Sequence record: PP391266.1
Source: Escherichia phage PJNS034
DNA length: 64,000 nucleotides
Reading direction: 5' to 3' (one strand)
The translations under genes were made by a program, and so were the position numbers. This document shows positions 1-64,000 of this stretch, piece by piece. The notes under the pieces are model-generated. The model was given only the letters and a program-made list of their open reading frames with translations. It did no database searches and had not been told where the DNA came from. How positions within the stretch are numbered: the first letter of the stretch is position 1; each line of letters opens with the position of its first letter.

Positions 1-91
1 GTTTGAGCATGTCTCAGAGTTTACTACTGTGACGGAACGTGGTGATGGTGCCTTTGGTTCTACTGGTAACACAATTGAGGGTTCCAAGTGA
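1..91 (+). CDS. 3' end of a gene that starts upstream of the window (last 29 codons)
   Basis: Open frame from base 2 to TGA at 89-91; contains in-frame copy of ACTACTGTGACG. Confidence 0.3.
   Translation, partial: FEHVSEFTTVTERGDGAFGSTGNTIEGSK
23..34 (+). repeat. 12-mer ACTACTGTGACG, copy 1
   Basis: Exact match, in frame (TTVT) in partial upstream ORF. Confidence 0.9.
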
Positions 92-387
92 TTGATAAAG
101 TTCTTGAACAATGTGCGTCGATTAATCAGCCTCGTTCGCTGGCTTCTGTGGCTCTTAAAGTTTCCGAAGAGACTGGTGAACTCGCACAAGCGGTCAACAA
201 GAACATCGGGAATGTTGTCGAAGAAGCAGCAGATGTAATCATCGCAGCAACTGACACGGCATTCCTCTATATCCGTGAAAAGTATGGTGCTGAAGAAGCT
301 ACGGCTGCTGGTGCTTTACTTGAAATGGCTGTAGCTGATAAACTCCAGAAGTGGAAAAATCTTTATTCTTTAGAAGGAAAGCGCTAA
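88..387 (+). CDS. MazG-like nucleotide pyrophosphohydrolase
   Basis: 99 aa; EETGELAQAV and EEAADVIIA motifs typical of MazG NTP-PPase; GTG start with GAGGG upstream. Confidence 0.55.
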   Translation: MIDKVLEQCASINQPRSLASVALKVSEETGELAQAVNKNIGNVVEEAADVIIAATDTAFLYIREKYGAEEATAAGALLEMAVADKLQKWKNLYSLEGKR

Positions 388-623
388 TGCTGAAAGTATA
401 TACCTCCCCTATGTGTGGCCCGTGTCATGTCCTGAAGAACCGCATCAAAGCGGCAACTGAAGCTGGTAAAGAACTTCCAGAACATGAAATTGTGGATATC
501 ACGAAGGTAGATAAATCTACTCTACCTGAAGGTGTGCGTACCATTCCAACCATCATCGACGAAGAAACTGGTGATGTGTTCACTGGTATTCAGGCAACCT
601 CTGAACGTATGGGTGTGAAGTAA
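387..623 (+). CDS. glutaredoxin/thioredoxin-fold redoxin (CGPC active site)
   Basis: 78 aa from internal ATG (RBS AGGAAAG); VYTSPMCGPCHVLK then TIPTIIDEETGDVFTG, glutaredoxin-fold pattern. Confidence 0.55.
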   Translation: MLKVYTSPMCGPCHVLKNRIKAATEAGKELPEHEIVDITKVDKSTLPEGVRTIPTIIDEETGDVFTGIQATSERMGVK

Positions 624-847
624 TGGAAGTACGTGACCTCCGTAACGTTCCGATTGACTCGTTGACTCCGCAGGAGATAGCTGGACGTCTGGCTCTGATT
701 TCTGATAGAATGAAGGAAGTCAGCGAGGAGTTCAGCGAGTTACAAGACATGTACTCCGCCCTCGTTGAAGAAACTCAACGACGTGTAAAACGAAAGGCGG
801 AAGAATATGATTCCATTACTCGCAGCGGCGATTCCAGCCGTAGCTAA
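623..847 (+). CDS. hypothetical protein
   Basis: 74 aa ORF, ATG start overlapping preceding stop. Confidence 0.35.
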   Translation: MEVRDLRNVPIDSLTPQEIAGRLALISDRMKEVSEEFSELQDMYSALVEETQRRVKRKAEEYDSITRSGDSSRS

Positions 848-1253
848 AATGTTAGGTATGGCAGCAGGAGCAGCGGCTGCCGGAGGCGGAGCAGCAGCAG
901 GTGGTGCAGCAGCCGCAGGTGCTGGTGGAGCGGCGGCAGGGGGTGCTGCTGCTGGGGCTGGTGCTGGAGGTGCTGCCGCAGGTGGAGCCGCCGCTGGTGG
1001 TTCAGGTGGTGGCATCCTCGGTTCTCTGGGCAATATGTTCGGAGGCGGTGGTGGCGGAGGTGGAATGTCCTTTGAGATGGGTTCGAAGGAAGATGAAGCC
1101 GGAGCCGCTGCTGTCATGAACCAAGCTAAGCAAGGTGCTCAGGGTGGTGCTGGTGGCGGTAACATGGGTTCACTTGATGCTGTAATGGCAATGAATGAAC
1201 GCCAACGCCGTGAAGCCGAAGAAGCTGCCCGTCGCTATGGAGGTGTTCGATAA
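807..1253 (+). CDS. Gly/Ala-rich low-complexity protein
   Basis: 148 aa; ATG with RBS; hydrophobic N-terminus, about 80 residues of G/A repeats encoded by GCN/GGN repeat DNA, charged C-terminus. Confidence 0.4.
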   Translation: MIPLLAAAIPAVAKMLGMAAGAAAAGGGAAAGGAAAAGAGGAAAGGAAAGAGAGGAAAGGAAAGGSGGGILGSLGNMFGGGGGGGGMSFEMGSKEDEAGAAAVMNQAKQGAQGGAGGGNMGSLDAVMAMNERQRREAEEAARRYGGVR

Positions 1254-1376
1254 TGCCTGTCCATAAGGTGAAGGGTGGCTATAAGTGGGGTTCGAAGGGT
1301 AAGGTGTACAAGAAGAAGTCTGACGCTGAGAAGCAAGGACGTGCAGCTTACGCTAATGGTTATCGAGGAGTATTAG

Positions 1377-1685
1377 ATGCCGTCAAGTCCTAACTATGTT
1401 CGTGACTACGACCAAGAACGCAAGACAGCCAAAAAGCGTGGTGAGACTGGTGTTGGTAAAAAGTCTGGTGACGCTCAGCGTCATCGTGCTCGTCGTAAGT
1501 TTGAGAAGGCAACAGGTCGCAAACTCGACAAAGACGAACACGTAGACCACAAACGTACAATTAAGAATGGAGGGACTAACAATCCTAAAAATCTTCGAGT
1601 GCGTAGCGCTTCTGATAATATGGCTGCTGGTGGTCGCAGTGGTAGTAAGGCGGGGAAAGCCGCCGGTGGTCGCAAAGGCAAGTAA
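1377..1685 (+). CDS. HNH endonuclease
   Basis: 102 aa; DEHVDHKRTIKNGGTNNPKNLRV matches HNH core; RBS GGAG before ATG. Confidence 0.55.
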   Translation: MPSSPNYVRDYDQERKTAKKRGETGVGKKSGDAQRHRARRKFEKATGRKLDKDEHVDHKRTIKNGGTNNPKNLRVRSASDNMAAGGRSGSKAGKAAGGRKGK

Positions 1686-1697
1686 GTGAGGTTGTGA

Positions 1698-1982
1698 ATG
1701 GGTAAAACAATTCGTCGTAAAGATGTAAAAGGTAATGGCGGTTACTACGAACACAAAGATGAAATCAGCATGGGTAAATCTACTGCTTATTATCACAGTG
1801 ACATGCCTTCTCGTGGAGGCCGCTGGAGAATGACCGGCCCTGCTAAGGAGGACGAAAAGGTAACTCGTCGCAACTACATGCACAACGTCAATGCTCGTGA
1901 TTTGTTGGATGAAGATGTTGACCTTGTTAATTGTGATAAGGTTTCTCGGAAACAAACCAACAAACACTATGCCCATTACTAA
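1698..1982 (+). CDS. hypothetical protein
   Basis: 94 aa ORF with RBS. Confidence 0.35.
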   Translation: MGKTIRRKDVKGNGGYYEHKDEISMGKSTAYYHSDMPSRGGRWRMTGPAKEDEKVTRRNYMHNVNARDLLDEDVDLVNCDKVSRKQTNKHYAHY

Positions 1983-1988
1983 AATCAA

Positions 1989-2016
1989 GGCTGGCTGAAA
2001 AGCTGGCCTTTCTTGT
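1989..2016 (+). terminator. rho-independent terminator (GNRA-loop hairpin plus T-run)
   Basis: GGCTGGCT-GAAA-AGCTGGCC followed by TTTCTTGTCTCT directly after stop of 1698-1982. Confidence 0.5.
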
Positions 2017-2028
2017 CTCTGAGGTATT

Positions 2029-2226
2029 ATGAAAGTCAGCATTGATTATATTATACGTTCTGCCATTCTTAAACATGGTGAACGGAAGTGGGCTTTGCTA
2101 GAAATCCAGCATAGCTTAGGTGTCAGTCGAACTCGTGCAAAAGAACTCTTCTTTGCTTTTACCTATCATGCAAATGAAGAAAACTTACAACGTATTGCTC
2201 GTGGTGAAAAGGTAGGTAAAATTTGA
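2029..2226 (+). CDS. hypothetical protein
   Basis: 65 aa ORF. Confidence 0.3.
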   Translation: MKVSIDYIIRSAILKHGERKWALLEIQHSLGVSRTRAKELFFAFTYHANEENLQRIARGEKVGKI

Positions 2227-2474
2227 GTATACAACGCATTATCGGTGAACTTGAAGATATCGAAGTTCGCATGGATTCTCTTGAAACAGAGAATGCTGAG
2301 TTACGTGATGAACTTAACCGTCTCGCTGAAGAACGTGATGAAGCTATCGAGGAGCGTGATGAAGCATTAGAGCAACTGGAAGTCGTAAACGACGCTCTTG
2401 CTCAGGGTGCAGATATCATTGCTCGTCAAAACGACGTGATTCGTGAATTAGAAAACGAACTCCAAGGAAGTTAA
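2223..2474 (+). CDS. hypothetical coiled-coil protein
   Basis: 83 aa, heptad-rich acidic sequence. Confidence 0.35.
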   Translation: MSIQRIIGELEDIEVRMDSLETENAELRDELNRLAEERDEAIEERDEALEQLEVVNDALAQGADIIARQNDVIRELENELQGS

Positions 2475-2475
2475 T

Positions 2476-4161
2476 TTGGCAAATATTTGGACAACTCCGC
2501 TCGCTTTGGAAGCGAAGATAGCAAACATTATCTCCAATCAAGGGAAACATGGTGTTAACTTCAACAAGGCCAAAGCAGCGTTCGGTGTGTTTGTTCTTGC
2601 AGAGAAGATTATAAACATCGACAAAGAGCTTGTCCCTATGCTTCCCATGATGATGCACGTGGGCACTGAATATAAGGCTCCATTCAAAGCGAATGGCGAC
2701 TTTAAGGTGTTTGTGCAGAAATATGCGGATAAGGTAGGGTTAAGTCGTTGCGATGTTGGTGGGCCGTTTACAGCGGTTCATTTCACACCATTTGACCCTT
2801 CCAAGACTGACCGCATGAAGCACGTCATGGCTGACGCTGGATGGGTTCCGGCAGTTTGGAATATCAAGAAGAATCCGATTCAAGAGTTGGATGGTCTTGG
2901 TTATATAGAGCGTCAGAATGCGGAAGCATTGCTTCTTGATAAGTATATCGAGAAGAACATCTTAGGTCATGGTGCTGCATGGACTGAGTTGATGTTGAAA
3001 GAGCTTAAATTCCGTGGACAGCGGAAGATTAGTAAGCTCAAAGAACACATCAGAAAGGCTCGTTATTGGCCTACTTCACCGAAGATTACACCAGATGAAG
3101 ACAAGTTCGTTGGTGATTCAAGAATCGGTGAATTAATTCAATCTCGTATGGTATGGTCACATCGTCGGTCATTACTTGAAGGATTGATTAAACTTGTCAG
3201 ACCAGATGGGAAGATTAGCGCTGATGCAAACAGTTGTGCAACACCCACTGCTCGTATGCGGCATCGTGGTGTGGTCAACATTCCTGCCGCTCGTGCTCCT
3301 TTTGGTTATTGGTGCCGAAGTCTTTTCATGGGAGACTATGACAAGACGGTTAAGAAAGGTTCTGTGTTCTATCCGTTTGGTAAGGAATTGCCAGAAGGAT
3401 TAAGACGTAAACCGGGCACAAACATTGTCGAGGAATACGACAAGAAGAAAGATAAATGGAAACACGCTGGTAAATATCGGAAGTTTGTTCCAGCGGGTCA
3501 ACATATCTTTGTTGGTTATGATGGTGCAGGTCTTGAACTTCGTATGTTGGCTCACTATGTTGGTGATGAAAACTTTACGAACCAGATTCTTCACGGTGAT
3601 ATTCATAGCCACAACCAGTCACTTGCTGGTCTTCCAACTCGTGATAACGCAAAGACGTTTATCTACGCATTCCTGTATGGTGCAGGTGATGCGAAAATCG
3701 GTTCTATCATCGGTGGTACTGCTGATGATGGTGCAGAAATCAAAGCTCGATTCATGAAATCACTTCCGAAACTTGCAGCACTGATTGAGCGTGTTCAACA
3801 GATTGCAGGAACTGATGGTTATGTCGAAGCGATTGATGGTCGTCGTTTGTATCTTCGTAAAGGTACGAATGGTAAGTATCAGACTCACAAAGCATTGAAC
3901 GTCTTGTTACAAGGTGCAGGTGCAATTGTCATGAAGTATGCGATGGCTTGGTTGGATTCTCAGATTAAGAAACAAGGTCTGAGGGCTTACAAGGTTATCG
4001 ACATGCACGATGAAGGGCAATTCTCAGTGCATCCTGATGATGTTCCAGCGGTTCGTGAACTGATGGAAAGTTGTGTTAAATGGGCTGGTGAGTTCTTGAA
4101 AATGAACTGTCCACTGGCATCCGATTCAATTGTTGGTCATGACTGGTTTGACACGCATTGA
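2476..4161 (+). CDS. DNA polymerase, family A, polymerase domain only (T7 gp5-like)
   Basis: 561 aa; motif A GYDGAGLELRMLAHY, motif B RDNAKTFIYAFLYGAG, motif C DMHDEGQF, C-terminal HDWFDTH; N-terminus aligns to T7 gp5 after its exonuclease domain; TTG start with AGGAAG RBS. Confidence 0.88.
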   Translation: MANIWTTPLALEAKIANIISNQGKHGVNFNKAKAAFGVFVLAEKIINIDKELVPMLPMMMHVGTEYKAPFKANGDFKVFVQKYADKVGLSRCDVGGPFTAVHFTPFDPSKTDRMKHVMADAGWVPAVWNIKKNPIQELDGLGYIERQNAEALLLDKYIEKNILGHGAAWTELMLKELKFRGQRKISKLKEHIRKARYWPTSPKITPDEDKFVGDSRIGELIQSRMVWSHRRSLLEGLIKLVRPDGKISADANSCATPTARMRHRGVVNIPAARAPFGYWCRSLFMGDYDKTVKKGSVFYPFGKELPEGLRRKPGTNIVEEYDKKKDKWKHAGKYRKFVPAGQHIFVGYDGAGLELRMLAHYVGDENFTNQILHGDIHSHNQSLAGLPTRDNAKTFIYAFLYGAGDAKIGSIIGGTADDGAEIKARFMKSLPKLAALIERVQQIAGTDGYVEAIDGRRLYLRKGTNGKYQTHKALNVLLQGAGAIVMKYAMAWLDSQIKKQGLRAYKVIDMHDEGQFSVHPDDVPAVRELMESCVKWAGEFLKMNCPLASDSIVGHDWFDTH

Positions 4162-4577
4162 TTCACCCTAATCATTTTAAAGGTGCGGCATCTGAAATGA
4201 AGGCTGCTGCACACTTCCTATCGAAAGGTTACGAAGTATTCTTTCCAGCTATCACACAAAGTGCGGCTGACTTCGTTGTAAAAAGTGAAAGGGGTTATGA
4301 AGGTGTTCAAGTCAAATCTGCAACACCTTTGAAGTCTGGTGAGGCGAACTACCTCCAAATACGACTACAAGGGAAACCTACTCCATATGCTACCCACAAC
4401 TATTTAGAAGGTGATTTCGAACATCTGGTAGTGGTTTATGGTGATATGATGTGGGACTTTCCGTGGGAATTAGTCAAAGACAAAACATCAATGACCTTCG
4501 GACGCCTGAATGAAGATGGAACGATATCTACATCAGGGCGAGGTGGTTATAACCCAGAGGATTACAGACTACGATGA
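4158..4577 (+). CDS. PD-(D/E)xK-type nuclease-like protein
   Basis: 139 aa; AAAHFLSKGYEVFFP...ADFVVKS...GVQVKS resembles Hjc/restriction-endonuclease-fold core. Confidence 0.35.
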   Translation: MIHPNHFKGAASEMKAAAHFLSKGYEVFFPAITQSAADFVVKSERGYEGVQVKSATPLKSGEANYLQIRLQGKPTPYATHNYLEGDFEHLVVVYGDMMWDFPWELVKDKTSMTFGRLNEDGTISTSGRGGYNPEDYRLR

Positions 4578-4765
4578 TTCGTGTATACTATATGACTCGT
4601 GACTGTGGCGACGGTACTTCCGTCGTCGATTTCTTCACTGACTTAGCATTTGCTGAGAGCCTTCGTGAAAACGACGAAGAGTTCTTCATGAACGAAAGCA
4701 TTGATTACTTTGATGTTCCTGCTCTCGGTACTATCTCTATCTCAACTCCCAAGGATTATGAATAA
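4574..4765 (+). CDS. hypothetical protein
   Basis: 63 aa ORF, overlapping stop/start. Confidence 0.3.
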   Translation: MIRVYYMTRDCGDGTSVVDFFTDLAFAESLRENDEEFFMNESIDYFDVPALGTISISTPKDYE

Positions 4766-5019
4766 TGTCTCACTTATCTACTCAGAAAACTCTCAAATGG
4801 TCTGTAGCCTATCAGATTGATACTTCTAAAGCTGTGACACACAGCCTCTTCAATACTCGTGAGGAGGCTCGTGAGCATAAGCGTGGTATGCAGAAGCTGT
4901 TAGCTGGTATGCCTAACCAGAAGAATCACAAAGTCTGGCTGGAGCGTCATGAGACTGTGTACGACTTCAAAGATGGCAAACGCCACTTCACTATCACCAA
5001 CGTATCTCGTATTCGCTAA
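4765..5019 (+). CDS. hypothetical protein
   Basis: 84 aa ORF. Confidence 0.3.
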   Translation: MSHLSTQKTLKWSVAYQIDTSKAVTHSLFNTREEAREHKRGMQKLLAGMPNQKNHKVWLERHETVYDFKDGKRHFTITNVSRIR

Positions 5020-5312
5020 TGCAAAAGGAAACTACTGTGACGAACCCTATTAAACTGGAAGACGATGCAATCGCTGTTGTGGCATTCTCTGGCAAAGTTA
5101 TCAAGAAGTCCTTCGAAGACCTTGACCGACTGATTCCTGACGATGCTGTAGTATCTAACGAGCTTGTGGAGTTCATGAGCACTATGTGGGCAATCATCGA
5201 GAAAGGTGTTGAACCAGTGACACCTGAAATGATTGCTGAAATGGAGGCTGAGGAAGGTGAGATTCAGCCAGACGACCGTTCTGCAATTGAGGGAGAACGT
5301 AAAGATGGGTAA
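5019..5312 (+). CDS. hypothetical acidic protein
   Basis: 97 aa; contains in-frame 12-mer at codons 5-8. Confidence 0.35.
   Translation: MQKETTVTNPIKLEDDAIAVVAFSGKVIKKSFEDLDRLIPDDAVVSNELVEFMSTMWAIIEKGVEPVTPEMIAEMEAEEGEIQPDDRSAIEGERKDG
5031..5042 (+). repeat. 12-mer ACTACTGTGACG, copy 2
   Basis: Exact, codons 5-8 of ORF 5019-5312. Confidence 0.9.
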
Positions 5313-5438
5313 ATTCTTCCTGAAACTGGTTAAGATTTTCAACATGATGGTTGATATCTTTGTCCTGTATGTTCTGCTGTTTGGTCATATGTCAGCGAAC
5401 ATCGGTGGTAAACTTTACGAATTTAATGGACTGTTCCT

Positions 5439-5762
5439 ATGATTCTATCTGGCACTGTAAATCTTCAAACTGTTAACACTGAGAAGTTAGTAGAAATTGG
5501 TGAAGCTGTCTGCATCGCTATGGAGCAACGTAAGCAGCTCCTACGCAAGAAGTTCCGAAAGCATGGTAAGGATGCCCTTACTGACTTTGAACTCCGCCTG
5601 ATTGACGAGGCGCACGATTTGGGCACAGACTTCAACGAAGCACTGACTCTTGAATCAAAACGACACGATGAACAACTTGAATCTGACTTCGCTGCTATGA
5701 ACGCTGCTGATAACGTCGGTTCAGAAACATTAAAACTGTTAGACATTCCAGCAGAACGATGA
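5439..5762 (+). CDS. hypothetical protein
   Basis: 107 aa ORF. Confidence 0.35.
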   Translation: MILSGTVNLQTVNTEKLVEIGEAVCIAMEQRKQLLRKKFRKHGKDALTDFELRLIDEAHDLGTDFNEALTLESKRHDEQLESDFAAMNAADNVGSETLKLLDIPAER

Positions 5763-5805
5763 TACTCTAGGGCTTCCCGTTAGGGGAGAGTAAGAAATAA
5801 TATAA

Positions 5806-5831
5806 GGAATATTAGTAAGATATAATATTCC
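5806..5831 (+). promoter_or_regulatory. perfect 9-bp palindrome GGAATATTA-N8-TAATATTCC containing TATAAT
   Basis: Hairpin/operator-like element 25 nt upstream of ORF 5856 and the tRNA cluster; shares GGAATATTAsTAAGA with element at 47265. Confidence 0.4.
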
Positions 5832-5855
5832 TTAATATTACTCCTGAGGTGACTC

Positions 5856-6050
5856 ATGCTTGACTCAAAATGTTCACTATGCGGTTGCACTGGTATTCAT
5901 GCCTGTATGGGCAAGCCTTTAAGTGATGGTGTTATCTATTCAACTTACGGTAACACCGAAGTTAGAAAGTTAGCCGCGAAAGAGATTCAAGAAATCCAAG
6001 AATTATTGGAAAAGATTGTTGACACACAACCCAATAACTTGGTATCTTAA
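5856..6050 (+). CDS. hypothetical Cys-rich small protein
   Basis: 64 aa; RBS TGAGGTGA; CSLCGC...HAC. Confidence 0.35.
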   Translation: MLDSKCSLCGCTGIHACMGKPLSDGVIYSTYGNTEVRKLAAKEIQEIQELLEKIVDTQPNNLVS

Positions 6051-6137
6051 ATACATGGGGTGAGCAATCACCTCTTCCAGAAGTAGTTGGTGTCCACTGT
6101 CCCACAAGGGCTGAAACGGAACAGAACTTCTGGGTAT

Positions 6138-6215
6138 CTTGATGTAGCTCAGTTTGGTAGCAGCACTTGCTTTGGGAGCAAGGGGTCGAAGGTTCGAATC
6201 CTTCCATCAAGACCA
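6138..6215 (+). tRNA. tRNA-Pro (anticodon TGG)
   Basis: Manual cloverleaf: 7-bp acceptor CTTGATG/CATCAAG, anticodon arm CTTGC-TTTGGGA-GCAAG, T-arm GAAGG-TTCGAAT-CCTTC, 3' CCA. Confidence 0.7.
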
Positions 6216-6216
6216 A

Positions 6217-6298
6217 GTGGGATTGGCTGAGTGGTCGAAAGCACCTGACTGTAAATCAGGCATATCACGCGGTGGTTCGAATCCATCATCCCACACCA
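6217..6298 (+). tRNA. tRNA-Tyr (anticodon GTA)
   Basis: Acceptor GTGGGAT/ATCCCAC, anticodon arm CCTGA-CTGTAAA-TCAGG, long variable arm, TTCGAAT T-loop, CCA. Confidence 0.7.
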
Positions 6299-6300
6299 AA

Positions 6301-6377
6301 GCGTCACTAACTCAATTGGTTAGAGTAGCGGTCTTTTAAACCGCAGGTTCTGAGTTCGAGTCTCAGGTGGCGTACCA
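6301..6377 (+). tRNA. tRNA-Lys (anticodon TTT)
   Basis: Anticodon arm GCGGT-CTTTTAA-ACCGC, T-arm CTGAG-TTCGAGT-CTCAG, CCA. Confidence 0.7.
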
Positions 6378-6379
6378 AA

Positions 6380-6469
6380 GGAAGTTAGGGCTTTGTGGAA
6401 AGCAATCGGTCTTGAAAACCGACCCACTGTAGCGATATGGTGATGGTTCGACTCCATTAGCTTCCTCCA
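6380..6469 (+). tRNA. tRNA-Ser (anticodon TGA)
   Basis: Anticodon arm TCGGT-CTTGAAA-ACCGA, long variable arm, TTCGACT T-loop, CCA. Confidence 0.65.
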
Positions 6470-6471
6470 AT

Positions 6472-6548
6472 TGTTTCGTAGCTCAGTTGGTAAGAGCGTT
6501 CGGCTGATAACCGAAAGGTCACAAGTTCGAGTCTTGTCGAAACAACCA
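6472..6548 (+). tRNA. tRNA-Ile (anticodon GAT)
   Basis: Canonical cloverleaf: TGTTTCG/CGAAACA acceptor, GCTC-AGTTGGTAA-GAGC D-arm, TTCGG-CTGATAA-CCGAA, TTCGAGT T-loop, CCA. Confidence 0.8.
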
Positions 6549-6551
6549 AAT

Positions 6552-6640
6552 GACGGGTTGGCAGAGTTGGTTTATTGCAGCAGCTTGCTAAGTTGCCGAG
6601 TCGAAAGGCTCCGTGGGTTCGAATCCCACACCCGACGCCA
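6552..6640 (+). tRNA. tRNA-Ser (anticodon GCT)
   Basis: Anticodon arm GCAGC-TTGCTAA-GTTGC, long variable arm, GTGGG-TTCGAAT-CCCAC, CCA; one acceptor mismatch. Confidence 0.55.
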
Positions 6641-6641
6641 A

Positions 6642-6717
6642 GGACGATAAGCACATGTGGATGTGCGGCAGGCTGTTAACCTGATGGCAGTTGGTTCGAA
6701 TCCAACATCGTCCGCCA
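6642..6717 (+). tRNA. tRNA-Asn (anticodon GTT)
   Basis: Acceptor GGACGAT/ATCGTCC, loop CTGTTAA, T-arm GTTGG-TTCGAAT-CCAAC, CCA. Confidence 0.6.
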
Positions 6718-6719
6718 AT

Positions 6720-6794
6720 AGCGAGATAGTTCAGTGGTAGAATATCGGTTTCATACGCCGACCGTCGATGGTTCGATTCCATCTCTCGCTACCA
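6720..6794 (+). tRNA. tRNA-Met (anticodon CAT; elongator, initiator or lysidine-Ile not distinguishable)
   Basis: Acceptor AGCGAGA/TCTCGCT, anticodon arm TCGGT-TTCATAC-GCCGA, T-arm GATGG-TTCGATT-CCATC, CCA. Confidence 0.65.
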
Positions 6795-6810
6795 AACCTC
6801 TTTATCCGAT

Positions 6811-6882
6811 GGGAGTGTCCTTCTGGGAAGGATGTGGATTCCAACCCCACTAAGTAGAGTTCGATTCTTTACACTCCCGCCA
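6811..6882 (+). tRNA. tRNA, anticodon TCC (Gly) or alternatively CCA (Trp) depending on stem register
   Basis: Acceptor GGGAGTG/CACTCCC, loop region GGATTCCAACCCC, T-arm TAGAG-TTCGATT-CTTTA, CCA. Confidence 0.5.
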
Positions 6883-6889
6883 AATCCCT

Positions 6890-6966
6890 AGCCTTGTAGT
6901 GTAGTCTGGTTAGCACACGTGACTTTGACTCACGGAGCTTAGGTTCGAATCCTGACAGGGCTGCCA
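6890..6966 (+). tRNA. tRNA-Gln (anticodon TTG)
   Basis: Acceptor AGCCTTG/CAGGGCT, anticodon arm CGTGA-CTTTGAC-TCACG, T-arm TTAGG-TTCGAAT-CCTGA, CCA. Confidence 0.7.
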
Positions 6967-6982
6967 ATAAGAGGTAATATCA

Positions 6983-7273
6983 ATGTCTGTTCGTTGTTGG
7001 AATGCCGCTGGAAAGCTGGTAGCAGATGTTGGTGACTACAATGTCCGATACTTAGGACGTCAGACGATTACTTACCCTGCGAAAGCTGCTTCAGCAAGAG
7101 GCAACTTAGCGGGGTTAACTGCATCTGGCTCCTTTGGAGTCATTGTGGGAGCCAGTCAAGGTGCCTTTAATGATTATGTAGTAAAGGCAGTTAACGGTGG
7201 GTATGAAGTTCTGGCTAACAGGACAATCTACCAAAATACGACACTTACAGTGGATTTATATAGCTTCGTATGA
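6983..7273 (+). CDS. hypothetical protein
   Basis: 96 aa ORF starting 17 nt after tRNA cluster. Confidence 0.35.
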   Translation: MSVRCWNAAGKLVADVGDYNVRYLGRQTITYPAKAASARGNLAGLTASGSFGVIVGASQGAFNDYVVKAVNGGYEVLANRTIYQNTTLTVDLYSFV

Positions 7274-7935
7274 GTACCATTCAACTTCGTAATTCAGCAG
7301 GTGCGATAACGGTAGACTCAGATAACAAGGCTGCCCACTACCGTGACCACGTAGCCATGACCACTATTACTGACCGAGGGTATTATGTTTTACCCAATAA
7401 GTTAGGTGGTACTGGTGATATGGGTTATCCTGCAAGGAATCAGCAATTTAAAGCTGATGATAACCTTCAATGGTTCCGATTCAATAACAATGCCAAAGCA
7501 ATGTTCTGCATCAACCAATACCTTGGTGGTGGCTTAGTTACACAGAATGCTGGAGTGATGGCTCGTACACACTTCAACCTTCCGGTAGCTAAAGGCTATA
7601 TCAACATCTGGAATGCTCAAGGTCAGTTGATTTGGTCAGATGCTCAGGCAGCGAAGATTCCACGTATTGTGGGCTTCTTCACAATTCCTCCAAACTTTGA
7701 CTTAGACAACAACGTGTACTCCCAAAACATTGGTCTGGACAAGTTCATTCTTGCCAGTATGTGTCCGGGTGAAATCAGTGATGATGGTACAGTAGCAGGT
7801 TGGTCAGGCTTGTTCTTTCGAATGGTAAATGGAACGCTGCAAGTGCAGTGGCTCAACAAATACCAGAAAACATGGGCGCAAACTTTTAAGGCAACAGGGA
7901 TGAAAATCCCATATGCAATTTTTCCAAACTTATAG
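7270..7935 (+). CDS. hypothetical protein
   Basis: 221 aa ORF, ATG overlapping upstream stop. Confidence 0.4.
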   Translation: MSTIQLRNSAGAITVDSDNKAAHYRDHVAMTTITDRGYYVLPNKLGGTGDMGYPARNQQFKADDNLQWFRFNNNAKAMFCINQYLGGGLVTQNAGVMARTHFNLPVAKGYINIWNAQGQLIWSDAQAAKIPRIVGFFTIPPNFDLDNNVYSQNIGLDKFILASMCPGEISDDGTVAGWSGLFFRMVNGTLQVQWLNKYQKTWAQTFKATGMKIPYAIFPNL

Positions 7936-8136
7936 TTGACGCCAAAGGTTCAATTTAGTATATTGAACTTAACAGAGATGTGTTCCCTGTTACGGCATTG
8001 CGTTCGTCATCACAGCACATCCTTCAACAAATTACCTTGGGACTTAGCCTCTACGCTTCTTCGGAACTAGAGGCTTTTCTTCCCTCATGAGGTTGTCCAA
8101 GCGACAACAAAACAATCGACAAAGTGAGTATACATA

Positions 8137-8916
8137 ATGGCTAAGATTCCTTCTTCTCGTTCCGCTAAAGTTTCCAAAGTTCAGTACGAAGCAACCAAAC
8201 CGGGTCTGTACCCTGCACGTCTGGTTCGTTTCACCGGTCTGGGCACTCAGCCTCAGCCAGAGTTCCAAGGTCAGGCTAAAGACCCTGCACCGAAAGTAGC
8301 TGTAATGTTTGAGTTGTATGACCCGCAGACAGCGAAACCTCTGGATGTTATCGGTGTGAACATCGAAACGGAAGAGAAGGTGGCACGTCCTTCTTGTGTG
8401 TTCCAAGACTACTTCCTGTTCCCAGGCGCTACTCGTGGTAAAGTCTTCGAGTTGACTCAGGCTCTGGATGCAAGCATGGAAAAAGTTCCAGATGATTTCG
8501 AATGGTTCCTGTCTCGTCTCGGTGCTCCAGTTCAGGTTCAGGTAGGCAACTACAAGAAGAAAGATGGTTCTGTTGGTGTTAAAGTTGTTTCCGTAACAGG
8601 TGTCAACTCTTTCGTTTCCAACGCAATGGAACCTGCTCGTTCTGAACTGGTTGGCTTTGACCCATACGATGATAACGTTGAGAAGTTCGAACGTGCTTAT
8701 GCTCAGATGTTCCCATTCCAGCGTACCATGCTGAAAGATGCACTGGATGCGAAACACATTCCTCTGGCTGGTACTGAACCAGTTAAGATTGACGATAACC
8801 CAGCTAACACTGAAAACCGTCAGACTTCCAAGCCGGAAACTACTGTGACGCAAACTGGTTCTGCTCCAAGCGAACCGACTGGTAATTGGGAAGATGACGA
8901 CGACCGTCCTTTCTAA
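8137..8916 (+). CDS. single-stranded DNA-binding protein-like (acidic C-terminal tip)
   Basis: 259 aa; C-terminus WEDDDDRPF resembles the acidic DDD-IPF / terminal-Phe tail of SSB and T7 gp2.5; strong RBS. Confidence 0.5.
   Translation: MAKIPSSRSAKVSKVQYEATKPGLYPARLVRFTGLGTQPQPEFQGQAKDPAPKVAVMFELYDPQTAKPLDVIGVNIETEEKVARPSCVFQDYFLFPGATRGKVFELTQALDASMEKVPDDFEWFLSRLGAPVQVQVGNYKKKDGSVGVKVVSVTGVNSFVSNAMEPARSELVGFDPYDDNVEKFERAYAQMFPFQRTMLKDALDAKHIPLAGTEPVKIDDNPANTENRQTSKPETTVTQTGSAPSEPTGNWEDDDDRPF
8839..8850 (+). repeat. 12-mer ACTACTGTGACG, copy 3
   Basis: Exact, codons 235-238 of SSB-like gene. Confidence 0.9.
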
Positions 8917-8927
8917 TTAAATAATAA

Positions 8928-8952
8928 CCTCGCCTTCGGGCGGGGTTTCTTT
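8928..8952 (+). terminator. rho-independent terminator (UUCG tetraloop)
   Basis: CCTCGCC-TTCG-GGCGGGG then TTTCTTT, just after SSB stop. Confidence 0.6.
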
Positions 8953-8974
8953 GTCCCTAAATTCGAGGTAATAC

Positions 8975-9172
8975 ATGGCTGCTAAGCTGACAATTAAACG
9001 TACTGAAAAAGATAACTTCCACATTCGCTTTGGTAACTTCGAAACTTACCTGACCTTTGTTGAACTGAGCGAAATCAGTGAACAAATTCGTGAAGTGGTA
9101 AGTGATGAAGAGTCTCGTCTGCTACAGGCAGAACTGAGCGGTTCTCTGGTTTGTGATGGTTGCACTATTTAA
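8975..9172 (+). CDS. hypothetical protein
   Basis: 65 aa ORF with RBS. Confidence 0.35.
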   Translation: MAAKLTIKRTEKDNFHIRFGNFETYLTFVELSEISEQIREVVSDEESRLLQAELSGSLVCDGCTI

Positions 9173-9175
9173 GGA

Positions 9176-9475
9176 ATGAAGATGGAAAAGTTAAAGATTG
9201 CAGGTTGTGGTAAAGTTCATCGTGAAGGTCGTTTCATTCACTTCGAAGTAAAACAGAAATCTCCCGGTTCTGCTTACCTGAAGGTAGTAGGCCAGATTCT
9301 GAATATCGTTGATGCTACTGGTCAGCGTGAGAACATCATCATTGACGTGAACAGTGACCACCCTGAGTTACATGCAATGCGAGCTAACTTGCATCGTATG
9401 CACCGTCATACTGGCATCAAGGTAATGATTCGTCGTCATGGCGTACATGGCACTGTAACTGAGTTCGGGTGGTAA
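9176..9475 (+). CDS. hypothetical protein
   Basis: 99 aa ORF. Confidence 0.35.
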   Translation: MKMEKLKIAGCGKVHREGRFIHFEVKQKSPGSAYLKVVGQILNIVDATGQRENIIIDVNSDHPELHAMRANLHRMHRHTGIKVMIRRHGVHGTVTEFGW

Positions 9476-9476
9476 T

Positions 9477-9698
9477 ATGGAATTAGAGGTTGGTCGTCGC
9501 TATAAAGTGCTTTACCGTAATTACAAAGGTGAATGGGCTTGGCGTAAGATTGAAGTCATTGGCTTCAACTTCAAGGTCAACACATTCCATAGCCCACAGG
9601 AGGCTCTATACTTAACTGTGCTGGACGTAGAGCGTGAAGTAGTACGAGACTTCAAACCGTCTGACATTCGTGCTGTAACTCGCAAGGGAGCGAAATGA
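9477..9698 (+). CDS. hypothetical protein
   Basis: 73 aa ORF. Confidence 0.35.
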   Translation: MELEVGRRYKVLYRNYKGEWAWRKIEVIGFNFKVNTFHSPQEALYLTVLDVEREVVRDFKPSDIRAVTRKGAK

Positions 9699-9846
9699 CA
9701 GTATATGTCTTAATGGTTGAGAACCAAGTTGAAAGTGAGTGGGTGTTTGAGATGGACTCTATCTACTCCACTCACGAGAAAGCAACTGCGGCAGGGAAAG
9801 CCTTGCCAAGTGATTTTAATTTCTATGTCGAACCGATGGAGGTCGA

Positions 9847-10119
9847 ATGAGCGCATTAAATACTATGGTTGGTGGTTCACACTATCAGGCAGAAGGTGGC
9901 ATTCAGCCGATTCAGTTCTACCACGCAAATCCACAGTTGAACTTTCAACAGTGTAATATGATTAAGTATGCTTTCCGTCACAAAGATAAGAACGGTTTGC
10001 AGGACTTACTCAAGGTTGTGCATTATGCCATGCTGGAGGCAGAGTTCCATTATCCGAAAGAAGATGTTGAGAAGTGGAAGTTACAGGTAGCGAATCTGAT
10101 TGACCCACCTGCTTTTTGA
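9847..10119 (+). CDS. hypothetical protein
   Basis: 90 aa ORF. Confidence 0.35.
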   Translation: MSALNTMVGGSHYQAEGGIQPIQFYHANPQLNFQQCNMIKYAFRHKDKNGLQDLLKVVHYAMLEAEFHYPKEDVEKWKLQVANLIDPPAF

Positions 10120-10178
10120 TGTTACATTGGCTTTATTGATTCAGAACAATTTTAATTTCCATTCCAAGGTGGCAATAC

Positions 10179-10487
10179 ATGAACATGATTTACTCTAACG
10201 CACATTACGCAATCTACTTCGTACCGAACGGTACTCCTGAGAAAGAACACGACTTTACCAAGCAGTTCACCATCGTGAATATGCACCTCGGTACTGTCGA
10301 AGCTCAGGTTGGTTCTTTCCCACATGCTGTACAGTATTGCGATGTGTTTGCTGCTGATTGGGAAGCACTGGTAATGAATGCAAAAGGCCAGTTCAATCCT
10401 GAGATTCAGGGCAACGATAATGGTGCTGATAAAGCCGAAGCAAAAGCTGGTCTGAAACTGGCAACTGTGGATGGTGAAAACGTATAA
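10179..10487 (+). CDS. hypothetical protein
   Basis: 102 aa ORF. Confidence 0.35.
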   Translation: MNMIYSNAHYAIYFVPNGTPEKEHDFTKQFTIVNMHLGTVEAQVGSFPHAVQYCDVFAADWEALVMNAKGQFNPEIQGNDNGADKAEAKAGLKLATVDGENV

Positions 10488-11512
10488 TGAGCAAAATCCC
10501 CGTATGTAAGACAACACGACCTACGGTGGATTTAGCACTCATTGACGCAGACGTACTGCGTTACGAATTAGGGGCTGTGCAACTAGACCATCCTTATATC
10601 AAGGGTGAGAAGGTTCCAGCCCCTTCCTCGTTTGTTGAGGGCTTAGTTCAAGACCGTATTGAAACTATTCTGGACAGAACTGGTGCGAAAGACTTCTTAT
10701 TGTTCCTCACAGGGCCGGGAAACTTCCGGTTTGATATTGCCAAACAGCAACCATATAAAGGCAACCGAGAAGATTTTGAAAAGCCTTTCCATTGGAAGAC
10801 TGTTGACCGTTACCTCCGAACCGTTTATCCCTCCAAAATCCGTGAAGCATTCGGTAACGAGGCAGATGATGAATTGGGCATTACTCAATTACGTTCTGTC
10901 CTCGCAGGGGATAAGGATAACACCTGCATCGCTTCTCGTGACAAAGACCTGAGAACAGTGGAAGGATGGCATTACTCTTGGGCATGTGGTGAAGACCAGC
11001 CTGAGAAACCACTACGTTACATCACTCAGCTTGAAGGTTATCGCTTCTTCTTCCAACAGATGCTTACTGGTGATAACACTGATAACATCATTGGTTGTGG
11101 TAAAAAGAAAGAAGTGATGTGGGGTGGTAAGCTCATGATGCGGCGTAAAGGCGTGGGCAAGAAAACTGCTGAGAAGTTACTTGCAGAGCTTGAGAACCAA
11201 CAACAAATGTACGATGTTGTTCGTGAACAGTATGTCGAAGTGTTTGAGGATGAAGCTGATACAGTGATGCTCGAACAAGCTCGGTTATTGTTTATTGGAC
11301 AGACTGAGAAACAACAATTTAAATGGCACTGGATTGAGGTGGTTGAATATGGAATTGGCTCCGAAGAAAGCGAAGTTGTGGAAGGAAAAGAACCTGAAGG
11401 GACGTTGGATGTTCCTGAGGAAAATCGACGGAGTGAGAGCACTTCGGAACCTAGACCCAACGATTCCAGCGAAGTATGTGAGCCGGAATGCGAAACCTCT
11501 GTACAATCTTGA
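10487..11512 (+). CDS. 5'-3' exonuclease (T7 gp6-like)
   Basis: 341 aa; LALIDADVLRY, YKGNRE, EADDELG, SRDKDLRTV, TGDNTDNIIGCG align to conserved blocks of T7 gene 6 exonuclease; C-terminal about 55 aa overlap the ligase gene. Confidence 0.7.
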   Translation: MSKIPVCKTTRPTVDLALIDADVLRYELGAVQLDHPYIKGEKVPAPSSFVEGLVQDRIETILDRTGAKDFLLFLTGPGNFRFDIAKQQPYKGNREDFEKPFHWKTVDRYLRTVYPSKIREAFGNEADDELGITQLRSVLAGDKDNTCIASRDKDLRTVEGWHYSWACGEDQPEKPLRYITQLEGYRFFFQQMLTGDNTDNIIGCGKKKEVMWGGKLMMRRKGVGKKTAEKLLAELENQQQMYDVVREQYVEVFEDEADTVMLEQARLLFIGQTEKQQFKWHWIEVVEYGIGSEESEVVEGKEPEGTLDVPEENRRSESTSEPRPNDSSEVCEPECETSVQS

Positions 11513-12047
11513 CCACTTGGAGTTTGATGATGCTGAAATCTTTAATCAAAATTGGGAAACTTCCGTTTCAATGGTGCGTACTCATTGTGCGGCTCCTGTT
11601 CCTGCTGATTGCGTTTATCGTCTTGGTGATGGTCAGACCGATTCACGATTATACTTGTTCACGGTGCAAGACCCAACCGAAGAGTTCATTCGGAAGCATC
11701 TGGAAGAAGCTCTGGCGAAAGGTGATGAAGGCTTAATATTAAGGGAGGCCGATGTTGACGACCCGAAATGGCTCAAAGTCAAAAATAAAGAAACTCATGA
11801 CGTGGTGGTTACGGGTTATCAGCCGGGCACCGGTAAGCATGAAGGACGGATGGGTGCTCTACTTACGACGAGAGGCAAAGTTGGTACAGGCTTCACAGAC
11901 AGTGAACGAGACTACTGGCAGCAACGCTGGGAAGAGGGTACTGTCGTAGGTGTTACGATTGAGGTGGAATGTATGGAGTTAACTTCCACTGGTAAATTCA
12001 GACACCCACGCTTTATCCGTGAACGCCTTGATAAAGATGGCGAATAG
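11349..12047 (+). CDS. ATP-dependent DNA ligase (compact)
   Basis: Motif I KIDGVR, motif IV-like DEGLILR, motif V WLKVK, motif VI FRHPRFIRERLDKD; ATG at 11349 with GAGGTGG RBS; only about 233 aa. Confidence 0.7.
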   Translation: MELAPKKAKLWKEKNLKGRWMFLRKIDGVRALRNLDPTIPAKYVSRNAKPLYNLDHLEFDDAEIFNQNWETSVSMVRTHCAAPVPADCVYRLGDGQTDSRLYLFTVQDPTEEFIRKHLEEALAKGDEGLILREADVDDPKWLKVKNKETHDVVVTGYQPGTGKHEGRMGALLTTRGKVGTGFTDSERDYWQQRWEEGTVVGVTIEVECMELTSTGKFRHPRFIRERLDKDGE

Positions 12048-12267
12048 CAGTATATTAACTAAGGTCACTTCGGTGGCCTTTTCTTTCATCTAACTATAGG
12101 CAAAACAATGAAACAGGCTGTATTTGATTTCGCTTCTCGCATGGTCGATAAGCTGACTGCTGATTATGACAAAGCAGAAACCTCTGACGTTGCAGAACGC
12201 ATCATGTCAGAACTCAAAAACTACATCAAAATGCGTGATGATGCACAACGTTCTCTGGAGAAAGCTA

Positions 12268-12807
12268 ATGCGTAAGGTTTATATTGCAGGTCATATGTTA
12301 ACTCGTGGTGCTCAGATGCAACGTGCTGAGGAACGTGAGCTGGTATCTTCTTTGGGTCATCAACTCTACAACCCAATGGACAACAAGGAAATTAACGACA
12401 AGAAGCTCCACAAGGACGATACAGGGCTGGCTGAACGAATCGTTAAGCAAGACACCGACGCTATTTTCTGGGCTGATACAGTGCTGATTGAGCCGCTTGC
12501 TGAGGCAAATGGCACTCTGGTTGAGTTAGGACAGATTAAAGGTATGAAAGACCTCGCCAAGAAGCTGATGGAGTTACCTGCAACAAATGAGATTGAGTTC
12601 GCTGACCAAGCAATTGAATTGCTCAAACGAATCCTAGACCAGAAGGTTGTTGCTCACTTCGAAGATATCCGACGTGTCGAAGGTATCACCGAAACAGGCG
12701 ACCGTCGCTCTCTTGGCATTAACCAGTATGTATATGGTACTGTCCTTGACCTGACAGATGGCAAAGGCTTCACTGAGTTTAAAGACTTGCCGGAGGCTCT
12801 TGCTTGA
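12268..12807 (+). CDS. nucleoside 2-deoxyribosyltransferase / Rcl-like N-glycosidase family protein
   Basis: N-terminal VYIAGHM and C-terminal NGTLVELG match the NDT-family Rossmann and catalytic-Glu motifs; ATG 12268 with GGAG RBS. Confidence 0.55.
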   Translation: MRKVYIAGHMLTRGAQMQRAEERELVSSLGHQLYNPMDNKEINDKKLHKDDTGLAERIVKQDTDAIFWADTVLIEPLAEANGTLVELGQIKGMKDLAKKLMELPATNEIEFADQAIELLKRILDQKVVAHFEDIRRVEGITETGDRRSLGINQYVYGTVLDLTDGKGFTEFKDLPEALA

Positions 12808-13466
12808 ACTGGAGATTAATATGGTCAGTCTTTGCCGTGCTATCCATTCTGTTTGGGTGCGTTGTTTCAAAAGCAAGTTACGAAGTAATGGCGACGTCCC
12901 TAGTGGGCGTCATGTTCGTGATAGGGGTAGCCTTCAAGAAAGCAAGTGCGAATCTTTTGGGGGCTATACTGTGCGCTATGCTTGGGTTGATGAGCTGGCA
13001 AGCTGGATACTACATGAACGCGATTATCAACATCTTCTTATTGCTACCACTCCAGTTATTAGCTTACGCCAATTGGACGACAGGGGTGTCGAAGCGAGAG
13101 CATCACAGGTACTTGGTGGAAACGGTCTGTCGCAAACGATTCTTGATTTACACATGTTGGCTAATTCCTCTCTTGGTAGCCGCATACTTCTCAGGCAGCC
13201 GTTTGTGGGTACACGATGCTGTGACAGCCTCACTTGTGATTGTCGCAACACTTCTCCTCATGTTCAATACCAAAGAGCAATGGCAATTCTGGATTCCATA
13301 CAATCTGGTAGAAGTCTTCATGTGGTTCATCGCAGCGAGTACAGCCCCTGAAATGCTTGCAATTATGTTCATGCGTATTGTATTCTTCATTAACAGTCTG
13401 ATTGGCTATTACGAATGGAGGAACGATGGCAATCCACGGACGCTACTTTCGACAGAAACCCGCTGA
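12804..13466 (+). CDS. PnuC-like (nicotinamide riboside/nucleoside transporter family) membrane protein
   Basis: 220 aa, multiple TM segments, AYANW...KREHH region resembles PnuC signature; start codon uncertain (TTG 12804 or downstream ATG). Confidence 0.4.
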   Translation: MNWRLIWSVFAVLSILFGCVVSKASYEVMATSLVGVMFVIGVAFKKASANLLGAILCAMLGLMSWQAGYYMNAIINIFLLLPLQLLAYANWTTGVSKREHHRYLVETVCRKRFLIYTCWLIPLLVAAYFSGSRLWVHDAVTASLVIVATLLLMFNTKEQWQFWIPYNLVEVFMWFIAASTAPEMLAIMFMRIVFFINSLIGYYEWRNDGNPRTLLSTETR

Positions 13467-13887
13467 GTTAAAAGGTACTGACTATGACTCACGTCTTGAG
13501 AAAAGGCTGCATGAGGCGCTTCCCGTCCTCAACCACCATCCAGCGAAAAGGCCGTATGTTCGACACCATACCTACGAGCCAGATTTCGAAGTACAAGGAA
13601 ACAAGACATATCTTGTTGAAGCCAAAGGTTACTTCCAAGACCGTAACGAACTTGGCAAGTACCTCCCCATTGCGGAGTCTCTGGGCGATAGTGCTGAGTT
13701 GGTATTTGTGTTTGAGAATGCCGACAAACCAATCCACTTCCAAGCCAAACGTAAGGATGGAAGCAAAATGACACATCGTGAGTGGTGTGTTAAGAATGGA
13801 TTTCAAGTCTTTGACGAGGATGAGTTCCGAGTATGGATTCCAAGTGTTACTACTGTGACGGAATCGGGAGACACAGAGCTTTCGTAA
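13426..13887 (+). CDS. endonuclease I / Holliday-junction resolvase (T7 gp3-like)
   Basis: HTYEPDF and LVEAKG (T7: HTYTPDF, FVETKG) catalytic blocks, C-terminal HREWCVKNGFQVFD; ATG 13426 with GGAGGA RBS. Confidence 0.7.
   Translation: MAIHGRYFRQKPAELKGTDYDSRLEKRLHEALPVLNHHPAKRPYVRHHTYEPDFEVQGNKTYLVEAKGYFQDRNELGKYLPIAESLGDSAELVFVFENADKPIHFQAKRKDGSKMTHREWCVKNGFQVFDEDEFRVWIPSVTTVTESGDTELS
13849..13860 (+). repeat. 12-mer ACTACTGTGACG, copy 4
   Basis: Exact, codons near 3' end of endonuclease I gene. Confidence 0.9.
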
Positions 13888-13987
13888 TGAAAGTTCTTCT
13901 CTGCGAGAAATGTCATGCCGCTGAATTAGCCAGTGTTCGTAAAGAGTACATGCCGATTCGCAAATACCGCCCCTATTGATACAACAA

Positions 13988-14024
13988 AGCCCCAAGGGAT
14001 TTCTCCCAAGGGGCTTTTCTTTTA
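13988..14024. terminator. convergent (bidirectional) terminator hairpin
   Basis: AGCCCCAAGGGA-TTTC-TCCCAAGGGGCT with T-rich flanks on both strands, between converging + and - arms. Confidence 0.5.
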
Positions 14025-17000
14025 CGCCATTCCTGCCACAGAACCACCGAGATTCATGTACTCTGCAAGGTTAGTGCCGTAAGCATCAGTTGCTCGTAAG
14101 TTACGAGACTGGAGAGCTTTCTTAACAGCACCATGACCAAGCAAGTGAGCAGAAGCTCGGATGCCTTCCATAGTTACCGGAACACCATCAATAGTCTGAC
14201 CGATGTACTGGTCAAGACCCATGTTTTTGGTACGACGGTCTAACATCTTATTCCAATCTTCAAAAGCCTTTTCCTGTGCTTCTGGAGAGTTCAGGAACTC
14301 CTCTTTCGAGTTAACCCCATACTTACCAGTCCAGTTAGACTTCTCGTTCAGAATAGATTTCTGACCACGACCAACACGACCTTGTGACTTGATAATACCT
14401 AAGTCAACAAGAGCAGGCCATCCAAATTGGTACTTACCGACATAACCGAGAGTGTTCTCGATATCGTACTTACCACCGGATTCACGCTGGCCTAACACGT
14501 CACCATATGCACTCATCATACCTCCTGCATAAGCGCTACCAGCAAACATAGAAGTCAGACCAATTGCACTCAAACCTAATTTCTTAGCCAGTGCATTAGC
14601 TGATTTCTCGTTACGGGCATAACGAACGATAGTTTCTTTATCAGGGTCAACCATCGCATACTCATAGCCTTTATCAAAGGCTACCTCTGGTGAATCAACA
14701 CCTTCTGCCAGTTCGTATGGGTTTACCACTTTGATTTCTGGGTCAGATTCCAGTGCTTTACCATCCAGAGCTTCTGCTGCGGTGTCTACAACTTGCTTAA
14801 CCTGTTCGGTTGGCATGTCTTGCATAGCATCGAGCATATTCTCTACTGGTGCTTCTGGAGTAGGAGTCGGTTCAGGTTGTGGTTCAGTTACCACTGGTTC
14901 TTCACGTACTGGAGCAGCAAAGTCTTCCTCAGCCATAACTACTGGCTTCTGTACTGGTTCATCCATCATCGCCTTAGCAATTGGGGATTCATCAGCACGT
15001 AAGGCTTGTTTGTAGTCTTCCAGACTGTTGTAAACCTTCGGAGCACGTTCTGGGTCATACAGGCCGTAAGCAGATGCGATTGCTCGCTGGTTAGCTGGCC
15101 CCATATAGTTGGTAGTCTCACCTTTCCCGAACACTGCTTTAATCTGGTTACGCATGTCCATAGTGTACAGGCCGTTAGCCCCATTCACCATTTTATCGTA
15201 GCCTTTAGAGCGACGGTATTCGATAGCACCAAGTACATCACCCATCGTCTTCGCCTGAGTCATTACGTCAGTAACAGATTCAGAAGCCTTACCTGCGTTG
15301 ATTGCTTTCTTACCGAAGTTCTGAATTTGTTTCAGCATCGCATTGGATGCAGTAGCAATGTCAGCTTTCAGGGAATCAGCAATTGCAGCCACTTCTTCTG
15401 GAGTGTTACGGGCAATGATTTCATCCAACGATGCACGAGTCTGTGCAGCCGTTTCTTCCAGTGACTTAACTTGCTCTTTCAGTGCCTTGATTGGAGCATC
15501 CAGTTGAGTTGCTTTCTTCTCAAGAATTTCCAGCTTACGTTCGTGTGCTTCTTTGCGTTTCTGCTCAGCAGCTTGTTCACGTTTCTGTTTGTCTTGGAGA
15601 GCCTTCTCTTCCTTCGCCTGTTTATCACGGAGAGCTTTGTCAGCAGCTTCTTGCTTATCGTGCATCTTCTGATATTCAGCAGCCAGTTTACGTTGTTCAC
15701 GTTCCCAAGCCATATCAGCTTTCTCACGAGCAGCTTCGTCTTTCGCTTGAGCTTTCGCTTCATCACGTTTAACACGAGCAGCATCTAACAGTTCTTTCTC
15801 ACGGGCTTTGAAAGCAGCAATTTCCTCAGCATGTGAATCACGCTGTAAACGTTCTTCTGCACGTTGAGTTTCTTTCAGACGTTTCTGTTCAGCACTTGCT
15901 TGTTCTTTCTTCAGACGGTCGCCACGTTGTAACAGCTTGTTAGCAGTTGCACGAAGTTCTTTCTGAGTCAGTGGAGCAGTAGAGCCGAAGGTCTGTGCTT
16001 CAACAACTTGTAATGCTTGTTCTTTCGGAATGCCAAGTGAATCAGCAAAGTCCATCAGGTTTTCATGCTGAGCATAAATCTGATTAACTGCATCATCTTC
16101 AGCTTTACGGGCTACAGTCTCTTCTGGAGTCTCAGCACCTTTAGCCAGAGCATCACGCTCACGTTGCATTGCCTTAATCAGTGAAGCCTTCTCACTATTC
16201 GTAAGCTGACGCATAGAGCCAGTTACAGGGTCAATGTAAGGTGAAGTCAGGTCGTCCATTACGAACTGGTCAAGGCCGTACTTACTTGCCAAACCGGAAA
16301 TATGTTCGTTCTGGGTTGTGATGTTTTTAGCTGCTTCATCACGGATACCTGCTTTAACTTCCTCTGCCTCTGTCTTAGCTTTCTCAGCCTGTGCATTACG
16401 AGCTTCCTCACGAGCACGTTGAGCCAATTCAGTAATCTCACCAGCATCACGGATGTTAGCGATTTGGTCTTCCGGTACACCTGCACGACGAGCACGTTCT
16501 TCCAATGCTTGACGTTCAACTTGTGCTGCACGGTTACGAATGGTTTCAGTTTCACGAATAGCTGCACCCAATACTGCATCCAGACCACGAGGTGCTGGAG
16601 CATTTGGAGCAGGAGCCGCTGGAGTAGGTTCACCAGTTGCCAGTGCTTGCAGGTCAGATGGGTCACGAACTACAGGGGCAGGTTCTGGAACAACAGTAGG
16701 CTCTACAACCGTTGGTTCAGGAGTACGAGCGTATTCCATTGAAGCCAGAGATTGTAATGCTGCTTGTTCTTCTGCACGACTAATGAATCGAGCAGCCTGT
16801 TCAGAGTTAACTTCCGCAATCTGAGCATCAGACCAACCTTTGTTACGAAGCACTTCTGCCTGTACAGGAGAAACACCACCATCAGGTGCTGGCTGAGTCA
16901 TTTCTGGAGTAACAACTGGTTCAGGAGTTACAGTCTGTTCTGGAGCTACAGGTGGTACATCTGGAGTCGGCTCTGGAGCAACATCTGCTGGTGGCGGAGT

Positions 17001-18854
17001 TGGTTCTTCTGGAGCACGAGCAGCCATAACACGGTTCTGAGCATCTGAGTCACGAGCGATTGCACGTAAGCCTTCGAAGTCCTGAGCCATACGAGCACGA
17101 GCTTTACCTTCACGAGAACGAGCGATGATACCCGGTAATTCAGTTGCACCGAAGGTTTTCAGAGCTACTACTGGCTTAGCCACTTTACCGATTGTCGCTG
17201 GTTGTGAAGCATAATCTTCAATACCGTAACGATAAGCAGGGTCTTGGTTTGCCAACATCTTATCTTTGTAGATAAAGGATGCAGCATTCATTGCTGGGTT
17301 AAAACCTTTGTCACCAACAGTGAAACCATAGGTATCAAGTTGACGAGAGAGGTTTTCAGCACGTTGACCAATTGCATCGTAAATCAGTGAACGGTCAGAA
17401 GCGGTATCACGCATTGCTTTCACAATAGCGTTTGCATCGTTCATCATGTTACGCAGATTACGTTGCTGAGATATAGAAGCAGCAGGGTCAATCTCACCCA
17501 TATCTTGACGCAGTTTCAGTTCCTGAATTGAATCATTCAACTGGTTAACTACATCTTCGAAAGCTGATACGTCTTGTGCTTGTGCTTTCTTACCATTACG
17601 ACGGGCAGTAGCCAATTCTTCTGGAGAGAACACGCGAGAACCGAAGTCCAAGTCACCAAGTGCTGATGCACCTGAAATCTTACGACGACGAGCAGCAGAG
17701 CGAATGTCACCTTCAGTCAGACCCATCATAGCTGCGGCAGAGCCGTAATCATCAGACAGTTCAGACAAGCCACGTTTCACACCAATGTCACGCATTGCTT
17801 CTGGAGAAATATCAACACCAGCATCTTTCAAATCACCAAACGCTTTATAGAAAGCAGATGGGCCGATGTTTTCATTTACCTGAGCACGTTCCGTTACCAG
17901 TGCTTCACGCTGTTCTGGAGTAAGGTCTTTACCTACGAGGCTATTCAGTTCTTCATCACGGTGAAGGTTACGCATAGCTTCAACTTGGTCACGTTCAGTC
18001 AGGGCTGGATTACCACCTGCTTCACGGATGTTACGGTCATTACGACCTGCAAAGCTACGAACTGCTGGAGCAATTTCCATTGGGGCACGAATACCACCAG
18101 AAACCAGACCACCAGTTACTGCATAATCCAACAGGTTTTGTGGGTCAACAGCAAGTTCCTGACGACGACCCATTTCGTATGCTGCACCAGAAGCGCCTGC
18201 ACCGATTGCACCAGTTGCTACGGTTTCCGCCATTCGTCCAAGAGCAGTTTTACCGACAGTTGCAAAAGGCTTCCCATAGGGAATAAGCCCTAGAGCGGCT
18301 GCGGCAGTACCAGCAGTACGAGCGATATCCGTGTTACCAGCACCCTCTTGTTCAGCGTAGATAGAACCAGTGGTAGGGCCATATGAAGTAGCACCGAATG
18401 CTAAGTCACCAGCCATTGTTGGTAAGCCAGATGCAGTTTGTTCTGCAACAAACGTACCCAAGTCACCTAAACCACGAATGTCACGCCAGTTTTCCACGGC
18501 ATAACGTTGGTTCTTCTCACCATGCTCACGTAACTTACGGGCAAGTTCACGGTCATGATAAGACTGTTTAGTAACTTCACCTTCTTGCGTCTGACCAGCT
18601 TTCTGAGCCAAATCAGCCTGACGTGCTGCTGCTGCACCAAACAAACCTGATGCCAGTTCAGTACGTCCACGAGTAAACGCATTAGAGATGTTACCGAAGA
18701 ATCCACGGTCTTCTGTTGGAGCTTCTTGTACAGGCAGGGGAGCCTGAGAGATGTTTTGTTCCTGAGCCATTGGGACATTGCCCGTAGGTTGTGGAGAGCC
18801 ACCGCTTCCACTTTCCAATTGACGCAGTAATTCTGGGTCTGTAATTGGAGTCAT
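14022..18854 (-). CDS. large virion protein (tape-measure/internal-core-like) with C-terminal lytic transglycosylase-like domain
   Basis: 1610 aa; Pro-rich linkers, long Lys/Glu coiled-coil, C-terminal RESGG...GYVGKYQFG resembling SLT E-S...G-x-x-G-x-x-Q-F catalytic block (compare T7 gp16 N-domain). Confidence 0.55.
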   Translation of the reverse strand: MTPITDPELLRQLESGSGGSPQPTGNVPMAQEQNISQAPLPVQEAPTEDRGFFGNISNAFTRGRTELASGLFGAAAARQADLAQKAGQTQEGEVTKQSYHDRELARKLREHGEKNQRYAVENWRDIRGLGDLGTFVAEQTASGLPTMAGDLAFGATSYGPTTGSIYAEQEGAGNTDIARTAGTAAAALGLIPYGKPFATVGKTALGRMAETVATGAIGAGASGAAYEMGRRQELAVDPQNLLDYAVTGGLVSGGIRAPMEIAPAVRSFAGRNDRNIREAGGNPALTERDQVEAMRNLHRDEELNSLVGKDLTPEQREALVTERAQVNENIGPSAFYKAFGDLKDAGVDISPEAMRDIGVKRGLSELSDDYGSAAAMMGLTEGDIRSAARRRKISGASALGDLDFGSRVFSPEELATARRNGKKAQAQDVSAFEDVVNQLNDSIQELKLRQDMGEIDPAASISQQRNLRNMMNDANAIVKAMRDTASDRSLIYDAIGQRAENLSRQLDTYGFTVGDKGFNPAMNAASFIYKDKMLANQDPAYRYGIEDYASQPATIGKVAKPVVALKTFGATELPGIIARSREGKARARMAQDFEGLRAIARDSDAQNRVMAARAPEEPTPPPADVAPEPTPDVPPVAPEQTVTPEPVVTPEMTQPAPDGGVSPVQAEVLRNKGWSDAQIAEVNSEQAARFISRAEEQAALQSLASMEYARTPEPTVVEPTVVPEPAPVVRDPSDLQALATGEPTPAAPAPNAPAPRGLDAVLGAAIRETETIRNRAAQVERQALEERARRAGVPEDQIANIRDAGEITELAQRAREEARNAQAEKAKTEAEEVKAGIRDEAAKNITTQNEHISGLASKYGLDQFVMDDLTSPYIDPVTGSMRQLTNSEKASLIKAMQRERDALAKGAETPEETVARKAEDDAVNQIYAQHENLMDFADSLGIPKEQALQVVEAQTFGSTAPLTQKELRATANKLLQRGDRLKKEQASAEQKRLKETQRAEERLQRDSHAEEIAAFKAREKELLDAARVKRDEAKAQAKDEAAREKADMAWEREQRKLAAEYQKMHDKQEAADKALRDKQAKEEKALQDKQKREQAAEQKRKEAHERKLEILEKKATQLDAPIKALKEQVKSLEETAAQTRASLDEIIARNTPEEVAAIADSLKADIATASNAMLKQIQNFGKKAINAGKASESVTDVMTQAKTMGDVLGAIEYRRSKGYDKMVNGANGLYTMDMRNQIKAVFGKGETTNYMGPANQRAIASAYGLYDPERAPKVYNSLEDYKQALRADESPIAKAMMDEPVQKPVVMAEEDFAAPVREEPVVTEPQPEPTPTPEAPVENMLDAMQDMPTEQVKQVVDTAAEALDGKALESDPEIKVVNPYELAEGVDSPEVAFDKGYEYAMVDPDKETIVRYARNEKSANALAKKLGLSAIGLTSMFAGSAYAGGMMSAYGDVLGQRESGGKYDIENTLGYVGKYQFGWPALVDLGIIKSQGRVGRGQKSILNEKSNWTGKYGVNSKEEFLNSPEAQEKAFEDWNKMLDRRTKNMGLDQYIGQTIDGVPVTMEGIRASAHLLGHGAVKKALQSRNLRATDAYGTNLAEYMNLGGSVAGMA

Positions 18855-18920
18855 TTAAAGTCCTCACTCGTTAGGTCGTTTTAGAGAGTTTATTGGGTAA
18901 TTATACACCGTACTCTACAA

Positions 18921-18944
18921 ATAAGAAAGCCCTCCGAAGAGGGC
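18921..18944 (-). terminator. rho-independent terminator (minus strand)
   Basis: On minus strand GCCCTC-TTCG-GAGGGC followed by TTTCTTATTT; a TATAAT lies just downstream. Confidence 0.5.
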
Positions 18945-18950
18945 AGTATA

Positions 18951-20444
18951 TTATTTACGATGCGTTGGGTCGCCACCAACAAGGTCAGAAACTTTGTACC
19001 AGTTTCCATCTTCCAGTTTAACAGCACCTGCACCACGGTTGTAATCACGCACTTTACCAGCGTAACCAGCCATTTCCTGAACGACTTTCTCACCTTGGTT
19101 ATCAGACATGTTACCAGACTGAGCAAGGTTATACAGACTCTGAACAGTCATGTCACGTAACCACTGTTTCTGTCGGATAGATTGCTGAGTATCACCACGA
19201 CGAGGGAAGTAGATGTGACCGTAGTTCTTCCATTCAGCCAAGCCGATAGCAGAACCAGATTCAGGACGCAGAACACCAGCCAGATAACCCATTTCGTTAT
19301 CACGAGCTTTGATGATTTCTGGATACACCGCTTTGAGAGCCGCAGGAATCATTCCCGGTTTCCAGTCAGAGACTTCATCCATGTACATCGCTGGAAGCGT
19401 TGCAAGTGGGTAGTCTTTAACATCCTGAGCAACATCACCATAGCTTTCCATCCAACGGTTCTGAGAAGCCAGAGCACGGTCAGCACCGAACTGAGCTTTC
19501 GCTTGTTGTTCAGTTAAACCTTTCGCACCTTTAGCCTGAGCAGCAGCCAGCTTGTCTTGAGCCATTTGCAGCTTAGTAGCTGATGGAATTTCAGGAAGAA
19601 CACCTTCGTGAACGTAGTTATTAATCTCCGCAGAGTTATAACCTTTGCCATAAAGTTCTTTGGCATCTTGTTCACGTTGACGCATACCTTCTGTACCAGC
19701 CCAAGCAGCACCAGCGGCAGCAAGAGCAAATGGAATACCTGCACCAGTAGCAATGAACCCACCAAAGGTTGCCAGAGTAGCAAGGCTAGATACCAGTTTG
19801 GCACCGAAACTTTCACGCTGTACATCGGCATCTTTCCCGGTCAGTACACCCTCTTTTCCCGGAGCTTGTTGAGCCTTTTGTGCTTCTGCCATCTTAGCGT
19901 TAGCTAAATCTTTAGCAAATGCAGTTGAGTCTGCAACAGTCTGAGCAGCAGGGTCGTCTACAGCGGCACGTTCAGCATTAGCCTGAGCGGTACGAGTAGG
20001 GTCAGTCGGGGTCAGAGGCTTAGCACCAATTGGTGATGGAGTACCAACCTCAGCTTCTGCTGCTTCGAGAACACCTTTAGGTGCAATTCGAGTTGCAACA
20101 CCACGCTGTAAATCAGTCAACCAGTCACCTGAGCCACTCTCACCATACTGCTTATTCAGATAGGCTTGTTCATCCGCTGGCATACCACCTTGTGCCTTGA
20201 CAGCCATTTGCCCTTCTGGAGTAGCCAGTTGAGCTTGAGCAGCAGGAGATAACTTCCCACCACCAGTAGCAATCATCAATTTACGTTGACGTGCTTCTTC
20301 ATCCTCACGAGCTTTCTTCTGCTTCTGCATTTCGAGGACAGTAGGGTCAGTAGAACGCTTCTCGTACTTCAATCCCGTTTCAGGGTCAGTTGGACTCCAA
20401 TCAGGCATCCAACCTTTAATTGTATCGAGTACACCGCCAGCCAT
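18951..20444 (-). CDS. virion structural protein (hypothetical)
   Basis: 497 aa ORF in structural arm, ATGA overlap with next gene. Confidence 0.45.
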   Translation of the reverse strand: MAGGVLDTIKGWMPDWSPTDPETGLKYEKRSTDPTVLEMQKQKKAREDEEARQRKLMIATGGGKLSPAAQAQLATPEGQMAVKAQGGMPADEQAYLNKQYGESGSGDWLTDLQRGVATRIAPKGVLEAAEAEVGTPSPIGAKPLTPTDPTRTAQANAERAAVDDPAAQTVADSTAFAKDLANAKMAEAQKAQQAPGKEGVLTGKDADVQRESFGAKLVSSLATLATFGGFIATGAGIPFALAAAGAAWAGTEGMRQREQDAKELYGKGYNSAEINNYVHEGVLPEIPSATKLQMAQDKLAAAQAKGAKGLTEQQAKAQFGADRALASQNRWMESYGDVAQDVKDYPLATLPAMYMDEVSDWKPGMIPAALKAVYPEIIKARDNEMGYLAGVLRPESGSAIGLAEWKNYGHIYFPRRGDTQQSIRQKQWLRDMTVQSLYNLAQSGNMSDNQGEKVVQEMAGYAGKVRDYNRGAGAVKLEDGNWYKVSDLVGGDPTHRK

Positions 20445-20770
20445 TACTGTAACTCCCGTGCAATGAACAACTGAACTTGACGTTTGGCTTCGTCAGGAGA
20501 AATGTTCGGGTTAGTCTCACGAAGACCTTCTGCGAATTGCTGAACCTTCTGCATAGCGTTCTGTAAATCAGGGTCGCTATTCATATAGTTCTCAAACTGA
20601 GAAGCCTTCTCTTGGGTATCAACGTGTCGGGATAAGGCACTTGGAGGTTCCATCATCCCTTCCATACCAGATACATTGGGACGGGAAGTTTGATAACCTG
20701 CGTTGCCTGAAGTGATTTGTTGTTGACGAACACTTGCATTACCACGAATGCGGTCATAAATATCTGGCAT
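20444..20770 (-). CDS. hypothetical protein
   Basis: 108 aa; RBS AAGGAGG. Confidence 0.45.
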   Translation of the reverse strand: MPDIYDRIRGNASVRQQQITSGNAGYQTSRPNVSGMEGMMEPPSALSRHVDTQEKASQFENYMNSDPDLQNAMQKVQQFAEGLRETNPNISPDEAKRQVQLFIARELQ

Positions 20771-20830
20771 GTTGCCTCCTTCTTTTTAGTTATTATATCC
20801 CAACGGATTTACAAACTCAAAATTATATGG

Positions 20831-20867
20831 TATTTTAAGCTTCTAGCGTCCGAAGGGAAATAATAGG
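20831..20867. promoter_or_regulatory. conserved intergenic element, copy A
   Basis: TATTTTAAGCTTCTAGCGTCCGAAGGGAAATAATAGG; near-identical copy at 34719-34754, core copies at 47255 and 43104. Confidence 0.45.
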
Positions 20868-20911
20868 TAATAATATAGAAGGGAGAGATGTTACTCCCTC
20901 CCAACATACTA

Positions 20912-21928
20912 TTACTTAAATGAACCTGTAGCACCCATAGAGGTATTCGAGGTAGAGCCAGAGGTTTTGCCAGAGCCAGTGGTGGTTTTGTCCATCAGTG
21001 GGTTCATCTTATTCAGAATATCCATGATAGTGTTAATATCCGTCACACCTGCATCTTTCAACTGCTGACCGACTTGGTTCATGTAGCCAGTGTCCAGTTC
21101 CTTCTGACCTTGTTGCTGCTGGAGATTACCAGACAGTAACTGGTTGAGGATAGACTGCTGACCTGCACCACTGATACGGTCAAGCTGGCCTAACGCCGAA
21201 GTACCACCTGAGATGGAGCCTAACAGACCTTGCAGACGGTTTTGAACGTTCTGCTGGTTCATGTTCTGAGAGATACCAAGACCTTGCTGATACATCTGAG
21301 AAGTCAAGTCAGCTTTCTGCTGGTTCGCTTGGTTCAAGATGTTTTGAGCAACATTGGAACTCTGCTCCATAGCTCCACGAGCAGCCACACCTTGAGCGAT
21401 AGCAGAACGACTAGAGCCAACGTTGCCTTCGCCAACACCCTGACGGTAGATTGAGGGCATTGTGTTTTCTTGGAGGTTACGCTGGATAAGGCGGTTTGCT
21501 TGCTCAACTGAGCTTTGTGCAGACTGGTCGATTGCATCAGTTTGGTTCTTGAGAAAGTCACTGTTGACCATATCAAGAGCGCCCTGAGTCAGCTTACCAG
21601 TGGTCTGGTCAAAAGCACCTTCACCCATTTGGTTCAGGCTATCAACTGTACCCCACAGCTTATCAATACCGCCCTGAGTTTGGTCAAGAACAGATTGTAA
21701 GTGACCTGACTGATTGAGACGTTGAAGCGCAGCAAGCTGTTCTTCATTCATGCTCTCAATCTGTTTCTCAGTATAGCCTTGTTCTTTTAGCTTGTTATAG
21801 ACACCATTGGCATCACCTTTAATGGCATCAATGACGTCTTTTGGCAAGCCGGTTTGAGAAGTAGAAGTCGAAGACGACTTGCTGCTGCTCTTACCTTTAC
21901 TCTTACCGAAACTTAATCCGAAACCCAT
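20912..21928 (-). CDS. Gln/Asn/Ser-rich virion protein (hypothetical)
   Basis: 338 aa, low-complexity Q/N-rich. Confidence 0.4.
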   Translation of the reverse strand: MGFGLSFGKSKGKSSSKSSSTSTSQTGLPKDVIDAIKGDANGVYNKLKEQGYTEKQIESMNEEQLAALQRLNQSGHLQSVLDQTQGGIDKLWGTVDSLNQMGEGAFDQTTGKLTQGALDMVNSDFLKNQTDAIDQSAQSSVEQANRLIQRNLQENTMPSIYRQGVGEGNVGSSRSAIAQGVAARGAMEQSSNVAQNILNQANQQKADLTSQMYQQGLGISQNMNQQNVQNRLQGLLGSISGGTSALGQLDRISGAGQQSILNQLLSGNLQQQQGQKELDTGYMNQVGQQLKDAGVTDINTIMDILNKMNPLMDKTTTGSGKTSGSTSNTSMGATGSFK

Positions 21929-24198
21929 TATGGAGTCTCCTCGTTGTTGATAGGAGGAGCCTCCGTAGAGACTCCATTCATCTTGTCATTATACAACGCA
22001 TCCAGCTTCATCTCAAGCACTTGGACTCGTTCGTCAATCAGCCCCTTCACATTACTCTGTAACAGCTCTAAGGTCGTCCTGAGTGTCTCATTGTCGGCTT
22101 TGAGTTGTCGGTTCTGAGCAGAAAGTTCCTTGATAGCCTCGATGTGCAAAGCATGTAGCTGGTTGTAATCTACAGTGTAATAGTCCTCTTCATCCTCTTC
22201 GTCATTTGGATTGTTCCCAACGAAGACGGCATTGTCATATACTCCAAGCAATTCCTGAGCAATAACGCCTGCACTTGGTACATCGGAACCGTTATACATG
22301 AACGTATAACCATTCAGCTTCTCTACAGTTTCCAAGGCATTATCAACCTTTGTAACACTGTGTTTGAGACGTTCATCCGAGGCATTAACAACCTGACCAG
22401 TAATCTGACCATTCACAGATAACTTAGATTGGTTATTTGCCAGACCTGTATTACGCTCCAGATACATGCCGTAGGGAAGACCTTCCCAACCCCATTCCAG
22501 AACAGTCTCACGAGCACCAGAGCCCCACAAACGAAGGTTAGCCTCACGACCAGCACCATTAATACGTTTCCAGTATTGAGTAGAGTTGTAGTAAGTTGCA
22601 CCATTCAAATGCGTAGGACAACCAAAAGAGGTAGCACCGTCGGTCATATTGATAGTGATAGGACGATGCCCTGTCCAGCCTCCCCAGCCGCCATCTGTAT
22701 GAGATAACAGGAAGTACATGTTTGCACCATCCTGACGGAATATGAAACCTTTGTTACCGTAGACAGCTCGGAATGAGTCAGCATGGGTCGAAGCTACACC
22801 GTAATACACAAACTTGTTAGGGTCGAAGTAACCTTTAACTGCACTGTTTGACCAGAGGTTTACTGCACCATCTGCTCGGAAGCCAAAACCTGAGTCATTA
22901 TCGCCAATAGCTAACTGTAAGGTGTTGTTAGCTTTGCTCTCAAGTTGGATTCGATTCCCAACATTCACAATGTCCTTGATGTTTGCATTACCTGAAGATG
23001 TAATGCTACGGTTGCAGATGTAACTATCTGTAGAAGTCTTCAGGTCAACTAACAAGTTGGCATTGGTTGGAGTTGTTACAGGGCCGACAGGAAATACAGC
23101 AGCATTAGGGGCAGTTCCCAACGATACTTGAGCTTTATGCAGAATTGGTGGAGTCTGAGACTCAATGTGGTATACATTATCTCCACGGACATAAACTACA
23201 AAACCGTAAAAATCCCTGCTACCAGCGAAAATGCCACCAAGTGTACGTTCATTATAATCGTAGACTGACAAAACACCGGAAACTACTTGAGGTGTATCAG
23301 ACCAACCAGATGCTTGTACAAAACCAATAAATGAGTTCTGGTTGAAGGGGTCAGTACCGCCACGAGCTGTAGATTTGATACTCAGTCGAGTAGAGTTCCA
23401 AGTTTGGTCAAGGTTAAACTGGATTGGATAGAACCAGTCTTTATTCAATCCACGGGTATCAATTACATACCGTTTACCAATGTCCTGAGAAGCAGCATTC
23501 AATTCATCAAGAGAAGGTTTACGGCCTGTATGGTACACATCTTGGTCACTGTAAGTAAGGCGCCCATCATCTTTTAGTTGAAGGTACTTATTGGTTGCAC
23601 CATTCTTCAGATAAATGTCACCAGAACCAACGCCAAGGTCAAGAACTTTATTACCAGTTAGTTGTAGGTTCCCACCCTTCGGGATGTACTTACTGTCAGA
23701 TTCACCTTTGGTATAAACACTAATCTTAGCCGCATATCCATTATCTGACTGAGCTTTAGTGTAGTATCGACCATCAGCTTCTGCTTTTGAATAGTATTGT
23801 TTGAGAGCTACCTGTACTCGTGATTCTAGGTCTTGAATCCCTTCCGCTTGCTTGTTGAAATATGCAATAGCTGCTGAGATACGTTTAGCAAAGTCAGCAA
23901 TTGTTTCATTCAGTGTGTTGATAATTGCATACTCCGTATCAGTCACACTGTCTTTGTTGAAAGCGGTACGAAGTTCAATCTCTGTGTTGGAGTTGACAGT
24001 CTTAATCTCTGCCATCATGACATTATCGTCAGCAATAGAAATCAACACCAAGTCACCCGGAGTGATTCCCATCTTATCATCAGCCCACAAGGTATTTTTA
24101 CCAGTGATTAAGGCTGAACCTGCCTTGTACGTTACCGTACCAGTTTTATACCACATACTACCTCCGAGGGAAGAAAGGCTCCAGAAGGAGCCAGTCAA
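21928..24198 (-). CDS. tail fiber/spike protein with C-terminal intramolecular chaperone (peptidase S74-like) domain
   Basis: 756 aa; C-terminal SDERLKHSVTKVD...LNGYTFMY...AQELLGVY block typical of self-cleaving chaperone domains of endosialidase-type fibers. Confidence 0.55.
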   Translation of the reverse strand: MTGSFWSLSSLGGSMWYKTGTVTYKAGSALITGKNTLWADDKMGITPGDLVLISIADDNVMMAEIKTVNSNTEIELRTAFNKDSVTDTEYAIINTLNETIADFAKRISAAIAYFNKQAEGIQDLESRVQVALKQYYSKAEADGRYYTKAQSDNGYAAKISVYTKGESDSKYIPKGGNLQLTGNKVLDLGVGSGDIYLKNGATNKYLQLKDDGRLTYSDQDVYHTGRKPSLDELNAASQDIGKRYVIDTRGLNKDWFYPIQFNLDQTWNSTRLSIKSTARGGTDPFNQNSFIGFVQASGWSDTPQVVSGVLSVYDYNERTLGGIFAGSRDFYGFVVYVRGDNVYHIESQTPPILHKAQVSLGTAPNAAVFPVGPVTTPTNANLLVDLKTSTDSYICNRSITSSGNANIKDIVNVGNRIQLESKANNTLQLAIGDNDSGFGFRADGAVNLWSNSAVKGYFDPNKFVYYGVASTHADSFRAVYGNKGFIFRQDGANMYFLLSHTDGGWGGWTGHRPITINMTDGATSFGCPTHLNGATYYNSTQYWKRINGAGREANLRLWGSGARETVLEWGWEGLPYGMYLERNTGLANNQSKLSVNGQITGQVVNASDERLKHSVTKVDNALETVEKLNGYTFMYNGSDVPSAGVIAQELLGVYDNAVFVGNNPNDEEDEEDYYTVDYNQLHALHIEAIKELSAQNRQLKADNETLRTTLELLQSNVKGLIDERVQVLEMKLDALYNDKMNGVSTEAPPINNEETP

Positions 24199-24450
24199 TT
24201 ACTGCAACTTGCTGGCTAAGTCGCCATACAGATTATTCAATTCCATCATCTGATTAGTCAGGTCGAAAATTTGATTAGAGGTTTCAATTTTAAATGAAAC
24301 CAACTGAGAGTTAAGTTCATCCACTTCTTTCTGAAGCTTACGGTTATTCTCAGCATTACTCTCAATCAAATCACGAAGTTCTTGAAGACGGCTATCGTGA
24401 GAAGACAGGGAATTTTCGATACCTGACAAGCGAAGTTCTAGTTCAGTCAT
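24199..24450 (-). CDS. small coiled-coil protein
   Basis: 83 aa ORF. Confidence 0.35.
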   Translation of the reverse strand: MTELELRLSGIENSLSSHDSRLQELRDLIESNAENNRKLQKEVDELNSQLVSFKIETSNQIFDLTNQMMELNNLYGDLASKLQ

Positions 24451-24479
24451 TATTCACCTCAATGTTGTTGATAAATTAA

Positions 24480-27362
24480 TTATAACGAAATTTGTACACG
24501 CAGTACACCGGCATTGTCGTAGAGTCGGATTGCATTATTAGAAATCTTCAGACCACGGTTTGCGGCAGTGTTATCTTGAATCAAGATATTACCATTTGAC
24601 TCCACCTTCATTCGGTTTGAAATATTCAAAGTACCACCTGTGATGTTAGTACCATTGATATTACCTCCATTAATGTTAGAGCCAGTGATGGTTGCACCAT
24701 TCAAGTTCTTAACATTAATCTGCTGTGCTGCAAGGTTCACAATAGCAGCAGTATCGATGTAGGCAGTCTTGATTCGGACTGTACCATTGATAATCTCAAA
24801 TGGATTGATGGAGTTCTTTGAGTCTCGGTTACGAACAATGAATCGGTCAGCATCAACCACAAATGCAGAGTTAGCACCACCGTTAATCAAGCCAAAACCA
24901 GCAGGTACACCAGCCACATTTGAACGAACAGCCCAAAGAGCTTCGTGCTTGTTGTTAGCACTAGATGCAACACTTGAGACTTGCTGTAAGGTAGTTTTAG
25001 TACCATTCAGGTCAGTCTGTAAAGTGTTTGCCTGAGAGGTAAGTGCATTCGTCTTATCAGTCAGAGTTTTTACCTCGTTCGTGATTCGAGAAGTGTTTGC
25101 ATTCACCTTAGCATCAACGGAAGATACACGAGATGCCATTGCGGTATCTTTGGCAGTCACCACCTTTTCCAGTGCGGCAATCTGAGCCTTAACAGAAGTG
25201 TTCACTGTTGACTCAAGGCTGTTCAGTCGAGAGGTTACGTTACCATCGAGAGTAGAAACAGATTTCTTCACATCGTTGATAGAACCTTCGGCTGTACCTA
25301 AACGAGTGCTCAGTCCAGATACCTGAGTAGCGGTTGCGTTGGCTTTATCTGCTGTTGCCTTAACATCAGTTGTCACTTGTGCAATAGTTTTGCTCTGTGA
25401 ATCTAAATTAAGAGCATTATTAACTCCCGCTTTAGAAGCAGAATCAACACTAGCAACAAGATTGTCAACCCGCTGTGCAAGAGAAGAAGTGGAATCAGCA
25501 ACTGTCTTCTTGAGTGCTTGTACCGATGCGTCATTGTCATTTACCGTTGATTGCATCGCTTCTACTTGCTTTGAAATAGCCAAGATAGCAGTAGAACGAG
25601 CTTCGCTTTCCGCCTGAATCTTAGATTCGTTACCGGCAACACGAGAATCCATGCTGTCTACTTTCTTAACTGCTGCATCCATTTTGGTGGTTACAGTGCT
25701 TTCCAGTTCGGTAACTTTAGCGATAGTCTCGCCAATACGAGATTCAGCCCCAGATACTTTCTCAGTCACAGCTTTCAGTGCATCAGCCTGAGTCTGAGTT
25801 TGTTCTTTGATTGCAGCCTCATTGTGGTTAGCTTTTGCCTCGACACCACTTAACTGAGTAGCCAGAGAACCCATAGCATCTGAGCGAGCTTTGCTTTCAT
25901 CAGTAATTCGAGTATTAGCTAACTGCACTTCTTTCTCAAAGCGTTCAGCCTGAGAGTTGATACGGTCTTCAATCTCTTGGAATTGAGTAGCGGTAAAGCC
26001 ATCTAAACCAGTCAATTGGTCACGATACATAGAAGTGGTAACGTTGATTTTACCATCCATTTCAGGACGACCCACATGCTCCATACCTTGACCAGCGGGG
26101 ATAGTGTCATATCCCATCAGGGCATAAGAACCACCTTCTGCAACTGAGTCGATGCCAATTTCCGTACCACCAAGAGCAATCAGAGATTCTTTCAGTTTTG
26201 GAAGGAACTCACCAGCATACTGATAAGTATAAACCATCTGTAAGTAATCACGATTGAAGGATGCTACACGGTCTTTGAAATCTTGAACCCATTTAGCATC
26301 ATCACCATCATTGAACGACCAGTTGTAAGCACCAGTACGTTCCTGAGTCTTACGATTGATAACGACTAAGTTAATACCGGGTTTTGCAGTTGACAGGACA
26401 GTTTCTTCACGCAGTTCACGTACACCAAAGAACTCAGGGGCAGCCGCTTCACGTGAGGATGAAGCCACTTCTTCGTGAGGAGCACCGGCAGTAGACATAT
26501 TATATGTCTTCATGAACTCAGTGCTGTTCATTGCCATCTCTCCAGCTTTCTTCGCCTCGACAAAGGCTTGGTTCGCTGTATCGTTGACGTTGGTGTACTT
26601 GGTTTCTAGATTATCAATCTTCTGAGCAGTTGATTCCTTGTCAGTAGTGATAGTCTGCTTCATCTGCTCAATGTCAGCTTTGTTGGTGTTGGACTGTGAC
26701 TTAACACCTTCAATCTGAGTAGCTGTAGCTTTGTCCTGTTCAGTTACAACCTGTTGGAATGCAGCCAATTGAGCCAGAACCAAATCATCACCAGCTTTCA
26801 CCTTCTCAGCGATATCAGATGATAGCGCATCCTTAATCCCCTGAAGGGCTTCCCCATCTGCACCAATGTTATCCCATTTCTCTTGAGCCTCTGTTGCTGA
26901 CTTATTCAGATTCGAAATCTGTTCAGACAGTTTGGTTTGAGACTCTTTAAGAGCTTCACGAGCTTCATTGGTTTCTTTCAGGAGTTGGTTAACGACTTCA
27001 TCCTGAGCGTGGGAGATATCTTCACGGAGAAACTCACTCAACTTCTTGGTAAGGGCATCTTCATCAGTAGAGATTGCATCAAGTTGCTTTTTAACTTCAT
27101 CAACTTGCTTTCCAATGTCACCAAGTTCTGTCCCATTCAGTTTGTTGATAGCCTCCCAAAGTTTCTTGATTTCTTCCTTGAGAGCTTCAATAGCAGCGGG
27201 GTCGCCTCCCGAAGAAGAGAGGCGCATCAGTTCATCAATAGCGATTTCGAGTTTGTCGAACTCAGCCATTACGTCTGCCACCGACTGAGTTAAGTCGTTA
27301 GCGGTAATAAAACCACGACGATATGGTAACGCTACTTCTAAACGCTTATTAGTGGCAGCCAT
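24480..27362 (-). CDS. long coiled-coil fiber/structural protein
   Basis: 960 aa, extensive Ser/Thr/Ala-rich helical repeats, Asn/Gly-rich C-terminal beta region. Confidence 0.45.
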   Translation of the reverse strand: MAATNKRLEVALPYRRGFITANDLTQSVADVMAEFDKLEIAIDELMRLSSSGGDPAAIEALKEEIKKLWEAINKLNGTELGDIGKQVDEVKKQLDAISTDEDALTKKLSEFLREDISHAQDEVVNQLLKETNEAREALKESQTKLSEQISNLNKSATEAQEKWDNIGADGEALQGIKDALSSDIAEKVKAGDDLVLAQLAAFQQVVTEQDKATATQIEGVKSQSNTNKADIEQMKQTITTDKESTAQKIDNLETKYTNVNDTANQAFVEAKKAGEMAMNSTEFMKTYNMSTAGAPHEEVASSSREAAAPEFFGVRELREETVLSTAKPGINLVVINRKTQERTGAYNWSFNDGDDAKWVQDFKDRVASFNRDYLQMVYTYQYAGEFLPKLKESLIALGGTEIGIDSVAEGGSYALMGYDTIPAGQGMEHVGRPEMDGKINVTTSMYRDQLTGLDGFTATQFQEIEDRINSQAERFEKEVQLANTRITDESKARSDAMGSLATQLSGVEAKANHNEAAIKEQTQTQADALKAVTEKVSGAESRIGETIAKVTELESTVTTKMDAAVKKVDSMDSRVAGNESKIQAESEARSTAILAISKQVEAMQSTVNDNDASVQALKKTVADSTSSLAQRVDNLVASVDSASKAGVNNALNLDSQSKTIAQVTTDVKATADKANATATQVSGLSTRLGTAEGSINDVKKSVSTLDGNVTSRLNSLESTVNTSVKAQIAALEKVVTAKDTAMASRVSSVDAKVNANTSRITNEVKTLTDKTNALTSQANTLQTDLNGTKTTLQQVSSVASSANNKHEALWAVRSNVAGVPAGFGLINGGANSAFVVDADRFIVRNRDSKNSINPFEIINGTVRIKTAYIDTAAIVNLAAQQINVKNLNGATITGSNINGGNINGTNITGGTLNISNRMKVESNGNILIQDNTAANRGLKISNNAIRLYDNAGVLRVQISL

Positions 27363-27365
27363 AAT

Positions 27366-29090
27366 TTATCGAACTCCTCCTGCGACAATATCTAAGTCGT
27401 AGCCTGTAAATGCCCAACGACCGATATTATCATCTGTGAATCGCATAGCGATGTATTTATTGTTGGTTCGGAATGAAGTTTGGTACTGCTGACCAATGGT
27501 AAACATTTGCTGTTCTTTCCAATTTGGTGCCGAGTTAGAGTCATTAACACCACCAACTTCGATACGAACTGAACCCTCACCAGTGAATTGAGGGTAGCAT
27601 TTACGAACCTTCACATTCCCCCAAGTCTGTAGGCCAACCTCGTCAAAGTCCAACTGACGACGTTCCATTCGTGCCAGAAGAGGCTTCTGAACACTTTGAT
27701 AAACATCCTGAGTAATTGGGATAATAGCACCTGAGTCGGGCTTGTTATATGCCTCTGTGAACTCGTCGTTATAGAATCGCTCACCAGTATCAATCTGGAA
27801 TACTGTACCGAACTTGCCCATAGCAACAAAGTGTTGAGATGCAAAGTTCTGAGAAGTGATTTCCCACTGTTCAAGAGGGTCAACATTTGCCCAAGAGTGT
27901 TTCGGGTCGTTAACATCCTGACCATCATAGTCTTCCCATTTACGGGTATCAACTGCCAGAGGTGCTACGAGGTTTACGTCTGTGTTATCTGGAAGGTCAT
28001 AGAAAGTCCAAGTATCGAACTCCCAATTCCATACAGCAGCACGGTTCGTAGTCCAGTCACCTTCGTTACGTAAGTCAGTACCGGGACGTGCATAACACAC
28101 CCAAATCTCTTTCTTTGGATAAATGGTGAATACACGAGTTGCCAGTGGGTTAACAGAGGTAATCTCACGCATCAATCGTTCACGAATACGACCAGCAACA
28201 ATAGACTTACGAGAAGAACCGTCATGAACGTATACGTCGTTGTTAGAGATTACGAAGTGCTTACCATCGAACTCTGCAACACATTGACGTCCAAGAATAC
28301 CGGAACCAGAGAACAGCTTGGTGAAACGGAAGATAGAGTTACCACCGATGAACTGCATCTGGAAGGTATCTTCTGTAGTGTAGATGATGAATGAGTCACG
28401 CATAGGCAGACCATCAATAATCTCACCAGTTGCATCAGTCAGGTCGTTAAAACCAGCACTGTTAGTTGTAGAGCGGTCATCCCAATCTTGTGGAAGGTCG
28501 TTTACATCGGCAATGTCACTCCAGCGAATACGCTGTGGATACTCTTTACCATCCTCGAAGGTGTTCAGAGCAATCAGGAAGTTTTTGTATGAACGCATCA
28601 GATAGGTACGCCATTCCAACTTCACCTTCTTACCATCTGCACCAGTAACCATACCCCACTCAGGTAATGGCTGGAACTTCTCTTCTGTTGGACGAATGCC
28701 TTGAGGTTCATCACCAAGGTTGTTCATTACCAAGCAGTTTGACAAGGTTGTATAGTACCAAGTCTGAGAAGGACGAGCATTGTATCCATCGAGAGTAGAA
28801 GAAGCAATAATTACATCTGTTGGAGATTTAATTTTGTAGAGATTCTTGGTTGTACCGATAATCCATGAAGAGTCTGTACGGGTATCACGAAGCCCTGCAA
28901 TTGCCAGAGTTACTTCACCATCCTTAACCTTACGCTCCATTGCACGGGAGTTACCACCAAACTTCTCAACCTTAGAACCTTCAAAGCGAACGTTCTGAGC
29001 ATCATTCCACGCATTAGGTGGAAGGTCATATGGAGGGATATCTGAGATAACTCCCACCTGACCAACATTTCGAACTTTATACGTTGGCAT
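27366..29090 (-). CDS. virion structural protein (tail/baseplate-like)
   Basis: 574 aa; RBS AAAGGA. Confidence 0.4.
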   Translation of the reverse strand: MPTYKVRNVGQVGVISDIPPYDLPPNAWNDAQNVRFEGSKVEKFGGNSRAMERKVKDGEVTLAIAGLRDTRTDSSWIIGTTKNLYKIKSPTDVIIASSTLDGYNARPSQTWYYTTLSNCLVMNNLGDEPQGIRPTEEKFQPLPEWGMVTGADGKKVKLEWRTYLMRSYKNFLIALNTFEDGKEYPQRIRWSDIADVNDLPQDWDDRSTTNSAGFNDLTDATGEIIDGLPMRDSFIIYTTEDTFQMQFIGGNSIFRFTKLFSGSGILGRQCVAEFDGKHFVISNNDVYVHDGSSRKSIVAGRIRERLMREITSVNPLATRVFTIYPKKEIWVCYARPGTDLRNEGDWTTNRAAVWNWEFDTWTFYDLPDNTDVNLVAPLAVDTRKWEDYDGQDVNDPKHSWANVDPLEQWEITSQNFASQHFVAMGKFGTVFQIDTGERFYNDEFTEAYNKPDSGAIIPITQDVYQSVQKPLLARMERRQLDFDEVGLQTWGNVKVRKCYPQFTGEGSVRIEVGGVNDSNSAPNWKEQQMFTIGQQYQTSFRTNNKYIAMRFTDDNIGRWAFTGYDLDIVAGGVR

Positions 29091-29150
29091 CTAATAAATC
29101 CTTTGGGTTTGTGTCAAGTTTTATTTTAGCACATTTGCTGTCGTTGTATA

Positions 29151-29174
29151 CAAGAAAACCCTCCGAAGAGGGTT
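29151..29174 (-). terminator. rho-independent terminator (minus strand)
   Basis: On minus strand AACCCTC-TTCG-GAGGGTT followed by TTTCTTG. Confidence 0.5.
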
Positions 29175-29180
29175 AACTTA

Positions 29181-30065
29181 TTAGGCAGTACGTTGCCAGA
29201 TGAACATCGCAAAGCCTGGGTCATATGTATCGAAACGAGCGTTACCACCAGTGTTCTGAGAACGGAAGTCGATTCGGTGTGAGTGATTACCAGCCGCAGA
29301 GGTGTTGGTATCAATATACAGGAATCGGTCGTTATCGTTATCTGAACCTTTGGAACCGAGGTTACGGTTATAGCCACCCGGAGTTGGTTCGATAAAAGGC
29401 AGTGACCATACAGTCGTGTTTGCTTCGATGTAGTAACGGTCACGGTATGGGTGGGTGTGGTTCCCAGCATCCTGGGTCTGACCTACAACTTGGTGGCTGT
29501 GAGCAGGTAAGTTACCTTCAACCAACTGAGTTTTATAGAAGCCCGGAGTCTTACCAACGTTAGGGAAGTTGATAGAATCACGACCATCTGAGTCAGAGCC
29601 TTGACCTACAATATAACGACCAGCAGCAATACGAACCCAAGTACCTACGCCAAGTAACTGAGCAGGGTTTTGGTTTACCATAGTGAAGTACACAGAGCCT
29701 ACAGGCCATGCTTGTCCACGAGCTGCTGCTGAGTTGAAGTAAGCAAGAGTTACTGCATCCTGAGGAGCAGCAGGGTTGGATACGTTCTGAAGACGGTTGC
29801 CACCACAGTTCATGGTCTTATTAGCTGCCATCGTTACAGAACCATTGATAGTCACATCACCATTCGTGTTAGTAGCTGAGAACGTCTTATCAAGGTTATT
29901 CAACTTGTCAGCACTCATTGTGACAACTTTGTTGATATTCGGGAAGGTAGTTTTCAGTACCTGCTTAATCAAACGGAGGTGGTCATCACCTTCTTTAATC
30001 AAGTCAACGTTACGCGGGAATGATGGATTGAGTTGGTCAATAGTGTTAGCTACTTCTACACTCAT
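29181..30065 (-). CDS. tail fiber protein
   Basis: 294 aa; DAVTLAYFN and G-rich beta region reminiscent of phage fiber/collar domains. Confidence 0.45.
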   Translation of the reverse strand: MSVEVANTIDQLNPSFPRNVDLIKEGDDHLRLIKQVLKTTFPNINKVVTMSADKLNNLDKTFSATNTNGDVTINGSVTMAANKTMNCGGNRLQNVSNPAAPQDAVTLAYFNSAAARGQAWPVGSVYFTMVNQNPAQLLGVGTWVRIAAGRYIVGQGSDSDGRDSINFPNVGKTPGFYKTQLVEGNLPAHSHQVVGQTQDAGNHTHPYRDRYYIEANTTVWSLPFIEPTPGGYNRNLGSKGSDNDNDRFLYIDTNTSAAGNHSHRIDFRSQNTGGNARFDTYDPGFAMFIWQRTA

Positions 30066-30310
30066 TTGCGTTTGTCCTCTTTCAGTTCTCGAAGTGCATC
30101 TTTCACTGCATCAAGAGCTTGGTTATTCAGGGCGACTTGCTTTTCCAGAGAAGCTACAACAGTAGACAAACTTGATTGCTGCTCTTGCTTCGCTTTCAGG
30201 ATTTGCACGTCAGTATAGAGAGTTAAGGCTAATCCAAGAGTAATAACAGATAGGGATGTTGCCACCCCTACCAACCACTCTTTCATAACCCCTTGTGGTT
30301 TGTTGTCCAT
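30062..30310 (-). CDS. small membrane protein
   Basis: 82 aa; TM segment WLVGVATSLSVITLGLALTLY, coiled-coil tail. Confidence 0.4.
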   Translation of the reverse strand: MDNKPQGVMKEWLVGVATSLSVITLGLALTLYTDVQILKAKQEQQSSLSTVVASLEKQVALNNQALDAVKDALRELKEDKRK

Positions 30311-30314
30311 TCGA

Positions 30315-33182
30315 TTACTTGTTCGTTTTGTCAGGTTTGATAGTCAGGTCGTACATGTCGTCGCCGACGTTCATCTGTTTCGTCAACAGATACAAGGCCA
30401 TTCCTCGGAGAATCTCACCAGACCAGAAACCGAAGAACATACCGTTGTCAGTGCCCAGACGTACTGCTGGACTCCAAGAACCATTCATGATTTGGTCAGG
30501 TACACCAGTGTTAATGAAGTTGTTTTCCAACTCAGTCACACAAGTTTCAATGAGGAAATCAAGACCTTCAACCTTACTACCAGCCAGCTTAGCGAAACAA
30601 GAACCTGCTAACCACAGACCACACATGTGACCAGTGAAGTCATTCGGGTCAGGCTTAGGAAGGCTTTCTGGTGGGAAGTCAGTTGGAGTGATACCACCAC
30701 TGTCCTTCACGAACTGTACAAGCCATTTAATCCAGTTCTCGGAATAATCTTTGAGCTTCTGAGGGATGGGCTTGCCTTGCAGCATAAGCTCATACCAAGC
30801 TCGACATGCACCCATCATAGCACGAGGTTGGTATCCAGACCAAGCAGTTCCATCACCCCAATGGTACATTGTCCACGTATCAGGTTTACCATATTTCAGG
30901 TTATCCCAACGGTTCCAGATGTAAGCACTCATGCCCGGCCCAACGACACCAAATTTCTTCGTGTATGCAACCTGAGAGTCCCACAACATGTTAACCATCT
31001 GTGTCATGTGTCCCGCCCACTCGTTTGGAGTCTGGTCAATGGTGTAGATGAATGGATACTGATATCCCGGATAAGGCATACCACGCCAACCATCGAACTG
31101 AGCAGTATCAGGAACAGAGATGTTCGAGAATGGAATAGTTCCCGGTGTGTACGCCAAGTTATTCTCTTTGAAGTCAACAATCGTACAGTCACCAACCTTA
31201 GCTACGAAGTCTTTCTGACCACTAATAGTTAAGGAGAATAGGAGAGTGTAAGTATCATTGGTAGTGAATCGACGAGGCAGTTCGTTTACAGAGTACCACT
31301 GGAAATAGCAATCCTTCTCGGTGTCCAGAATCACAGCAACAACTTGTTTCAGCTTGGTGTAATTAGGACGAGAAGGACGAGGAGGTGGAACCCAACCCGG
31401 AGGCTTGCCTTCTGGGTCTTCATTTGGCTGATACTCATTCAGAATCAAAGAAGAGCGAGGTAATGATTTATTTACCCACTTATCTTTTGTATCCTGCATC
31501 ACCCAATGCCAACGCCAACCATCATCATCGACAACACGAAGCTCGAATGAGTTGTTAGTCTTGAACGACATTGCTGTTACATCCAGCGCTTCATCATCTA
31601 GAAGCCAGAAGCCGATAATCAAGCCATCACTGAATTTAGACATATCCACTCGGTTAGTCAAGGCAGAGCGAGTATCAACAACATTGTTCTCATACACCAT
31701 GTCTGATTTGGCATCACCATAGACTACCACAGAACGAGAATCTGACAGGACGAATGATGAACCATCTGCTTTAGTTGCTTCAACCAAGCCAGAGAACGGA
31801 ATATCAAAAGTATTAACTGCACTCGTCTTTGAAACAGGGAAAGGGGCAGCCCAACGAGTTGAACCCGGAGCATCTGAATCTTTAACTGAGTTTAAGCGTA
31901 ATACAGCACGAGCCTCTAATGCACTACCATCTGATGCAACACCACCGTATTGAACACGCAGTTTGGAGTTCTGACCAGCACGGAACCAAATAGCCTGTTG
32001 CTCAATCGTAACCTGAGCACCAGTTGGCTCTTTAATTTGGATGTTGATATAACCTTCTTCATCACGAGTGTAGATGGGTTCTACTTCAGATGGGTAGGTG
32101 TAATCGTAGGAGATGCCATCAGTGAATGGGGTATTATCGTTGACTGACTTACGGAAGAATTTATCTTTGCTGTCAATCTCTGAATAAGCACGACATGTTT
32201 CAAGGGCACATTGCCAACCCATCCAATACTTATCTTCGCCAGTAACACGCCACATCAGGTAACAAGCATCCGCCCACCATAACTCAGCATCCGCAGCATT
32301 ACCAAGATAGTCAGGAGGTACAGGAACGTTCAAGGGGCGGTTGTGCCAAGGTTGGTTACGTTCGATATACTCACCACCAAACTCGATAGGTTGACGGTTA
32401 GCGAAGTTAGTTTTGTGTTCACCATTCACAGTGGTGTCTTGAAGTTTAATCAGACCTTTCTGGTCTTCAGGTAAACCTTCCTCAATTACATCACCATCCC
32501 AATTGATTTTCTTCCCTTCCCAATTGACAATCCAATCCACTGGATAAACAACACCGTCGTGATTCCAGTCAGTTGAACCATCTTCATTGATAGCCTGTAC
32601 ACTTGCGTTGATTGCATCCCAAGCAAGAGCACCATCAAATGCGAAGGTAGCTTTATCAAGGAACTGACCGAAGTATTTATCATCGTGTGGAATCTGAGTG
32701 ATACCATTATTGTAGAACATCATCTCACCCTTAAAACCTGAGTGAGTTGGAGCCTTACGGTCAATAGGCCAGTTAGCAAGGATAGGCTCCTTACCATTCA
32801 CAATCCAGTTACAAATGAACGGTTGTGGTGAGGTCGGCATCTTCTGACCCCAATAGAAGAAGTTGAAGTAAGCATCCCAACACCACTTCGCTTTCTCCAA
32901 CCAAACTTCATCACGAGTTGCAATGTACATGTACACATAACCCATCACCTGAAGAGACTGACCTTCCGTGGTCGCGTCTCCATTAGGCTGTGCTTCCATC
33001 TGTGATGCAGCAATGAAGTGACGGTTGTTTGCAAGTACGCCATCAGGGTTAAACACAAAGTGGTCTACCTGAGCGTCATTAGTCAGGCCAGTGTTACGGT
33101 CGAGAAAGTATTGGTGGCCTTTAGCCATTTGCAATACACCTGCCGTATCACTAATGTTCTCGAAGCACAGCGATTTAATCAT
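30315..33182 (-). CDS. large Trp-rich virion protein (possible carbohydrate-active tail protein)
   Basis: 955 aa, aromatic-rich; no specific motif recognised. Confidence 0.4.
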   Translation of the reverse strand: MIKSLCFENISDTAGVLQMAKGHQYFLDRNTGLTNDAQVDHFVFNPDGVLANNRHFIAASQMEAQPNGDATTEGQSLQVMGYVYMYIATRDEVWLEKAKWCWDAYFNFFYWGQKMPTSPQPFICNWIVNGKEPILANWPIDRKAPTHSGFKGEMMFYNNGITQIPHDDKYFGQFLDKATFAFDGALAWDAINASVQAINEDGSTDWNHDGVVYPVDWIVNWEGKKINWDGDVIEEGLPEDQKGLIKLQDTTVNGEHKTNFANRQPIEFGGEYIERNQPWHNRPLNVPVPPDYLGNAADAELWWADACYLMWRVTGEDKYWMGWQCALETCRAYSEIDSKDKFFRKSVNDNTPFTDGISYDYTYPSEVEPIYTRDEEGYINIQIKEPTGAQVTIEQQAIWFRAGQNSKLRVQYGGVASDGSALEARAVLRLNSVKDSDAPGSTRWAAPFPVSKTSAVNTFDIPFSGLVEATKADGSSFVLSDSRSVVVYGDAKSDMVYENNVVDTRSALTNRVDMSKFSDGLIIGFWLLDDEALDVTAMSFKTNNSFELRVVDDDGWRWHWVMQDTKDKWVNKSLPRSSLILNEYQPNEDPEGKPPGWVPPPRPSRPNYTKLKQVVAVILDTEKDCYFQWYSVNELPRRFTTNDTYTLLFSLTISGQKDFVAKVGDCTIVDFKENNLAYTPGTIPFSNISVPDTAQFDGWRGMPYPGYQYPFIYTIDQTPNEWAGHMTQMVNMLWDSQVAYTKKFGVVGPGMSAYIWNRWDNLKYGKPDTWTMYHWGDGTAWSGYQPRAMMGACRAWYELMLQGKPIPQKLKDYSENWIKWLVQFVKDSGGITPTDFPPESLPKPDPNDFTGHMCGLWLAGSCFAKLAGSKVEGLDFLIETCVTELENNFINTGVPDQIMNGSWSPAVRLGTDNGMFFGFWSGEILRGMALYLLTKQMNVGDDMYDLTIKPDKTNK

Positions 33183-33997
33183 TTAAACCAACCTCCATTG
33201 AAGAATCCTAACCAAGTTTTACCTTCGTCATAAGTCAGGAGCGTAACAACATCCTTACGTCCCATTTCCAATGATAACACAGGTTTACGGTCTTGACTCC
33301 ACTTAATCTTGCTGTCCCAATTTGGAATCTTGTTCGCACCAGTACCTTGTTCCAGAATAACAGTCAACTGACGTGCTACTGTAGGCTCTGTCTTGAACTC
33401 AGCAAAACTGACAGAGGTTTCTGCTTCCATGAGTACATGGTGAGATACAGAACCCTTAGTTGGGTCTAGTACGATGAAGTTGGATGCGTCTTCTTCCCAG
33501 AAAGAGTAAGCAGAAGCAAGGGCGTAAGACTTAATCAAAGCTAAGGTTTCATTTACTTCTTTTCGGAAGTTAGCCATCTGAACTTCAAGGGCATTCATCT
33601 CACCCTTCAGTTCTTCTGACATTTGACGAATCACAACAACTTGAGCATCAATGTAAGGCTTCTGAACATTAACAATGTCGTCGTACACTTCCATGATGTT
33701 ATCCAGAACACCGAGCTTATCAATGATTTCTTCCAGACGAGGATAGTAATCATCAATCAGCTTCATATAGTCCTGCATCTTTTCATCAATCTGACGAACC
33801 TCTTTAAGCGTATCCTCAATCAACTGAGTCTTATACAGCAGAGAAATGATATCCATAATCTCTGCTGTGTTATTCCCGAACTGACCAACGTTTGCCTCAT
33901 AACGTTCGATGATTGCACGTTGCTCAGCATCGAGAGCTTCAGCGGGCATGATTGAGTTGGGAGCATAAGATTCGACAGTACGTGAATATAAGCCCAT
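33179..33997 (-). CDS. virion protein (hypothetical)
   Basis: 272 aa ORF. Confidence 0.4.
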   Translation of the reverse strand: MGLYSRTVESYAPNSIMPAEALDAEQRAIIERYEANVGQFGNNTAEIMDIISLLYKTQLIEDTLKEVRQIDEKMQDYMKLIDDYYPRLEEIIDKLGVLDNIMEVYDDIVNVQKPYIDAQVVVIRQMSEELKGEMNALEVQMANFRKEVNETLALIKSYALASAYSFWEEDASNFIVLDPTKGSVSHHVLMEAETSVSFAEFKTEPTVARQLTVILEQGTGANKIPNWDSKIKWSQDRKPVLSLEMGRKDVVTLLTYDEGKTWLGFFNGGWFK

Positions 33998-34006
33998 CTC
34001 TAGTCC

Positions 34007-34672
34007 TTACCAGTAAACGCGAGAACGAGTCTCACTATAGAATTGAGTATTCTTCTCAACCACCTGAGGAGAACCTGACATGTCATCGTCTTCGAGTTGT
34101 TGCTTAACTTCACCCATGACGTTATCTGCACGTTGTTCCCAAATCGCAGCCTTCTCCATGTCTTCCGCGTAAACAGAACCATGACGTAACGCTGTGAACA
34201 AAAGCAGGTCAGGGGATAGAGTCAGGAGGGGAGTTACTTGGTTGTTATAGCTCAACTCTTCTGGGTCACAGAAATAGTGACAATATACTTCCAACTTCCC
34301 TTCATCACCCGGAGCACTATCCATGTCCTTGAAGAAGTGGTACTCGTTACCAACACGAGAGAAATAGAACTGCTCATGCAGAACATCATCTGATTGGTGA
34401 CGAATCAATTCTCGGTGTGAGGTATGACGACCGACACGTTTGTCGTTTGTATAAATCTCGATAAGCTGGACGAGGTTAAATGGAACCTCTGCACGACCAT
34501 TCTTAATAGTCAGTTGCACTACCGATTCATAAACAGGAAGTTTCAGAACACGATAGATTTCCTTCTCAGCGAAGTTGATGAACGTTGGGATTCGGTTGAT
34601 TGTGTCAGGGTCATCTCGGTTGAGCCAAGCCTTAACTTCTTCAACCAGTTCCGCATAGTTAGTTGCTGCCAT
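34007..34672 (-). CDS. virion protein (possible head-tail adaptor)
   Basis: 221 aa, position downstream of capsid genes. Confidence 0.35.
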   Translation of the reverse strand: MAATNYAELVEEVKAWLNRDDPDTINRIPTFINFAEKEIYRVLKLPVYESVVQLTIKNGRAEVPFNLVQLIEIYTNDKRVGRHTSHRELIRHQSDDVLHEQFYFSRVGNEYHFFKDMDSAPGDEGKLEVYCHYFCDPEELSYNNQVTPLLTLSPDLLLFTALRHGSVYAEDMEKAAIWEQRADNVMGEVKQQLEDDDMSGSPQVVEKNTQFYSETRSRVYW

Positions 34673-34718
34673 GTTTCACCTCGTTGAAATAACACTTCCC
34701 TTCTTCAACTTTTCATGC

Positions 34719-34754
34719 TATTTTAAGCTTCTAGCGTCCGAAGGGAATAATAGG
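34719..34754. promoter_or_regulatory. conserved intergenic element, copy B
   Basis: TATTTTAAGCTTCTAGCGTCCGAAGGGAATAATAGGG, 35/37 identical to copy A. Confidence 0.45.
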
Positions 34755-34929
34755 GTATGTATTACCAACCCATAGTTTTCTTCACCTTCTCCCACACTTC
34801 ATCATCGTATGGGGTCTTGGTGTTCTTCACTAACACATCAATTGATGCTTTAGCGATAGCTTGAGTCAGTTGCAAACCAAGAGCCTTCATAGCCCAAGTC
34901 AGAACGATTGGCATAATGCCTCCTACAAT

Positions 34930-35193
34930 TTAGATTTCATCCCACCAGTTTACACCCATCTCACTAAAAGGTACACCCGACATTGAGGGATTGTTGACGT
35001 ACTGTTTGTACGCTTTCAAAGCTCGCTTACGCCATTTCAGTTTGTAACCGTAACGTTGCAAGTTGTCTGCTGCATTACTCTCATCCAGTGAGAATGCGAT
35101 GATTGCTTTCACTTGGTTAAGGATATGAGGTGATGCCCAGAATTTCTGAGCTTCGGGAGTTTCAATTGGAAAGTTGAGAATGGTCTTTGCCAT
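34930..35193 (-). CDS. hypothetical protein
   Basis: 87 aa ORF. Confidence 0.35.
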   Translation of the reverse strand: MAKTILNFPIETPEAQKFWASPHILNQVKAIIAFSLDESNAADNLQRYGYKLKWRKRALKAYKQYVNNPSMSGVPFSEMGVNWWDEI

Positions 35194-35208
35194 ACAAACC
35201 TCATAAAC

Positions 35209-35247
35209 GAAAAAAGGGAGGCGGAGAGATTAACCCTCCAACCTCCC
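35209..35247 (-). terminator. rho-independent terminator (minus strand)
   Basis: On minus strand GGGAGG...CCTCCC hairpin followed by TTTTTT. Confidence 0.55.
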
Positions 35248-35295
35248 ATTCAGGTTGTTACTCCTATTAACTCCATAGAGTTATTTAAGAGCTTC

Positions 35296-35511
35296 TTAGT
35301 GTGAAACCACACACTTACTTGACTCTACCGACCCATGCAGAGGTGCGGAGGCTACGAAATGAACCGTACCTACGCGGTTGTCGATAAGAGTATCCTGTAG
35401 TGTCTCTAATGACTCGTCTCGAATAAGACTCCCATCAAGGAACCACTGGAAAGTAGAACGCTTATCTACTACTCCTGTTAGCTGCCAGTTCTCCCCTTCC
35501 GTTGCTTTCAA
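35296..35511 (-). CDS. hypothetical protein
   Basis: 71 aa ORF. Confidence 0.3.
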   Translation of the reverse strand: MKATEGENWQLTGVVDKRSTFQWFLDGSLIRDESLETLQDTLIDNRVGTVHFVASAPLHGSVESSKCVVSH

Positions 35512-35531
35512 CGTTGGAGGAAGGTCGGTTA

Positions 35532-35993
35532 CTACATTACCGCTTCAAGGTCTTCCGCAGGGATTACATTCACTCGGCTACCACCAGTAGGGCCGGTAGT
35601 CCACTCGCTACCATCAACGGTAACTTTAAAACCAATACGACCACCGCCACCCGCTGTAACACCAGTTAGGTCACAAGACTTACCATCAGCAGATTGTTTG
35701 AAAGTGAAGCTTCCTTCTTGCCCAGAGTCATAAGTAGCGAACCACTCATACACAGCAGAATCAGGAAGAGTACCACCAGAAATAACCACTTTGTCAGTTT
35801 TAGTCTCACCTACTTTGAGGTCTTGACCAATACCATCAGTATCAATTGAAATGTCTAACACTTCAACTTCGATTGAATCTTTCTTAGTTGCATCACTCAC
35901 AGACTCTACAGTAATAGTGCTGGTGCCCTTATCGACACCAGTCACTTCAAGAGCCTGAGTAGCGAGAGCAGCTTTAGCTTGACGCTTCGCCAT
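35532..35993 (-). CDS. bacterial Ig-like (Big_2-type) domain protein, probable capsid decoration or fiber
   Basis: 153 aa; own RBS GAGGAA; beta-rich TITVESVSD...KVTVDGSEW pattern. Confidence 0.45.
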   Translation of the reverse strand: MAKRQAKAALATQALEVTGVDKGTSTITVESVSDATKKDSIEVEVLDISIDTDGIGQDLKVGETKTDKVVISGGTLPDSAVYEWFATYDSGQEGSFTFKQSADGKSCDLTGVTAGGGGRIGFKVTVDGSEWTTGPTGGSRVNVIPAEDLEAVM

Positions 35994-36005
35994 TCACGAT
36001 TCCTC

Positions 36006-37303
36006 TTATGCTACAGTTGCAGCAGCAGGGTCGCTAGAGGTTGCTTTAATTTCCTGAGGAGCACCATCTGGAGAGACAGTTACTGACAGAGGAAGTTTAG
36101 CACCCTTCTTAACGTACCGCTTTTTTGCACCGGCTATTGCCACACTTTCTACGGCTGGTTGTTCGTCGTTGACTACCACAGTTGCTGCATTGGTAGGAGT
36201 AGTACCAACTTTGTTAGTAAACTCGGCTACATACGAACCTGCATCTTCTTTCTGAGCATTAGCTTTGGTGAAAGATGGAGAGGTTGCACCTTCGATTGCA
36301 GCCCCATCCTTTTTCCACTGCACGGAGTCAAAGTTCTCCGCAGCAGCAGTTAAGGTAAAACTACCGCCAACAACGACGGTAGCATTACTTGGATGGGTTA
36401 GGATTTTGGGGCAGTATCTCCACCCGCTTTAGCAGTAATCATAGCCGCTGCTTTAGGGTTGTTCAGACGCAGACCAACTTCCTGCTCAATCATGAACTTC
36501 TCAGCAGAACCAGATTTCGCCAGAGCTACTTTCTTAGGAGCACGCAGTACAGCCATACCGAGGTCAGATGGGTTGAAGATGTAGATAACATCTTTCGGCA
36601 TCCAACGGTTAGGAATGCACTTCAGTTCCTGGCCCAGCGGGTCAACGATGTACTCAACCTGCTTAACAAAGCGTTTGTCGTTCTCGAAGATACGCATACG
36701 AGTACCAGACTTCTCTTGCAGTGAAGCGAAGAAGTCAGCTTTGCTTGGGTGGTACATGATGATGCTTGGGTCAGCACCTTCGGTGTACAGCAGAGCAGTA
36801 GTTTCGAACAGCAGTTCTTCTTTCAGCTCGCCAGTTTTCTTCATGGTTGCATCAATCATCGTACCGAAAGAAGCAGTCAGACGAGCAGTACCAGCAGCAC
36901 CCGGAGTTGCTTTCTGGTCAGCCAACAGGAAGATACCTTCGTTGTCACGCTTCAGCTCTTTAGCAGCTTTCTTCAGTTGATAGAACAGCTCTTTCTCACG
37001 ACCATGAGAACTAACGGCGTTAGCAGAGTCAGATACGAACACAACTTTACGCATAATCTGAGTGTAGTTCTGAACCACAGTGGTTGGGGTCAGGTCTACG
37101 TCTTCAGCATCAGATGCTTCAGCGAATGCGTTGCCGGTGTTGATATCACTCAGCTTATCCCACTGCCACTGGAACATAGTGTTGTGAACAGGGAATTTGC
37201 GAATCATGGAAATCAGCGGAGTGTATTCAGGAGAGATGTTGCTGACCCAATCAGCAAAGTCTTCCTTGATGCCAGCCATCTTGTAAGTCTGGTAAGTTGC
37301 CAT
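36006..37303 (-). CDS. major capsid protein, long form (MCP-Ig fusion via -1 frameshift)
   Basis: -1 frame is open across the MCP stop and encodes a complete Ig-like domain; slippery CCCAAAA sits two codons before the stop. Confidence 0.5.
36398..37303 (-). CDS. major capsid protein (short form)
   Basis: 301 aa; between scaffold and Ig-extension, size and position typical of T7-supergroup MCP. Confidence 0.65.
36404..36410 (-). other. -1 programmed ribosomal frameshift slippery heptamer C_CCA_AAA
   Basis: X_XXY_YYZ heptamer in zero frame (gcC CCA AAA tcc TAA); -1 frame continues as [16 protein letters not shown]... Confidence 0.5.
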
Positions 37304-37324
37304 GAGTTTGTTTCCTCAATAGTG

Positions 37325-38344
37325 TTAAATGAATTTCAAGAACTCGGTAAACTCAGAGGCTTCCGAACCTTGTAGGCCAGTAGTATTCACAGGCTTCTTA
37401 GAAGCAGTGGATTTCTTGGCTTGAGCAGAGACTACACGTGATGGAGACTTAACAGCCTTCTTCACTTTCGCCTTAACAACATTCTCGCCCTTAGCTAAAC
37501 GCATAGAGTCGTAGAACGCCTTGAGTACGCTGGCATCAGTACAGGTGGTAATGTATTTTTCATCCACACCTGAGTTCACAGCATATTCTAGGATTTGGTG
37601 ATACAGACCATTGCTCCAGCCCGGAATGTTCTTCTGAAGAGAACGAACACACTCTACAGCTTTCGCTTGGTTTTCTGTTTCGGCTTTCTTAGCTTCTTTA
37701 GCATTAAGGTCAGCCATTGCTTTCTGAATGTCTTGGGAACGCTTCTGATAGCGCTCGACAAACATTTTAGTTTTGCCAAACTCTTCTGGCGATTCTTGCA
37801 GGAGTGCATTCCAGTCGAAGCCTTCAAACTTCTCTAGCACATCATCTGCTTCCAGCTTAGCCAGTTTCAGCTTATCGGACAGGTCAGCATACTGAGAAGC
37901 ATATTCATCTTCTTTTGCTTTCAGAGCTTGTTCACGTTCAGCGATAAGGGTGTTATCGGCAAAGCCTTGAGTCAATTCTTCAATAGTACGTTCAGTACCA
38001 TCGGGCAGAGTAATAACGGTATCGAGGTCAACTTCGAGAGGGGAATCATCCTCCTCAGCCTCTTCTTCATCGTTTTCTTCTGCGGGGAGTTCTTCTTCCT
38101 CTTCCTCAGTTTCAGACTCTTCTTCGTCTTCATCTGCTGGGAGTGGTTCATCGTTTTCTTCATCGACCGCTTCATCAGGGTCAACAGGAATTTCGTTTTC
38201 GTCGGACTCAGGTTCAGCAGTGACGGATTCACCGTTCATCATTGCTAGGAAACCTTCATAGTCGTCTTCGGGGCGAATCACGCTATCGGTGATTACTTCG
38301 TTTTCGTCATCCATCGTTTCAACCTTCGTCGTCTTCAAGTTCAT
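37325..38344 (-). CDS. scaffolding protein
   Basis: 339 aa, strongly acidic Glu/Asp runs, helical, between portal and MCP. Confidence 0.55.
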   Translation of the reverse strand: MNLKTTKVETMDDENEVITDSVIRPEDDYEGFLAMMNGESVTAEPESDENEIPVDPDEAVDEENDEPLPADEDEEESETEEEEEELPAEENDEEEAEEDDSPLEVDLDTVITLPDGTERTIEELTQGFADNTLIAEREQALKAKEDEYASQYADLSDKLKLAKLEADDVLEKFEGFDWNALLQESPEEFGKTKMFVERYQKRSQDIQKAMADLNAKEAKKAETENQAKAVECVRSLQKNIPGWSNGLYHQILEYAVNSGVDEKYITTCTDASVLKAFYDSMRLAKGENVVKAKVKKAVKSPSRVVSAQAKKSTASKKPVNTTGLQGSEASEFTEFLKFI

Positions 38345-38537
38345 TCATGACATTTTGGATTTCAGATTCAAGTGCTTTCAACCCACGAATCATATTGATA
38401 GTATCGTCTAATGCCTTCGGATTGTCAATAGTTAATTTGAAGGAATTGTAACATTTTTTATCAATGATTGATGTTAGGGTTGAAAGGGCACCCGACTCTA
38501 CAAGATTGCGAATACACGCACGTTGGTAGTCGTTCAC
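38319..38537 (-). CDS. hypothetical protein
   Basis: 72 aa ORF. Confidence 0.3.
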   Translation of the reverse strand: MNDYQRACIRNLVESGALSTLTSIIDKKCYNSFKLTIDNPKALDDTINMIRGLKALESEIQNVMNELEDDEG

Positions 38538-38550
38538 CCTTTCTTACCTC

Positions 38551-40731
38551 TTATTGTGGAAGTGTGGTTGTTGGTTTGCGAGTTCCCATAGACAGGGCTA
38601 CAGGTCGCTGTTGAGCCATTTCAAGTTGAGCTTCAATCTCAATCTGACGAGCCTTGAGGTCTAACTCTTGCTTCATCAGCTCAAGCTCCAGCATCTTGAG
38701 TTCCAGCTTACGTTCTTCAAGTTCCAATCCACGTTCAGCAACAAACGAATCACTAGCCATCTTACTCTGACGAGATTCAGATTCAGCTTGGTCAATGTTC
38801 ATCTTATCACCTGCAACCGCTTCATCCAACTCAGCACGTTTCAGCTTAGCTTGCGCTTCCATCTGCTCAGCCTGCATACGACCAGTTGCAACTTCCATCT
38901 CATTCTGAATCTTCTGGAGTTCAAGTTGAACACGTTGTGATTCGAGTTCGATACGTTGCTGCTCAGCTTGCTGTTCTGGAGTCGGGCCTTGAGGTTGAAC
39001 TTGTTCCATCGGAGTGATGAAGTTGTTCACATCATAGAATCCCATTGCCAGTGTAAGTTCACGAGCAAGGTGGTTTGCATTCTCAGCGGTGAAAGTAGTA
39101 CCAGCCAGTAACGGGTTCTGGGTCAAGAACTGAGAGAGTTGTACAAGGTTGTTAGCACGTTCACGACGTTCGTTCTGACCAATCGCAACTGCAACAATCA
39201 CTTTGTCTCGGTCAGGCCAATTCGCTGGCATGACTTCCTTCATCTCACCATTAACTTCAATACGGAGGGTGTTTGTTTCACTCTCTTTCAGAAGACGGTA
39301 GATAGCAAGGAACAGTTGAGTCATGAAGTTCTGAGCGATGTTACGAGCAACCATACGCATACGGTTCTGTGCAGCACTCATCATCATATCAACAGTAGCG
39401 TAGCTGTTGTCGTTCTTAAACACTTCAGGGGACAAGCCCATGCCGATACGGGTTACACCAGTACGACGTTCTTTAGCTTGTTCGATTTGTTCAAGGATAT
39501 TATCAACACCTGCTGGCAGGGGGTGATGTGGGAACAGGTCTACCATCCCTACAGCATTCTCTTCTACTACACCACCCGGACGGTTATCCAGAAGGGAGCG
39601 CTTATCATACTGACCTTTAACAGCACGGAAGCGACCATAGTTAGCAGACATGATGTTATCAATGTAACCACGAACCAGTGCAGTCTTAACGTTCTGAATG
39701 TCACGAGTAATATCGAAGACTGACTCACCAATGATGCTGCCCGGAACAGGGAATGGGGTACAGACGTCGAATGGAATCTCACTCACTTCCTCGTAACTGA
39801 CAATCTGGTTGTTCACTTGGAACACCTGATACAGACGAGTCTTACGTCCTTTCAGATTAGTACGAACATAGACTTCATCTACGATGTACTTCTCAAAGTC
39901 ACGTGGGTCGCCAAAGTCCAGACCAGTCATGTCTTGGTCACGAGTCATTTCGATATCTTCTGCCACAAGGTCAGTTGAACCTGCACGAGCACGTTCGATA
40001 TCTTCTTCATCAAAGCCAAGGTCTACCAGTTCGTTACGAGTCTTCTGAACACGATGGCGGAAGTATGAACATTCCTGAATATTCTTGGAGAATTGGTCGA
40101 AGTCGATTTCCTCAGCGGGAACAAACTCAACACGTACACCAGAGGTATTCACTGGAATGGAGATAGTAGCAGAAACAGTACCATCGTCATTCTTCTCAAT
40201 CGTCAACATTGAATCGTCAACTTCATCATTGTCGTCATATTCAGACAGGATGATTTTCAGTTCGTCTTCAGTGACATGCTCCACCTTACGAACGTCTTGT
40301 TCAACAGAATGCTGCCAGTAACGTTTAACAAACGAAACTTTAGACAGGAGACACTCTTTGAATGCGTCGTGAAGTGTGATGTAACCGGGGTTGTCACGCA
40401 GCAGAACTTTGTTAACCATTGCAGTAGCAGCACGGGCACCATCTGCATCGTAACTGTTTAGAGGAGCAAATCGAACAGCATCTTCACCTGATGTAAATAC
40501 ATTGAGCAGGTCTTGAAGAGTACCGTTAACTGATTCCCATACAGTTCGGTCAACATAAGAACTACCACCGCGAGTATAAGCAGCAGGAAGTTCACCATAG
40601 TAATACTTGTATGCCTCCTTGATTGATTCACCCAACTTACCTTCCGTAATCGTCAGACTACGACCAGTAAATTGGGTGATGGCTGACTTGAGTTTAGTTA
40701 ACTCTTTCGTGTCACGTTTAATCGCCATCAC
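38551..40731 (-). CDS. portal protein
   Basis: 726 aa, directly downstream of terminase large subunit, C-terminal Gln/Glu coiled-coil. Confidence 0.6.
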   Translation of the reverse strand: MMAIKRDTKELTKLKSAITQFTGRSLTITEGKLGESIKEAYKYYYGELPAAYTRGGSSYVDRTVWESVNGTLQDLLNVFTSGEDAVRFAPLNSYDADGARAATAMVNKVLLRDNPGYITLHDAFKECLLSKVSFVKRYWQHSVEQDVRKVEHVTEDELKIILSEYDDNDEVDDSMLTIEKNDDGTVSATISIPVNTSGVRVEFVPAEEIDFDQFSKNIQECSYFRHRVQKTRNELVDLGFDEEDIERARAGSTDLVAEDIEMTRDQDMTGLDFGDPRDFEKYIVDEVYVRTNLKGRKTRLYQVFQVNNQIVSYEEVSEIPFDVCTPFPVPGSIIGESVFDITRDIQNVKTALVRGYIDNIMSANYGRFRAVKGQYDKRSLLDNRPGGVVEENAVGMVDLFPHHPLPAGVDNILEQIEQAKERRTGVTRIGMGLSPEVFKNDNSYATVDMMMSAAQNRMRMVARNIAQNFMTQLFLAIYRLLKESETNTLRIEVNGEMKEVMPANWPDRDKVIVAVAIGQNERRERANNLVQLSQFLTQNPLLAGTTFTAENANHLARELTLAMGFYDVNNFITPMEQVQPQGPTPEQQAEQQRIELESQRVQLELQKIQNEMEVATGRMQAEQMEAQAKLKRAELDEAVAGDKMNIDQAESESRQSKMASDSFVAERGLELEERKLELKMLELELMKQELDLKARQIEIEAQLEMAQQRPVALSMGTRKPTTTLPQ

Positions 40732-40740
40732 CGCTCCTAA

Positions 40741-42240
40741 TTAATAAGCGTTATTGAAGTTATTCCAGTTGTCATTATAACTCATTGAGCCATTAAGTCC
40801 AGCATGTTCTGAAATACCTCGATGGGTAACAGACAATGCTGCATAACGCATAGCATCCACAGAGTCATCTTCGACCTTTTTAATCTTACCTTCTTTACGT
40901 TGGTAAGAGCGCATTTCTTCGAAGATTTTATGACAAGTGTTGAAGATTTTGAATCGACCGGTTTTCATTCGCTGGAGAATTTCCATGATGCCGGGTTCAA
41001 CAAAGTTATTTTTCTTCCCATCAAACCCGATTGGGTTGTAGAAAGTGTCTGGCTGTACGTTCACACCAGCTTCACGATAGTACATAGCAACACTACGTCC
41101 AGAACCACGTTCAACGTTGTCAGCGTCGTGAGGCAGAACAACAGGAATCCAAGTCCCTCGTTGGTTAATGGCGTGTGCGTGGATGGCTGGGATGCCTTCG
41201 GCTGCTGCATAGTGGTCATAGATGTAAATCGTGTCTGTATCGACGTCATAAGCCGCCCAAGAAGCCGCAGTATCGTGGTTGATACCGATATCAACACCAC
41301 ATACACGAGGCCAATGGTCTGGAATTTTGAAGGGTTCCACCTTAATGGATTCTTCACTAACTGGATACACGAGTCCGCTCCCCAAGATTGGTAAACCTTT
41401 AGAACGCATGTCATGTTGCCACTCAGGAATAGACGCCAGAAGCTCTTTCTTCGTCTCTTCACTCAGGTGAGGTGCATCATCCCACGTTGCGTTCTGCCAA
41501 TACAGTGCTCCAGACTCATCATTCATGAACTTCTTAACCAGTTCAGTCAGACCGTTCTCAGGAGTAGCTGTGATAGTTACAAGACCGCCTGTAGTAGCTG
41601 TACGAGTAACACATTGTGCATAAATCTGCATTGAACGATAAGGGTCTTCTTCGTCAATCCAGATAAAATCAACTGTAGCACCCATCAGAACGTGTTCACC
41701 CTGCTGGGTAGAACGAAATTCGATAGTGCTGTAACCATCTTGACGTCCTTTCGCATCAAAATGCTTAATTCGACAGGCCAGAATACGTTGACCGTCTTTT
41801 GCCAGCGAATCAAAGTCGATATATTTCTTCGGAATAGCACCAGTACCAATAGCTTTTGTATCACGCACGTCAGCAGTACCGAACAATTCCTTCTGAAGCA
41901 CCTTCTGGGTTGATTCACCAGTAATACCAACACACCAAGCTAGAATCGGCTTCTCAAAACGATGCCCATCCCACCAATCCTTATATACGCCTGTAAGGTG
42001 CTGAGACACTTCCTGTGCCTCTGAAAAGGATTTACCAATACGGTTAGCTGCACAAAGAAAACGTCGCTTAAAACGCTTCCCAGCCGCATAGAAATCGCGT
42101 TGGAATTTGTAAGGTTTGAAGTAATCCAGCGAGTTGTAGCGTTGATACTGCTCTCGCATCTGGATTAGCTCCAGTAACTCAATCTTGTCGTCAGGAGATA
42201 AGGCTGACAGGTCGAGTCCTTGCAGAATTTCATCAATCAT
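40741..42240 (-). CDS. terminase large subunit
   Basis: 499 aa; Walker A CAANRIGKS, Walker B DFIWIDEE, C-terminal RNase-H-like nuclease block GVDIGINHD. Confidence 0.85.
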   Translation of the reverse strand: MIDEILQGLDLSALSPDDKIELLELIQMREQYQRYNSLDYFKPYKFQRDFYAAGKRFKRRFLCAANRIGKSFSEAQEVSQHLTGVYKDWWDGHRFEKPILAWCVGITGESTQKVLQKELFGTADVRDTKAIGTGAIPKKYIDFDSLAKDGQRILACRIKHFDAKGRQDGYSTIEFRSTQQGEHVLMGATVDFIWIDEEDPYRSMQIYAQCVTRTATTGGLVTITATPENGLTELVKKFMNDESGALYWQNATWDDAPHLSEETKKELLASIPEWQHDMRSKGLPILGSGLVYPVSEESIKVEPFKIPDHWPRVCGVDIGINHDTAASWAAYDVDTDTIYIYDHYAAAEGIPAIHAHAINQRGTWIPVVLPHDADNVERGSGRSVAMYYREAGVNVQPDTFYNPIGFDGKKNNFVEPGIMEILQRMKTGRFKIFNTCHKIFEEMRSYQRKEGKIKKVEDDSVDAMRYAALSVTHRGISEHAGLNGSMSYNDNWNNFNNAY

Positions 42241-42460
42241 AGAAGCCTCTCACTTCTGTATCGACGGCTCGACACCGCCAACCTTTAACTTTCACATCAC
42301 AGTGCATTAAAAGGGTTAAGTCTTCATCCTTAATCCCTTGTTCCAGAGCAAATTTTCGAGGGTGGCTGACGACGACATGTTCAAATGGGTCAGCATCCTT
42401 GTAGAACTCATAGGTGCGTACAGTCAGAATACCATCATCCGAGTAAATCATCGCCAGCAC
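42233..42460 (-). CDS. hypothetical protein
   Basis: 75 aa ORF between terS and terL. Confidence 0.3.
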   Translation of the reverse strand: MLAMIYSDDGILTVRTYEFYKDADPFEHVVVSHPRKFALEQGIKDEDLTLLMHCDVKVKGWRCRAVDTEVRGFYD

Positions 42461-42463
42461 CTC

Positions 42464-42919
42464 TTAGTTACTTTCTGGAACAGCAACAGTCAGCTTAATA
42501 CCAGCCAACTTGTCTGCAATCATCTTGTCCAGCTCTTCAGCAGTCAGTTCTTCATCATTCTTAATGTCCACTTCAACAGAAGCAGCTTTAGGATAGACGA
42601 TATCGACCAGCTTCATAGCAGCCATCAGACGCTCTTTAGGAGTAGCTGTGGGGCTTTCCATCACATCAATGAGGTATTCATCAGGGCGAATACGAGCGTT
42701 TGCTATAGCGTCTAACATTTGCTGTGTGAGCTTGTTACGGGAGCCTTTCTTACGACCGCGACCAAAATTATTGCCGGGTAAGAAGGTGTTTTTGACAAGA
42801 TTTCGACCTTTCGAGCAGGGATGGCCTTCTTCACTGAAAAATTCAATGGTTTTGCCTTTATACTCGTCTCCTACGCTGAGATGAGAGTAATCATCCACAT
42901 AAGTCTTTTCATTAGACAT
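42464..42919 (-). CDS. putative terminase small subunit
   Basis: 151 aa, basic GRGRKKGSRNK region, first gene of late arm. Confidence 0.4.
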   Translation of the reverse strand: MSNEKTYVDDYSHLSVGDEYKGKTIEFFSEEGHPCSKGRNLVKNTFLPGNNFGRGRKKGSRNKLTQQMLDAIANARIRPDEYLIDVMESPTATPKERLMAAMKLVDIVYPKAASVEVDIKNDEELTAEELDKMIADKLAGIKLTVAVPESN

Positions 42920-42920
42920 T

Positions 42921-43048
42921 CATGCCACCTAATAATGGGGTTAGTTGAAAGATACACTGTAAGATGGAACCATTCATGCCAGTTCATCTACATGCCATGT
43001 CATAAGTATACACTGATAAGAGGCTATCATGCCACCTCATACATGCCA
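42921..43048. repeat. five direct repeats of CATGCCA (minus strand TGGCATG) upstream of terS
   Basis: Copies at 42921, 42975, 42991, 43028, 43042 with similar flanks. Confidence 0.55.
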
Positions 43049-43103
43049 GTCCATACTTCTGTGGGGATATAGGTAAGAGATGCTACATCTTACACTACTT
43101 ATA

Positions 43104-43125
43104 CCTATTATTTCCCTTCGGAATA
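43104..43125 (-). promoter_or_regulatory. conserved intergenic element, copy D (inverted)
   Basis: Minus strand reads TATTCCGAAGGGAAATAATAGG; contains TATTCC-GAAG-GGAATA hairpin. Confidence 0.4.
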
Positions 43126-43793
43126 TAATGTTTAGGGTACAGGAAGAAGTGCCATATGACAAGACTTATTTACCAATTGAATTACAAATTCAGTGAATTT
43201 ATAAGTGTGAGATAACAAAGTGTGGATATTGCTCACTTTTTAACCAGAAACGTAAATTTCACTTGAGCGGTATGTGGCATATCAGCTTTAGCATAATGTT
43301 CAAAAAGGGGGAACGGGTTCCGCTCATGTTCCGGCGTGTGAATGAGGCGTGTAGACTACCACTAGCCCCTACCCTGAGTCAATACCCTCACTGGTCTGAT
43401 GAGTGTGACTGCTCAAGTAGTAACCGTGTGATGCCGTGTGATGAGTACCCATCGTGCATAGTTATTCATGATAATTTATTTTTGGATAGCCTGAATAAAT
43501 AATAGCCAGTGACCCGTTAGAATCTGCGTGCGTGTCTGATACTGCCTGAGTTATACCTCCATAACGCCAACGTTTAAACGGTGTATTGATAACGGGTAAC
43601 AAGCCAGCGACAAGTGAATAAATATTCCAAGAGATAGCATATCTAATCAATCTATCTTCTCTTTATTCCTTTTACAGTGTAATTCTTATTTGTTTATAAG
43701 TAATAATTCTCCTCGACCTATTGACAATTACCGTCGAGTAAATTACGCGTGTGTTTCATTACGTCTTAAAGAAATGATTTGTTTGTTTTGCTA

Positions 43794-43821
43794 TTGACTT
43801 TTTAACTCATTCGTTTAATAT
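43794..43821 (+). promoter_or_regulatory. sigma70-like promoter candidate
   Basis: TTGACT, 16-17 nt spacer, TAATAT. Confidence 0.4.
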
Positions 43822-43876
43822 AGCTCCCCGTTGAAACGCAGAACATCGCGGAGTAAACAAGTTAATCACTAAGTGG

Positions 43877-43905
43877 TTGACTGAATCGGGTTAGTATGTT
43901 TTAAT
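43877..43905 (+). promoter_or_regulatory. sigma70-like promoter candidate
   Basis: TTGACT, 17 nt spacer, TTTAAT. Confidence 0.35.
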
Positions 43906-44086
43906 GCTTACCGATTCAAACGCTCTTTAAAAATGTGGTCTGTCTTTAGGTGGTGTTTAACATCATTACTACAAGGCGCTTAGTTAGTTATCTGGTTTTG
44001 ATTCCTGTTTCATTAGTGATTCAGGCGGATTGATAAAGCATCTTCAATAAGTCTTTAACAGTTCGATACTTCGAAGAAATTAACGA

Positions 44087-44114
44087 TTGACAGCGTACTA
44101 GATTCCTGTAAGAT
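44087..44114 (+). promoter_or_regulatory. sigma70-like promoter candidate
   Basis: TTGACA, 16 nt spacer, TAAGAT. Confidence 0.4.
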
Positions 44115-44232
44115 AGACCACGTTTTAACGCTCTTTAACAATATGAATCATTAACGCTTAAACGTTAGTTTAATCAGACGTTATCAAGTGAAGCTGAAAA
44201 GTAACACGATAACAAATGATGAAAATAAACGG

Positions 44233-44260
44233 TTGACAGCGTGAAATGATTCGGTATAAT
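44233..44260 (+). promoter_or_regulatory. strong sigma70-like early promoter
   Basis: Consensus TTGACA, 16 nt spacer, consensus TATAAT, about 480 nt upstream of first early gene. Confidence 0.6.
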
Positions 44261-44741
44261 GAGCGCCATCGAATGACAGAACGTTGTCAGACGATAGCCG
44301 GATAAGTGGATAACTTATAACGGCAGTTCGATAAAGTAGTGTGGTAGCGGGTAGCGGTATGTAACACGGATAATCTACGGATTAACGGCTTATTTGTTGC
44401 TTGCTTAAAGCATAAAACGTCGGGCGGCACGATGGGAGAAGTGCATAAAATCAATTAGGCTCCCTGACTCTTTAACAATTAGGAAACTACGCACCACAAT
44501 TAACGTTGGATAACGTAAAGAGTGGGTTAATTTAGGGTGATTCCCTGCGTAGGCTTGTCGAGCTGATAACAGCGGTATGTGATGGACGCTTATATACTCC
44601 CTCCATGATAGTGTATGACTGATTCCACCTAGGCCAAAGTGAAAGGGCGATAACGAATAGCAAGTAACAATCTCGTTTGATATGGGCATTTAATAGTGAG
44701 TGTCCAGATTAAACGATAAAACTGAATTGAGGATTAAACCT

Positions 44742-45323
44742 ATGTCTATCTTAATTGCTGACCTGATTCGTAACGCTGACGGTGTTAACTCTCTGGCTGA
44801 CTCTATCCAGTCCGAAGGTAAAAAGCTGGATAACATGATTCATCTGGCGCTGGCTTCTGCTACTGTTCTGGTGCATGAGCATGGCGATGTTACCGTGTTA
44901 AACCGTGTCATTAACAAGCTGTCTTCTGGTGTCCGTACCAATGCGGCTCGTGCTTTCGCTGAAACTTTCGCTCCGGTAACTTTCGATAAGAAAGCAAAAG
45001 AGTTCCGCTTCAACAAACACAAACGCAATGAAGCATTCATTGACAGTGAAGCGGCGAAAGAAATGTGTGAAACTGTCTGGACTAAATTCCGTCCTGAGCC
45101 TGAGTATAAGCCAATGAATCTGGCTGACTCTTTCACTAAGCTGATTGACCGTGCCGCTAACGATATGGATAAGAACGACACCATTTCCGAAGCACAAATC
45201 GCTCTGCTGCGCTCTTTCCAAGAGCAATTGGTAACACTCCAGACCAAAGAAGCGGCTGAACGTGATGCGGCAAAGGCACAAGCTGCAATCGCTGACGCTC
45301 CGGCTGAGGAAGTAGCGGCATAA
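44742..45323 (+). CDS. first early protein (hypothetical)
   Basis: 193 aa from ATG with RBS GAGGA. Confidence 0.5.
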   Translation: MSILIADLIRNADGVNSLADSIQSEGKKLDNMIHLALASATVLVHEHGDVTVLNRVINKLSSGVRTNAARAFAETFAPVTFDKKAKEFRFNKHKRNEAFIDSEAAKEMCETVWTKFRPEPEYKPMNLADSFTKLIDRAANDMDKNDTISEAQIALLRSFQEQLVTLQTKEAAERDAAKAQAAIADAPAEEVAA

Positions 45324-45348
45324 GATAGGCGATAGTCTATAAACATCT

Positions 45349-45387
45349 AGCCCCTTGCATTGAATAAATGTGAGGGGCTTTTTGTTT
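45349..45387 (+). terminator. rho-independent terminator
   Basis: AGCCCCT-N17-AGGGGCT followed by TTTTTGTTT. Confidence 0.55.
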
Positions 45388-45396
45388 ATGTACTGA

Positions 45397-45717
45397 ATGG
45401 AATTAATCCGCATGACTCCTTTACAGATTAGACGTAACGCCAAACGTAAGGCGGCAGCAATGAAACAAGTTGTAACTCTCAAGTCTAAGCGTGAGAAAAC
45501 TTTACTCATTACTCCACCTGACGATGTTAAAAAGATTGTGGATAACTTTAAGTTCCCATCTGGTAAAACGTTTCGGGCTGTTCCCACTCGCAACAAAGGC
45601 ACTGATGCGAAAGGTGCTAGCAGTGCTGATAAGATTGCTTGCCGTGGTAAACAGAAGTGTAAAGGGTCTAGCGTTAGGCCGTCTGGTTGGTATAGCAAGT
45701 CACAATTAGCGGGGTAA
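45397..45717 (+). CDS. hypothetical basic protein
   Basis: 106 aa, Lys/Arg-rich. Confidence 0.35.
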   Translation: MELIRMTPLQIRRNAKRKAAAMKQVVTLKSKREKTLLITPPDDVKKIVDNFKFPSGKTFRAVPTRNKGTDAKGASSADKIACRGKQKCKGSSVRPSGWYSKSQLAG

Positions 45718-45718
45718 C

Positions 45719-45979
45719 ATGGCTGCGGGATATTTAGGCGGTGATTGTGTACACGGTGAGATTCAAGCCGTTGTAGATAACGCCGTTGACTTTGCCCGTT
45801 CTCAATTGAATTGTGGCGAGTCAGAAATGTTTTGTCTTGAATGTGATGAAGAAATCCCACAAGCAAGGCGTGAGGTTGCGAAAGGCTGCAAGTATTGTAT
45901 TACCTGCCAGTCTAAGCACGATAGAAAACAAGCCAGCCAATTCAACAGGCGAGGCAGTAAAGATAGTCAATTGAGGTAA
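45719..45979 (+). CDS. TraR/DksA-family C4 zinc-finger protein
   Basis: CLEC-x17-CITC spacing matches TraR/DksA C-x2-C-x17-C-x2-C finger. Confidence 0.5.
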   Translation: MAAGYLGGDCVHGEIQAVVDNAVDFARSQLNCGESEMFCLECDEEIPQARREVAKGCKYCITCQSKHDRKQASQFNRRGSKDSQLR

Positions 45980-45983
45980 TAGA

Positions 45984-46565
45984 ATGAGTCAGTGGTCTGA
46001 GTTTTACAAAGGGCGTCTAGGTGGACGCTATCAAGCCCACGTTTTAAAGCAGTATGCCCCATTCATCAATCGAATCATTCAGGCTGGGCGTGGTATCAGT
46101 TCGCCAGTGGTTAACTTCCGTGAGGAGGGCGCTGGTATTGGTACGGTTACGGCTATCCTGCAACAATATGCTGAGTCTCGCTTTGACTTAGACAACTGGA
46201 AGTTTGAAATGGTTGACCGTTGCCCTGAAATGGCTGAGTTAGCTTTTCAAAATACCGGTGTACGCTGTGAGATATTCGATATCCTTAAACGGCGTGAAAT
46301 GCTGGATTCTTTACGGCCTCACATTATCCATTCTCATGGTGTACTTGAACACTTCGAGGACGATGATATACGGGCAATCATTGACAATCAGCGTACACTT
46401 GCAAAGTCTTGTGTAATTGCATACGTTCCCACTAACGGCTATGAAAAGCCTAGCTTCGGTGATGAACGGCTCTTAGATGTGAAACATTGGGTCAAAGAGT
46501 TTAGACCTACAGATGTTCACGCTTTCAACAATGGCTGCGACCTGATGCTTTACTGGCGGGCGTAG
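45984..46565 (+). CDS. putative SAM-dependent methyltransferase
   Basis: 193 aa; FREEGAGIG resembles class-I MTase motif I, acidic FEMVD motif II; substrate unknown. Confidence 0.35.
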   Translation: MSQWSEFYKGRLGGRYQAHVLKQYAPFINRIIQAGRGISSPVVNFREEGAGIGTVTAILQQYAESRFDLDNWKFEMVDRCPEMAELAFQNTGVRCEIFDILKRREMLDSLRPHIIHSHGVLEHFEDDDIRAIIDNQRTLAKSCVIAYVPTNGYEKPSFGDERLLDVKHWVKEFRPTDVHAFNNGCDLMLYWRA

Positions 46566-46568
46566 TTT

Positions 46569-46580
46569 ACTACTGTGACG
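46569..46580 (+). repeat. 12-mer ACTACTGTGACG, copy 5
   Basis: Exact, 3 nt after stop of methyltransferase-like gene. Confidence 0.9.
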
Positions 46581-46688
46581 GGTGGCTCTTATGGTCGAGT
46601 ATGGTGAAGAAGATTTTGTTAAGGCGGCTAATCGCTTCTGGCTTTGGGTCGCTATCGTTGGGACTGTAATTATCTGGGCGGTGTGCTG

Positions 46689-46886
46689 ATGGAAGTATTA
46701 ACAATGTTCGCTGTGTTCGTCATAGAGCTTCTCTGGGTGCATCCTATGGCATTCTTCGCAGACTTAGGTGCTGCGGGTCACTTTGGCTGGTCTTTGGCCT
46801 TCCTGATGGTGTACGGGCTGTTTATCGCTACGTTGCCATACAATATCCTCAAGCTATTCATTAAACGTAAGGAAATCCCTGCATGA
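46689..46886 (+). CDS. small membrane protein
   Basis: About 65 aa, two hydrophobic helices; start uncertain. Confidence 0.35.
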   Translation: MEVLTMFAVFVIELLWVHPMAFFADLGAAGHFGWSLAFLMVYGLFIATLPYNILKLFIKRKEIPA

Positions 46887-47209
46887 TTACTATCGGAGAC
46901 CGTGTACTGTATCGTTATTCACCTGCTGGCTTACCTGTGTATGGTGTGGTAGCTGATGTGTTTCAAGGTGTTGCGGCTGTAAGGGTTAACATTGAGAACC
47001 CAAACCAGACAAGAAGCGGCACTAAGGCGCTAGTCATGTATCGTAAGGTGGAAAGCTGGGAGCCTTTGAGTGAGAAGTCGCCTCTTCACGATGATTTTGT
47101 GTTGCTTGTACTGCCTCATAACGTTCGTATTTGGATTGTTAAGCAGTTGAAACGACACTCCGTAACACCCGTCATGCTTGAAAAGCTGATGGATATGAGC
47201 CGAGTTTAA
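46883..47209 (+). CDS. hypothetical protein
   Basis: 108 aa ORF, ATGA overlap. Confidence 0.4.
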   Translation: MITIGDRVLYRYSPAGLPVYGVVADVFQGVAAVRVNIENPNQTRSGTKALVMYRKVESWEPLSEKSPLHDDFVLLVLPHNVRIWIVKQLKRHSVTPVMLEKLMDMSRV

Positions 47210-47217
47210 TCCGGCTA

Positions 47218-47246
47218 TTGACAACCTTCGGATGTGACGGTAAGCT
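47218..47246 (+). promoter_or_regulatory. weak sigma70-like promoter candidate
   Basis: TTGACA, 17 nt spacer, TAAGCT (poor -10). Confidence 0.3.
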
Positions 47247-47263
47247 AAGCCCAAGCGTCCGAA

Positions 47264-47331
47264 GGGAATATTACTAAGAAATAATATAAGAAAGATTATA
47301 TCTAACTATATTACTTCTTATTAATATTCCC
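47264..47331 (+). repeat. long inverted repeat: 17-bp stem (1 mismatch) with 34-nt AT-rich loop
   Basis: GGGAATATTACTAAGAA ... TTCTTATTAATATTCCC; left arm overlaps conserved element copy C. Confidence 0.55.
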
Positions 47332-47349
47332 TTACTTATTGGAGGAGTT

Positions 47350-47436
47350 ATGTTATCTCTTATCAAACTTCATCAAGATAAACTAATCATTGCACTGGTT
47401 GTGATTCTGTCCTGCTTGAACATGGATGGTGTGTGA
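47350..47436 (+). CDS. small hydrophobic peptide (28 aa)
   Basis: Strong RBS GGAGGAG then ATG; MLSLIKLHQDKLIIALVVILSCLNMDGV; TGATG coupling to next gene. Confidence 0.3.
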   Translation: MLSLIKLHQDKLIIALVVILSCLNMDGV

Positions 47437-47792
47437 TGCAGGGTGTTTATCTTAAACCTCGCATTCAAGACCACATTAAAGCGACTCTGGACTTTCACTC
47501 TGCGGGTGGCAAGATTAACGAGGTGATGGTGTTGGAGTTGTGTGATGTGATGCTGACCTTCGGCATATGTCTGCGAAATCATCCACCAGAAGCTCAAGGA
47601 CAGGCTCTAAAGGGTTGCGCTAGGGAAATGCTCAAGCGGATTAAATATCCTGCCCTGCGTATTCTGGTGCGTAAAATGCTAGTGCCTTTCGCTTTACCTA
47701 AAGGTGTGTTTAACGAGTTGGAACACATCATGGAATCCTGCATCAACGGGATGAATGAAACAACTCACCAAACGATTGAACAAAAGGATTAA
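47436..47792 (+). CDS. hypothetical protein
   Basis: 118 aa ORF. Confidence 0.4.
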   Translation: MQGVYLKPRIQDHIKATLDFHSAGGKINEVMVLELCDVMLTFGICLRNHPPEAQGQALKGCAREMLKRIKYPALRILVRKMLVPFALPKGVFNELEHIMESCINGMNETTHQTIEQKD

Positions 47793-47796
47793 TAAC

Positions 47797-48051
47797 ATGG
47801 CTAAGATTGCAACTGTGTGGTTTAACAAAACTGGTACTAACACTGTGTACCTCAAGCTGAATGGTAAGCTGCACAAGACTGAGGTGACTATCCCTCGTAC
47901 TCACCTTATCAGCGGTCACATGCTAAATGATGCTGTTAAGAAGAAGCTGGTCGAAGAAGCGATTCGTGCTGACCTCGGCTGTGGCGTAGTTATCGCTGAC
48001 AACCTCAAGAACTATCAACACAATGGGGTACGCTTCCAGTATGGAAAATAA
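47797..48051 (+). CDS. hypothetical protein
   Basis: 84 aa from ATG with RBS AAGGA. Confidence 0.4.
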   Translation: MAKIATVWFNKTGTNTVYLKLNGKLHKTEVTIPRTHLISGHMLNDAVKKKLVEEAIRADLGCGVVIADNLKNYQHNGVRFQYGK

Positions 48052-48052
48052 A

Positions 48053-48469
48053 ATGAAGCGTGTGCTTAACCTGTCTGCCGATAAGGTGAACGGGTATGTG
48101 TTTAAAGATAGCCCGTCTATCTACTGGTCATGGTGGCATGTATTGCTCACCGTGGCCTTTGTTGTATTGGTGGTGTTCGCTTTGTGTGCTCCATTCAGTA
48201 AGGCACACGCTGCATCATTCCCTGCTGGTGAGCATTTACAATGCCGCATTGAATTAGAAAGTGTTGGTGGTGGTCGTAAGCTGACGTTTAAATCTTACGA
48301 TGATTCACACATCAAACTTGCTAATAGTAATACTCTGGTGCTTCGCGGTGATGCTCAAGTGCCTGAGTCAACTGTTAACCTGAACAATGGTGAGTTGTTC
48401 GCAACAAGGGGTAGCTGGACTTATCGCGGCCTCTGTAAAAACGTAGATAATATCAGGATAAACCCATGA
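48053..48469 (+). CDS. membrane-anchored protein (N-terminal TM)
   Basis: TM segment WSWWHVLLTVAFVVLVVFALCAPF then soluble domain. Confidence 0.4.
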   Translation: MKRVLNLSADKVNGYVFKDSPSIYWSWWHVLLTVAFVVLVVFALCAPFSKAHAASFPAGEHLQCRIELESVGGGRKLTFKSYDDSHIKLANSNTLVLRGDAQVPESTVNLNNGELFATRGSWTYRGLCKNVDNIRINP

Positions 48470-48789
48470 AAAAGATTTTTACTACTGTGACGATTCTGGC
48501 TGGCCTGTTTGCTTCATCGGCTAACGCCTTTGTTTGCACTGGTACTGCTACCCATAAAGACGGTGGCACGGCTGACATTATCGTTAACACCAACGATATG
48601 GTGTTTGATGATGCTGTCGGTCTGTATCGTGCTGAAACTCAGTGGCATCCTAAGCTGGCCTCTACGCTGTATGTAGACCAGTCTGAAAAGACAATCGAAG
48701 GTGTTGGCTTCCGTGGCATGTACACCGCCGTAGCAGTCGATAGCAAAGACGTTATCATGATTGCTGACGACCTTGTTTGCTATGAGTAA
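48466..48789 (+). CDS. secreted/periplasmic protein (signal peptide)
   Basis: MKKIFTTVTILAGLFASSANA-F: Sec signal with AxA cleavage site. Confidence 0.45.
   Translation: MKKIFTTVTILAGLFASSANAFVCTGTATHKDGGTADIIVNTNDMVFDDAVGLYRAETQWHPKLASTLYVDQSEKTIEGVGFRGMYTAVAVDSKDVIMIADDLVCYE
48481..48492 (+). repeat. 12-mer ACTACTGTGACG, copy 6
   Basis: Exact, codons 6-9 of signal-peptide protein. Confidence 0.9.
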
Positions 48790-49174
48790 ACTTGAGTGGG
48801 CTTGGTATATCTTTGCAATTACTGCCATAGTTGCATGGGGTGTATGGCTCAATAGTCTGCTGTAAGCTGCCTAATGCCTGCCTCATTGGTGGGCATTGTG
48901 AAGCATACCGCTTCAAACAACATTCTCATTAATTCCCTTTAGGGACTATCGCTATGTCTGAATGGCAATCCGATAGCCAACTTGGAACCTGTCCGTGAGT
49001 TGAAAAGAATCCTCTATATGAGGGGTTTTGGGATAAGTAACGCAATATGGTAATCAACCTCAGGGGTGGGGTTGGTTATCTAAGTGTGTTTACGGAAATC
49101 ATTGGTCATTGAGCTAAAGTACCAGTGGTAACTGATAAGCATACTTAGACAACCAACTAAATAAGGAATCCCCA

Positions 49175-49453
49175 ATGAAAAGAATTGCAATGCTGTTAAG
49201 TGCTGTAATGCTGACTGGCTGTGTATCACTGACTGAGCAGACTGATAAAGAGTTGTGCTTTGGTTATGGTCGTGCTGAGTCAGAAGCGATGCGTGATGCT
49301 ATCTTGCAAGAGATGCAAGAGCGTCAGGATGCTGGTATGTTCCCGATTGCTATCGAGGAATGTAAGAAGCAAGTGTTTCGTGGTATTCAATCACGGAATG
49401 AATCAAACCTTCTATCTGCGAGCATGATTGGTGCTCGTTACCAACAACAATAA
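49175..49453 (+). CDS. lipoprotein
   Basis: MKRIAMLLSAVMLTGC lipobox (L-T-G-C); 92 aa. Confidence 0.5.
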   Translation: MKRIAMLLSAVMLTGCVSLTEQTDKELCFGYGRAESEAMRDAILQEMQERQDAGMFPIAIEECKKQVFRGIQSRNESNLLSASMIGARYQQQ

Positions 49454-49463
49454 GGATGTAACA

Positions 49464-49913
49464 ATGTCTCAAGTTCTGAATGATGTAAACCGCAGCTTTG
49501 GTTATGAGTTCTACGAAGAATCAAAAGCTCTGTCTGGTGTTCAAGGCTATCTGGCTGACCAGCCTAAGTTTCGTGTGTTCCTCAAGCTGCGTCGTCGCAT
49601 GATTGAAGGTGAACTGCGTCAACTGAAAGTGATGCTGAAAACTGCCTCTGGTCTGGATGCTGCCGCTATCTACAAGCTGCGCTCTGCACTGAAAGATGAT
49701 TTGCGTCGTATCGGTCAGCAACTGAAAGACCTGCGACTGCATACGCTGGGTGCTAAGAAAGCAGAAGCACAGCGTTACCTGAACGTAATGGCAATGCACG
49801 ACCAGTGTGAGAAGGTCGGTGTTGATGGTACAAAACTCCTGAATGAAGTACATGCTGAAATTCAGGCTCGTAAGGCTTTGGATAATGAGTCTCGCAAACT
49901 GGTTTCTGAATAA
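49464..49913 (+). CDS. hypothetical protein
   Basis: 149 aa from ATG with RBS AAGGATG. Confidence 0.4.
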   Translation: MSQVLNDVNRSFGYEFYEESKALSGVQGYLADQPKFRVFLKLRRRMIEGELRQLKVMLKTASGLDAAAIYKLRSALKDDLRRIGQQLKDLRLHTLGAKKAEAQRYLNVMAMHDQCEKVGVDGTKLLNEVHAEIQARKALDNESRKLVSE

Positions 49914-50102
49914 GATGGAAGCAGGGGTTGATTTGACCCCTGTTAAAAATGTAGGGCTGGTTAAGGCCAGCACCTCACACAATGGCGGCGTTAACTTATC
50001 TGAGAAAGAACGTTATCGTCGTCGTGAATTATCTGGAGGGATTGCTGAGCATCATTGCACACATCCCGGTTATCAAATCTTCCCTTCATAAGAGAGTACA
50101 AA

Positions 50103-50774
50103 GTGAAACGTCCTGAAACTGCAATCCGACCGTTTATGAAGTCCAGCATTGAGAAGCTGGAAGCTGGTCAACTGTTCTATGTTCGCAATGAGAAAGGTAG
50201 TGGTTATCGTCCTCGTTGCTTTGTTGGTGTGTTGCCTGATGGTAAGACGTATCAGTATCAGTCTTACATGAACAACGATATCTTTGATTCGGTTTATGAA
50301 GAACCGCATCTTGACGACCAGCCTGTGTTTGTCCCGAAACCATTTGCAATGAAAATCATGCAACGTGGTAAGGCACTGGCTGAGGAAGTTGCTGAGGTAT
50401 TCAGCGAGATTCCAGCGAACGAAATTCAACGTTCGAATCTGGATGAACTGTTCGACCGTCTGCCTGATGAAGTTATCGACTACGACGCTTATGAAGCGAT
50501 TCGTCAGGCTGTACGTCGTTTGGGTTGGCAGGACGCATCAATTGTTCGTCGTCAGAATGGCGGCTGGATGGTTGATGATGAAGCGTTTGAATATATGTAC
50601 AACGCTGTGACTGGCAAGGCTGAGCGTGAAGCAGCGGATACTACTGTGACGATTGCTCCGGTGGTTGATGTGGTTGATAGCTCGATTAGCCGACCAAAAG
50701 CTAATTCATTCGTTAAGAAGCTGAGCGGTTTCTTGTTTGGTAATTCTAAGCAAGGGGATAGCTGCGGCATCTAA
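50103..50774 (+). CDS. hypothetical protein
   Basis: About 223 aa; start uncertain (GTG 50103 or ATG 50136); contains in-frame 12-mer. Confidence 0.4.
   Translation: MKRPETAIRPFMKSSIEKLEAGQLFYVRNEKGSGYRPRCFVGVLPDGKTYQYQSYMNNDIFDSVYEEPHLDDQPVFVPKPFAMKIMQRGKALAEEVAEVFSEIPANEIQRSNLDELFDRLPDEVIDYDAYEAIRQAVRRLGWQDASIVRRQNGGWMVDDEAFEYMYNAVTGKAEREAADTTVTIAPVVDVVDSSISRPKANSFVKKLSGFLFGNSKQGDSCGI
50640..50651 (+). repeat. 12-mer ACTACTGTGACG, copy 7
   Basis: Exact, within ORF 50103-50774. Confidence 0.9.
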
Positions 50775-50785
50775 ACGGTGATTGT

Positions 50786-51235
50786 ATGAGTGTTGCAGCA
50801 ACAGCAGCATTTCTGTGTATGACGTTAGTTATTCACGAAGAAGCACGAGGCGAGCCTATCGCTGTGAAATACGAGGTAGGCCACGTGGTGAAGAATCGGA
50901 TGGATTCACGCCAGTATCCAGATACATGCGAGGCGGTTGTACTGCAACCCAAACAGTTCTCGTGGACAAAAACAAAAGGTGTACAAGATGAGTACGATTT
51001 GCGACAACGTTATTATCGCGTCCTTGACTCGCTCGACACTCCCCAAAAGCGACTTTCGTTTGCTGCTTCTCAAAGAGCGGCAGATGAAGTGCTCAGTGGT
51101 AAGCATAAATCTCGAATCGGAGCTGCGCTCCACTTCGTTACTCGCGGTCACTCAACTCATTGGGCGTCCAAATTTAAACGCCATACTATAGCAGGTATGG
51201 ATTTCCTACTCCCAAGGAAGAAGAAAAATGCTTAA
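50786..51235 (+). CDS. cell-wall hydrolase, SleB/CwlJ-like (Hydrolase_2 family); candidate endolysin
   Basis: HEEARGEPIAVKYEVGHVVKNRM...YPDTCEAVVLQPKQFSW matches Hydrolase_2 signature. Confidence 0.55.
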   Translation: MSVAATAAFLCMTLVIHEEARGEPIAVKYEVGHVVKNRMDSRQYPDTCEAVVLQPKQFSWTKTKGVQDEYDLRQRYYRVLDSLDTPQKRLSFAASQRAADEVLSGKHKSRIGAALHFVTRGHSTHWASKFKRHTIAGMDFLLPRKKKNA

Positions 51236-51431
51236 ATGGCTGTTCCGTCAGGGAAAAGACCTGAACTCTATTCTGGCTCCGCTTCGTAAGATGAAGCTGG
51301 AACTGGAAGAACGCCTCCACAAGAATGCTGATGATATTGTGGAAGCACAAAAGACCATCACCGAAAAGACCAAAGAAAATGGTTCTATTGGTGAAGCCCT
51401 GCAAACTGACCTGTTCAAATCTATCAAGTGA
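51228..51431 (+). CDS. hypothetical small protein
   Basis: 67 aa; RBS AGGAAG. Confidence 0.35.
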   Translation: MLKWLFRQGKDLNSILAPLRKMKLELEERLHKNADDIVEAQKTITEKTKENGSIGEALQTDLFKSIK

Positions 51432-51442
51432 GACAAACGACT

Positions 51443-52360
51443 ATGATTCGCACCCCATTCGGTAACTTCTCTGGTAAGACTATCGGTATCACTGCTGGCG
51501 TGATTGTGTTCCTCTTCATCCTGCTGCTGTTGAAGCCGTTCAAAGTTATCTCTGACACCGAGGAGGGTGTGCAGAAGTCGTGGTCAGGCCAGATTTACAG
51601 TCAACCAATGACTGCTGGCTTCCACTGGATGAACCCGTTCAACAGCGTCACAACGTTCCCAATGACGTATAAGAACGTTCAACTGACAAATATCGGCGTT
51701 CCTGCTCAGGACGGTTTCAAAACCACGATGGATATCAGCGTAACTGGTAAATTTATTCCGGGCATGACCCCTGCTGTCCTGAAGTCTACCGGTAATTCTG
51801 AACAGTTTGCAGCAGTGCATATCTCTAAACGTATCACAGCTAAGCTGATTGATGCTGGTAAGAAGCACGCTGTAATCAGTCAGAACTTCTACGATGAAAG
51901 CACTCTGAACAAAGTTCGTGAAGAAATCATCGTAACGGCTAACCAAGAGCTTGAGCCTCTGGGTTGGAAAGTGACTGCGGTTGAAATCAGCAACATCGAC
52001 CTGCCGGACGTTATCAAGAACGCTATCAGCGAGTCCAAGGTTCGTGCTGAACAGGTTAAGCGTCAGAAAGAATCCTTAGCAATTGCTGCTCTGAAAGCAC
52101 AAGAGATTGAGAAAGTTGCAGAGTCTAACTCTAAAGCAACTATCCTCGATGCTGATGCTAACGAGTACAAAGCTAAGAAAGAAGCTGATGCTAAAGTGTA
52201 TGCTGCTGCTCAGGAAGCAAAAGGTAACAAAGAAGTTGCTGCCTCTGTAACTCCTGCTCTGGTTGAATACATGAATGCTCAAGCTAAGATGAAGTGGGAT
52301 GGTCAGATGCCAACAACGAATGTTGGTTCTAACACTCCTGTCATCATGAGCATGAAGTAA
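51443..52360 (+). CDS. SPFH/band-7 (HflK/HflC-like) membrane protein
   Basis: N-terminal TM, SPFH core ...VTAVEISNIDLPDVIKNAISE..., C-terminal Ala/Lys coiled-coil. Confidence 0.5.
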   Translation: MIRTPFGNFSGKTIGITAGVIVFLFILLLLKPFKVISDTEEGVQKSWSGQIYSQPMTAGFHWMNPFNSVTTFPMTYKNVQLTNIGVPAQDGFKTTMDISVTGKFIPGMTPAVLKSTGNSEQFAAVHISKRITAKLIDAGKKHAVISQNFYDESTLNKVREEIIVTANQELEPLGWKVTAVEISNIDLPDVIKNAISESKVRAEQVKRQKESLAIAALKAQEIEKVAESNSKATILDADANEYKAKKEADAKVYAAAQEAKGNKEVAASVTPALVEYMNAQAKMKWDGQMPTTNVGSNTPVIMSMK

Positions 52361-52368
52361 TATACTCA

Positions 52369-52393
52369 AGCCCATCTATATGGTGGGCTTTAT
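52369..52393 (+). terminator. terminator/attenuator hairpin in conserved cassette
   Basis: stop-TATACTCAAG, AGCCCATC-TATAT-GGTGGGCT, TTTATGAAT. Confidence 0.45.
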
Positions 52394-52730
52394 GAATGTT
52401 ACTTAAACGAGGAACTAAAAGATGTTTGAATTTATCGGTGATTGTATTGCAACAACACTCAAGGCTGGATTGGGTGTGGTATTCATTGTGCTTATCTGGG
52501 TTGGCTTCCAGATGGCATGGAACTGGACGCTTGACCGTATTCGCTGGGGATTCAAATGAAAATTGAGTTCACTGGAATGAAAGGTGGTCAGCATTGCTTC
52601 AAGAAAGGGGCATTGACTTACCGCTTTAGCGAGGACGAACTCGCACAAATCGTTGGCTATGCTGTACGTATGGCAAAGGCTAACAACAACAAAACCCTGA
52701 AACAAACTAACTCCAAAAAGGACAAATGAA

Positions 52731-54128
52731 ATGCCAATCGTAACTATCGTAACTAACCGTAATAACTCTGAAACTAAGCGTGTTGAAGCTCAGTCAGGCG
52801 GTTGCTTCGGCTTTATGGCATCAACCTCTTTCTTCCGTGACCATCGCCGCGATGTTGAGTACGTTGGTTATCATATGGAGTCATCCAATCAGGCTAAGCA
52901 TTGTAGCGAAGTCTTTGATGGTAAGAATAAGTTATTCCCGTATCACAAATTCATGACCAACAATGAGTTCCATGCTATGTTCGGTGAGAACTTTGTGGAT
53001 ACTCGCCACGGTACTGTTAGTCACCACGGTTATGTGGTTGTTGAAATGCAGCCAGAAGGTTTTGAAGGTGTTGGTATTCCACAGGACATGTTCATCTCTG
53101 GTCTGTTCACTGCTCGTCAGTTGAGCTATGGCCTGTATCCGAACATGCGTGACACCATTAAGAAAGGTGTTCACCCAATGATGGCTTACGTTATCAGTGA
53201 GCTGATTCAGTGGGAAGATACAAGCACTGCTCTTGCTGCACAGCTTCGCTGGAAACGTCAGCGTGTTAGTTCTTCCAACATCGACAGCACAGCGTTCGGT
53301 AAGAAGAACCTGATTAACATGTTCAACTGCCTGAAAGGTAAGAAGCATGTGCCTTACTTCGGTCACGAAGGTGGCATCATTCAGCGTGGTGGTTACAAGC
53401 GTGACCATAACTTCAACACCTCTGCTGATAATCGTCCGGGTATTTATCAGACAATCACGGCGAACATGAACACTTCATCTGCACCGATTGAAGCTGATGA
53501 ACCAATCATCAACCCGTTCCACTTCTCTCCAGCTTACCTCGGTCATGTACTGAATGAACTGCTGGGTTGTGAAGTATTTGATATGTCGAAGATGCTTGAC
53601 CGTCAGGGTATGAAAGTTAACCCAAAATCTTCGGTGTACAAGTTCTACCAGATGCGTGATGTGAAGTTCCGTAAGTCATATCGAAAAGGTGATATGGTTG
53701 AAGTTCGTGCTGATATGTTCGGTGCTGACCAGTACATCAACCGTCACAACACTCCGCTGAGCAATCTGGTTTCTTATCGTCATGGTGAGAACAACACCAC
53801 TAACCGTGTTGGTTTCGTACCGGTTAAGACTCATGTTGAGAAGGTCAGCGTGAAGAACGGTGTGGAAAGCGTTAAGCTGGAAAACGGTTGCTGGGTATCT
53901 CCACGTTACATCAAAACTGCTGGTACTCATGCGGTTGAAGGTGTGAAGATTCAGGCAGGTACTGACACTCCGGTAAATGCACTGTATACAGTTCGTAATT
54001 CAAAAGAAGTGTATGCTGCACGTACCTTTGACTTGTTCGAAGCATCTGTTCGACTGATTCAGGTTACTGGTAACAGTATCGGTCAAGAGATTATCAAGCG
54101 TCCACGTGACCTGATTCCAGCGCTCTAA
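52731..54128 (+). CDS. hypothetical protein (first gene of amidoligase module)
   Basis: 465 aa; no motif recognised. Confidence 0.45.
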   Translation: MPIVTIVTNRNNSETKRVEAQSGGCFGFMASTSFFRDHRRDVEYVGYHMESSNQAKHCSEVFDGKNKLFPYHKFMTNNEFHAMFGENFVDTRHGTVSHHGYVVVEMQPEGFEGVGIPQDMFISGLFTARQLSYGLYPNMRDTIKKGVHPMMAYVISELIQWEDTSTALAAQLRWKRQRVSSSNIDSTAFGKKNLINMFNCLKGKKHVPYFGHEGGIIQRGGYKRDHNFNTSADNRPGIYQTITANMNTSSAPIEADEPIINPFHFSPAYLGHVLNELLGCEVFDMSKMLDRQGMKVNPKSSVYKFYQMRDVKFRKSYRKGDMVEVRADMFGADQYINRHNTPLSNLVSYRHGENNTTNRVGFVPVKTHVEKVSVKNGVESVKLENGCWVSPRYIKTAGTHAVEGVKIQAGTDTPVNALYTVRNSKEVYAARTFDLFEASVRLIQVTGNSIGQEIIKRPRDLIPAL

Positions 54129-54282
54129 TGGGTATTAATAAGACCATGACTACAGCGTTCTTTATCCTCGCTGTAGCATCGCCAATACTTGCCTGTTTCA
54201 ATACAACAGCAGCAGCATTTAGTGCTGGCATGGCTGTCTTCGCAATGCTTTGTTATGTTGTAGCGAACGGTTGATATACTCA

Positions 54283-54312
54283 AGGTCATTCACAAAGTGA
54301 GTGGCCTTTATG
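54283..54312 (+). terminator. terminator/attenuator hairpin in conserved cassette
   Basis: stop-TATACTCAAG, GGTCATTCAC-AAA-GTGAGTGGCC, TTTATGAAT. Confidence 0.45.
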
Positions 54313-54360
54313 AATATCATCTGCCAATAACGGCAACTTAAACTGAACGAGGAAACTACT

Positions 54361-55170
54361 ATGACGATTCGCCTGATTACTCTTGGTGCTGACCCTGAAA
54401 CTATTGTTGCTCGCAACGGTGTTCCAACTCACGCTATTGGTCTTATCGGCGGTACTAAGGAAGAACCACGTAAGATTATCCGTGGTGGTCGTGAAGTTGG
54501 TGCGGTGCAGGAAGATAATGTCCTGTATGAGTTCAACATCATGCCACACGATACTCGTCAGGGATTCATTGACAACATTCAGCAGATGTTGGAAGTGGGT
54601 CGTGAGATTCTGGGTGATGGTTACGAAATCACTAATAAGACTTCTCACATCTTCTCTGATGAAGACATGGCTCATTTCCCTGACTCAGCGTTTATCTTCG
54701 GTTGTGAACCGGATTTCTTCGCTGGTAATGGTGAGATGAATCCGAAGCCTGCTGCACCGTGGCCGGGTCTGCGTACCGCAGGTGGTCATGTTCACTTCGG
54801 GTTCGATGAGCGTGTAGTTCGTGATGATGAGAATGTTCGTTCTCTGATTCAACTGTGCGATATGTATATGGCGTTGCCGTCAATGCTTCTGGACACTGAC
54901 GACCTGCGTAAAGAACTGTATGGTAAGGCCGGTGCATTCCGTCCGAAAGCATATGGTGCTGAATATCGTACACTGTCAGGTTTCTGGATTCATAATCCTG
55001 AAAATACTGGCTTCGTGTTTGACCAAGCGCAGAAAGCGTATGATGCGTTGGCAACTGGTCTGGGTCGTGAGATGTTGGCACGTTTCCCATACGAACTGGT
55101 TGTCGATATCATCAACAGCAATGACCGTGGACGTGCTGAACGTGCCCTGAAAGTTATGCAGGTTGCATAA
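54361..55170 (+). CDS. amidoligase-like (GCS2/carboxylate-amine ligase-like) protein, divergent paralog
   Basis: 269 aa; GGHVHFGFD (H-x-H) and GAEYRTLSGFW (E-x-R) as in GCS2-type ligases; N-terminal E-x-E replaced by D-P-E. Confidence 0.4.
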   Translation: MTIRLITLGADPETIVARNGVPTHAIGLIGGTKEEPRKIIRGGREVGAVQEDNVLYEFNIMPHDTRQGFIDNIQQMLEVGREILGDGYEITNKTSHIFSDEDMAHFPDSAFIFGCEPDFFAGNGEMNPKPAAPWPGLRTAGGHVHFGFDERVVRDDENVRSLIQLCDMYMALPSMLLDTDDLRKELYGKAGAFRPKAYGAEYRTLSGFWIHNPENTGFVFDQAQKAYDALATGLGREMLARFPYELVVDIINSNDRGRAERALKVMQVA

Positions 55171-55352
55171 TGGAAGAAGGTCTGCTGATTAGCTGGGTTG
55201 AATCTCCAGCGAACCGTAAGACCAAGACTCATACCCTCTTCTTCGAAAGCCTGGACGAGGGTTATGAGTTCATGGCCTCTAAAAGTTGTGTAATTCAAGT
55301 ACAACGCATTCCACTGGTGAGAAAGAATGGCGAAACTGGTAACGGTAAATAA
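55170..55352 (+). CDS. hypothetical small protein
   Basis: 60 aa, ATG overlapping upstream stop. Confidence 0.3.
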   Translation: MEEGLLISWVESPANRKTKTHTLFFESLDEGYEFMASKSCVIQVQRIPLVRKNGETGNGK

Positions 55353-55518
55353 CGCAGATAAAACTGTAACTCGTCGTGTCTTTATGGACAACGAAGAGGG
55401 TATCATGTGGGCAGTTGACCAAGCCCGCACAGCACTGTCAGTCGTGACTGATGATGTGGAAGTGGTCGAGGCTTCCAGCCGTAAAGGTTGGGAAGGTCAT
55501 ATCGCATGTGATTGCTAA
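55327..55518 (+). CDS. hypothetical small protein
   Basis: 63 aa ORF. Confidence 0.3.
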   Translation: MAKLVTVNNADKTVTRRVFMDNEEGIMWAVDQARTALSVVTDDVEVVEASSRKGWEGHIACDC

Positions 55519-55542
55519 TTTAAACTGAACGAGAGAACTAAA

Positions 55543-56151
55543 ATGTCAATCAATATGTCAAGTGGTGATTTACGTCTGTATTGGGGTGGGTGTTATGCAC
55601 CTGTTGCATGGGATGCAGCAGATAGTGGCGTAGCAACACTGGTAATTCACGACGTTCGTGTGATAAATCCAATGTCACGTGACTACACCGAAGCACGAGT
55701 TCAAGGTGAACTATTCTTCATTCGTAATGGAGAAGAGGCTCGTGGTAATTTTGAAGGTCGTATGTCTGACCTCCTCGGTGATGGGTTCACCACTCCTCAA
55801 CGCAATATCGGTTATATCCGTGTTCACGGTCAACCGTATTGGATTACCTTCAAACGTCGTCGTACAAATCGTAAAGGCATCACCAATGACCGTCTGGCTG
55901 TGTATGTAGCTGGGCATCGTGGTGAAGCAGGTTTGAACTTCGGTAGTGATGTGTTGTGTCGTCTGTATGCAACCTTTGATGGTCGTATCTCTGATGATTT
56001 CTGTATTCATCAGAACATGATTCATTATAAAGGTGTGGTTGTCGGACGTTATGAGCGTCACAATCGTATTGTATTAGCTGAACGTTTTGCGTATCTTAGC
56101 TGGTCGCTGGAACGTATCGGTGGTTACGACGTAACGGTGGAGGTTGAGTAA
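55543..56151 (+). CDS. hypothetical protein
   Basis: 202 aa; RBS GAGAGAA. Confidence 0.4.
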   Translation: MSINMSSGDLRLYWGGCYAPVAWDAADSGVATLVIHDVRVINPMSRDYTEARVQGELFFIRNGEEARGNFEGRMSDLLGDGFTTPQRNIGYIRVHGQPYWITFKRRRTNRKGITNDRLAVYVAGHRGEAGLNFGSDVLCRLYATFDGRISDDFCIHQNMIHYKGVVVGRYERHNRIVLAERFAYLSWSLERIGGYDVTVEVE

Positions 56152-56975
56152 TGATTATTGCTGACATTTTAGGGCATGGTCGTGGGTCGGATGTTGTTGA
56201 TACGCATCCGTTGATTGTTGGTCGAGGCCGTGTAGGACTCGAATTAGAACTGGAGAATATGCCAAATGCTCGACAAGCTGCTGGTTGGACAGTTACTGGT
56301 GACGGTTCTCTGCGTAATAGCGGCGTGGAATATGTACTCCGTGGTGCTCAGGGAGGTATGGAGTTATTTAATTCGATACTTTCTCTGGAAGAAGCACTCA
56401 TGGCACATCAATGTGATGCTAACCTTCGCTGCTCTACTCACGTTCACCTTGATATACGTCGGCTCACTGTGGCTCAACTCAAGCGTTTACTTCTGGCTTA
56501 TACAGTCTTTGAGCCATTAATCTTTGAGTTGTCCGGTGCGCATCGTCGTACTAACAACTTCTGTCCGTCGTTTAGTTTCGCTCAGCAACAAATTCGTAAG
56601 CTGAGTAACAACTGGCATCATGATGGTGAACGATTCCTTGCTCGTATTGTGGAAGGTCGTGACCGCCAATCCAGTGATAAGTATTCAGCACTGAATCTGG
56701 TTCCAATCTTCACTCAGGGTTCTGTAGAGTTCCGTGGTGCAGAAGCGAAGCCAAGTGCAGGTAAGATGATTCGTCTGGCTAACCGTATTCTAAGTCTGTA
56801 TGACTTAGCGGTTAACTCTGATATGAATCAGTCTGATGCTGAGTTCATTAACTCACTGGCGAACCTTGATGTTCAACAGGCATTGATGGGTACGATTCCT
56901 CGTGACTTCGAACTCAGCGAAGAACTGGTGAATGAAGGACGTGTCTTAGCGTTCGATATTATCTCTCTGGGGTGA
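56151..56975 (+). CDS. amidoligase (GCS2-like carboxylate-amine ligase)
   Basis: 274 aa; VGLELELE (E-x-E), CSTHVHLD (H-x-H), GSVEFRGAE (E-x-R): the three signature blocks of gamma-glutamyl-cysteine-synthetase-2-like amidoligases. Confidence 0.55.
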   Translation: MIIADILGHGRGSDVVDTHPLIVGRGRVGLELELENMPNARQAAGWTVTGDGSLRNSGVEYVLRGAQGGMELFNSILSLEEALMAHQCDANLRCSTHVHLDIRRLTVAQLKRLLLAYTVFEPLIFELSGAHRRTNNFCPSFSFAQQQIRKLSNNWHHDGERFLARIVEGRDRQSSDKYSALNLVPIFTQGSVEFRGAEAKPSAGKMIRLANRILSLYDLAVNSDMNQSDAEFINSLANLDVQQALMGTIPRDFELSEELVNEGRVLAFDIISLG

Positions 56976-56976
56976 C

Positions 56977-57192
56977 ATGAGCTGGAACGAACGAGAGTAT
57001 CGTAAACCAAAGTTGGGCACTGTATGTGTCCACTTCGAACCTTCGTATAAGTCAACCTTTGGAAGTACGAAGAAGTTCCCTAACGCATCGTTCTACTTGA
57101 GTACGAACGGTGTAATCATCATCCGTGATATGGATGGTGACAACATCTGTGCATACCCTGAAGGTGTGTGGCTGAATGTTGAAATGAAGTGA
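56977..57192 (+). CDS. hypothetical small protein
   Basis: 71 aa ORF. Confidence 0.3.
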   Translation: MSWNEREYRKPKLGTVCVHFEPSYKSTFGSTKKFPNASFYLSTNGVIIIRDMDGDNICAYPEGVWLNVEMK

Positions 57193-57202
57193 TTAACTCA
57201 AG

Positions 57203-57224
57203 CCCTTCTTCGGGAGGGTTTTAT
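57203..57224 (+). terminator. terminator/attenuator hairpin in conserved cassette (UUCG loop)
   Basis: stop-TTAACTCAAG, CCCTTC-TTCG-GGAGGG, TTTTATGG. Confidence 0.5.
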
Positions 57225-57278
57225 GGTAATCATTACCACAAACTATTGAAACTAACTATTGAACTTGAGGAAAGTATT

Positions 57279-58871
57279 ATGTGCGGAATCGTTGGAATTA
57301 TGCGTGGCGTTATGACTGAAGGTATGGTGGACATGTTTGAACAACTGCTGTATGCAGATGTGTTCCGTGGCCCGCACTCCACTGGCGTCTATCGTGTTAA
57401 TAAAGATGGTCAATCAGGGTTGTATAAGGATGCAGTACCTGCGTCTTTATATCTTGGCTCGAAAGGCTGGGATGATTTACGTGGGAATCTGAATGGAACT
57501 GCTGGTCATCAGGCACTGTCTCAAGTTTATGTTGGTCATAACCGTTGGGCAACTGTAGGTGCAGTTAACGCTGTGAACTCACATCCATTCAAGTGCGGTA
57601 ACATCACGATGGTACACAATGGTACTGTTGCGAAGTGGCGTTTGAATGACCACCTGAAGTATGACGTTGATAGTCATGCGGTGTGTGCGATGTTGGATTC
57701 ACATGGTCTGGCTGAAACTCTGAAAGTTCTGGATGGTAAGTTTACTCTGGTGTGGCATGACGCATCTGATAACACCATGAACTTTATCCGTAATGCAGAA
57801 CGTCCTCTGCACATGGTTGAGTTCACTGATGGTGGTTGGGCGTTTGCATCAGAAGGTGAGATGTTAACGTGGATTAATGGTCGTCGTAAGACCCCGTTTG
57901 GTATTAAACGTGCTTTCGAACTGCCAGTTGGCTTCCATCATAAATTCCAGTTATCCGCGAGCAAAGTAGAGCTTGCGGAGGTCGTTAAGTACGAACTCCC
58001 AAAGTTCACCAGCTACGCCAGCAACAGCACGTATTATCCAAACCGAAGCTCAGTCGCAAGCAGCAGCGCAAGCTCAACAAACTCAGAAAGCGCAACCGCT
58101 AGACGTGTGCGTCTGATGAAAGAGTGGGGCATTGACGTTGGAGACCGCAAAGATGTAGAGAACATGATTGTGTCTCTGGATAACATCGCGTTCACAGCGT
58201 ACTCAACCAATGCAGCATCAGGTCGTATTGATGCAGACGCATGGGGTTACGATGAAGCTGTTGATGCCTGTGATGCTGGTCATATGGAAATTGACTGTAA
58301 GCGTGGTGGTAAAACTGAAGATGTTCAGGTAACAGTTTACGGTGTTGATACTGTTAAGTGGAAAGACAACTACTCTCAGGGCGACCGTCTGTACGGTAAG
58401 ATTGACAGTGTGTTTGAATCCACTGAGCATGGCAAGACTCGTCTTCGTATCACTTTGAAACCACTGACTCTGTGTACTGAGTTGGCTGATGGCGTTGAAG
58501 CCTTTAATGAGAAAGTGTTCCCGCTCCTCATTAAGAAAGAGGCCGAAAAGGTTGATGCCGACAAAAGTAAATCAGATGTTGCAGGAAGCACTGGAAGCGC
58601 AGGAACTGCAACTGGTCAGGGAACTCAGTTATCGGTTGTAGTGGATAACACTGCAAAAAAGCCGGAAGGTACGGACTCATCAAGCGGCTCGCCGAACTTG
58701 TTCAACATGTCCGCAATTCCAATGAGTCTTAAAGACTTGCGTGAAGACAAGCTGAGTTGTGCTTGGTGCGGAAATGCAATCCACGAACATAACTACGAAA
58801 TGTCTGATATGTTCTTTAAATCTCACATCTGCCCAGATTGTGCCAAGGAGTTACCGGGTTATGGCGACTGA
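57279..58871 (+). CDS. class-II glutamine amidotransferase (Ntn hydrolase) domain protein with C-terminal extension and Zn-ribbon
   Basis: N-terminal Met-Cys-Gly-Ile-Val-Gly (catalytic Cys after Met removal), Ser-rich linker, C-terminal CAWCG...CPDC. Confidence 0.55.
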   Translation: MCGIVGIMRGVMTEGMVDMFEQLLYADVFRGPHSTGVYRVNKDGQSGLYKDAVPASLYLGSKGWDDLRGNLNGTAGHQALSQVYVGHNRWATVGAVNAVNSHPFKCGNITMVHNGTVAKWRLNDHLKYDVDSHAVCAMLDSHGLAETLKVLDGKFTLVWHDASDNTMNFIRNAERPLHMVEFTDGGWAFASEGEMLTWINGRRKTPFGIKRAFELPVGFHHKFQLSASKVELAEVVKYELPKFTSYASNSTYYPNRSSVASSSASSTNSESATARRVRLMKEWGIDVGDRKDVENMIVSLDNIAFTAYSTNAASGRIDADAWGYDEAVDACDAGHMEIDCKRGGKTEDVQVTVYGVDTVKWKDNYSQGDRLYGKIDSVFESTEHGKTRLRITLKPLTLCTELADGVEAFNEKVFPLLIKKEAEKVDADKSKSDVAGSTGSAGTATGQGTQLSVVVDNTAKKPEGTDSSSGSPNLFNMSAIPMSLKDLREDKLSCAWCGNAIHEHNYEMSDMFFKSHICPDCAKELPGYGD

Positions 58872-59154
58872 TAAAATTGTAATTCGTATGCCGAAAGACG
58901 ACATTGAATGTGAGCGGAAATATCCGTTCACTTACTTCATGAATGCAGCGCTGCGTGGTATGCAGCGTCGCTACTCTGAACAAGCGTCGGCAAAGTTTGG
59001 TAGTGAAGTTGAGATTCTATTCCCAACTGCATTATCAAAAATGATTCATGACCACATGGTCACTCTGTATCAACAGGAAGGATTCGAACTCGCTGAAGAA
59101 GATTTCGAAGACTCCGAACAATACCGCAAATATCTGAAACTAATTAAGGGCTAA
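58861..59154 (+). CDS. hypothetical protein
   Basis: 97 aa from ATG overlapping upstream stop. Confidence 0.35.
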   Translation: MATDKIVIRMPKDDIECERKYPFTYFMNAALRGMQRRYSEQASAKFGSEVEILFPTALSKMIHDHMVTLYQQEGFELAEEDFEDSEQYRKYLKLIKG

Positions 59155-59159
59155 AACAA

Positions 59160-60653
59160 ATGCTGCGTATCTTCAACTACAACAACGGTTCTCAAGGTCT
59201 GGGTGCTCTGCGTGAACATGTAGAGCCATTGATTCGTGAGATGAATACTCATCGTGGTTTCCGTAACATTCGTCCGGTTATGGGTAGCGAGAATGGTTCT
59301 GCTCGTCTGTTTCAGGCGACTAACCGCTTCATTATGAACTGGGGTTCTTCGCAACCCCTGAACACTGATGAAAGCAACTTCGTTCTCAACAAACCGGAAG
59401 CTGTTGGTTTAGCAACTCATAAACTCCGCTTCTTCCAACATGTTCACCAGTGGAACCAAGAGAAGATTGCTCAGGGTGTGAATGGCCTGACTGTTCCGAT
59501 TCCTGAGTGGACAACTTCTCGTGATGAAGCTCAGACTTGGGCAGGGCATGACCATCTGGTTTATGCCCGTCAACGTCTGCAAGGTCATAGCGGTGAAGGT
59601 ATCGAAGTATACGGTATCAATCAGGTTGTTGAACGTGCTCCACTGTACACCAAAGGCATCATCGGTGCTCGTCGTGAGTATCGTGTTCATGTCATTGCTG
59701 GTCAGGTGGCACTGGTTCAGTTGAAGAAACGCCGCAATGGTGGTGAGGCTGTGGGCAATGGTAATGACCATGTTCGTAACCTCGGCTCTGGTTGGGTGTA
59801 TGCAGTAAGTGATGCTCGTCCATCACCAGTCGTATTGAGTGCAGCACAGAATGCAGTTCGTGCTCTGGGTCTGGACTTTGGTGCGGTAGACATTATCGCT
59901 AAAGGTCGTAAAGGTCAGGAGCGTGAGTGCTGGGTGTTGGAAGTTAACACTGCACCGGGTCAGCGTGGTGATACTACTGTGACGCTGTATGCTCGTGCTG
60001 TTGCATCGGCATATGCAATCTGGATGAATCGTGATAGCGTTGACGTCCGTGATTTAGGAGGTGTCAAAGCTGCATGGGAAACACTTCCTTGGCTGAACGA
60101 TGAAACCTTCCTTGCTCTGATGCGTGATGAAGGTGCAGATGGTTCGGTACTTCTGCGTTCTCAGCGTGAAACTCAGGCAGCAGAGGCAGAAATGCCTAAC
60201 ACTGACGATGATGTGGCGGCAGATGAAAACTTTGCCCTTCCTGCTGATGAACTGACACCTGCTCGTGCAACCTCTGGTGCTCATGTAGTTCACACTGGTA
60301 CTCGTTGGGTTGATGTAGAAGCAGCACCTCAAGTTCGTGCTGAGCCTGTACGTCGTCGTGACGGTGAGCCAATGCCGTTCAATGGTAATCCATTCGATGC
60401 ACGTATTCGTCGTGAACCTGCACCACGTCCTGCACCTGAACCGGTTGTAATGCCAGAACGTCGTGTCATGTTGTCTCGTCTGGGACAGAATGACCCACAG
60501 AACGAACAGTTCGTGGTATTCACATGGAACGGTCGTCGTGAAGTCGGTGTAGTCAATACTCGTCTGGGTGTTGTTTACATGGCTGGTAGCGAAGTTCAAC
60601 TTCCACTGGCTCAGGTTGATTTGATTGCGGTAGTTGATACCGAAATTCGTTAA
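59160..60653 (+). CDS. ATP-grasp family ligase (RimK-like) with C-terminal extension
   Basis: 497 aa; GEGIEVY, EYRVHVIAG, LGLDFGAVDII, WVLEVNTAPG (E-x-N) ATP-grasp blocks; about 200-aa extension. Confidence 0.5.
   Translation: MLRIFNYNNGSQGLGALREHVEPLIREMNTHRGFRNIRPVMGSENGSARLFQATNRFIMNWGSSQPLNTDESNFVLNKPEAVGLATHKLRFFQHVHQWNQEKIAQGVNGLTVPIPEWTTSRDEAQTWAGHDHLVYARQRLQGHSGEGIEVYGINQVVERAPLYTKGIIGARREYRVHVIAGQVALVQLKKRRNGGEAVGNGNDHVRNLGSGWVYAVSDARPSPVVLSAAQNAVRALGLDFGAVDIIAKGRKGQERECWVLEVNTAPGQRGDTTVTLYARAVASAYAIWMNRDSVDVRDLGGVKAAWETLPWLNDETFLALMRDEGADGSVLLRSQRETQAAEAEMPNTDDDVAADENFALPADELTPARATSGAHVVHTGTRWVDVEAAPQVRAEPVRRRDGEPMPFNGNPFDARIRREPAPRPAPEPVVMPERRVMLSRLGQNDPQNEQFVVFTWNGRREVGVVNTRLGVVYMAGSEVQLPLAQVDLIAVVDTEIR
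59973..59984 (+). repeat. 12-mer ACTACTGTGACG, copy 8
   Basis: Exact, codons 272-275 of ATP-grasp gene. Confidence 0.9.
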
Positions 60654-60682
60654 TTGCTTTAGGGTATTCTTCGGAGTACCCT

Positions 60683-60904
60683 ATGTCGATTGAACCGAAC
60701 GAGGAATATATGAAAGTATGGGTAGTTATGTTCCAAGAGTATGACCTAGCCGAAGTGCTGGAAATCTACTCGAAGGAAGAAGATGCTATAGCACATCGTC
60801 AGGCTGAAATTGATAAGAGCTTGTCATACGCTAAGAAGTGGAATGTCAAACCACACCCTGCGCTCGAACAGTTTTATACAATTCACGAAAAAGAGGTAAA
60901 GTAA
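60683..60904 (+). CDS. hypothetical small protein
   Basis: 73 aa ORF. Confidence 0.3.
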   Translation: MSIEPNEEYMKVWVVMFQEYDLAEVLEIYSKEEDAIAHRQAEIDKSLSYAKKWNVKPHPALEQFYTIHEKEVK

Positions 60905-61311
60905 TGAGCAATTTAGTCGCTGTATATGGTTCCCTTCTGTCTGGTCTGCATAACCACGGTGTTATGGAACGTGCAAAGGGTAAGTTGATTGGTGCTGGTG
61001 AATCGGTGCAGAACATCAACATGTATTCTCTGGGTGGTTTCCCTTCCATCTCTCTGGAACACTCCAGCCACGGTAATACAATTCGTGTTGAAGTATATGA
61101 AGTACCGGATGAAGGTATGCGTCCTCTGAATGCACTGGAAGGTTATCGTGGTGAAGATGGCCCGAACTTCTACAACCGCACTCCAATCAAAATTAAGATG
61201 GACAACGGTGATATGCTGGAAGCGTTCATCTATCACATCGACGAAACTCAATCCCATCCGGTTATTGATGGTGACTGGCGTAAATATCTGGAACAGCGAG
61301 GTCGTGCATAG
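60904..61311 (+). CDS. gamma-glutamyl cyclotransferase (AIG2/GGCT-like)
   Basis: 135 aa from ATG 60904; N-terminal VAVYGSLLSG (YGSL motif) and size typical of AIG2-like cyclotransferases. Confidence 0.5.
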   Translation: MSNLVAVYGSLLSGLHNHGVMERAKGKLIGAGESVQNINMYSLGGFPSISLEHSSHGNTIRVEVYEVPDEGMRPLNALEGYRGEDGPNFYNRTPIKIKMDNGDMLEAFIYHIDETQSHPVIDGDWRKYLEQRGRA

Positions 61312-61523
61312 TGGAATATGATGCAATCCTTGAAGACCCAAGACTCTCACCAATTAGTAAGAGCAAGAAGGTCGCCGTAGGTTATATCTACGAAGATAAG
61401 AAAGGCCGCTGGCCTGATGGAACTTTCATTCGTACCTCTCTGATTGAAAAGGAAATCAAAGAAGGGAATGATGTTTACATCAAAACAATGAACACTGTGT
61501 ATAAGGTGCGTGAGAATGCCTAA
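61311..61523 (+). CDS. hypothetical protein
   Basis: 70 aa ORF. Confidence 0.3.
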   Translation: MEYDAILEDPRLSPISKSKKVAVGYIYEDKKGRWPDGTFIRTSLIEKEIKEGNDVYIKTMNTVYKVRENA

Positions 61524-61935
61524 TGTTGTAATTTTCCAGAAGCGTAATGGTCTGTATGTTCAATTCAATGAACGTGGTGAGCGTATTGCAACACCGTACA
61601 TTCATCTGGCTAAACGTTACGAAGCTGGTGAGGAAACTCGTCGTGTCATTACGCAGTTGAATGCGAATGGTCATGAGTTCTCCGCTGTAGTGGTAACTAA
61701 TCCGCCGTATTACAGTGAACGTGGTGGCTGGCACCTGACGTCAGTGAAGGAAGCTAAGAAATTAGCTGAAGCTCTGGGAATTAAGAATGTATCCCGTTTC
61801 ATTAACCAAATCCCACACATGCGAGCATTAGCCGATGCTGGGAAGATTGAGGAGTTAAACGAGTATGTCTTATCCATCAAATCTAGTCGGGTCGCAATCG
61901 GTTATCCTAACTCGTATACCTACTACAACGGTTGA
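61516..61935 (+). CDS. hypothetical protein
   Basis: 139 aa from ATG 61516. Confidence 0.4.
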   Translation: MPNVVIFQKRNGLYVQFNERGERIATPYIHLAKRYEAGEETRRVITQLNANGHEFSAVVVTNPPYYSERGGWHLTSVKEAKKLAEALGIKNVSRFINQIPHMRALADAGKIEELNEYVLSIKSSRVAIGYPNSYTYYNG

Positions 61936-62111
61936 GTTTCTCAGAGACTTAGCTGATGTATGTAACAAACATGGGATGGGCATTCACCCGTCCCACGAAC
62001 CACTTGAAGTGTACAAATTTGACCGGATGGATTTTCACTTTGACTTCCGGTTCTCTAACTCCAGTGAATTGGTAGATAAATTTCTACCGTCCCTTTTCCC
62101 AATCCAAGGTA

Positions 62112-62570
62112 ATGATAATGAATCTGTCTAAAATCGAAAACAAAGCTGACTTCCTGCGTCGTGTCTCTGCTGGTAAGTTCATTGTTCGTAAGCGTGGTGT
62201 GAGTGTTCTGGGCTTCTATAAGGTTCGCTCTGTCACTGAGCGTCATATCATCACTGATACCCGTACCTTTACCTATCAGGAGCTGTTCAACTTCGCTAAG
62301 GTGTTCCTGCTGACTGGCGAGATTGCACCGAAGGAAGAGACAGCACCTCAATTCAAGAAAGATGCGAAGTTCATCCTGTGGGCACCGAAGTCAAACAAGC
62401 CACCTCGTGTAGTGCTGGAAGATGGTATCGACGCTGCCCTGCATGTAGCGAATGATATGGCTCGTCGTCACGGTGGCAAGTTCTACGTTGCCCATCTGGT
62501 CGCTGAGGCTGAGAAGAAAGTAACTCGTCGTGTTATCGAAGATGTTACTCAAACCTCTCGTATGCTGTAA
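62112..62570 (+). CDS. hypothetical protein
   Basis: 152 aa ORF. Confidence 0.4.
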   Translation: MIMNLSKIENKADFLRRVSAGKFIVRKRGVSVLGFYKVRSVTERHIITDTRTFTYQELFNFAKVFLLTGEIAPKEETAPQFKKDAKFILWAPKSNKPPRVVLEDGIDAALHVANDMARRHGGKFYVAHLVAEAEKKVTRRVIEDVTQTSRML

Positions 62571-62737
62571 GGAGCCATCATGCTACCATTATCTTGCCTC
62601 CTAATTGGAGGCTTGATTGGCTTCTTTATCAGCGGTATGATTGTCTCCTCTGTCTACAAGCGTCAGATTCGTGATGGCTATGTGGAAATCAAAGGTGTGG
62701 TCTACCGTACCTATAAAGCAAGCAAGTGAGGTAAACA

Positions 62738-64000
62738 TTGTCCCAAGAGTATCAAGGTGGTAAACGATTAACGCACGACGGCCCATGTCCAACATGTCGT
62801 TCTCATGGACGTGACAGAACTGGCAACCACTTACAGTTCTGGGAGAATGATAAAGGCGAGCATTGGGCTTTCTGTAACCGATGCGGTCACTACGAAGACG
62901 ATGGAAACAAACTCGGCTCGTATGAAAAGAAAGAACGTCGTGAGTTAAGCGATGAAGAAGTAGCGGAGGTGTTGTCAGAGATTGCCGAACTTCCGTATCA
63001 AGCGTTGGGTAGTCGTGGTATCACATTAGCAGTTGCCGAACGTTATGGTGTTCGTGTTGGATTAAGTCCACAGGACGGACAAACTCAAGTCTCTCACTTC
63101 TATCCGAAGATGAAGGGCAAGGATATCACTGGTTACAAAGTACGTCAGTTGAATCCGAAGTTCTTTTATCATCAAGGTCGTGGTGGTGGATGTGACTTGT
63201 TTGGTATGCAGCAAGCGTTGTTGAAGGATGTGTTTAAACATTCGTTGTATATCTTCGAAGATGAGTTGTCGGCAATGTCTGGTTTTCAGGTATTGAAACA
63301 ATTCGCAAAAGAGGGTTACAAGAACTACTCACCAGCGGTTGTTTCATTGCCAGATGGAACGAAATCAGCAGCACGAGTGTGTGGTCAGAACCGTGAGTTC
63401 ATCCAGAGTTTCAAAGAAGTTGTTGTCTGTATGGATAACGACAAAGCTGGTGATGATGCGGTTGAAGTGATTCGTTCACTTTATCCTGACAAAGTAAAAG
63501 TGGTACGACTTCCGCTGAAAGATGCGAACGATATGCTTATGGCAGGTCGTGAAATGGAGTTGTATCAGCACTTACGATTCAATGCCAAGACTGAGACGCC
63601 AGACGGTGCAGTATCCATTATGGATTGCATTGAAGATGCGTTGAAGAAACCGGAATGGGGTTTATCATTCCCGTGGCAGGGTCTTACGAACTTAACTTAT
63701 GGCATTCAGTACGGTGAGATTATCGCTGTTGGTGGTGGTGTAGGTTTGGGTAAGACCTTGATTGGTCATGAGTTGTGTGCTCACTTGATTAATGTCGAGA
63801 AACAACGAATCGGCATGTTCATGCTGGAGGAAACTGTTGGCAATACCATCAAGAACATTTCTGGTAAGGTTGCTAATATTCCTTTCCATCGCCCAGATGT
63901 TGAGTATGACCCTCAAACCCTTCGTGACGTAGCAATGTCGTTTGGCGACAATGTAGCGTTGTGGCAGAACAAAGGTCAGAACTCATGGGAGAACATTAAG
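62738..64000 (+). CDS. DNA primase-helicase (T7 gp4-like), 5' part; continues beyond window
   Basis: TTG start after GAGGT RBS; Zn-ribbon CPTCRS...CNRCGH, TOPRIM-like VVVCMDNDKAGDDA, helicase Walker A GGGVGLGKT; open to window end. Confidence 0.8.
   Translation, partial: MSQEYQGGKRLTHDGPCPTCRSHGRDRTGNHLQFWENDKGEHWAFCNRCGHYEDDGNKLGSYEKKERRELSDEEVAEVLSEIAELPYQALGSRGITLAVAERYGVRVGLSPQDGQTQVSHFYPKMKGKDITGYKVRQLNPKFFYHQGRGGGCDLFGMQQALLKDVFKHSLYIFEDELSAMSGFQVLKQFAKEGYKNYSPAVVSLPDGTKSAARVCGQNREFIQSFKEVVVCMDNDKAGDDAVEVIRSLYPDKVKVVRLPLKDANDMLMAGREMELYQHLRFNAKTETPDGAVSIMDCIEDALKKPEWGLSFPWQGLTNLTYGIQYGEIIAVGGGVGLGKTLIGHELCAHLINVEKQRIGMFMLEETVGNTIKNISGKVANIPFHRPDVEYDPQTLRDVAMSFGDNVALWQNKGQNSWENIK

Follow-up and report, generated by a model that had tools for sequence, protein, structure and literature searches.

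Predicted sites of strand-specific nicking in the early/middle arm of Escherichia phage PJNS034

A 12-nucleotide sequence that recurs on one strand of Escherichia phage PJNS034 matches the mapped nick sites of Pseudomonas phage tf, and the nine sites at which it occurs are probably, judging by this match and by their conservation, the recognition sites of a phage-encoded, sequence- and strand-specific nicking endonuclease. The window analysed here is a stretch of 64,000 nucleotides from sequence record PP391266.1; all counts cover this 64-kb window, the genome being ~65.7 kb, with ~1.7 kb outside the window.

Results

A repeat confined to one strand and one gene arm

An exhaustive search of both strands found eight exact copies of ACTACTGTGACG, all on the plus strand (positions 23, 5031, 8839, 13849, 46569, 48481, 50640 and 59973), and these are exactly the eight plus-strand copies that an earlier, sequence-only reading of this DNA had listed. 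Shuffled sequences held a mean of 0.01 copies, and none of 100 shuffles reached 8. Extending the search to mismatches, as that reading had proposed for one-mismatch variants, added a ninth related copy, ACTACTATGACG at 54355 (plus strand); matches with two mismatches numbered two, at chance level. The consensus forms TACTRTGMC and WACTRTGAC each recovered the identical nine sites in the whole window (9 on plus, 0 on minus). Chance would give ~2.0 matches on the two strands together, and none of 100 shuffles reached 9.

The region from 14 to 43 kb, which had been judged by eye to hold no copy, indeed yielded none in either orientation by exact, mismatch and consensus searches. The plus arm, ~52% of the window, holds all nine sites (0.525^9 ~ 0.003 by simple arithmetic). 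A second strand-biased 9-mer, CTTCTGGAG (9 on plus, 2 on minus), was set aside as not being a comparable signal; its copies are (S/T)-P-E-(E/A) peptide repeats in a giant virion gene, and no conservation of it was found in relatives.

The motif equals the mapped nick consensus of phage tf

In phage tf, 14 nicks have been mapped at 5'-TACT/RTGMC-3', all in the top strand, each at one exact phosphodiester bond that is broken in >90% of molecules, and with a purine always 3' of the nick (PMC3517423). Sequencing reads of P. aeruginosa LUZ24-like phages pile up at GTACTATGAC, with GTACTRTGAC as the mapped motif, and Rembedalsseter has 13 Nanopore coverage drops at WACTRTGAC (PMC11780129). The consensus TACT/RTGMC, as the sequence-only reading had given it, was correct, being equal to the mapped tf consensus, and all nine window sites match it. 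Its suggestion of a shared bidirectional layout also held up: a convergent two-arm design is common to the window, tf and LUZ24, and 16–17 proteins of the window have homologues in tf and LUZ24, collinear and with 21–64% identity.

The sites are conserved in Pantoea phage TacPo2

The nearest relatives of the window are Pantoea phage TacPo2 and the Grimontviridae, a lineage distinct from tf/LUZ24. TacPo2, with ~75–85% nucleotide identity to the window, carries 10 copies of the motif on one strand and 0 on the other, 9 of which are syntenic with the sites of the window. Third-codon positions of ACT ACT RTG were identical between the two phages in 27 of 27 cases, against 69.5% third-codon identity in well-aligned flanks (P ~5e-5 for the contrast). 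On this comparative evidence, it is selection on the DNA sequence that keeps the sites, with coding frames and start codons adapted around them.

A search for strand bias in other related phages, which had been advised earlier, gave the same picture as TacPo2. Salmonella phage 7-11 has 11–12 copies on the early-gene strand versus 1 on the other, and Salmonella phage PKM.Hi.22.6 has 11 versus 1; the 5' flank AC is common to the window and these two phages. Other relatives are motif-poor, with 1 copy in GAP52 and 3 in phiEco32. Our literature search on TacPo2, PJNS034, or Grimontviridae and nicks returned nothing relevant.

Predicted nick sites

By homology with tf, cleavage is predicted to fall between the T and the R of 5'-(AC)TACT/RTGAC(G)-3' on the plus strand. 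All nine sites below are on the plus strand.

Site 1 (23..34, ACTACT/GTGACG; predicted nick 28/29) is within a gene running off the left window edge, 58 nt before its stop, and its syntenic counterpart at TacPo2 14892 is likewise 58 nt before the stop of TacPo2_25. Site 2 (5031..5042; predicted nick 5036/5037; counterpart TacPo2 19041) is preceded by AAGGAA, and its GTG at 5037 is a possible start of an ORF ending at 5312. Here an 18-nt island, AAGGAAACTACTRTGACG, is kept between the two phages amid otherwise non-homologous DNA, and the ATG of the TacPo2 island is the annotated start of TacPo2_35. Site 3 (8839..8850; predicted nick 8844/8845; syntenic with TacPo2 23337) is in ORF 8137–8916, 67 nt before its stop. 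Site 4 (13849..13860; predicted nick 13854/13855; syntenic with TacPo2 28215) is 28 nt before the stop of an endonuclease I-like gene, the final gene of the plus arm.

Downstream of the early promoter region, site 5 (46569..46580; predicted nick 46574/46575; syntenic with TacPo2 60630) comes first; it is intergenic, starting 3 nt past the TAG (46563–46565) of ORF 45984–46565. Site 6 (48481..48492; predicted nick 48486/48487; syntenic with TacPo2 62775) forms codons 6–9 of ORF 48466–48789, while site 7 (50640..50651; predicted nick 50645/50646; syntenic with TacPo2 64884) is in ORF 50055–50774, 124 nt before its stop. Site 8 (54355..54366; predicted nick 54360/54361) is the variant ACTACT/ATGACG, and TacPo2 has the identical variant at the syntenic position 3306; its ATG is the start codon of a COOH-NH2 ligase gene (54361–55170), with GAGGA 7 nt upstream. 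TACTATGAC is a proven nick site of tf, sci1 (PMC3517423). Site 9 (59973..59984; predicted nick 59978/59979; syntenic with TacPo2 8884) falls in the middle of an ATP-grasp-like gene (59160–60653).

Reading frame and gene boundaries

The motif is in sense orientation at all nine plus-arm sites, eight of which are inside ORFs and one intergenic. The seven genic 12-mers and the ATG variant read T-T-V/M-T, in agreement with the earlier statement that seven genic copies read T-T-V-T and that the eighth, which is the 46569 copy, starts 3 nt after a stop codon. The further statement that coding constraints permit this frame only was too strong, since the Tyr-Cys-Asp frame is used in relatives; the Y-C/Y-D frame of the motif occurs in tf, LUZ24 and 7-11.

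Boundary bias was tested against a greedy gene model, in which the eight 12-mer copies are, in order, 59, 18, 71, 22, 10, 18, 128 and 674 nt from a gene boundary and the variant is at 0 nt. The earlier remark that seven of the eight copies are no more than about 125 nt from a boundary is roughly true but unremarkable (P = 0.22), because 59% of positions in these short-gene arms are as close. At ≤30 nt there is a mild enrichment (5 of 9 sites versus 20% of positions, P = 0.019). The gene-boundary bias is weak. In the window at 54361, in TacPo2 at 3310, 19045 and 60634, in tf at 2103, 5268 and 20795 and in 7-11 at 83744, the RTG of the motif is used as the first start codon; the simpler account of this use is that a fixed 10-mer costs least when accommodated there.

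A small HNH-like protein is a candidate for the nickase

The candidate nickase gene at 1377..1685 (plus strand) encodes 102 aa with an HNH (His-Me finger)-like motif, VDH...N..NL...N. The ORF matches phrog_4590 (E = 2e-35), a family labelled 'unknown function', and gives weak HNH and endonuclease VII matches; its match to Pfam HNH_3 (E = 0.002, 18.2 bits) is under the 24.8 cut-off. H58, N72 and N81 are the same in all 22 homologues compared, and D57 in nearly all. A structural model of the protein (mean pLDDT 66.6) has strands at 54–58 and 73–77 and a helix at 78–85, a predicted beta-beta-alpha core. Foldseek searches with this model returned mostly HNH proteins as top matches, at E of 0.2 or worse and none significant, and single-sequence and profile searches against solved structures (PDB) gave nothing significant.

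The identity of this protein with its homologues (64% in tf, 62% in LUZ24) is the highest among all shared proteins, and in our proposal it would be the most conserved protein of the LUZ24/tf/7-11/phiEco32 assemblage. The tf and LUZ24 reference records annotate this ORF in an incorrect reading frame. Across 43 IMG/VR loci with an HNH homologue, 61 motif copies shared the strand of the HNH gene and 6 were on the opposite one, where ~5.5 per strand are expected; many of these loci have 0 copies within ±10 kb, and one-mismatch and de novo k-mer scans of motif-poor, HNH-bearing loci found no variant motif.

The HNH family is present and intact in the motif-poor phages GAP52 (1 copy) and phiEco32 (3 copies), so its presence does not predict motif enrichment and the nickase role of ORF 1377–1685 is a lead, not a result. 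No residue divides motif-rich from motif-poor phages cleanly: D57G, which was considered and rejected, marks phiEco32-like phages, but the VDH is intact in GAP52, a phage that is also motif-poor. Phyletic profiling found no gene restricted to motif-rich genomes; the universal nuclease-type genes in the profile were HNH, 5'-3' exonuclease and terminase, with endonuclease I lacking only in phiEco32. No paper naming an enzyme of the TACT/RTGAC system was found in the literature searched. We tentatively put forward ORF 1377–1685 as the best candidate, with somewhat less than even confidence, for a nickase whose 10-bp specificity would be frozen across Pseudomonas and Enterobacterales phages because many genomic sites would co-evolve with a single enzyme.

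Ligase-like gene and inter-arm region

An ATP-dependent DNA ligase-like gene lies at 11295..12047 (plus strand; start codon uncertain), with Pfam matches to DNA_ligase_OB_2 (E = 1e-10) and DNA_ligase_A_C (E = 4e-8). The non-coding inter-arm region at 43100..44700 has strong rightward sigma-70-type promoters, including TTGACA-16-TATAAT at 44233–44260. To judge from the left ends of tf and LUZ24, 43100..44700 probably contains the physical end of the genome, away from which the sites thin out. Genome termini were also considered as related cut sites and rejected, the DTR boundaries of tf and LUZ24 being unlike the motif.

Discussion

How the sites might work

If the sites are nicked as in tf, each cut would leave a ligatable nick with a 3'-OH and a 5'-P, and in packaged virion DNA the coding (non-template) strand of the early/middle arm would be interrupted at about nine fixed points. 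The nicks would be made late and, we infer, resealed after injection by a phage or host ligase; the ligase-like gene at 11295..12047 could do so after DNA entry. Because sites become sparser with distance from the early end, our best guess, made with low confidence, is that the purpose of the nicks is tied to packaging or ejection polarity or to recombination.

Other explanations

The sense orientation of all nine sites and their mild enrichment within 30 nt of gene boundaries, together with an RTG that is often a start codon behind a Shine-Dalgarno-like GGA, would also suit a motif that acts in mRNA, as ACUACUGUGACG, in the form of an RNA processing or pause signal or a translation-initiation context. 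We consider this improbable, given that nicking of DNA at this sequence is proven in tf, including at sci13 and sci14, which are antisense to late genes. Several sites, moreover, are deep in genes or near their 3' ends, with no initiation or processing role evident, and motifs are dispersed through coding sequences in the phages surveyed by Dougherty et al. 2025 (PMC11780129). The 12-mer might instead bind a phage transcription factor or serve as a promoter element recognized by a phage-directed RNA polymerase holoenzyme; this seems very unlikely, even though the motif is strand-specific, conserved and limited to one transcription arm and an ECF-like sigma factor is annotated in phiEco32, 7-11 and GAP52. 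Only one of the nine sites is intergenic, and the motif is a single block with no -35/-10 structure; promoters of the phiEco32 gp36 type would be expected to have two blocks and to lie upstream of units that include late genes. Phage-specific promoters would be required in the late arm, which has no sites. tf and LUZ24 carry the motif without an annotated sigma factor, and phiEco32 and GAP52 have the factor yet only 1–3 copies; no Pfam sigma domain was detected in the ORFs scanned.

We give equally little weight to the idea that the phage primase/helicase primes preferentially at these sites and that the interruptions are unsealed Okazaki-fragment junctions. The clade does encode a primase/helicase, and GTC, which forms the core of T7-type primase sites (T7 gp4), is present in the complement of the motif. 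The purine always found 3' of the tf nick is what would be expected of a first primer nucleotide (PMC3517423). However, primase sites are 3–5 nt long, not 10–12 nt, and a nick left once primers are removed and gaps filled would not be fixed at one exact bond, whereas the tf nick is exact and present in >90% of molecules; the nicks of phikF77, according to the discussion in the tf paper, are repaired early and reappear late (PMC3517423). Scarcely credible, finally, is that the repeats are functionless leftovers, whether scars or targets of mobile elements or homing endonucleases or recurrent recombination junctions. One site does stand as a conserved island with non-homologous gene cassettes on either side, and relatives have several free-standing homing-type nucleases, but all nine sites are syntenic in TacPo2 with synonymous positions frozen despite a nucleotide divergence of ~20–25%, and the motif is independently enriched at non-syntenic positions in tf, LUZ24, 7-11 and PKM.Hi.22.6. 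Syntenic retention and independent enrichment therefore argue for active maintenance of the motif.

Significance

Phages have been known to carry fixed single-strand nicks in their genomes ever since T5, and sites of the present type were already known from Pseudomonas phages; the one systematic census that our search found, by Dougherty et al. 2025, reported the motif as enriched only in ~61 Pseudomonas phages (PMC11780129). In contrast to that census, the window, TacPo2, 7-11 and PKM.Hi.22.6 extend both the motif and its strand rule to enterobacterial phages, whose proteins have diverged to 21–64% identity with those of the Pseudomonas phages. This shows a recognition sequence whose age and stability far exceed those of the genomes in which it occurs, and it makes phages of E. 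coli and Salmonella available as experimental systems. Comparative genomics narrows the candidates for the enzyme to a tiny HNH protein that was overlooked because of frame mis-annotation. If this protein is indeed the nickase, both the enzyme and the 50-year-old question of what the nicks are for become directly testable in a tractable host. Such nicks also have a practical side, as they cause coverage drops, read pile-ups and sequencing stops that are open to misreading as genome ends or as problems of assembly.

Comparison with known systems

The small phage HNH nickases I-HmuI/I-BasI, N.phiGamma and Gme HNH cut one strand at an asymmetric site with a single His-Me finger site. The protein of ORF 1377–1685 shows an H...N...N signature and, as modelled, a putative beta-beta-alpha core, and its best fold matches include the Gme HNH nickase. 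This protein differs in having no significant sequence or fold match (best E = 0.2), in being without zinc-binding CxxC pairs and in a DNA-binding part that would be a basic N-terminal helix pair, with no separate domain.

The phiKMV-like phages (CGACNNNNNCCTA/CTCCGG) and T5/BF23 share fixed one-strand interruptions in a linear virion genome with terminal repeats, although their recognition sequences and lineages are unrelated to those of the window. The nicks of phiKMV are described in the tf paper as being in the non-coding strand (PMC3517423).

The closest known counterparts are the systems of tf and the LUZ24-like phages, a grouping that takes in Bruynoghevirus, Krylovvirus and also Rembedalsseter. 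These differ from the window phage in their Pseudomonas rather than enterobacterial hosts and in their genomes of ~45 kb with 52–54% GC, compared with ~65.7 kb and 45% GC. Their 5' flank is G or S, whereas the AC of the window lengthens the consensus to a 12-mer; they have late-arm copies (2 in tf, 1 in LUZ24, 0 in the window); and their site positions are not homologous with those of the window. Nicks have been mapped in those phages and are predicted in the window. The core TACTRTGAC(G), of 9–10 nt, is nevertheless identical in the window, tf, the LUZ24-like phages and Rembedalsseter, and its 3' G is found at 11 of 14 sites in tf and 8 of 9 in LUZ24. As in tf and LUZ24, the copies lie on the coding strand of the early/middle genes, at 9–14 per genome and denser toward the early end, often overlap start codons, and accompany the same replication, amidoligase and structural gene modules in the same order.

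Motif copies in the early arms

Exhaustive searching of both strands of the 64-kb window, outside which about 1.7 kb of the genome lies, revealed eight copies of the 12-mer ACTACTGTGACG, at 23, 5031, 8839, 13849, 46569, 48481, 50640 and 59973, all on the plus strand, exactly as the sequence-only reading had listed them. Dinucleotide-preserving shuffles gave a mean of 0.01 copies, and no other 10- to 12-mer is as often repeated in the window. Allowing mismatches added one more clearly related copy, ACTACTATGACG at 54355 (+); two-mismatch matches to the 12-mer numbered two in the window and were at chance level. As the sequences flanking the copies are unrelated to one another, the motif is short and autonomous rather than a piece of a longer repeat.

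The 12-mer was not found in either orientation in the minus-strand structural arm (14–43 kb), which bears out what had previously been scanned by eye. All nine sites fall within the plus arms (~52% of the window; P ~0.003 by our own arithmetic, assuming uniform placement).

The motif is a mapped nick site in Pseudomonas phages

Fourteen single-strand interruptions have been mapped in Pseudomonas putida phage tf, on the top strand and all at 5'-TACT/RTGMC-3'; these nicks are ligatable and present in >90% of molecules, and one-strand sites of matching kind were described for LUZ24, PaP3 and phiMR299-2 (Glukhov et al., PMC3517423). In LUZ24-like phages of P. aeruginosa, Essoh et al. reported that reads pile up at GTACTATGAC or GTACTGTGAC, and in phage Rembedalsseter Dougherty et al. 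found Nanopore coverage to drop at 13 places with WACTRTGAC (PMC11780129). All nine window sites fit the tf, LUZ24-like and Rembedalsseter forms of the consensus. The TACT/RTGMC consensus quoted in the sequence-only reading agrees with the published tf mapping (PMC3517423), and we judge its proposal of a nick motif to be correct. At the level of sequence comparison, these matches establish an asymmetric 10–12-bp site, on one strand of one arm, identical to the proven nick site of related phages.

In the fetched genomes, a G directly follows the site in 11/14 copies in tf and 8/9 in LUZ24, which makes the 10-mer TACTRTGACG the shared core.

Selection acts on the DNA sequence

The closest available comparison is with Pantoea phage TacPo2. 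Across the aligned window–TacPo2 pairs, identity at the third codon position within ACT ACT RTG was complete (27/27; 34/36 with the ACG codon counted in), compared with 69.5% third-position identity in well-aligned coding flanks (P ~5e-5). At site 5031, an 18-nt island, AAGGAAACTACTRTGACG, is kept in both phages (window 5019–5042; TacPo2 19030–19052) between sides that cannot be aligned because they hold different gene cassettes; the predicted nick site thus lies exactly at a mosaic junction, an arrangement compatible with nick-stimulated recombination. Window, tf, LUZ24 and Salmonella phage 7-11 have the motif in common, but site positions in the window are not conserved with those in the latter three, so individual sites come and go under an unchanging specificity. 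These patterns show that selection keeps the motif at the DNA level.

Every genic copy in the window is read as Thr-Thr-Val/Met-Thr, as the sequence-only reading had stated for the 12-mer, but its further claim that coding constraints permit this frame alone does not hold: in tf, LUZ24 and 7-11, there are also copies read in the Tyr-Cys/Tyr-Asp frame. The choice of frame thus reflects how coding sequence accommodates the DNA motif rather than following a rule. In several places the RTG of the motif doubles as a start codon: at window 54361, with GAGGA 7 nt upstream; at TacPo2 3310 and 19045; and in tf_04, tf_15, tf_41 and one 7-11 gene. The A variant TACTATGAC is found where the start codon is ATG. 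Proximity to gene boundaries was weakly significant at a distance of 30 nt or less (5/9 sites, P = 0.019), while enrichment of the window's sites within the roughly 125 nt originally suggested was not significant. Most simply read, a fixed 10–12-mer costs least to hold in a gene start, a gene end or a spacer.

Distribution among phages

In the comparison by Dougherty et al. (PMC11780129), 61 Pseudomonas phages showed enrichment of the motif and the remaining genomes did not. We counted TACTRTGAC on the early-gene strand versus the other strand of each genome. The strand bias that the sequence-only reading had proposed looking for in related phages was found: counts were 9/0 in the window, 10/0 in TacPo2, 12/0 in tf (14 on the early-gene strand with the GCC variant), 9/0 in LUZ24, 11/1 in 7-11 (12 with the GCC variant) and 11/1 in Salmonella phage PKM.Hi.22.6; Cronobacter phage GAP52 had 1/0 and phiEco32 2/1. 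Most 7-11 copies take the form of the 12-mer ACTACTGTGACG. The three phiEco32 copies, at 27941 (+), 63070 (-) and 70592 (-), all share a conserved 5' flank, TTTTAG or TTCTAG, followed by TACTRTGACG. Across 43 IMG/VR loci centred on a homologue of the window's HNH-like ORF (see below), the HNH strand carried 61 copies and the opposite strand 6, with an expectation of about 5.5 for each; many loci had none.

Judged by these counts, enterobacterial phages clearly have the nick-motif system, in a patchy distribution; this is unreported in the literature searched, where we found no papers tying Grimontviridae or 7-11 to nicks.

The sole GAP52 copy, at 73260 (-), lies ~4.4% of genome length from the early end, a relative position similar to that of the first site in tf (4.5%) and LUZ24 (4.2%), and to that of the window's first site, which lies ~4.7% from the early end if this end is near 43.5 kb. 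One IMG/VR contig (GC 38%) has the same TACTRTGAC motif in a different architecture: five copies in 6.2 kb (1827–8014) lie in a minus-strand gene arm, on its coding strand, and the divergent arm holds an HNH-like ORF at 9673–9966 (+) whose motif is degenerate (ELHHP).

A candidate nickase

The 102-aa product of ORF 1377–1685, proposed earlier as the nickase, matches Pfam HNH_3 below threshold, phrog_4590 strongly, and HNH and endonuclease VII families weakly. With 64% identity to its tf counterpart and 62% to that in LUZ24, it is the most conserved protein that the window shares with these phages (DNA polymerase, 45–49%; terminase, ~39–40%). At the corresponding loci (tf ~16126–16416; LUZ24 ~15622–15933), the annotated coding sequences, tf_29 and LUZ24 gp26, labelled hypothetical and 'transmembrane', are in a different frame from the conserved ORF, which appears to start at TTG; both records thus effectively lack an annotation for the small protein that the clade conserves best.

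H36, H58, N68, N72, L73 and N81 are invariant across 22 homologues, and D57 nearly so. This pattern of residues resembles the signature of His-Me fingers of the H-N-N type, to which the site of the nicking enzyme I-HmuI also belongs. An AlphaFold model of moderate quality (mean pLDDT 66.6) has a beta-beta-alpha core; most entries in its Foldseek list, the Gme HNH nickase among them, are HNH proteins, with no match significant, and sequence searches of the PDB gave no match.

The family is present in 249 phage records. It is intact in GAP52 although that genome has only one motif site, and all phiEco32-like homologues examined carry D57G (DVGH), beside the putative catalytic His. Phyletic comparison found no gene confined to motif-rich genomes. 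Given this spread over motif-poor phages and the lack of a motif-rich-only gene, we regard the HNH-like protein as a tentative candidate for the nickase, somewhat more doubtful than probable.

Proposed working of the nicks and rival explanations

We propose that a phage nickase would cut between T and R, leaving a 3'-OH and a 5'-P, and that virion DNA would carry about nine nicks, in the non-template strand of early and middle genes, so that transcription of these genes would be unblocked. After entry the nicks may be resealed by the phage ligase (11295–12047) or a host ligase, and made anew late in infection; in phage phikF77, nicks are repaired early and reappear late (discussed in PMC3517423). 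With a genome end near 43.5 kb, the sites would lie at ~5, 8, 11, 17, 25, 34, 42, 47 and 55% of the genome, denser toward the early end and ceasing where the early/middle arm ends. The opening pair is placed similarly to that of tf (4.5 and 7.6%), and LUZ24 also has its final site near 55% (PMC3517423). What the nicks are for, whether packaging or ejection polarity or recombination, is at present a low-confidence guess.

An RNA-level role would suit the sense orientation of all sites and their overlaps with start codons; we disfavour it because tf DNA has physical nicks at this very sequence, two of them at copies that run antisense to late genes (PMC3517423). A promoter or transcription-factor site is likewise disfavoured, as copies lie inside ORFs, the late arm has none, and motif counts do not follow the presence of sigma factors. 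An origin in primase sites is disfavoured by how long the motif is and how exactly the break is placed, and passive scars by the freezing of synonymous positions. A nick signal remains our preferred reading.

Another repeat, CTTCTGGAG, was rejected as a DNA signal. It occurs at 14279–20213 and 38911 (nine on the plus strand, two on the minus); seven copies fall in one constant phase within a 1610-aa gene (14022–18854), where the coding strand gives (S/T)-P-E-(E/A). It seems to reflect a repeat in the peptide, and relatives do not retain it (three copies in TacPo2, none in 7-11).

Genome organization and relationship to known phages

The plus arms encode a family A DNA polymerase, 5'-3' exonuclease, the ATP-dependent ligase, a T7-type endonuclease I and a phiEco32-type cluster (54361–61311) of COOH-NH2 ligase, amidoligase, class-II glutamine amidotransferase, ATP-grasp-like and gamma-glutamyl cyclotransferase genes; ten tRNA genes (Pro, Tyr, Lys, Ser, Ile, Ser, Asn, Met, Trp, Gln) lie at 6138–6966 (+). 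Terminase, portal, capsid and tail genes occupy the minus arm. The cluster is common to tf, LUZ24, phiEco32, 7-11 and GAP52, and predicted nick sites 54355 and 59973 fall in it. TacPo2 has eleven tRNA genes at the place syntenic with the window's ten. A nucleoside 2-deoxyribosyltransferase-like gene (sub-threshold Pfam match) beside a PnuC-type nicotinamide mononucleotide transporter gene (12166–13466) is shared with GAP52 and not with tf, LUZ24 or phiEco32.

Between the arms, ~1.5 kb at 43.1–44.7 kb is non-coding, with two strong rightward sigma-70-type promoters at 44087–44260, one a perfect TTGACA-16-TATAAT. By analogy with tf and LUZ24, the physical genome end probably lies within this region, with these promoters probably forming the early promoter region adjoining it.

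TacPo2 (65,025 bp) was the sole close relative in the phage collection searched, collinear with the window at ~64–90% nucleotide identity per aligned block; by terminase, the relatives are 7-11, GAP52 and phiEco32-type podoviruses. The literature searched held no papers describing PJNS034 or TacPo2.

These findings add to the range of phages known to carry the TACT/RTGAC nick motif, bring to light an HNH candidate that had been overlooked and wrongly annotated, and offer E. coli and Salmonella phages for tests of the enzyme and of nick function. The annotated tf and LUZ24 genomes show the convergent two-arm layout of the window, as had been supposed from the sequence, and its module order, and 16–17 window ORFs have homologues in them (21–64% identity), which together place the window in the same broad assemblage. 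Its lineage is distinct in host, genome size (65.7 kb versus 45 kb) and GC content (45% versus 52–54%). Judging from the motif itself, the window's sites belong to the known nick-motif system in a new host group and lineage, the enterobacterial phages differing from tf and LUZ24 in a conserved AC added 5' of the shared core.

What the first reader, a model, noticed from the sequence alone, without database searches (positions are those of the whole stretch)
807..1253. Gly/Ala-rich low-complexity protein encoded by a GC-rich (GCN)n repeat
The segment at about 850-1090 is a GC-rich triplet repeat open in three frames (Gly/Ala on plus, Pro/Ala on minus). The plus-strand ORF has a proper RBS and ATG, a hydrophobic N-terminus and a charged C-terminus, so it is probably real, but the repeat could also be a recombination or slippage hotspot.
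Basis: seen in the sequence. Interest (0 to 1): 0.4.

Follow-up and report, generated by a model that had tools for sequence, protein, structure and literature searches.

The report
Conserved Gly/Ala-rich disordered phage protein
The GC-rich stretch is a real, evolutionarily conserved phage gene for a small, floppy protein that is 60% glycine and alanine; it has no known relatives or function, and it is an oddity rather than a breakthrough.

Summary
Window 807-1253 (+) is a 148-aa ORF that is 60% Gly+Ala, inside a segment of GC 0.68-0.69 against about 0.45 in the flanks. The window matches Escherichia phage PJNS034.

Seven syntenic orthologues were recovered: one in Pantoea phage TacPo2, where it is unannotated, and six on SRA-derived contigs. 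Only the plus frame is open end to end in all of them, and all indels are multiples of three. GC1/GC2/GC3 is 0.79/0.68/0.34 and dN/dS is 0.09-0.30. The gene is therefore real, and its GC-richness comes from the Gly (GGN) and Ala (GCN) codons it encodes.

The DNA is not a microsatellite. No exact 12-mer repeats, and synonymous codons are scrambled. The tract is a loose (GGAAA)n peptide repeat of 35-51 aa.

No curated family and none of 1.84 billion representative proteins resembles it.

The conserved layout is a weakly hydrophobic N-terminal helix (not transmembrane-grade), the Gly/Ala spacer, GGILGSLG plus poly-Gly, and charged C-terminal helices. My best guess, held at low confidence, is a flexible tether or adaptor made together with the replication genes. 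Function remains untested.

The parts
807..1253 (+). Coding sequence of the 148-aa Gly/Ala-rich protein (stop TAA at 1251-1253; the last A of the stop is the first base of the next gene's ATG at 1253)
   Evidence: Orthologues are open in this frame only. dN/dS is 0.09-0.30.
794..803 (+). Purine-rich Shine-Dalgarno-like stretch (aaggcggaag) ahead of the ATG. It lies inside the 3' end of the upstream gene.
   Evidence: Clade B has GAGGT at the equivalent place.
623..847 (+). Upstream 74-aa helical protein (weak match to phrog_4469). Its last 41 nt overlap the start of the Gly/Ala ORF in another frame, so the two are probably translationally coupled and it is a possible partner.
   Evidence: In the overlap the Gly/Ala frame is conserved (AAIPA[VI]AK), while the tail of the 74-aa protein diverges and carries indels.
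807..875 (+). Residues 1-23: conserved, weakly hydrophobic N-terminal helix, M(IPLL/FW)AAIPA[VI]AK[ML][LF]G.AAG
   Evidence: Alignment. AlphaFold2 helices at 3-6 and 9-23. Kyte-Doolittle 1.77, but Hessa-scale insertion energy of +4.1 to +5.3 kcal/mol.
858..1007 (+). Residues 18-67: pure Gly/Ala tract, a loose (GGAAA)n repeat. Its length varies among relatives (35-51 aa) and it is predicted disordered.
1008..1040 (+). Residues 68-78: the GGILGSLGNMF motif. GGIL..L is invariant in all 8 orthologues.
   Evidence: Short AlphaFold2 helix at 71-78.
1041..1064 (+). Residues 79-86: poly-Gly run (a Gly-dominated stretch in all relatives, in some interrupted by E, D or M), followed by a Met/Phe-rich acidic patch, MSFEMGSKEDE (1065-1097)
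   Evidence: No conserved internal ribosome-binding site.
1086..1151 (+). Residues 94-115: Ala-rich predicted helix
1164..1238 (+). Residues 120-144: best-predicted, charged C-terminal helix, SLDAVMAMNERQRREAEEAARRY. N130, R134, R135, E136 and E138 are invariant.
   Evidence: pLDDT 82-85
740..1117 (-). Minus-strand Pro/Ala ORF (125 aa), judged a compositional by-product and not a gene
   Evidence: The start is not conserved, the frame is closed over the conserved C-terminal 45 codons, and it runs against a tightly coupled + strand operon.
901..1119 (+). ORF in the +2 frame (72 aa), a compositional by-product
   Evidence: pN/pS is 1.4-5.0 in this frame.

Best explanation
This is a genuine protein-coding gene restricted to the PJNS034/TacPo2 lineage of enterobacterial phages. 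It encodes a 130-148-aa, largely disordered protein. The local GC-richness is not a DNA-level feature. It follows from a run of Gly (GGN) and Ala (GCN) codons whose third positions stay AT-rich like the rest of the genome. SHOWN: the frame, its conservation, purifying selection on Gly/Ala identity, the conserved modular layout, and co-orientation and start/stop coupling with the nucleotide-metabolism and replication genes. INFERRED, with low confidence: the protein acts as a flexible tether or adaptor. In this model the conserved, weakly hydrophobic N-terminal helix docks onto a membrane surface or a hydrophobic groove of a partner. The uncharged (GGAAA)n tract plus poly-Gly act as an entropic spacer whose composition matters but whose exact length does not. 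The conserved charged C-terminal helices bind a second partner. The partner could be the translationally coupled 74-aa helical protein upstream or a component of the replication machinery. My confidence that it is a real, selected gene is about 0.9. My confidence in the tether mechanism is about 0.3. The single figure given for this explanation (0.55) is a compromise between the two.
For: Gene reality. Seven orthologues are syntenic between the 74-aa gene and the HNH-like gene. Only the +1 frame is open end to end in every one. All indels are multiples of three. GC1/GC2/GC3 is 0.79/0.68/0.34. dN/dS is 0.09-0.30 overall and 0.03-0.13 in the tract, against 1.0-4.1 in the shifted + frames. The start ATG carries an SD-like motif and the stop overlaps the next start. 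In the 41-nt overlap with the upstream gene, the Gly/Ala frame is the conserved one. An independent gene caller called the ORF on all four contigs that hold it complete. Layout. Conserved termini flank a spacer of variable length (35-51 aa). AlphaFold2 gives helices at 9-23, 94-115 and 120-144, with pLDDT below 50 over 26-69 and 80-86. Context. The gene sits in a + strand block comprising dUTPase/DCD, MazG-like, thioredoxin, 74-aa, Gly/Ala ORF, HNH-like and family-A polymerase genes, which ends at a terminator-like hairpin at 1987-2010. In LUZ24-like relatives the equivalent gap between the two polymerase halves is annotated with several small membrane proteins. Phage phi29 uses small early membrane proteins (p1, p16.7) to anchor replication (PMC4974454).
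Against: There is no expression, peptide or localisation evidence. No homologue of known function exists: Pfam, PHROGs, NCBIfam, PADLOC, PDB sequences and 1.84 billion representative proteins all gave nothing. The mechanism therefore rests only on composition and layout. The N-terminal helix is too weakly hydrophobic to be a stable membrane anchor (+4.1 to +5.3 kcal/mol against -2.1 to +1.1 for control segments; scale values and two of the control sequences were recalled from memory). No DNA-binding or other fold is recognisable at the C-terminus. dN/dS cannot separate the + frame from the minus frame that shares its wobble positions, so frame assignment rests on ORF integrity, start/stop conservation and strand context. 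Only 8 sequences from one narrow lineage are available.
Confidence: 0.55

Rival explanations
1. The segment is primarily a DNA-level slippage or recombination hotspot (a contingency-type repeat), and protein length variation is the point of it.
For: Tract length differs among relatives, at 35, 36, 42, 42, 50 and 51 aa. The indels sit inside the tract. In sample SRR26913649 two contigs end on either side of the tract, and DRR023333's contig starts inside it. TRF reports imperfect 15-42-nt units.
Against: No exact repeat of 12 nt or more exists in any orthologue. Repeated 9-mers are at or below the synonymous-shuffle mean in five of the six complete orthologues (window 2 against 10.3; TacPo2 3 against 2.8). 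Codon third positions are scrambled, which suppresses slippage. The length differences separate genomes with dS of 0.6-1.6, so this is not hypervariation. All changes are in frame.
Confidence: 0.1
2. It is a small membrane-active protein, for example a holin, pinholin or antiholin, or a SAR-like, superinfection-exclusion or depolarising protein. The Gly/Ala-rich N-terminal half would enter the membrane and the charged C-terminus would stay cytoplasmic.
For: It is small, with a hydrophobic Gly/Ala-rich N-terminus and a highly charged C-terminus. Kyte-Doolittle hydropathy of 1.77 is just above the usual 1.6 cut-off. No endolysin/holin cassette was recognised elsewhere in the window. LUZ24-like relatives carry a putative holin and other TM proteins between the polymerase halves, and an N4-like relative has an endolysin next to its polymerase.
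Against: On the Hessa scale the best 19-residue segment scores +4.1 to +5.3 kcal/mol. Three TM segments of the same phage and two textbook SAR/pinholin helices score -2.1 to +1.1. The helix contains one or two Pro residues and a Lys. No adjacent lysis enzyme was found. More conventional TM proteins exist elsewhere in the genome, for example at 30062-30310, 46644-46886 and 48023-48469.
Confidence: 0.12
3. It is a decoy or jamming substrate for host AAA+ proteases or chaperones. A hydrophobic N-terminal degron-like peptide would feed a 'slippery' Gly-Ala plus poly-Gly tract into ClpXP, Lon or FtsH. Alternatively, the Gly/Met/Phe block would mimic chaperone low-complexity tails.
For: Glycine-alanine repeats and poly-Gly both inhibit unfolding by E. 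coli ClpXP (PMC9531181). Gly/Met/Phe-rich low-complexity regions in a prokaryote-wide survey came from chaperones (PMC6821194), and the conserved core here is GNMFGGGGGGGGMSFEMG / GGGMGGGMMDM. Selection preserves Gly/Ala identity rather than mere flexibility.
Against: The support is purely compositional. In the cited work the inhibitory tracts act next to a stably folded domain, and no stable domain is predicted here. No recognised degron was identified. No homology to any known protease or chaperone inhibitor was found.
Confidence: 0.08
4. It is a virion-internal or ejection protein whose Gly/Ala tract lets it pass through the tail channel.
For: Distant DNA matches to the tract fall in internal virion proteins of Klebsiella podophages and in Gly/Ala-rich proteins just upstream of giant virion proteins in PEp14 and Skulduggery.
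Against: Those matches are compositional only. With composition correction, profile scores fall within the range of shuffled decoys. Those proteins are 2-2.5 times larger and lie in structural modules. This gene lies in the + strand nucleotide-metabolism and replication operon, while most of the structural and packaging PHROG matches obtained here lie on the opposite strand between about 14 and 36 kb.
Confidence: 0.08
5. The real gene is the minus-strand Pro/Ala ORF (740-1117), or the locus is dual-coding.
For: The minus frame that shares wobble positions is open for 74-143 codons in all relatives and shows the same low pN/pS as the + frame (0.17 in the tract, 0.59 in the C-part).
Against: That frame necessarily mirrors the + frame's wobble positions, so the low ratio is expected. 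Its first start codon differs in type and position among relatives, and it carries 1-4 stops within the interval. It is closed over window 1118-1253, where the + protein is best conserved. All neighbouring genes are on the + strand with overlapping starts and stops. Only one promoter-like site was found on the minus strand of 1-2600, at 2072-2045, about 1 kb from that ORF's start.
Confidence: 0.03
6. The GC-rich segment is a structured RNA or DNA element (regulatory hairpins) rather than, or in addition to, coding sequence.
For: The RNA of 850-1090 folds better than dinucleotide shuffles (-113.6 against -102.3 kcal/mol, z = -2.9).
Against: Against synonymous-codon permutations that keep the protein fixed, five of six orthologues are unremarkable (z +0.5 to -1.5), and only L027 reaches -2.9. 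There is no Rfam match (best E 0.26, far below gathering scores). GCN and GGN codons are inherently self-complementary.
Confidence: 0.03

Closest known systems
Gly-Ala repeat (GAr) of Epstein-Barr virus EBNA1, and engineered GAr/poly-Gly tracts tested on ClpXP
   Same: A viral protein with a long tract made only of Gly and Ala. Such tracts are documented to weaken the grip of AAA+ unfoldases, including E. coli ClpXP (PMC9531181).
   Different: There is no sequence homology. The tract here is 35-51 aa with a loose GGAAA period (EBNA1's is several-fold longer; from my own knowledge). No stable folded domain adjoins the tract. The host is a bacterium, and no effect on proteolysis has been tested.
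Phage phi29 early membrane proteins p16.7 and p1 (replication organisers)
   Same: Small early or middle phage proteins encoded among replication genes, with a hydrophobic N-terminus and a helical C-terminal part. They serve as anchors or tethers for the replication machinery (PMC4974454).
   Different: There is no homology. p16.7 is an integral membrane protein, whereas the N-terminus here is not transmembrane-grade. No DNA-binding domain is recognisable, and the Gly/Ala spacer has no counterpart.
Holins, pinholins and SAR (signal-anchor-release) domains
   Same: Small size, a Gly/Ala-rich weakly hydrophobic N-terminal helix and a charged C-terminal tail.
   Different: The insertion energy is far worse than for SAR or pinholin control helices. 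There is no adjacent endolysin. The 50-aa pure Gly/Ala tract and the poly-Gly run are not holin features.
Gly/Ala-rich virion-module proteins of other phages (Erwinia phage PEp14 gp25, Pseudomonas phage Skulduggery gp26, Grimontviridae phage PKM.Lu.22.1 287-aa protein)
   Same: Long Gly/Ala(/Thr) tracts. In PEp14 gp25 and Skulduggery gp26 these are combined with a Glu/Arg/Gln-rich charged helix (with a Gly/Met-rich start in PEp14) and an Ala/Ile-rich hydrophobic segment. DNA identity is about 70-78% over 76-130 nt of the tract.
   Different: They are 287-352 aa, the module order is reversed, and they sit in structural gene blocks (in PEp14 and Skulduggery next to giant proteins). No homology survives composition correction.
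Chaperone low-complexity regions (GroEL C-terminal Gly-Gly-Met tail, DnaJ Gly/Phe region)
   Same: The conserved block after the tract has Gly/Met/Phe-rich composition.
   Different: The resemblance is in composition only. The block is internal rather than a terminal tail, and no chaperone domain is attached.

Membership tests
Any curated protein family (Pfam-A, PHROGs v4, NCBIfam, PADLOC) or solved structure | Significant profile match | tested here: not met
   Pfam, PHROGs and NCBIfam gave no hit. PADLOC gave only one non-significant match (LeoBC, E 0.22). PDB sequences gave only a non-significant match (E 1.2) to an antibody Fab chain with poly-Ala stretches. phmmer against 1.84 billion representatives gave 0 hits. 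That result is informative, because phmmer does detect all orthologues at that database size (E 4e-45 to 5e-9).
Holin / pinholin / SAR-domain protein | At least one transmembrane-grade hydrophobic helix | tested here: not met
   The best 19-residue window scores +4.1 to +5.3 kcal/mol on the Hessa scale, against -2.1 to +1.1 for controls (scale values and two of the control sequences recalled from memory). Kyte-Doolittle is borderline at 1.77.
Holin / pinholin / SAR-domain protein | Small size with a charged, hydrophilic C-terminus | tested here: met
   130-148 aa, with C-terminal NERQRREAEEAARRY
Holin / pinholin / SAR-domain protein | Genetic linkage to an endolysin or spanin | tested here: not met
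   The neighbours are MazG-like, thioredoxin, a 74-aa helical protein, a 46-aa basic protein, an HNH-like protein and a family-A polymerase. No lysis enzyme was recognised within the + block.
phi29 p16.7-like membrane-anchored replication organiser | Integral N-terminal transmembrane anchor | tested here: not met
phi29 p16.7-like membrane-anchored replication organiser | C-terminal DNA-binding domain and interaction with replication proteins | not testable with these tools
   Only two predicted helices at moderate confidence. Binding assays are needed.
Slippage-prone simple-sequence repeat (contingency locus) | Perfect or near-perfect tandem DNA repeat | tested here: not met
   TRF units match at only 69-82%. 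The longest exact repeat is 8-11 nt and no 12-mer is repeated.
Slippage-prone simple-sequence repeat (contingency locus) | Repeat-number variation among closely related genomes or within populations | tested here: inconclusive
   The tract is 35-51 aa among genomes with dS of 0.6-1.6. Assemblies break at the tract in two samples, but no read-level data are available.
EBNA1-type Gly-Ala repeat (protease-evading tract) | Long tract composed only of Gly and Ala | tested here: met
   Residues 19-65 of the window protein are exclusively Gly and Ala.
EBNA1-type Gly-Ala repeat (protease-evading tract) | Tract impairs unfolding or degradation of the carrier protein by an AAA+ protease | not testable with these tools
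   Requires in vitro ClpXP, Lon or FtsH assays. Precedent for ClpXP is in PMC9531181.
Gly-rich class II microcin / bacteriocin precursor | Double-glycine leader, with export and immunity genes nearby | tested here: not met
   No leader-like N-terminus precedes a GG cleavage motif (the sequence starts directly with the hydrophobic helix). The neighbours are nucleotide-metabolism and replication genes. The leader criterion was applied from my own knowledge.

The most novel reading that the evidence does not exclude
The protein is a bacterial-virus counterpart of the EBNA1 Gly-Ala repeat. In this reading, a hydrophobic N-terminal peptide engages a host AAA+ protease (ClpXP, ClpAP, Lon or FtsH) or a chaperone. 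The uncharged Gly-Ala tract and poly-Gly run are too 'slippery' to be pulled through, so the machine is stalled or titrated during the replication phase and labile phage proteins are protected. Selection for Gly/Ala identity, as opposed to any flexible linker composition, and the Gly/Met/Phe block fit this reading, but nothing tests it.
Probability: 0.07. Interest if true: 0.75.

Novelty: new member of a known kind. Interest (0 to 1): 0.3.

Why it matters
The practical gain is small but real. A conserved gene is missing from the TacPo2 annotation, and probably one of two overlapping genes is missing from the PJNS034 record.

The case also shows how to validate a low-complexity ORF that standard tools mishandle. 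BLAST with composition adjustment and low-complexity filtering fails even on its true orthologue. dN/dS cannot distinguish the coding frame from the antisense frame that shares its wobble positions.

Biologically, it is a clean example of selection acting on amino-acid composition (Gly/Ala identity) while synonymous sites are saturated and scrambled. This argues that a pure Gly/Ala tract has a specific role in a coliphage. If that role turned out to be jamming host proteases or chaperones, or tethering replication, it would add a new type of small host-interaction protein. As it stands, it is one more phage ORFan of unknown function.

Tried and rejected
1. BLASTP and tblastn. Composition adjustment or low-complexity masking hid even the TacPo2 orthologue, and the tblastn confirmation step in the search for related loci likewise confirmed none of 600 pattern matches. 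These nulls are uninformative.

2. Word-indexed protein searches, full-length and C-terminal profile. Both saturated at 8000 candidates with no hit.

3. I first blamed HMMER's bias filters for the empty phmmer result. A local test showed phmmer detects all orthologues, so I withdrew that explanation. The orthologues are simply not in those libraries.

4. Searches for lineage relatives in IMG/VR and JGI metagenomes via the polymerase and the 74-aa neighbour found nothing. The 25 viral loci with the HNH-like neighbour lack a Gly/Ala ORF (and the scan logic).

5. Degenerate DNA patterns. The C-terminal motif gave one chance hit. The N-terminal motif gave 33 hits, all unrelated proteins sharing AAIPAIAK.LG: ECF-sigma-like helix-turn-helix regions, a phage HTH protein, a large Arg/Ala/Thr-rich ORF of unknown nature, and a multi-pass membrane protein.

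6. Internal translation start after the poly-Gly run. SD-like GGAGG occurs at usable spacing in about half the orthologues, which matches the 50% expected from random Gly codons. Rejected.

7. Selected RNA structure. Rejected against a synonymous-codon null.

8. Homology to Gly/Ala-rich virion proteins of other phages. Compositional only.

9. Sec signal peptide. The conserved P-A-[VI]-A-K resembles an AxA site, but the preceding segment is only 10-13 residues with no basic n-region. Rejected by inspection, using my own knowledge of signal-peptide anatomy.

10. Syntenic Gly/Ala ORFs in LUZ24-like and N4-like polymerase relatives. None found.

The single-sequence model (pLDDT 60) is too weak for fold search.

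12. The lysis cassette of the phage could not be located.
Full report
WHAT IS THERE. Window 807-1253 (+) is an ATG-initiated ORF of 148 codons. GC rises to 0.68-0.69 at 826-1050, against about 0.45 on either side. The product is 30% Gly and 30% Ala. No other ORF in the window exceeds 0.29 G+A. Across the GC-rich core two other frames are also open: a +2-frame ORF at 901-1119 and a minus-strand Pro/Ala ORF at 740-1117. Two points need refining. The 'triplet repeat' is codon periodicity rather than a DNA tandem repeat: Tandem Repeats Finder finds only 12-42-nt units at 69-82% match. The ribosome-binding site in the window is modest.

WHERE IT COMES FROM. Exact look-ups of neighbouring proteins identify the window as Escherichia phage PJNS034, 65,715 bp. 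The only close relative among 50,697 phage records is Pantoea phage TacPo2, at 86% DNA identity over two-thirds of the first 4.2 kb and 94% polymerase identity. The next-nearest polymerases, from LUZ24-like Pseudomonas phages and N4-like Grimontviridae, are about 49% identical. The gene lies in a tightly packed + strand block: dUTPase/dCTP-deaminase, MazG-like pyrophosphatase, thioredoxin, a 74-aa helical protein, the Gly/Ala ORF, a 46-aa basic protein, an HNH-like protein, a DUF5499-like protein and, further on, a family-A DNA polymerase. Its exonuclease domain is a separate upstream gene. Starts and stops overlap throughout, and a terminator-like hairpin follows at 1987-2010.

IS IT A GENE? 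TacPo2 has an unannotated 362-nt gap at the syntenic place. It holds a 130-aa ORF with the same architecture. Six further contigs from SRA-derived assemblies carry the locus. An independent gene caller called ORFs of 133, 143, 143 and 148 aa there, plus two that are cut by contig ends. Five lines of evidence support the + frame:

- It is the only frame open end to end in all relatives.
- All indels are multiples of three.
- GC1/GC2/GC3 is 0.79/0.68/0.34, so the GC-richness sits entirely in the amino-acid-determining positions while the wobble position stays AT-rich.
- Nei-Gojobori dN/dS is 0.09-0.30 overall and 0.03-0.13 in the tract, with dS often saturated. The same alignment read in the shifted + frames gives 1.0-4.1.
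- In the 41 nt where the ORF overlaps the end of the upstream gene, the Gly/Ala frame is conserved (AAIPA[VI]AK), while the other protein's tail diverges and has indels.

One caveat emerged. The minus frame that shares wobble positions with the + frame shows the same low pN/pS, 0.17 in the tract and 0.59 in the C-part. dN/dS therefore cannot exclude that frame. It is excluded on other grounds. Its start is not conserved. It contains stops in every relative. It is closed over the best-conserved C-terminal 45 codons. It also runs against a coupled + strand operon. The codon alignment was derived from the + frame protein alignment, which favours that frame somewhat, but the effect is far too large to be an artefact of that. 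I put the probability that this is a real, selected gene at about 0.9.

IS IT A SLIPPAGE HOTSPOT? Only weakly. Tract length, measured from AK..G to GGIL, is 35 aa in TacPo2, 36 in L027, 42 in L028 and L029, 50 in the window and 51 in L031. But no orthologue contains an exact repeated 12-mer. The longest exact repeat is 8-11 nt. Repeated 9-mers are at or below the mean of 1000 synonymous-codon shuffles in five of the six complete orthologues, for example 2 against 10.3 in the window, with 4.4% of shuffles as low; TacPo2 is the exception at 3 against 2.8. The repeat thus exists at the protein level and is written in scrambled codons, which is the opposite of a contingency locus. One hint of instability remains. 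In sample SRR26913649 one contig ends at window-equivalent nt 855 and another starts at 1006, so exactly the tract is missing. Another sample's contig starts inside the tract. This could reflect within-sample heterogeneity or GC-related coverage loss. Only the reads can tell.

IS IT AN RNA ELEMENT? The segment folds better than dinucleotide shuffles (z = -2.9). Against synonymous-codon permutations that keep the protein fixed, five of six orthologues are unremarkable, and Rfam has no credible match. The stable fold is a by-product of GCN/GGN self-complementarity.

ANATOMY OF THE PROTEIN.
- Residues 1-23: a conserved helix, M(IPLL/FW)AAIPA[VI]AK[ML][LF]G.AAG.
- Residues 18-67: a tract of Gly and Ala only (one Ser near its end), with Gly autocorrelation peaking at lag 5 (0.33-0.41 in four of six orthologues), that is a loose (GGAAA)n repeat. 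pLDDT is below 50 from residue 26 onwards.
- Residues 68-78: GGILGSLGNMF, in which GGIL..L is invariant.
- Residues 79-86: a poly-Gly run.
- Then a Met/Phe-rich acidic patch (MSFEMGSKEDE, or GGGMMDMAKGNDQD in the other clade).
- Residues 94-115: an Ala-rich helix.
- Residues 120-144: a charged helix, SLDAVMAMNERQRREAEEAARRY, with pLDDT 82-85 and N130, R134, R135, E136 and E138 invariant.

There is no Cys or His and at most one Trp, and net charge is about zero. The N-terminus is hydrophobic but not transmembrane-grade. Kyte-Doolittle is borderline (1.77). On the Hessa biological scale the best 19-residue window costs +4.1 to +5.3 kcal/mol. Three TM segments of the same phage and two textbook SAR/pinholin helices score -2.1 to +1.1. 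The scale values and the two textbook sequences were recalled from memory.

RELATIVES AND KNOWN FAMILIES. Nothing matches in Pfam, PHROGs or NCBIfam, and PADLOC and PDB sequences give only non-significant hits. phmmer against 1.84 billion representative proteins gave no hit. I first attributed this to composition filters. A local control showed that phmmer finds every orthologue at that database size, with E from 4e-45 to 5e-9. The null therefore means that nothing else as similar as TacPo2's protein exists there. The lineage's own proteins are not in that collection. DNA-pattern scans for the conserved terminal motifs in IMG/VR, JGI metagenomes and GTDB genomes returned only unrelated proteins. 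Syntenic regions of LUZ24-like and N4-like relatives have no Gly/Ala ORF, although the HNH-like and MazG-like neighbours persist in the N4-like phage. A distant blastn search does find Gly/Ala-coding tracts in other phage genes: internal virion proteins of Klebsiella podophages, and 287-352-aa proteins in virion modules of PEp14, Skulduggery and a Grimontviridae phage. Composition-corrected profile scores for those proteins fall within the range of shuffled decoys. The family is thus an ORFan confined to the PJNS034/TacPo2 lineage.

HOW IT MOST LIKELY WORKS. The following are shown:
- It is a selected protein with conserved termini.
- Its Gly/Ala spacer is constrained in composition but free in length.
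- It is co-oriented and coupled with genes of nucleotide metabolism and replication.

The mechanism is inferred at about 0.3 confidence. I read it as a flexible tether or adaptor. Its N-terminal hydrophobic helix would dock onto a membrane surface or a partner's groove, and its C-terminal charged helices would bind a second partner, with the uncharged Gly/Ala and poly-Gly segment acting as an entropic spacer. The translationally coupled 74-aa helical protein is the obvious candidate partner.

There is precedent for small membrane-associated proteins inside replication blocks. Phage phi29 uses p1 and p16.7 in this way (PMC4974454). In LUZ24-like phages, TM proteins are annotated between the polymerase halves.

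The rival readings, with my estimates, are:
- a membrane-active, holin-like protein (0.12; weakened by the insertion-energy result);
- a DNA-level hotspot as a secondary property (0.1);
- a protease or chaperone decoy (0.08; GAr and poly-Gly tracts do impair ClpXP, PMC9531181, and Gly/Met/Phe low-complexity regions are typical of chaperones, PMC6821194);
- a virion-internal protein (0.08);
- the minus-strand ORF (0.03);
- an RNA element (0.03).

NOVELTY AND INTEREST. Gly, Ala and Pro are the residues most enriched in phage low-complexity regions (PMC6821194), and phage genomes are full of lineage-specific small genes. The kind is therefore familiar, and this is a new, uncatalogued family within it. 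The unusual points are the purity and length of the Gly/Ala tract in a genome of about 45% GC, the clear selection on composition, and the scrambled codons. Interest is modest at 0.3. It would rise sharply only if the protease or chaperone-jamming reading, or a replication-tethering role, were demonstrated.

Noticed in passing
L001 3793-4185 (Pantoea phage TacPo2, PP496723.1 record coordinates about 15675-16067): The TacPo2 GenBank record leaves a 362-nt gap between TacPo2_28 and TacPo2_29. It contains the 130-aa orthologue of the Gly/Ala ORF, so the gene is missing from that annotation.
   Followed up: yes
window 623-1253: PJNS034 protein accessions run WWV91940 (MazG-like), 41 (thioredoxin), 43 (46-aa), 44 (HNH-like), 45 and 46. 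Only one accession (WWV91942) is left for two conserved overlapping ORFs, the 74-aa ORF and the Gly/Ala ORF. Neither exact sequence, nor two shorter-start versions of the Gly/Ala ORF, is in the protein collection. At most one of the two seems to be annotated in the source record.
   Followed up: partly
L077 end (equivalent to window 855), L030 start (equivalent to window 1006), L032 start (about window 947): Metagenome assemblies break at the Gly/Ala tract. In SRR26913649 two contigs flank it exactly and the tract itself is unassembled; the DRR023333 contig begins inside it. The cause could be within-sample length heterogeneity or coverage loss.
   Followed up: partly
window 1253-1393: The 46-aa basic protein (MPVHKVKGGYKWGSKGKVYKKK..., phrog_31267) is absent from TacPo2 but present in both clades of the lineage. 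Near-identical copies occur in unrelated phage contexts: after a lysozyme and a TM protein and before a large uncharacterised gene in L034/L035, and upstream of an Amidase_2 gene in L033. The cluster has 29 members. It looks like a small, widely shuffled gene.
   Followed up: partly
window 1377-1685: The 102-aa HNH-like protein (phrog_4590; weak Pfam HNH_3 match) ends in a basic Gly-rich tail, GGRSGSKAGKAAGGRKGK. It is conserved in many phage contexts, including next to the polymerase of the N4-like Cronobacter phage A24, where it is annotated as an HNH endonuclease.
   Followed up: partly
window 6138-6966; L001 8673-9590: There is a cluster of 10 tRNA genes: Pro, Tyr, Lys, Ser, Ile, Ser, Asn, Met, Trp and Gln. 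TacPo2 has 11, with Glu and Phe but no Pro. Neither phage encodes tRNA-Gly or tRNA-Ala, so the Gly/Ala ORF depends on host tRNAs.
   Followed up: no
L027 857-1408 and window 2476-4161; L075 2378-6632: The family-A DNA polymerase is split. A separate 183-aa exonuclease-domain gene lies about eight small genes upstream of the 561-aa polymerase gene, as in LUZ24-like phages. There the gap holds about ten small ORFs, including annotated TM proteins and a putative holin.
   Followed up: partly
L072 2493-3476 (PEp14 gp25), L073 2323-3378 (Skulduggery gp26): These are about 330-350-aa proteins just upstream of giant virion proteins. They combine a Glu/Arg/Gln-rich charged helix (preceded by a Gly/Met-rich start in PEp14), a very long Gly/Ala/Thr tract and an Ala/Ile-rich hydrophobic segment. 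These are the same kinds of module as in the window protein, but in reverse order. No homology survives composition correction.
   Followed up: partly
window 14022-18854 (-), and the whole window: No endolysin/holin cassette could be recognised. The only lysozyme-like signal is the C-terminal 160 residues of the 1610-aa protein (phrog_27932, tail lysozyme). Candidate small TM proteins lie at 30062-30310, 46644-46886, 48023-48469 and 54128-54274.
   Followed up: partly
window 12166-13466: Adjacent genes encode a nucleoside 2-deoxyribosyltransferase (phrog_1817) and a PnuC-like nicotinamide mononucleotide transporter (phrog_1880) at the end of the + strand block.
   Followed up: no

What the first reader, a model, noticed from the sequence alone, without database searches (positions are those of the whole stretch)
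2476..4161. T7-like DNA polymerase lacks its 3'-5' exonuclease domain within this gene
The 561-aa product contains all polymerase-domain motifs and aligns to T7 gp5 from roughly residue 200 onward, so the N-terminal proofreading domain is not part of this ORF. The 2.4 kb upstream carries unrelated small genes (MazG, CGPC redoxin, Gly/Ala-rich protein, HNH endonuclease) and a PD-(D/E)xK-like nuclease follows the polymerase directly. The exonuclease is either encoded separately beyond the window start (split gene, perhaps by invasion of the HNH-containing block) or is absent. The adjacent phage-encoded CGPC redoxin is notable because T7 polymerase uses host thioredoxin as a processivity factor.
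Basis: partly seen in the sequence, partly recalled or inferred. Interest (0 to 1): 0.55.

Follow-up and report, generated by a model that had tools for sequence, protein, structure and literature searches.

The report
Polymerase half of a split PolA
This phage gene is the polymerase-only half of a T7-type DNA polymerase whose proofreading exonuclease is a separate small gene just outside the window, an arrangement already described for LUZ24-like and phiEco32-like phages, so the finding is real but ordinary.

Summary
ORF 2476-4161 (561 aa) is a family A, T7-like DNA polymerase that starts at about T7 gp5 residue 207. It has all the catalytic motifs but no 3'-5' exonuclease domain. An in-frame stop lies 8 codons upstream, and no DnaQ-type exonuclease is detectable anywhere in the 64-kb window.

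The exonuclease is almost certainly not absent. The window is nearly a whole circular phage map, and its two ends (primase-helicase at 62738-64000, dUTPase tail at 2-88) lie about 1.7 kb apart in relatives. In a ~96%-identical contig (L017), in Pantoea phage TacPo2 and in all eight relatives checked, that stretch holds a stand-alone 170-185-aa DEDDy exonuclease. This protein is homologous to T7 gp5 residues 1-195 in both sequence and predicted structure.

This non-adjacent exo/pol split is the published organisation of LUZ24-like ("DNA polymerase part I/II") and phiEco32-like phages. A related, adjacent split is described for S-SBP1-like cyanophages. The split is ancient and the intervening genes vary, so a recent HNH invasion is not supported.

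The CGPC redoxin occurs only in the TacPo2-like clade. Relatives without it keep the same ordered thumb-tip module, so nothing links it to the polymerase.

This is a new member of a known kind, of low interest.

The parts
2476..4161 (+). Polymerase-only subunit of a split T7-like family A DNA polymerase ('DNA polymerase part II' type), 561 aa
   Evidence: PF00476 5.6e-36. T7 gp5 is the best match by sequence (1e-46) and by structure (AF2 pLDDT 89.1; Foldseek 1sl1_A E 1.3e-28). It is 94% identical to TacPo2_32 and 45-50% to LUZ24-like 'part II' and phiEco32-like polymerases. Motifs A, B and C are invariant.
62738..64000 (+). T7 gp4-like primase-helicase, N-terminal 421 aa, cut off by the window end. 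In relatives the exonuclease gene lies about 0.8 kb beyond this point.
   Evidence: tblastn with TacPo2_22 gives 91.9% identity over aa 1-421. TacPo2_22 carries Toprim_2 and DnaB_C. Window 60903-64000 is 96.4% identical to L017 2128-5225.
2..88 (+). 3' end (last 29 codons) of a dUTPase gene cut off by the window start. In relatives the exonuclease gene lies immediately upstream of this dUTPase.
   Evidence: tblastn with TacPo2_25 (PF00692 dUTPase) matches aa 132-160 at 86%. The L017 dUTPase tail aligns.
88..2474 (+). Window part of the variable gene block that separates exo from pol. It holds a MazG-like gene (88-387), a short CGPC redoxin (351/387-623), a 74-aa ORF, a Gly/Ala-rich ORF (807-1253), a 46-aa ORF, an HNH-like gene (1377-1685), 94-aa and 65-aa ORFs, and a coiled-coil ORF (2223-2474).
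   Evidence: Pfam and PHROGs hits. The same block order occurs in L017, L011 and TacPo2. The block has different content in L005, L006, phPSJM and SU7.
4158..4577 (+). PD-(D/E)xK nuclease gene, a strain-specific 417-bp insertion exactly between the pol stop codon and the start of the next gene. It is not part of the polymerase system.
   Evidence: PF11645 3.1e-8 and PHROG 5018. It is absent from L002 (99% pol identity), TacPo2, L011 and L014, where pol abuts the next gene as ...CACTAATGATTCGT....

Best explanation
The ORF is the polymerase subunit of a two-gene, T7-type replicative DNA polymerase. The proofreading 3'-5' exonuclease (DEDDy/DnaQ fold, ~183 aa, equivalent to T7 gp5 residues 1-195) is made from a separate gene. 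That gene sits directly after the primase-helicase gene and before the dUTPase gene, in the ~1.7 kb of the circular genome map that the 64-kb window does not cover. This places it ~2.4 kb and about ten genes upstream of pol. The break falls in the exo-pol interdomain linker. The two polypeptides most likely reassemble non-covalently into a gp5-like enzyme that proofreads in trans. What is shown: the domain content of the window ORF, the absence of any exonuclease in the window, the presence and intact catalytic motifs of the exonuclease gene in all relatives, and its homology to the gp5 exonuclease domain. What is inferred: that the gene is present in this exact genome, and that the two proteins associate and proofread together.
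For: The ORF is pol-only with intact motifs. There is a stop 8 codons upstream and no exonuclease HMM hit in the window. The window ends are primase-helicase aa 1-421 and the dUTPase tail. L017 is 96.4% and 89.6-96.8% identical on the two sides and bridges them over 1712 nt, which contain a 183-aa PF01612 exonuclease. The same order occurs in TacPo2 (PF01612 1.6e-9), L003, L005, L006 and L011-L016. The exonuclease motifs Exo I D-x-E, Exo II H-N-x-x-D-x-D and Exo III Y-x-x-x-D are invariant. The exonuclease AF2 model (pLDDT 92.7) has T7 gp5 as its top 27 PDB matches (E ~1e-12, 30-32% identity), well ahead of other DEDD nucleases (>=3.5e-6). All of the ten detected exonuclease homologues are stand-alone proteins of 166-185 aa. 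All top 120 polymerase homologues carry only PF00476 or no recorded domain, none with an exonuclease domain; the 115 that cover 99-100% of the query are 496-618 aa. Published precedent exists: pol and 3'-exo are separate genes in all LUZ24-group phages and in phiEco32 (PMC3517423), and they are annotated as 'DNA polymerase part I/II' (PMC3890496). AlphaFold2 predicts an exo+pol complex for split S-SBP1 PolA (PMC10201439).
Against: The exonuclease gene of this exact genome was not seen. No record spanning the window edges was found, so its presence rests on synteny with relatives of 86-96% identity. No experiment or complex prediction for this lineage shows that the two proteins bind each other. 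The genes are not adjacent, so coupled expression is not guaranteed.
Confidence: 0.87

Rival explanations
1. The phage truly lacks a proofreading exonuclease, and the polymerase works as an exo-minus enzyme.
For: No exonuclease is detectable in the 64 kb that were available.
Against: About 1.7 kb of the circular map is missing from the window, and it is exactly the stretch that carries the exonuclease gene in L017 (~96% identical), TacPo2, L011-L016, L003, L005 and L006. Both truncated flanking genes are present at the window edges.
Confidence: 0.03
2. The separate exonuclease exists but has taken on an independent role (for example DNA end processing or host DNA degradation), and the polymerase replicates without associated proofreading.
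For: The two genes are 2.4-9 kb apart with 6 to about 21 genes between them in different lineages. The polymerase has acquired two lineage-specific ordered insertions, at ~145-236 and ~290-343.
Against: exo and pol co-occur in every genome examined. The exonuclease is closest in sequence and predicted structure to the gp5 exonuclease domain and keeps all catalytic residues. Together the two proteins are colinear with gp5, broken only at the linker. AlphaFold2 predicts association for the analogous S-SBP1 pair (PMC10201439).
Confidence: 0.08
3. The phage CGPC redoxin (387-623) replaces host thioredoxin as a processivity subunit bound to the polymerase thumb.
For: The polymerase has an insertion at the thumb-tip position of the T7 thioredoxin-binding domain, 48 aa against ~71 aa in T7, with similarity at the edges. 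The redoxin has CGPC and a cis-Pro 'TIPT' loop and hits Pfam Thioredoxin at 2e-5. phiEco32-like SU7 also has a thioredoxin-domain gene between exo and pol.
Against: Redoxin homologues are found only in the TacPo2-like clade: 3 clusters in 5.8 billion proteins, and TacPo2 alone in the phage collection. L005, L006 and Bruynoghevirus polymerases have a thumb module of similar length (46-48 aa) but no such redoxin in the loci examined, and the two LUZ24-group papers read do not mention thioredoxin. The SU7 protein is only 28% identical, with a pairwise E of 7e-5. The thumb module is predicted to be ordered (strands and a helix, pLDDT ~88-92), unlike T7's flexible loop. The redoxin is a 78-aa minimal Trx/Grx fold that lacks the N-terminal beta-alpha of E. 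coli TrxA; its best PDB match is 1FO5. It lies next to dUTPase and MazG. Relatives instead carry glutaredoxin next to RNR cassettes in the same region.
Confidence: 0.05
4. The missing domain is an artefact or is restored at the RNA or protein level, through a sequencing frameshift, an intron, programmed frameshifting or a split intein.
For: One paper loosely calls the two LUZ24-like genes 'exons' (PMC3890496). LUZ24 has an intron elsewhere in pol (PMC3517423).
Against: No exonuclease-like coding potential exists in any frame of the 2.4 kb upstream. The same start and architecture recur in independent assemblies and isolates. Ten ORFs lie between the two genes. The exonuclease (183 aa) and polymerase N-terminus have no spare sequence for intein halves, because together they match gp5 end to end.
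Confidence: 0.01

Closest known systems
LUZ24-like (Bruynoghevirus) 'DNA polymerase part I' (3'-5' exonuclease, ~171-175 aa) and 'part II' (~545 aa)
   Same: The gene order is the same: amidoligase/GATase/ATP-grasp/GGCT genes, primase-helicase, small exonuclease, several small genes, then a pol-only gene. The polymerases are 45-50% identical. The break is in the same linker, and the polymerases share the insertions at ~145-236 and ~290-343 and a shortened thumb-tip module of similar length. The tf-type nick motif is also shared.
   Different: The genome is ~65.7 kb rather than ~45 kb. The intervening block differs (dUTPase, MazG, redoxin, Gly/Ala-rich and HNH-like genes). The window's pol has no intron, unlike LUZ24.
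phiEco32-like phages (Gordonclarkvirinae, e.g. SU7, SGF2)
   Same: There is a separate 182-aa exonuclease directly after primase-helicase, 42% identical to the TacPo2 exonuclease. The pol-only gene is ~43-46% identical. A thioredoxin-domain gene and HNH genes lie in the intervening block.
   Different: exo and pol are ~9 kb apart with about 21 genes between them. In SU7 the pol is additionally interrupted by an HNH gene near its 3' end.
S-SBP1-like cyanophage split T7-like PolA (Czernecki et al. 2023, PMC10201439)
   Same: It is a T7-like cluster #5 PolA split into exo and pol polypeptides at the same interdomain linker, with S-SBP1 pol residue 9 aligned to T7 212. The TBD is shortened. The partner exonuclease keeps its DEDD motifs.
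   Different: There the genes are adjacent and overlapping, the result of a recent +1 frameshift fission. That pol is 421 aa without the two insertions. In the window's lineage the genes are non-adjacent and the split is old, so the events are probably independent.
T7 gp5 (unsplit, 704 aa) with host thioredoxin
   Same: It is the best sequence and structural match for both halves. It shares Tyr at motif B position 3, the C-terminal His, and the gp4-like primase-helicase, gp6-like 5'-3' exonuclease, ligase and endonuclease I genes in the same module.
   Different: T7 gp5 is a single polypeptide. It has a ~71-aa flexible TBD that binds E. coli thioredoxin, where the window polymerase has a 48-aa module predicted to be ordered.
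E. coli Pol III alpha (DnaE) / epsilon (DnaQ)
   Same: It is a functional analogy only: polymerase and DEDD proofreading exonuclease are separate polypeptides that work as one complex (established knowledge).
   Different: The polymerase family is unrelated (family C), and epsilon binds through a different interface.

Membership tests
T7-like family A DNA polymerase (PolA cluster #5 / cd08643) | PolA catalytic motifs A, B and C, with Tyr at motif B position 3 | tested here: met
   D349/E354, R389/K393/Y397 and H511-D512-E513 are invariant in 41 homologues. PF00476 5.6e-36. The cluster #5 Tyr rule comes from PMC10201439.
T7-like family A DNA polymerase (PolA cluster #5 / cd08643) | Closest solved relative is T7 gp5, by sequence and by fold | tested here: met
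   phmmer gives 1e-46 against gp5, compared with 6e-18 for Klenow. Foldseek's top 27 hits are all gp5, E down to 1.3e-28.
T7-like family A DNA polymerase (PolA cluster #5 / cd08643) | N-terminal 3'-5' exonuclease domain in the same polypeptide | tested here: not met
   The ORF starts at about gp5 residue 207, with a stop 8 codons upstream. The window has no exonuclease HMM hit.
T7-like family A DNA polymerase (PolA cluster #5 / cd08643) | Thioredoxin-binding domain of >=50 aa at the thumb tip (present in only ~29% of the cluster, per PMC10201439) | tested here: inconclusive
   A 48-aa insertion sits at the homologous site, with similarity only at its edges. It is predicted to be ordered. Binding was not testable.
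LUZ24/phiEco32-type split PolA ('part I' + 'part II') | Pol-only ORF of ~545-615 aa homologous to 'DNA polymerase part II' | tested here: met
   45-50% identity at 99-100% coverage to the polymerases of Pseudomonas phages tf, Ka1 and fHoPae04 ('part II'), and 43% to Shigella phage SGF2.
LUZ24/phiEco32-type split PolA ('part I' + 'part II') | Separate ~170-185-aa DEDDy exonuclease gene directly downstream of the primase-helicase gene | not testable with these tools
   That position lies in the ~1.7 kb outside the window. The feature is met in all relatives: L017, TacPo2, L003, L005, L006, L011-L016, phPSJM and SU7. No record of the window's own genome was found.
LUZ24/phiEco32-type split PolA ('part I' + 'part II') | exo and pol non-adjacent, separated by a variable block of small genes | tested here: met
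   Ten ORFs occupy window 88-2474, between the dUTPase tail and pol. The block content varies among lineages.
LUZ24/phiEco32-type split PolA ('part I' + 'part II') | Physical association of the two gene products, with proofreading in trans | not testable with these tools
   Only single-chain structure prediction was available. An analogous AlphaFold2 complex is reported for S-SBP1 (PMC10201439).
S-SBP1-type PolA gene fission | exo and pol adjacent and overlapping, created by a local frameshift | tested here: not met
   S-SBP1 exo (8273-8788) overlaps pol (8749-10014). In the window's lineage the genes are ~2.4 kb apart.
Thioredoxin-type processivity factor of a T7-like polymerase | Redoxin co-inherited with the polymerase or its thumb module | tested here: not met
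   The redoxin is restricted to the TacPo2-like clade, whereas the thumb module is conserved in redoxin-less relatives.

The most novel reading that the evidence does not exclude
The two ordered insertions specific to this non-adjacent split lineage (about residues 145-236 and 290-343) could be adaptations for working as a multi-subunit enzyme. One possibility is that they clamp the free exonuclease subunit. Another is that, in the TacPo2-like clade, the thumb-tip module recruits the phage's own mini-thioredoxin as a self-supplied processivity factor. Either would make this a three-protein version of the T7 gp5/thioredoxin holoenzyme encoded entirely by the phage.
Probability: 0.06. Interest if true: 0.55.

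Novelty: new member of a known kind. Interest (0 to 1): 0.15.

Why it matters
The result mainly serves annotation. Every CDS of the closest GenBank phage (TacPo2) is labelled 'hypothetical protein'. This work assigns its replication module and the window's: primase-helicase, a separate proofreading exonuclease, dUTPase, MazG, the polymerase subunit, a 5'-3' exonuclease, ligase and endonuclease I. It also links this ~65-kb Pantoea/Erwinia-type phage lineage to the LUZ24-like and phiEco32-like replication supergroup. It extends the known range of the old, non-adjacent exo/pol split of T7-like PolA, which is distinct from the recent adjacent fission in cyanophages. It does not reveal a new mechanism.

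Tried and rejected
1. I looked for the window's own genome so as to see the exonuclease directly. Exact-protein look-ups of the polymerase and MazG found nothing. Exact 40-mers from the window's ends found nothing in viral contigs (both ends); the start 40-mer alone also found nothing in metagenome contigs or genome contigs. The best available substitute is L017, at ~96% identity.
2. The search for related loci in viral contigs with the polymerase alone gave no confirmed relatives.
3. A frameshift or upstream in-frame extension was rejected, because a stop lies 8 codons upstream and no exonuclease signal exists in any frame.
4. An intein or trans-splicing was rejected, because the two proteins together are colinear with gp5 and have no spare sequence.
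5. An RNR context for the redoxin inside the window was rejected, because no RNR or glutaredoxin is detectable in the window. Relatives do carry Grx+RNR cassettes in the same region.
6. Recent HNH-mediated splitting was rejected, because the split predates the divergence from Bruynoghevirus and Gordonclarkvirinae.
7. The phiEco32 primary paper (PMC2587145) is not held, so I relied on its citation in PMC3517423.
8. Prediction of exo-pol or pol-redoxin complexes was not possible with the single-chain structure tool.
Full report
**1. Observation**

The ORF at 2476-4161 (+ strand, TTG start preceded by AAGGAAG, 561 aa) is present as described. Pfam detects only the family A polymerase domain (PF00476, E 5.6e-36, residues 336-558).

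Among solved structures the best sequence match is T7 gp5, at E 1e-46 compared with 6e-18 for Klenow. Three colinear local alignments were found: window 94-144 to T7 322-375, 237-288 to 406-459, and 344-559 to 470-702. A MAFFT alignment places window residue ~5 opposite T7 ~208, which is in the linker between the gp5 exonuclease and polymerase domains.

Motif A (D349, E354), motif B (R389, K393, Y397), motif C (H511-D512-E513) and the C-terminal His are invariant in an alignment of 41 homologues. An AlphaFold2 model is confident (mean pLDDT 89.1), and its 27 best PDB matches are all T7 gp5 chains, with E down to 1.3e-28.

The polymerase reading frame has a stop 8 codons upstream of the start. 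A profile built from the T7 gp5 N-terminus and six stand-alone homologues finds nothing in the six-frame translation of the whole window, even at E<=10. The same profile scores 1e-67 to 1e-87 on every relative.

- The MazG-like gene is just under Pfam's cut-off but is supported by PHROG 1247 (1.7e-20).
- The CGPC redoxin passes Pfam's Thioredoxin cut-off.
- The Gly/Ala-rich ORF matches no family.
- The small HNH-like gene is below Pfam's cut-off.
- The PD-(D/E)xK gene after pol hits PF11645 at 3.1e-8.

**2. Where the exonuclease is**

The closest deposited genome is Pantoea phage TacPo2 (PP496723.1; 65,025 bp, circular; every CDS annotated 'hypothetical protein'). Its DNA is 86% identical over the aligned parts, and its polymerase is 94% identical.

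TacPo2 has this gene order:
- primase-helicase (Toprim + DnaB_C)
- a 97-aa ORF
- a 182-aa protein with PF01612, DNA_pol_A_exo1 (E 1.6e-9)
- dUTPase
- MazG
- redoxin
- further small genes
- polymerase

The window begins inside the last 29 codons of the dUTPase gene (2-88). It ends at residue 421 of the 580-aa primase-helicase (62738-64000). The window is therefore almost a full turn of a circular map. The piece it lacks is exactly the piece that carries the exonuclease gene.

A Logan contig, L017, is the closest relative found. It is 96.4% identical to window 60903-64000, 89.6% to window 6-2032 and 96.8% to window 2224-3548. It bridges the two window ends continuously. The uncovered stretch is 1712 nt and contains the primase-helicase 3' end, a 100-aa ORF, a 183-aa PF01612 exonuclease and the dUTPase 5' part.

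The same arrangement is found in L011-L016, L003 (82% polymerase identity), L005 (71%) and L006 (61%). I could not retrieve the window's own record. The presence of the gene in this exact genome is therefore inferred from synteny, at a probability I put above 95%.

**3. What the exonuclease is**

The stand-alone proteins align to T7 gp5 residues 1 to ~195. Exo I (FDIETD), Exo II (GHNIVDFD) and Exo III (YCTQD) motifs are all conserved, and identity to gp5 is about 32%. The AlphaFold2 model of the L017 protein (pLDDT 92.7) has T7 gp5 as its top 27 PDB matches (E ~1e-12, TM 0.72). Other DEDD nucleases score no better than 3.5e-6.

All ten detected homologues are stand-alone proteins of 166-185 aa. 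Exonuclease plus polymerase are thus colinear with gp5, broken only at the interdomain linker. No spare sequence is left for intein halves.

**4. Comparison with what is known**

None of the 120 best polymerase homologues carries an exonuclease domain: 119 have only PF00476 and one truncated cluster has no recorded domain, and the 115 that cover 99-100% of the query are 496-618 aa. The named ones are 'DNA polymerase part II' or 'DNA polymerase I' of LUZ24-like Pseudomonas phages (tf, Ka1, BroderSalsa, fHoPae04; 48-50% identity) and the polymerases of phiEco32-like or related phages (SGF2, APT65; 43-45%).

In annotated genomes the module is the same. In Bruynoghevirus phPSJM the order is GATase, ligase-like, GGCT, primase/helicase, 'putative exonuclease', six small genes, DNA polymerase. 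In SU7 (Gordonclarkvirinae) it is amidoligase, aminotransferase, ATP-grasp, GGCT, primase/helicase, a 182-aa 'DNA polymerase' (the exonuclease), then about 21 genes over ~9 kb, then the polymerase. The SU7 polymerase is itself interrupted by an HNH gene. The window carries the same upstream amidoligase/GATase/ATP-grasp/GGCT genes.

The literature states this organisation explicitly. [quoted passage not shown] UFV-P2 is annotated with 'DNA polymerase part I' (171 aa) and 'part II' (546 aa) (PMC3890496).

Czernecki et al. 2023 (PMC10201439) describe a different, recent fission in S-SBP1-like cyanophages. There the genes are adjacent and overlapping and arose by a +1 frameshift, and an AlphaFold2 exo+pol complex superposes on an unsplit relative. 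The window's split breaks at the same linker, with S-SBP1 pol residue 9 aligned to T7 212. It differs in three ways: the genes are non-adjacent, the split is old, and the polymerase is larger. Compared with T7, the polymerase has two ordered insertions (about 145-236 and 290-343) that it shares with phPSJM.

**5.

(a) Splitting by invasion of the HNH block. The intervening block differs between lineages:
- window/TacPo2: dUTPase, MazG, redoxin and others
- L006: glutaredoxin plus RNR
- Bruynoghevirus: six small genes
- SU7: about 21 genes

The split itself is shared across polymerases only 43-50% identical. The HNH-like gene is a conserved resident of the TacPo2-like clade. The idea is not supported.

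(b) Redoxin as processivity factor. The protein is a 78-aa minimal Trx/Grx fold. It hits Pfam Thioredoxin at 2e-5, its best PDB match is 1FO5, and it falls in PHROG 22 'thioredoxin domain'. Homologues exist only in the TacPo2-like clade: three clusters in 5.8 billion proteins, and TacPo2 alone among 50,697 phage records. The SU7 thioredoxin-domain protein is only 28% identical.

The thumb-tip insertion at the T7 TBD position is 48 aa, against ~71 in T7. It keeps a similar length (46-48 aa) in L005, L006 and phPSJM, where no homologue of the redoxin was found in the loci examined. It is predicted to be ordered.

The window has no RNR or glutaredoxin. The redoxin lies in a nucleotide-metabolism cluster, however, and relatives carry Grx-RNR cassettes in the same region. 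The most economical reading is a general or dNTP-supply redox role. The processivity idea remains untested, and I give it about 5%.

**6. Mechanism**

The polymerase subunit carries out synthesis. The DEDDy subunit most likely docks where the gp5 exonuclease domain sits and supplies proofreading in trans. This is analogous to Pol III alpha/epsilon and to the predicted S-SBP1 complex.

Shown here: the domain content, the motif integrity, the co-occurrence of the two genes in all relatives, and colinearity with gp5. Inferred: the presence of the exonuclease gene in this exact genome, the physical association, and the activity.

**7. Verdict**

The arrangement is the already-published hallmark of the LUZ24/phiEco32 replication module, seen here in a previously unannotated ~65.7-kb Pantoea-type phage lineage. 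It is a new member of a known kind, of low interest (0.15).

**8. Side observations**

(i) The nick-site consensus of phage tf (TACT/RTGMC) occurs 9 times in the window, all on the + strand. About 2.0 are expected, and none of 100 shuffles reached 9. The extended consensus is ACTACTRTGACG. Relatives show the same strand bias. This suggests tf/T5-like localized nicks.

(ii) The PD-(D/E)xK gene at 4158-4577 is a precise 417-bp insertion, absent from a strain with 99% polymerase identity and from TacPo2.

(iii) Ten tRNA genes lie at 6138-6966.

(iv) The Gly/Ala-rich ORF is built on imperfect GC-rich repeats and is hypervariable among relatives.

Noticed in passing
window + strand: 25, 5033, 8841, 13851, 46571, 48483, 50642, 54357, 59975 (9-mers): The localized-nick consensus of Pseudomonas phage tf (5'-TACT/RTGMC-3', PMC3517423) occurs 9 times, all on the + strand and all within the two + strand gene arms. 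About 2.0 are expected, and 0 of 100 shuffles reached 9. The extended consensus is ACTACTRTGACG in 9/9. Relatives show the same strand-exclusive pattern (TacPo2 region 6/0, L003 3/0, L005 3/0, L011 3/0, L017 2/0, phPSJM region 2/0). This suggests site-specific single-strand interruptions in virion DNA, as in tf and T5.
   Followed up: partly
window 4158-4577 (+): The PD-(D/E)xK nuclease gene (PF11645, PHROG 5018) is a precise 417-bp insertion between the pol stop codon and the start codon of the next gene. It is absent from L002 (99% pol identity), TacPo2, L011 and L014, where the two genes abut as ...CACTAATGATTCGT.... It behaves like a free-standing mobile nuclease gene.
   Followed up: partly
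window 6138-6966 (+): A cluster of 10 tRNA genes lies directly downstream of the replication genes: Pro, Tyr, Lys, Ser-UGA, Ile, Ser-GCU, Asn, Met, Trp, Gln. TacPo2 has 11 with a partly different set (Glu and Phe present, no Pro).
   Followed up: no
window 807-1253 (+), repeats 891-1063: The Gly/Ala-rich 148-aa ORF is built on imperfect GC-rich tandem repeats (periods 9-42). The region does not align to TacPo2, and the ORF length varies among relatives (133 aa in L017, 112 aa in L011). The antisense Pro/Ala-rich ORF at 740-1117 is probably a by-product of the repeat composition.
   Followed up: partly
window 54361-61311 (+): A conserved set of genes lies upstream of primase-helicase: amidoligase-like, class II glutamine amidotransferase (57189-58871), ATP-grasp (59160-60653) and gamma-glutamyl cyclotransferase-like (60838-61311). 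The same set occurs in LUZ24-like and phiEco32-like phages. Its function in infection is unknown. These assignments rest on the annotations of the corresponding genes in relatives; the window ORFs themselves were not scanned against any family library.
   Followed up: no
window 12166-13466 (+): Between ligase and endonuclease I sit a nucleoside 2-deoxyribosyltransferase-like gene (PF05014, below cut-off) and a PnuC-like nicotinamide mononucleotide transporter (PF04973, 1.6e-21). A relative (L005) carries a NAPRTase. This hints at phage-encoded NAD salvage.
   Followed up: no
L019 (E. coli phage SU7, record 39150-41601): In SU7 the pol-only gene is further broken near its 3' end. A 570-aa 'DNA polymerase' is followed by an HNH endonuclease gene and then a 51-aa 'DNA polymerase' fragment. 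The replicase of that phage is therefore encoded in three pieces.
   Followed up: no
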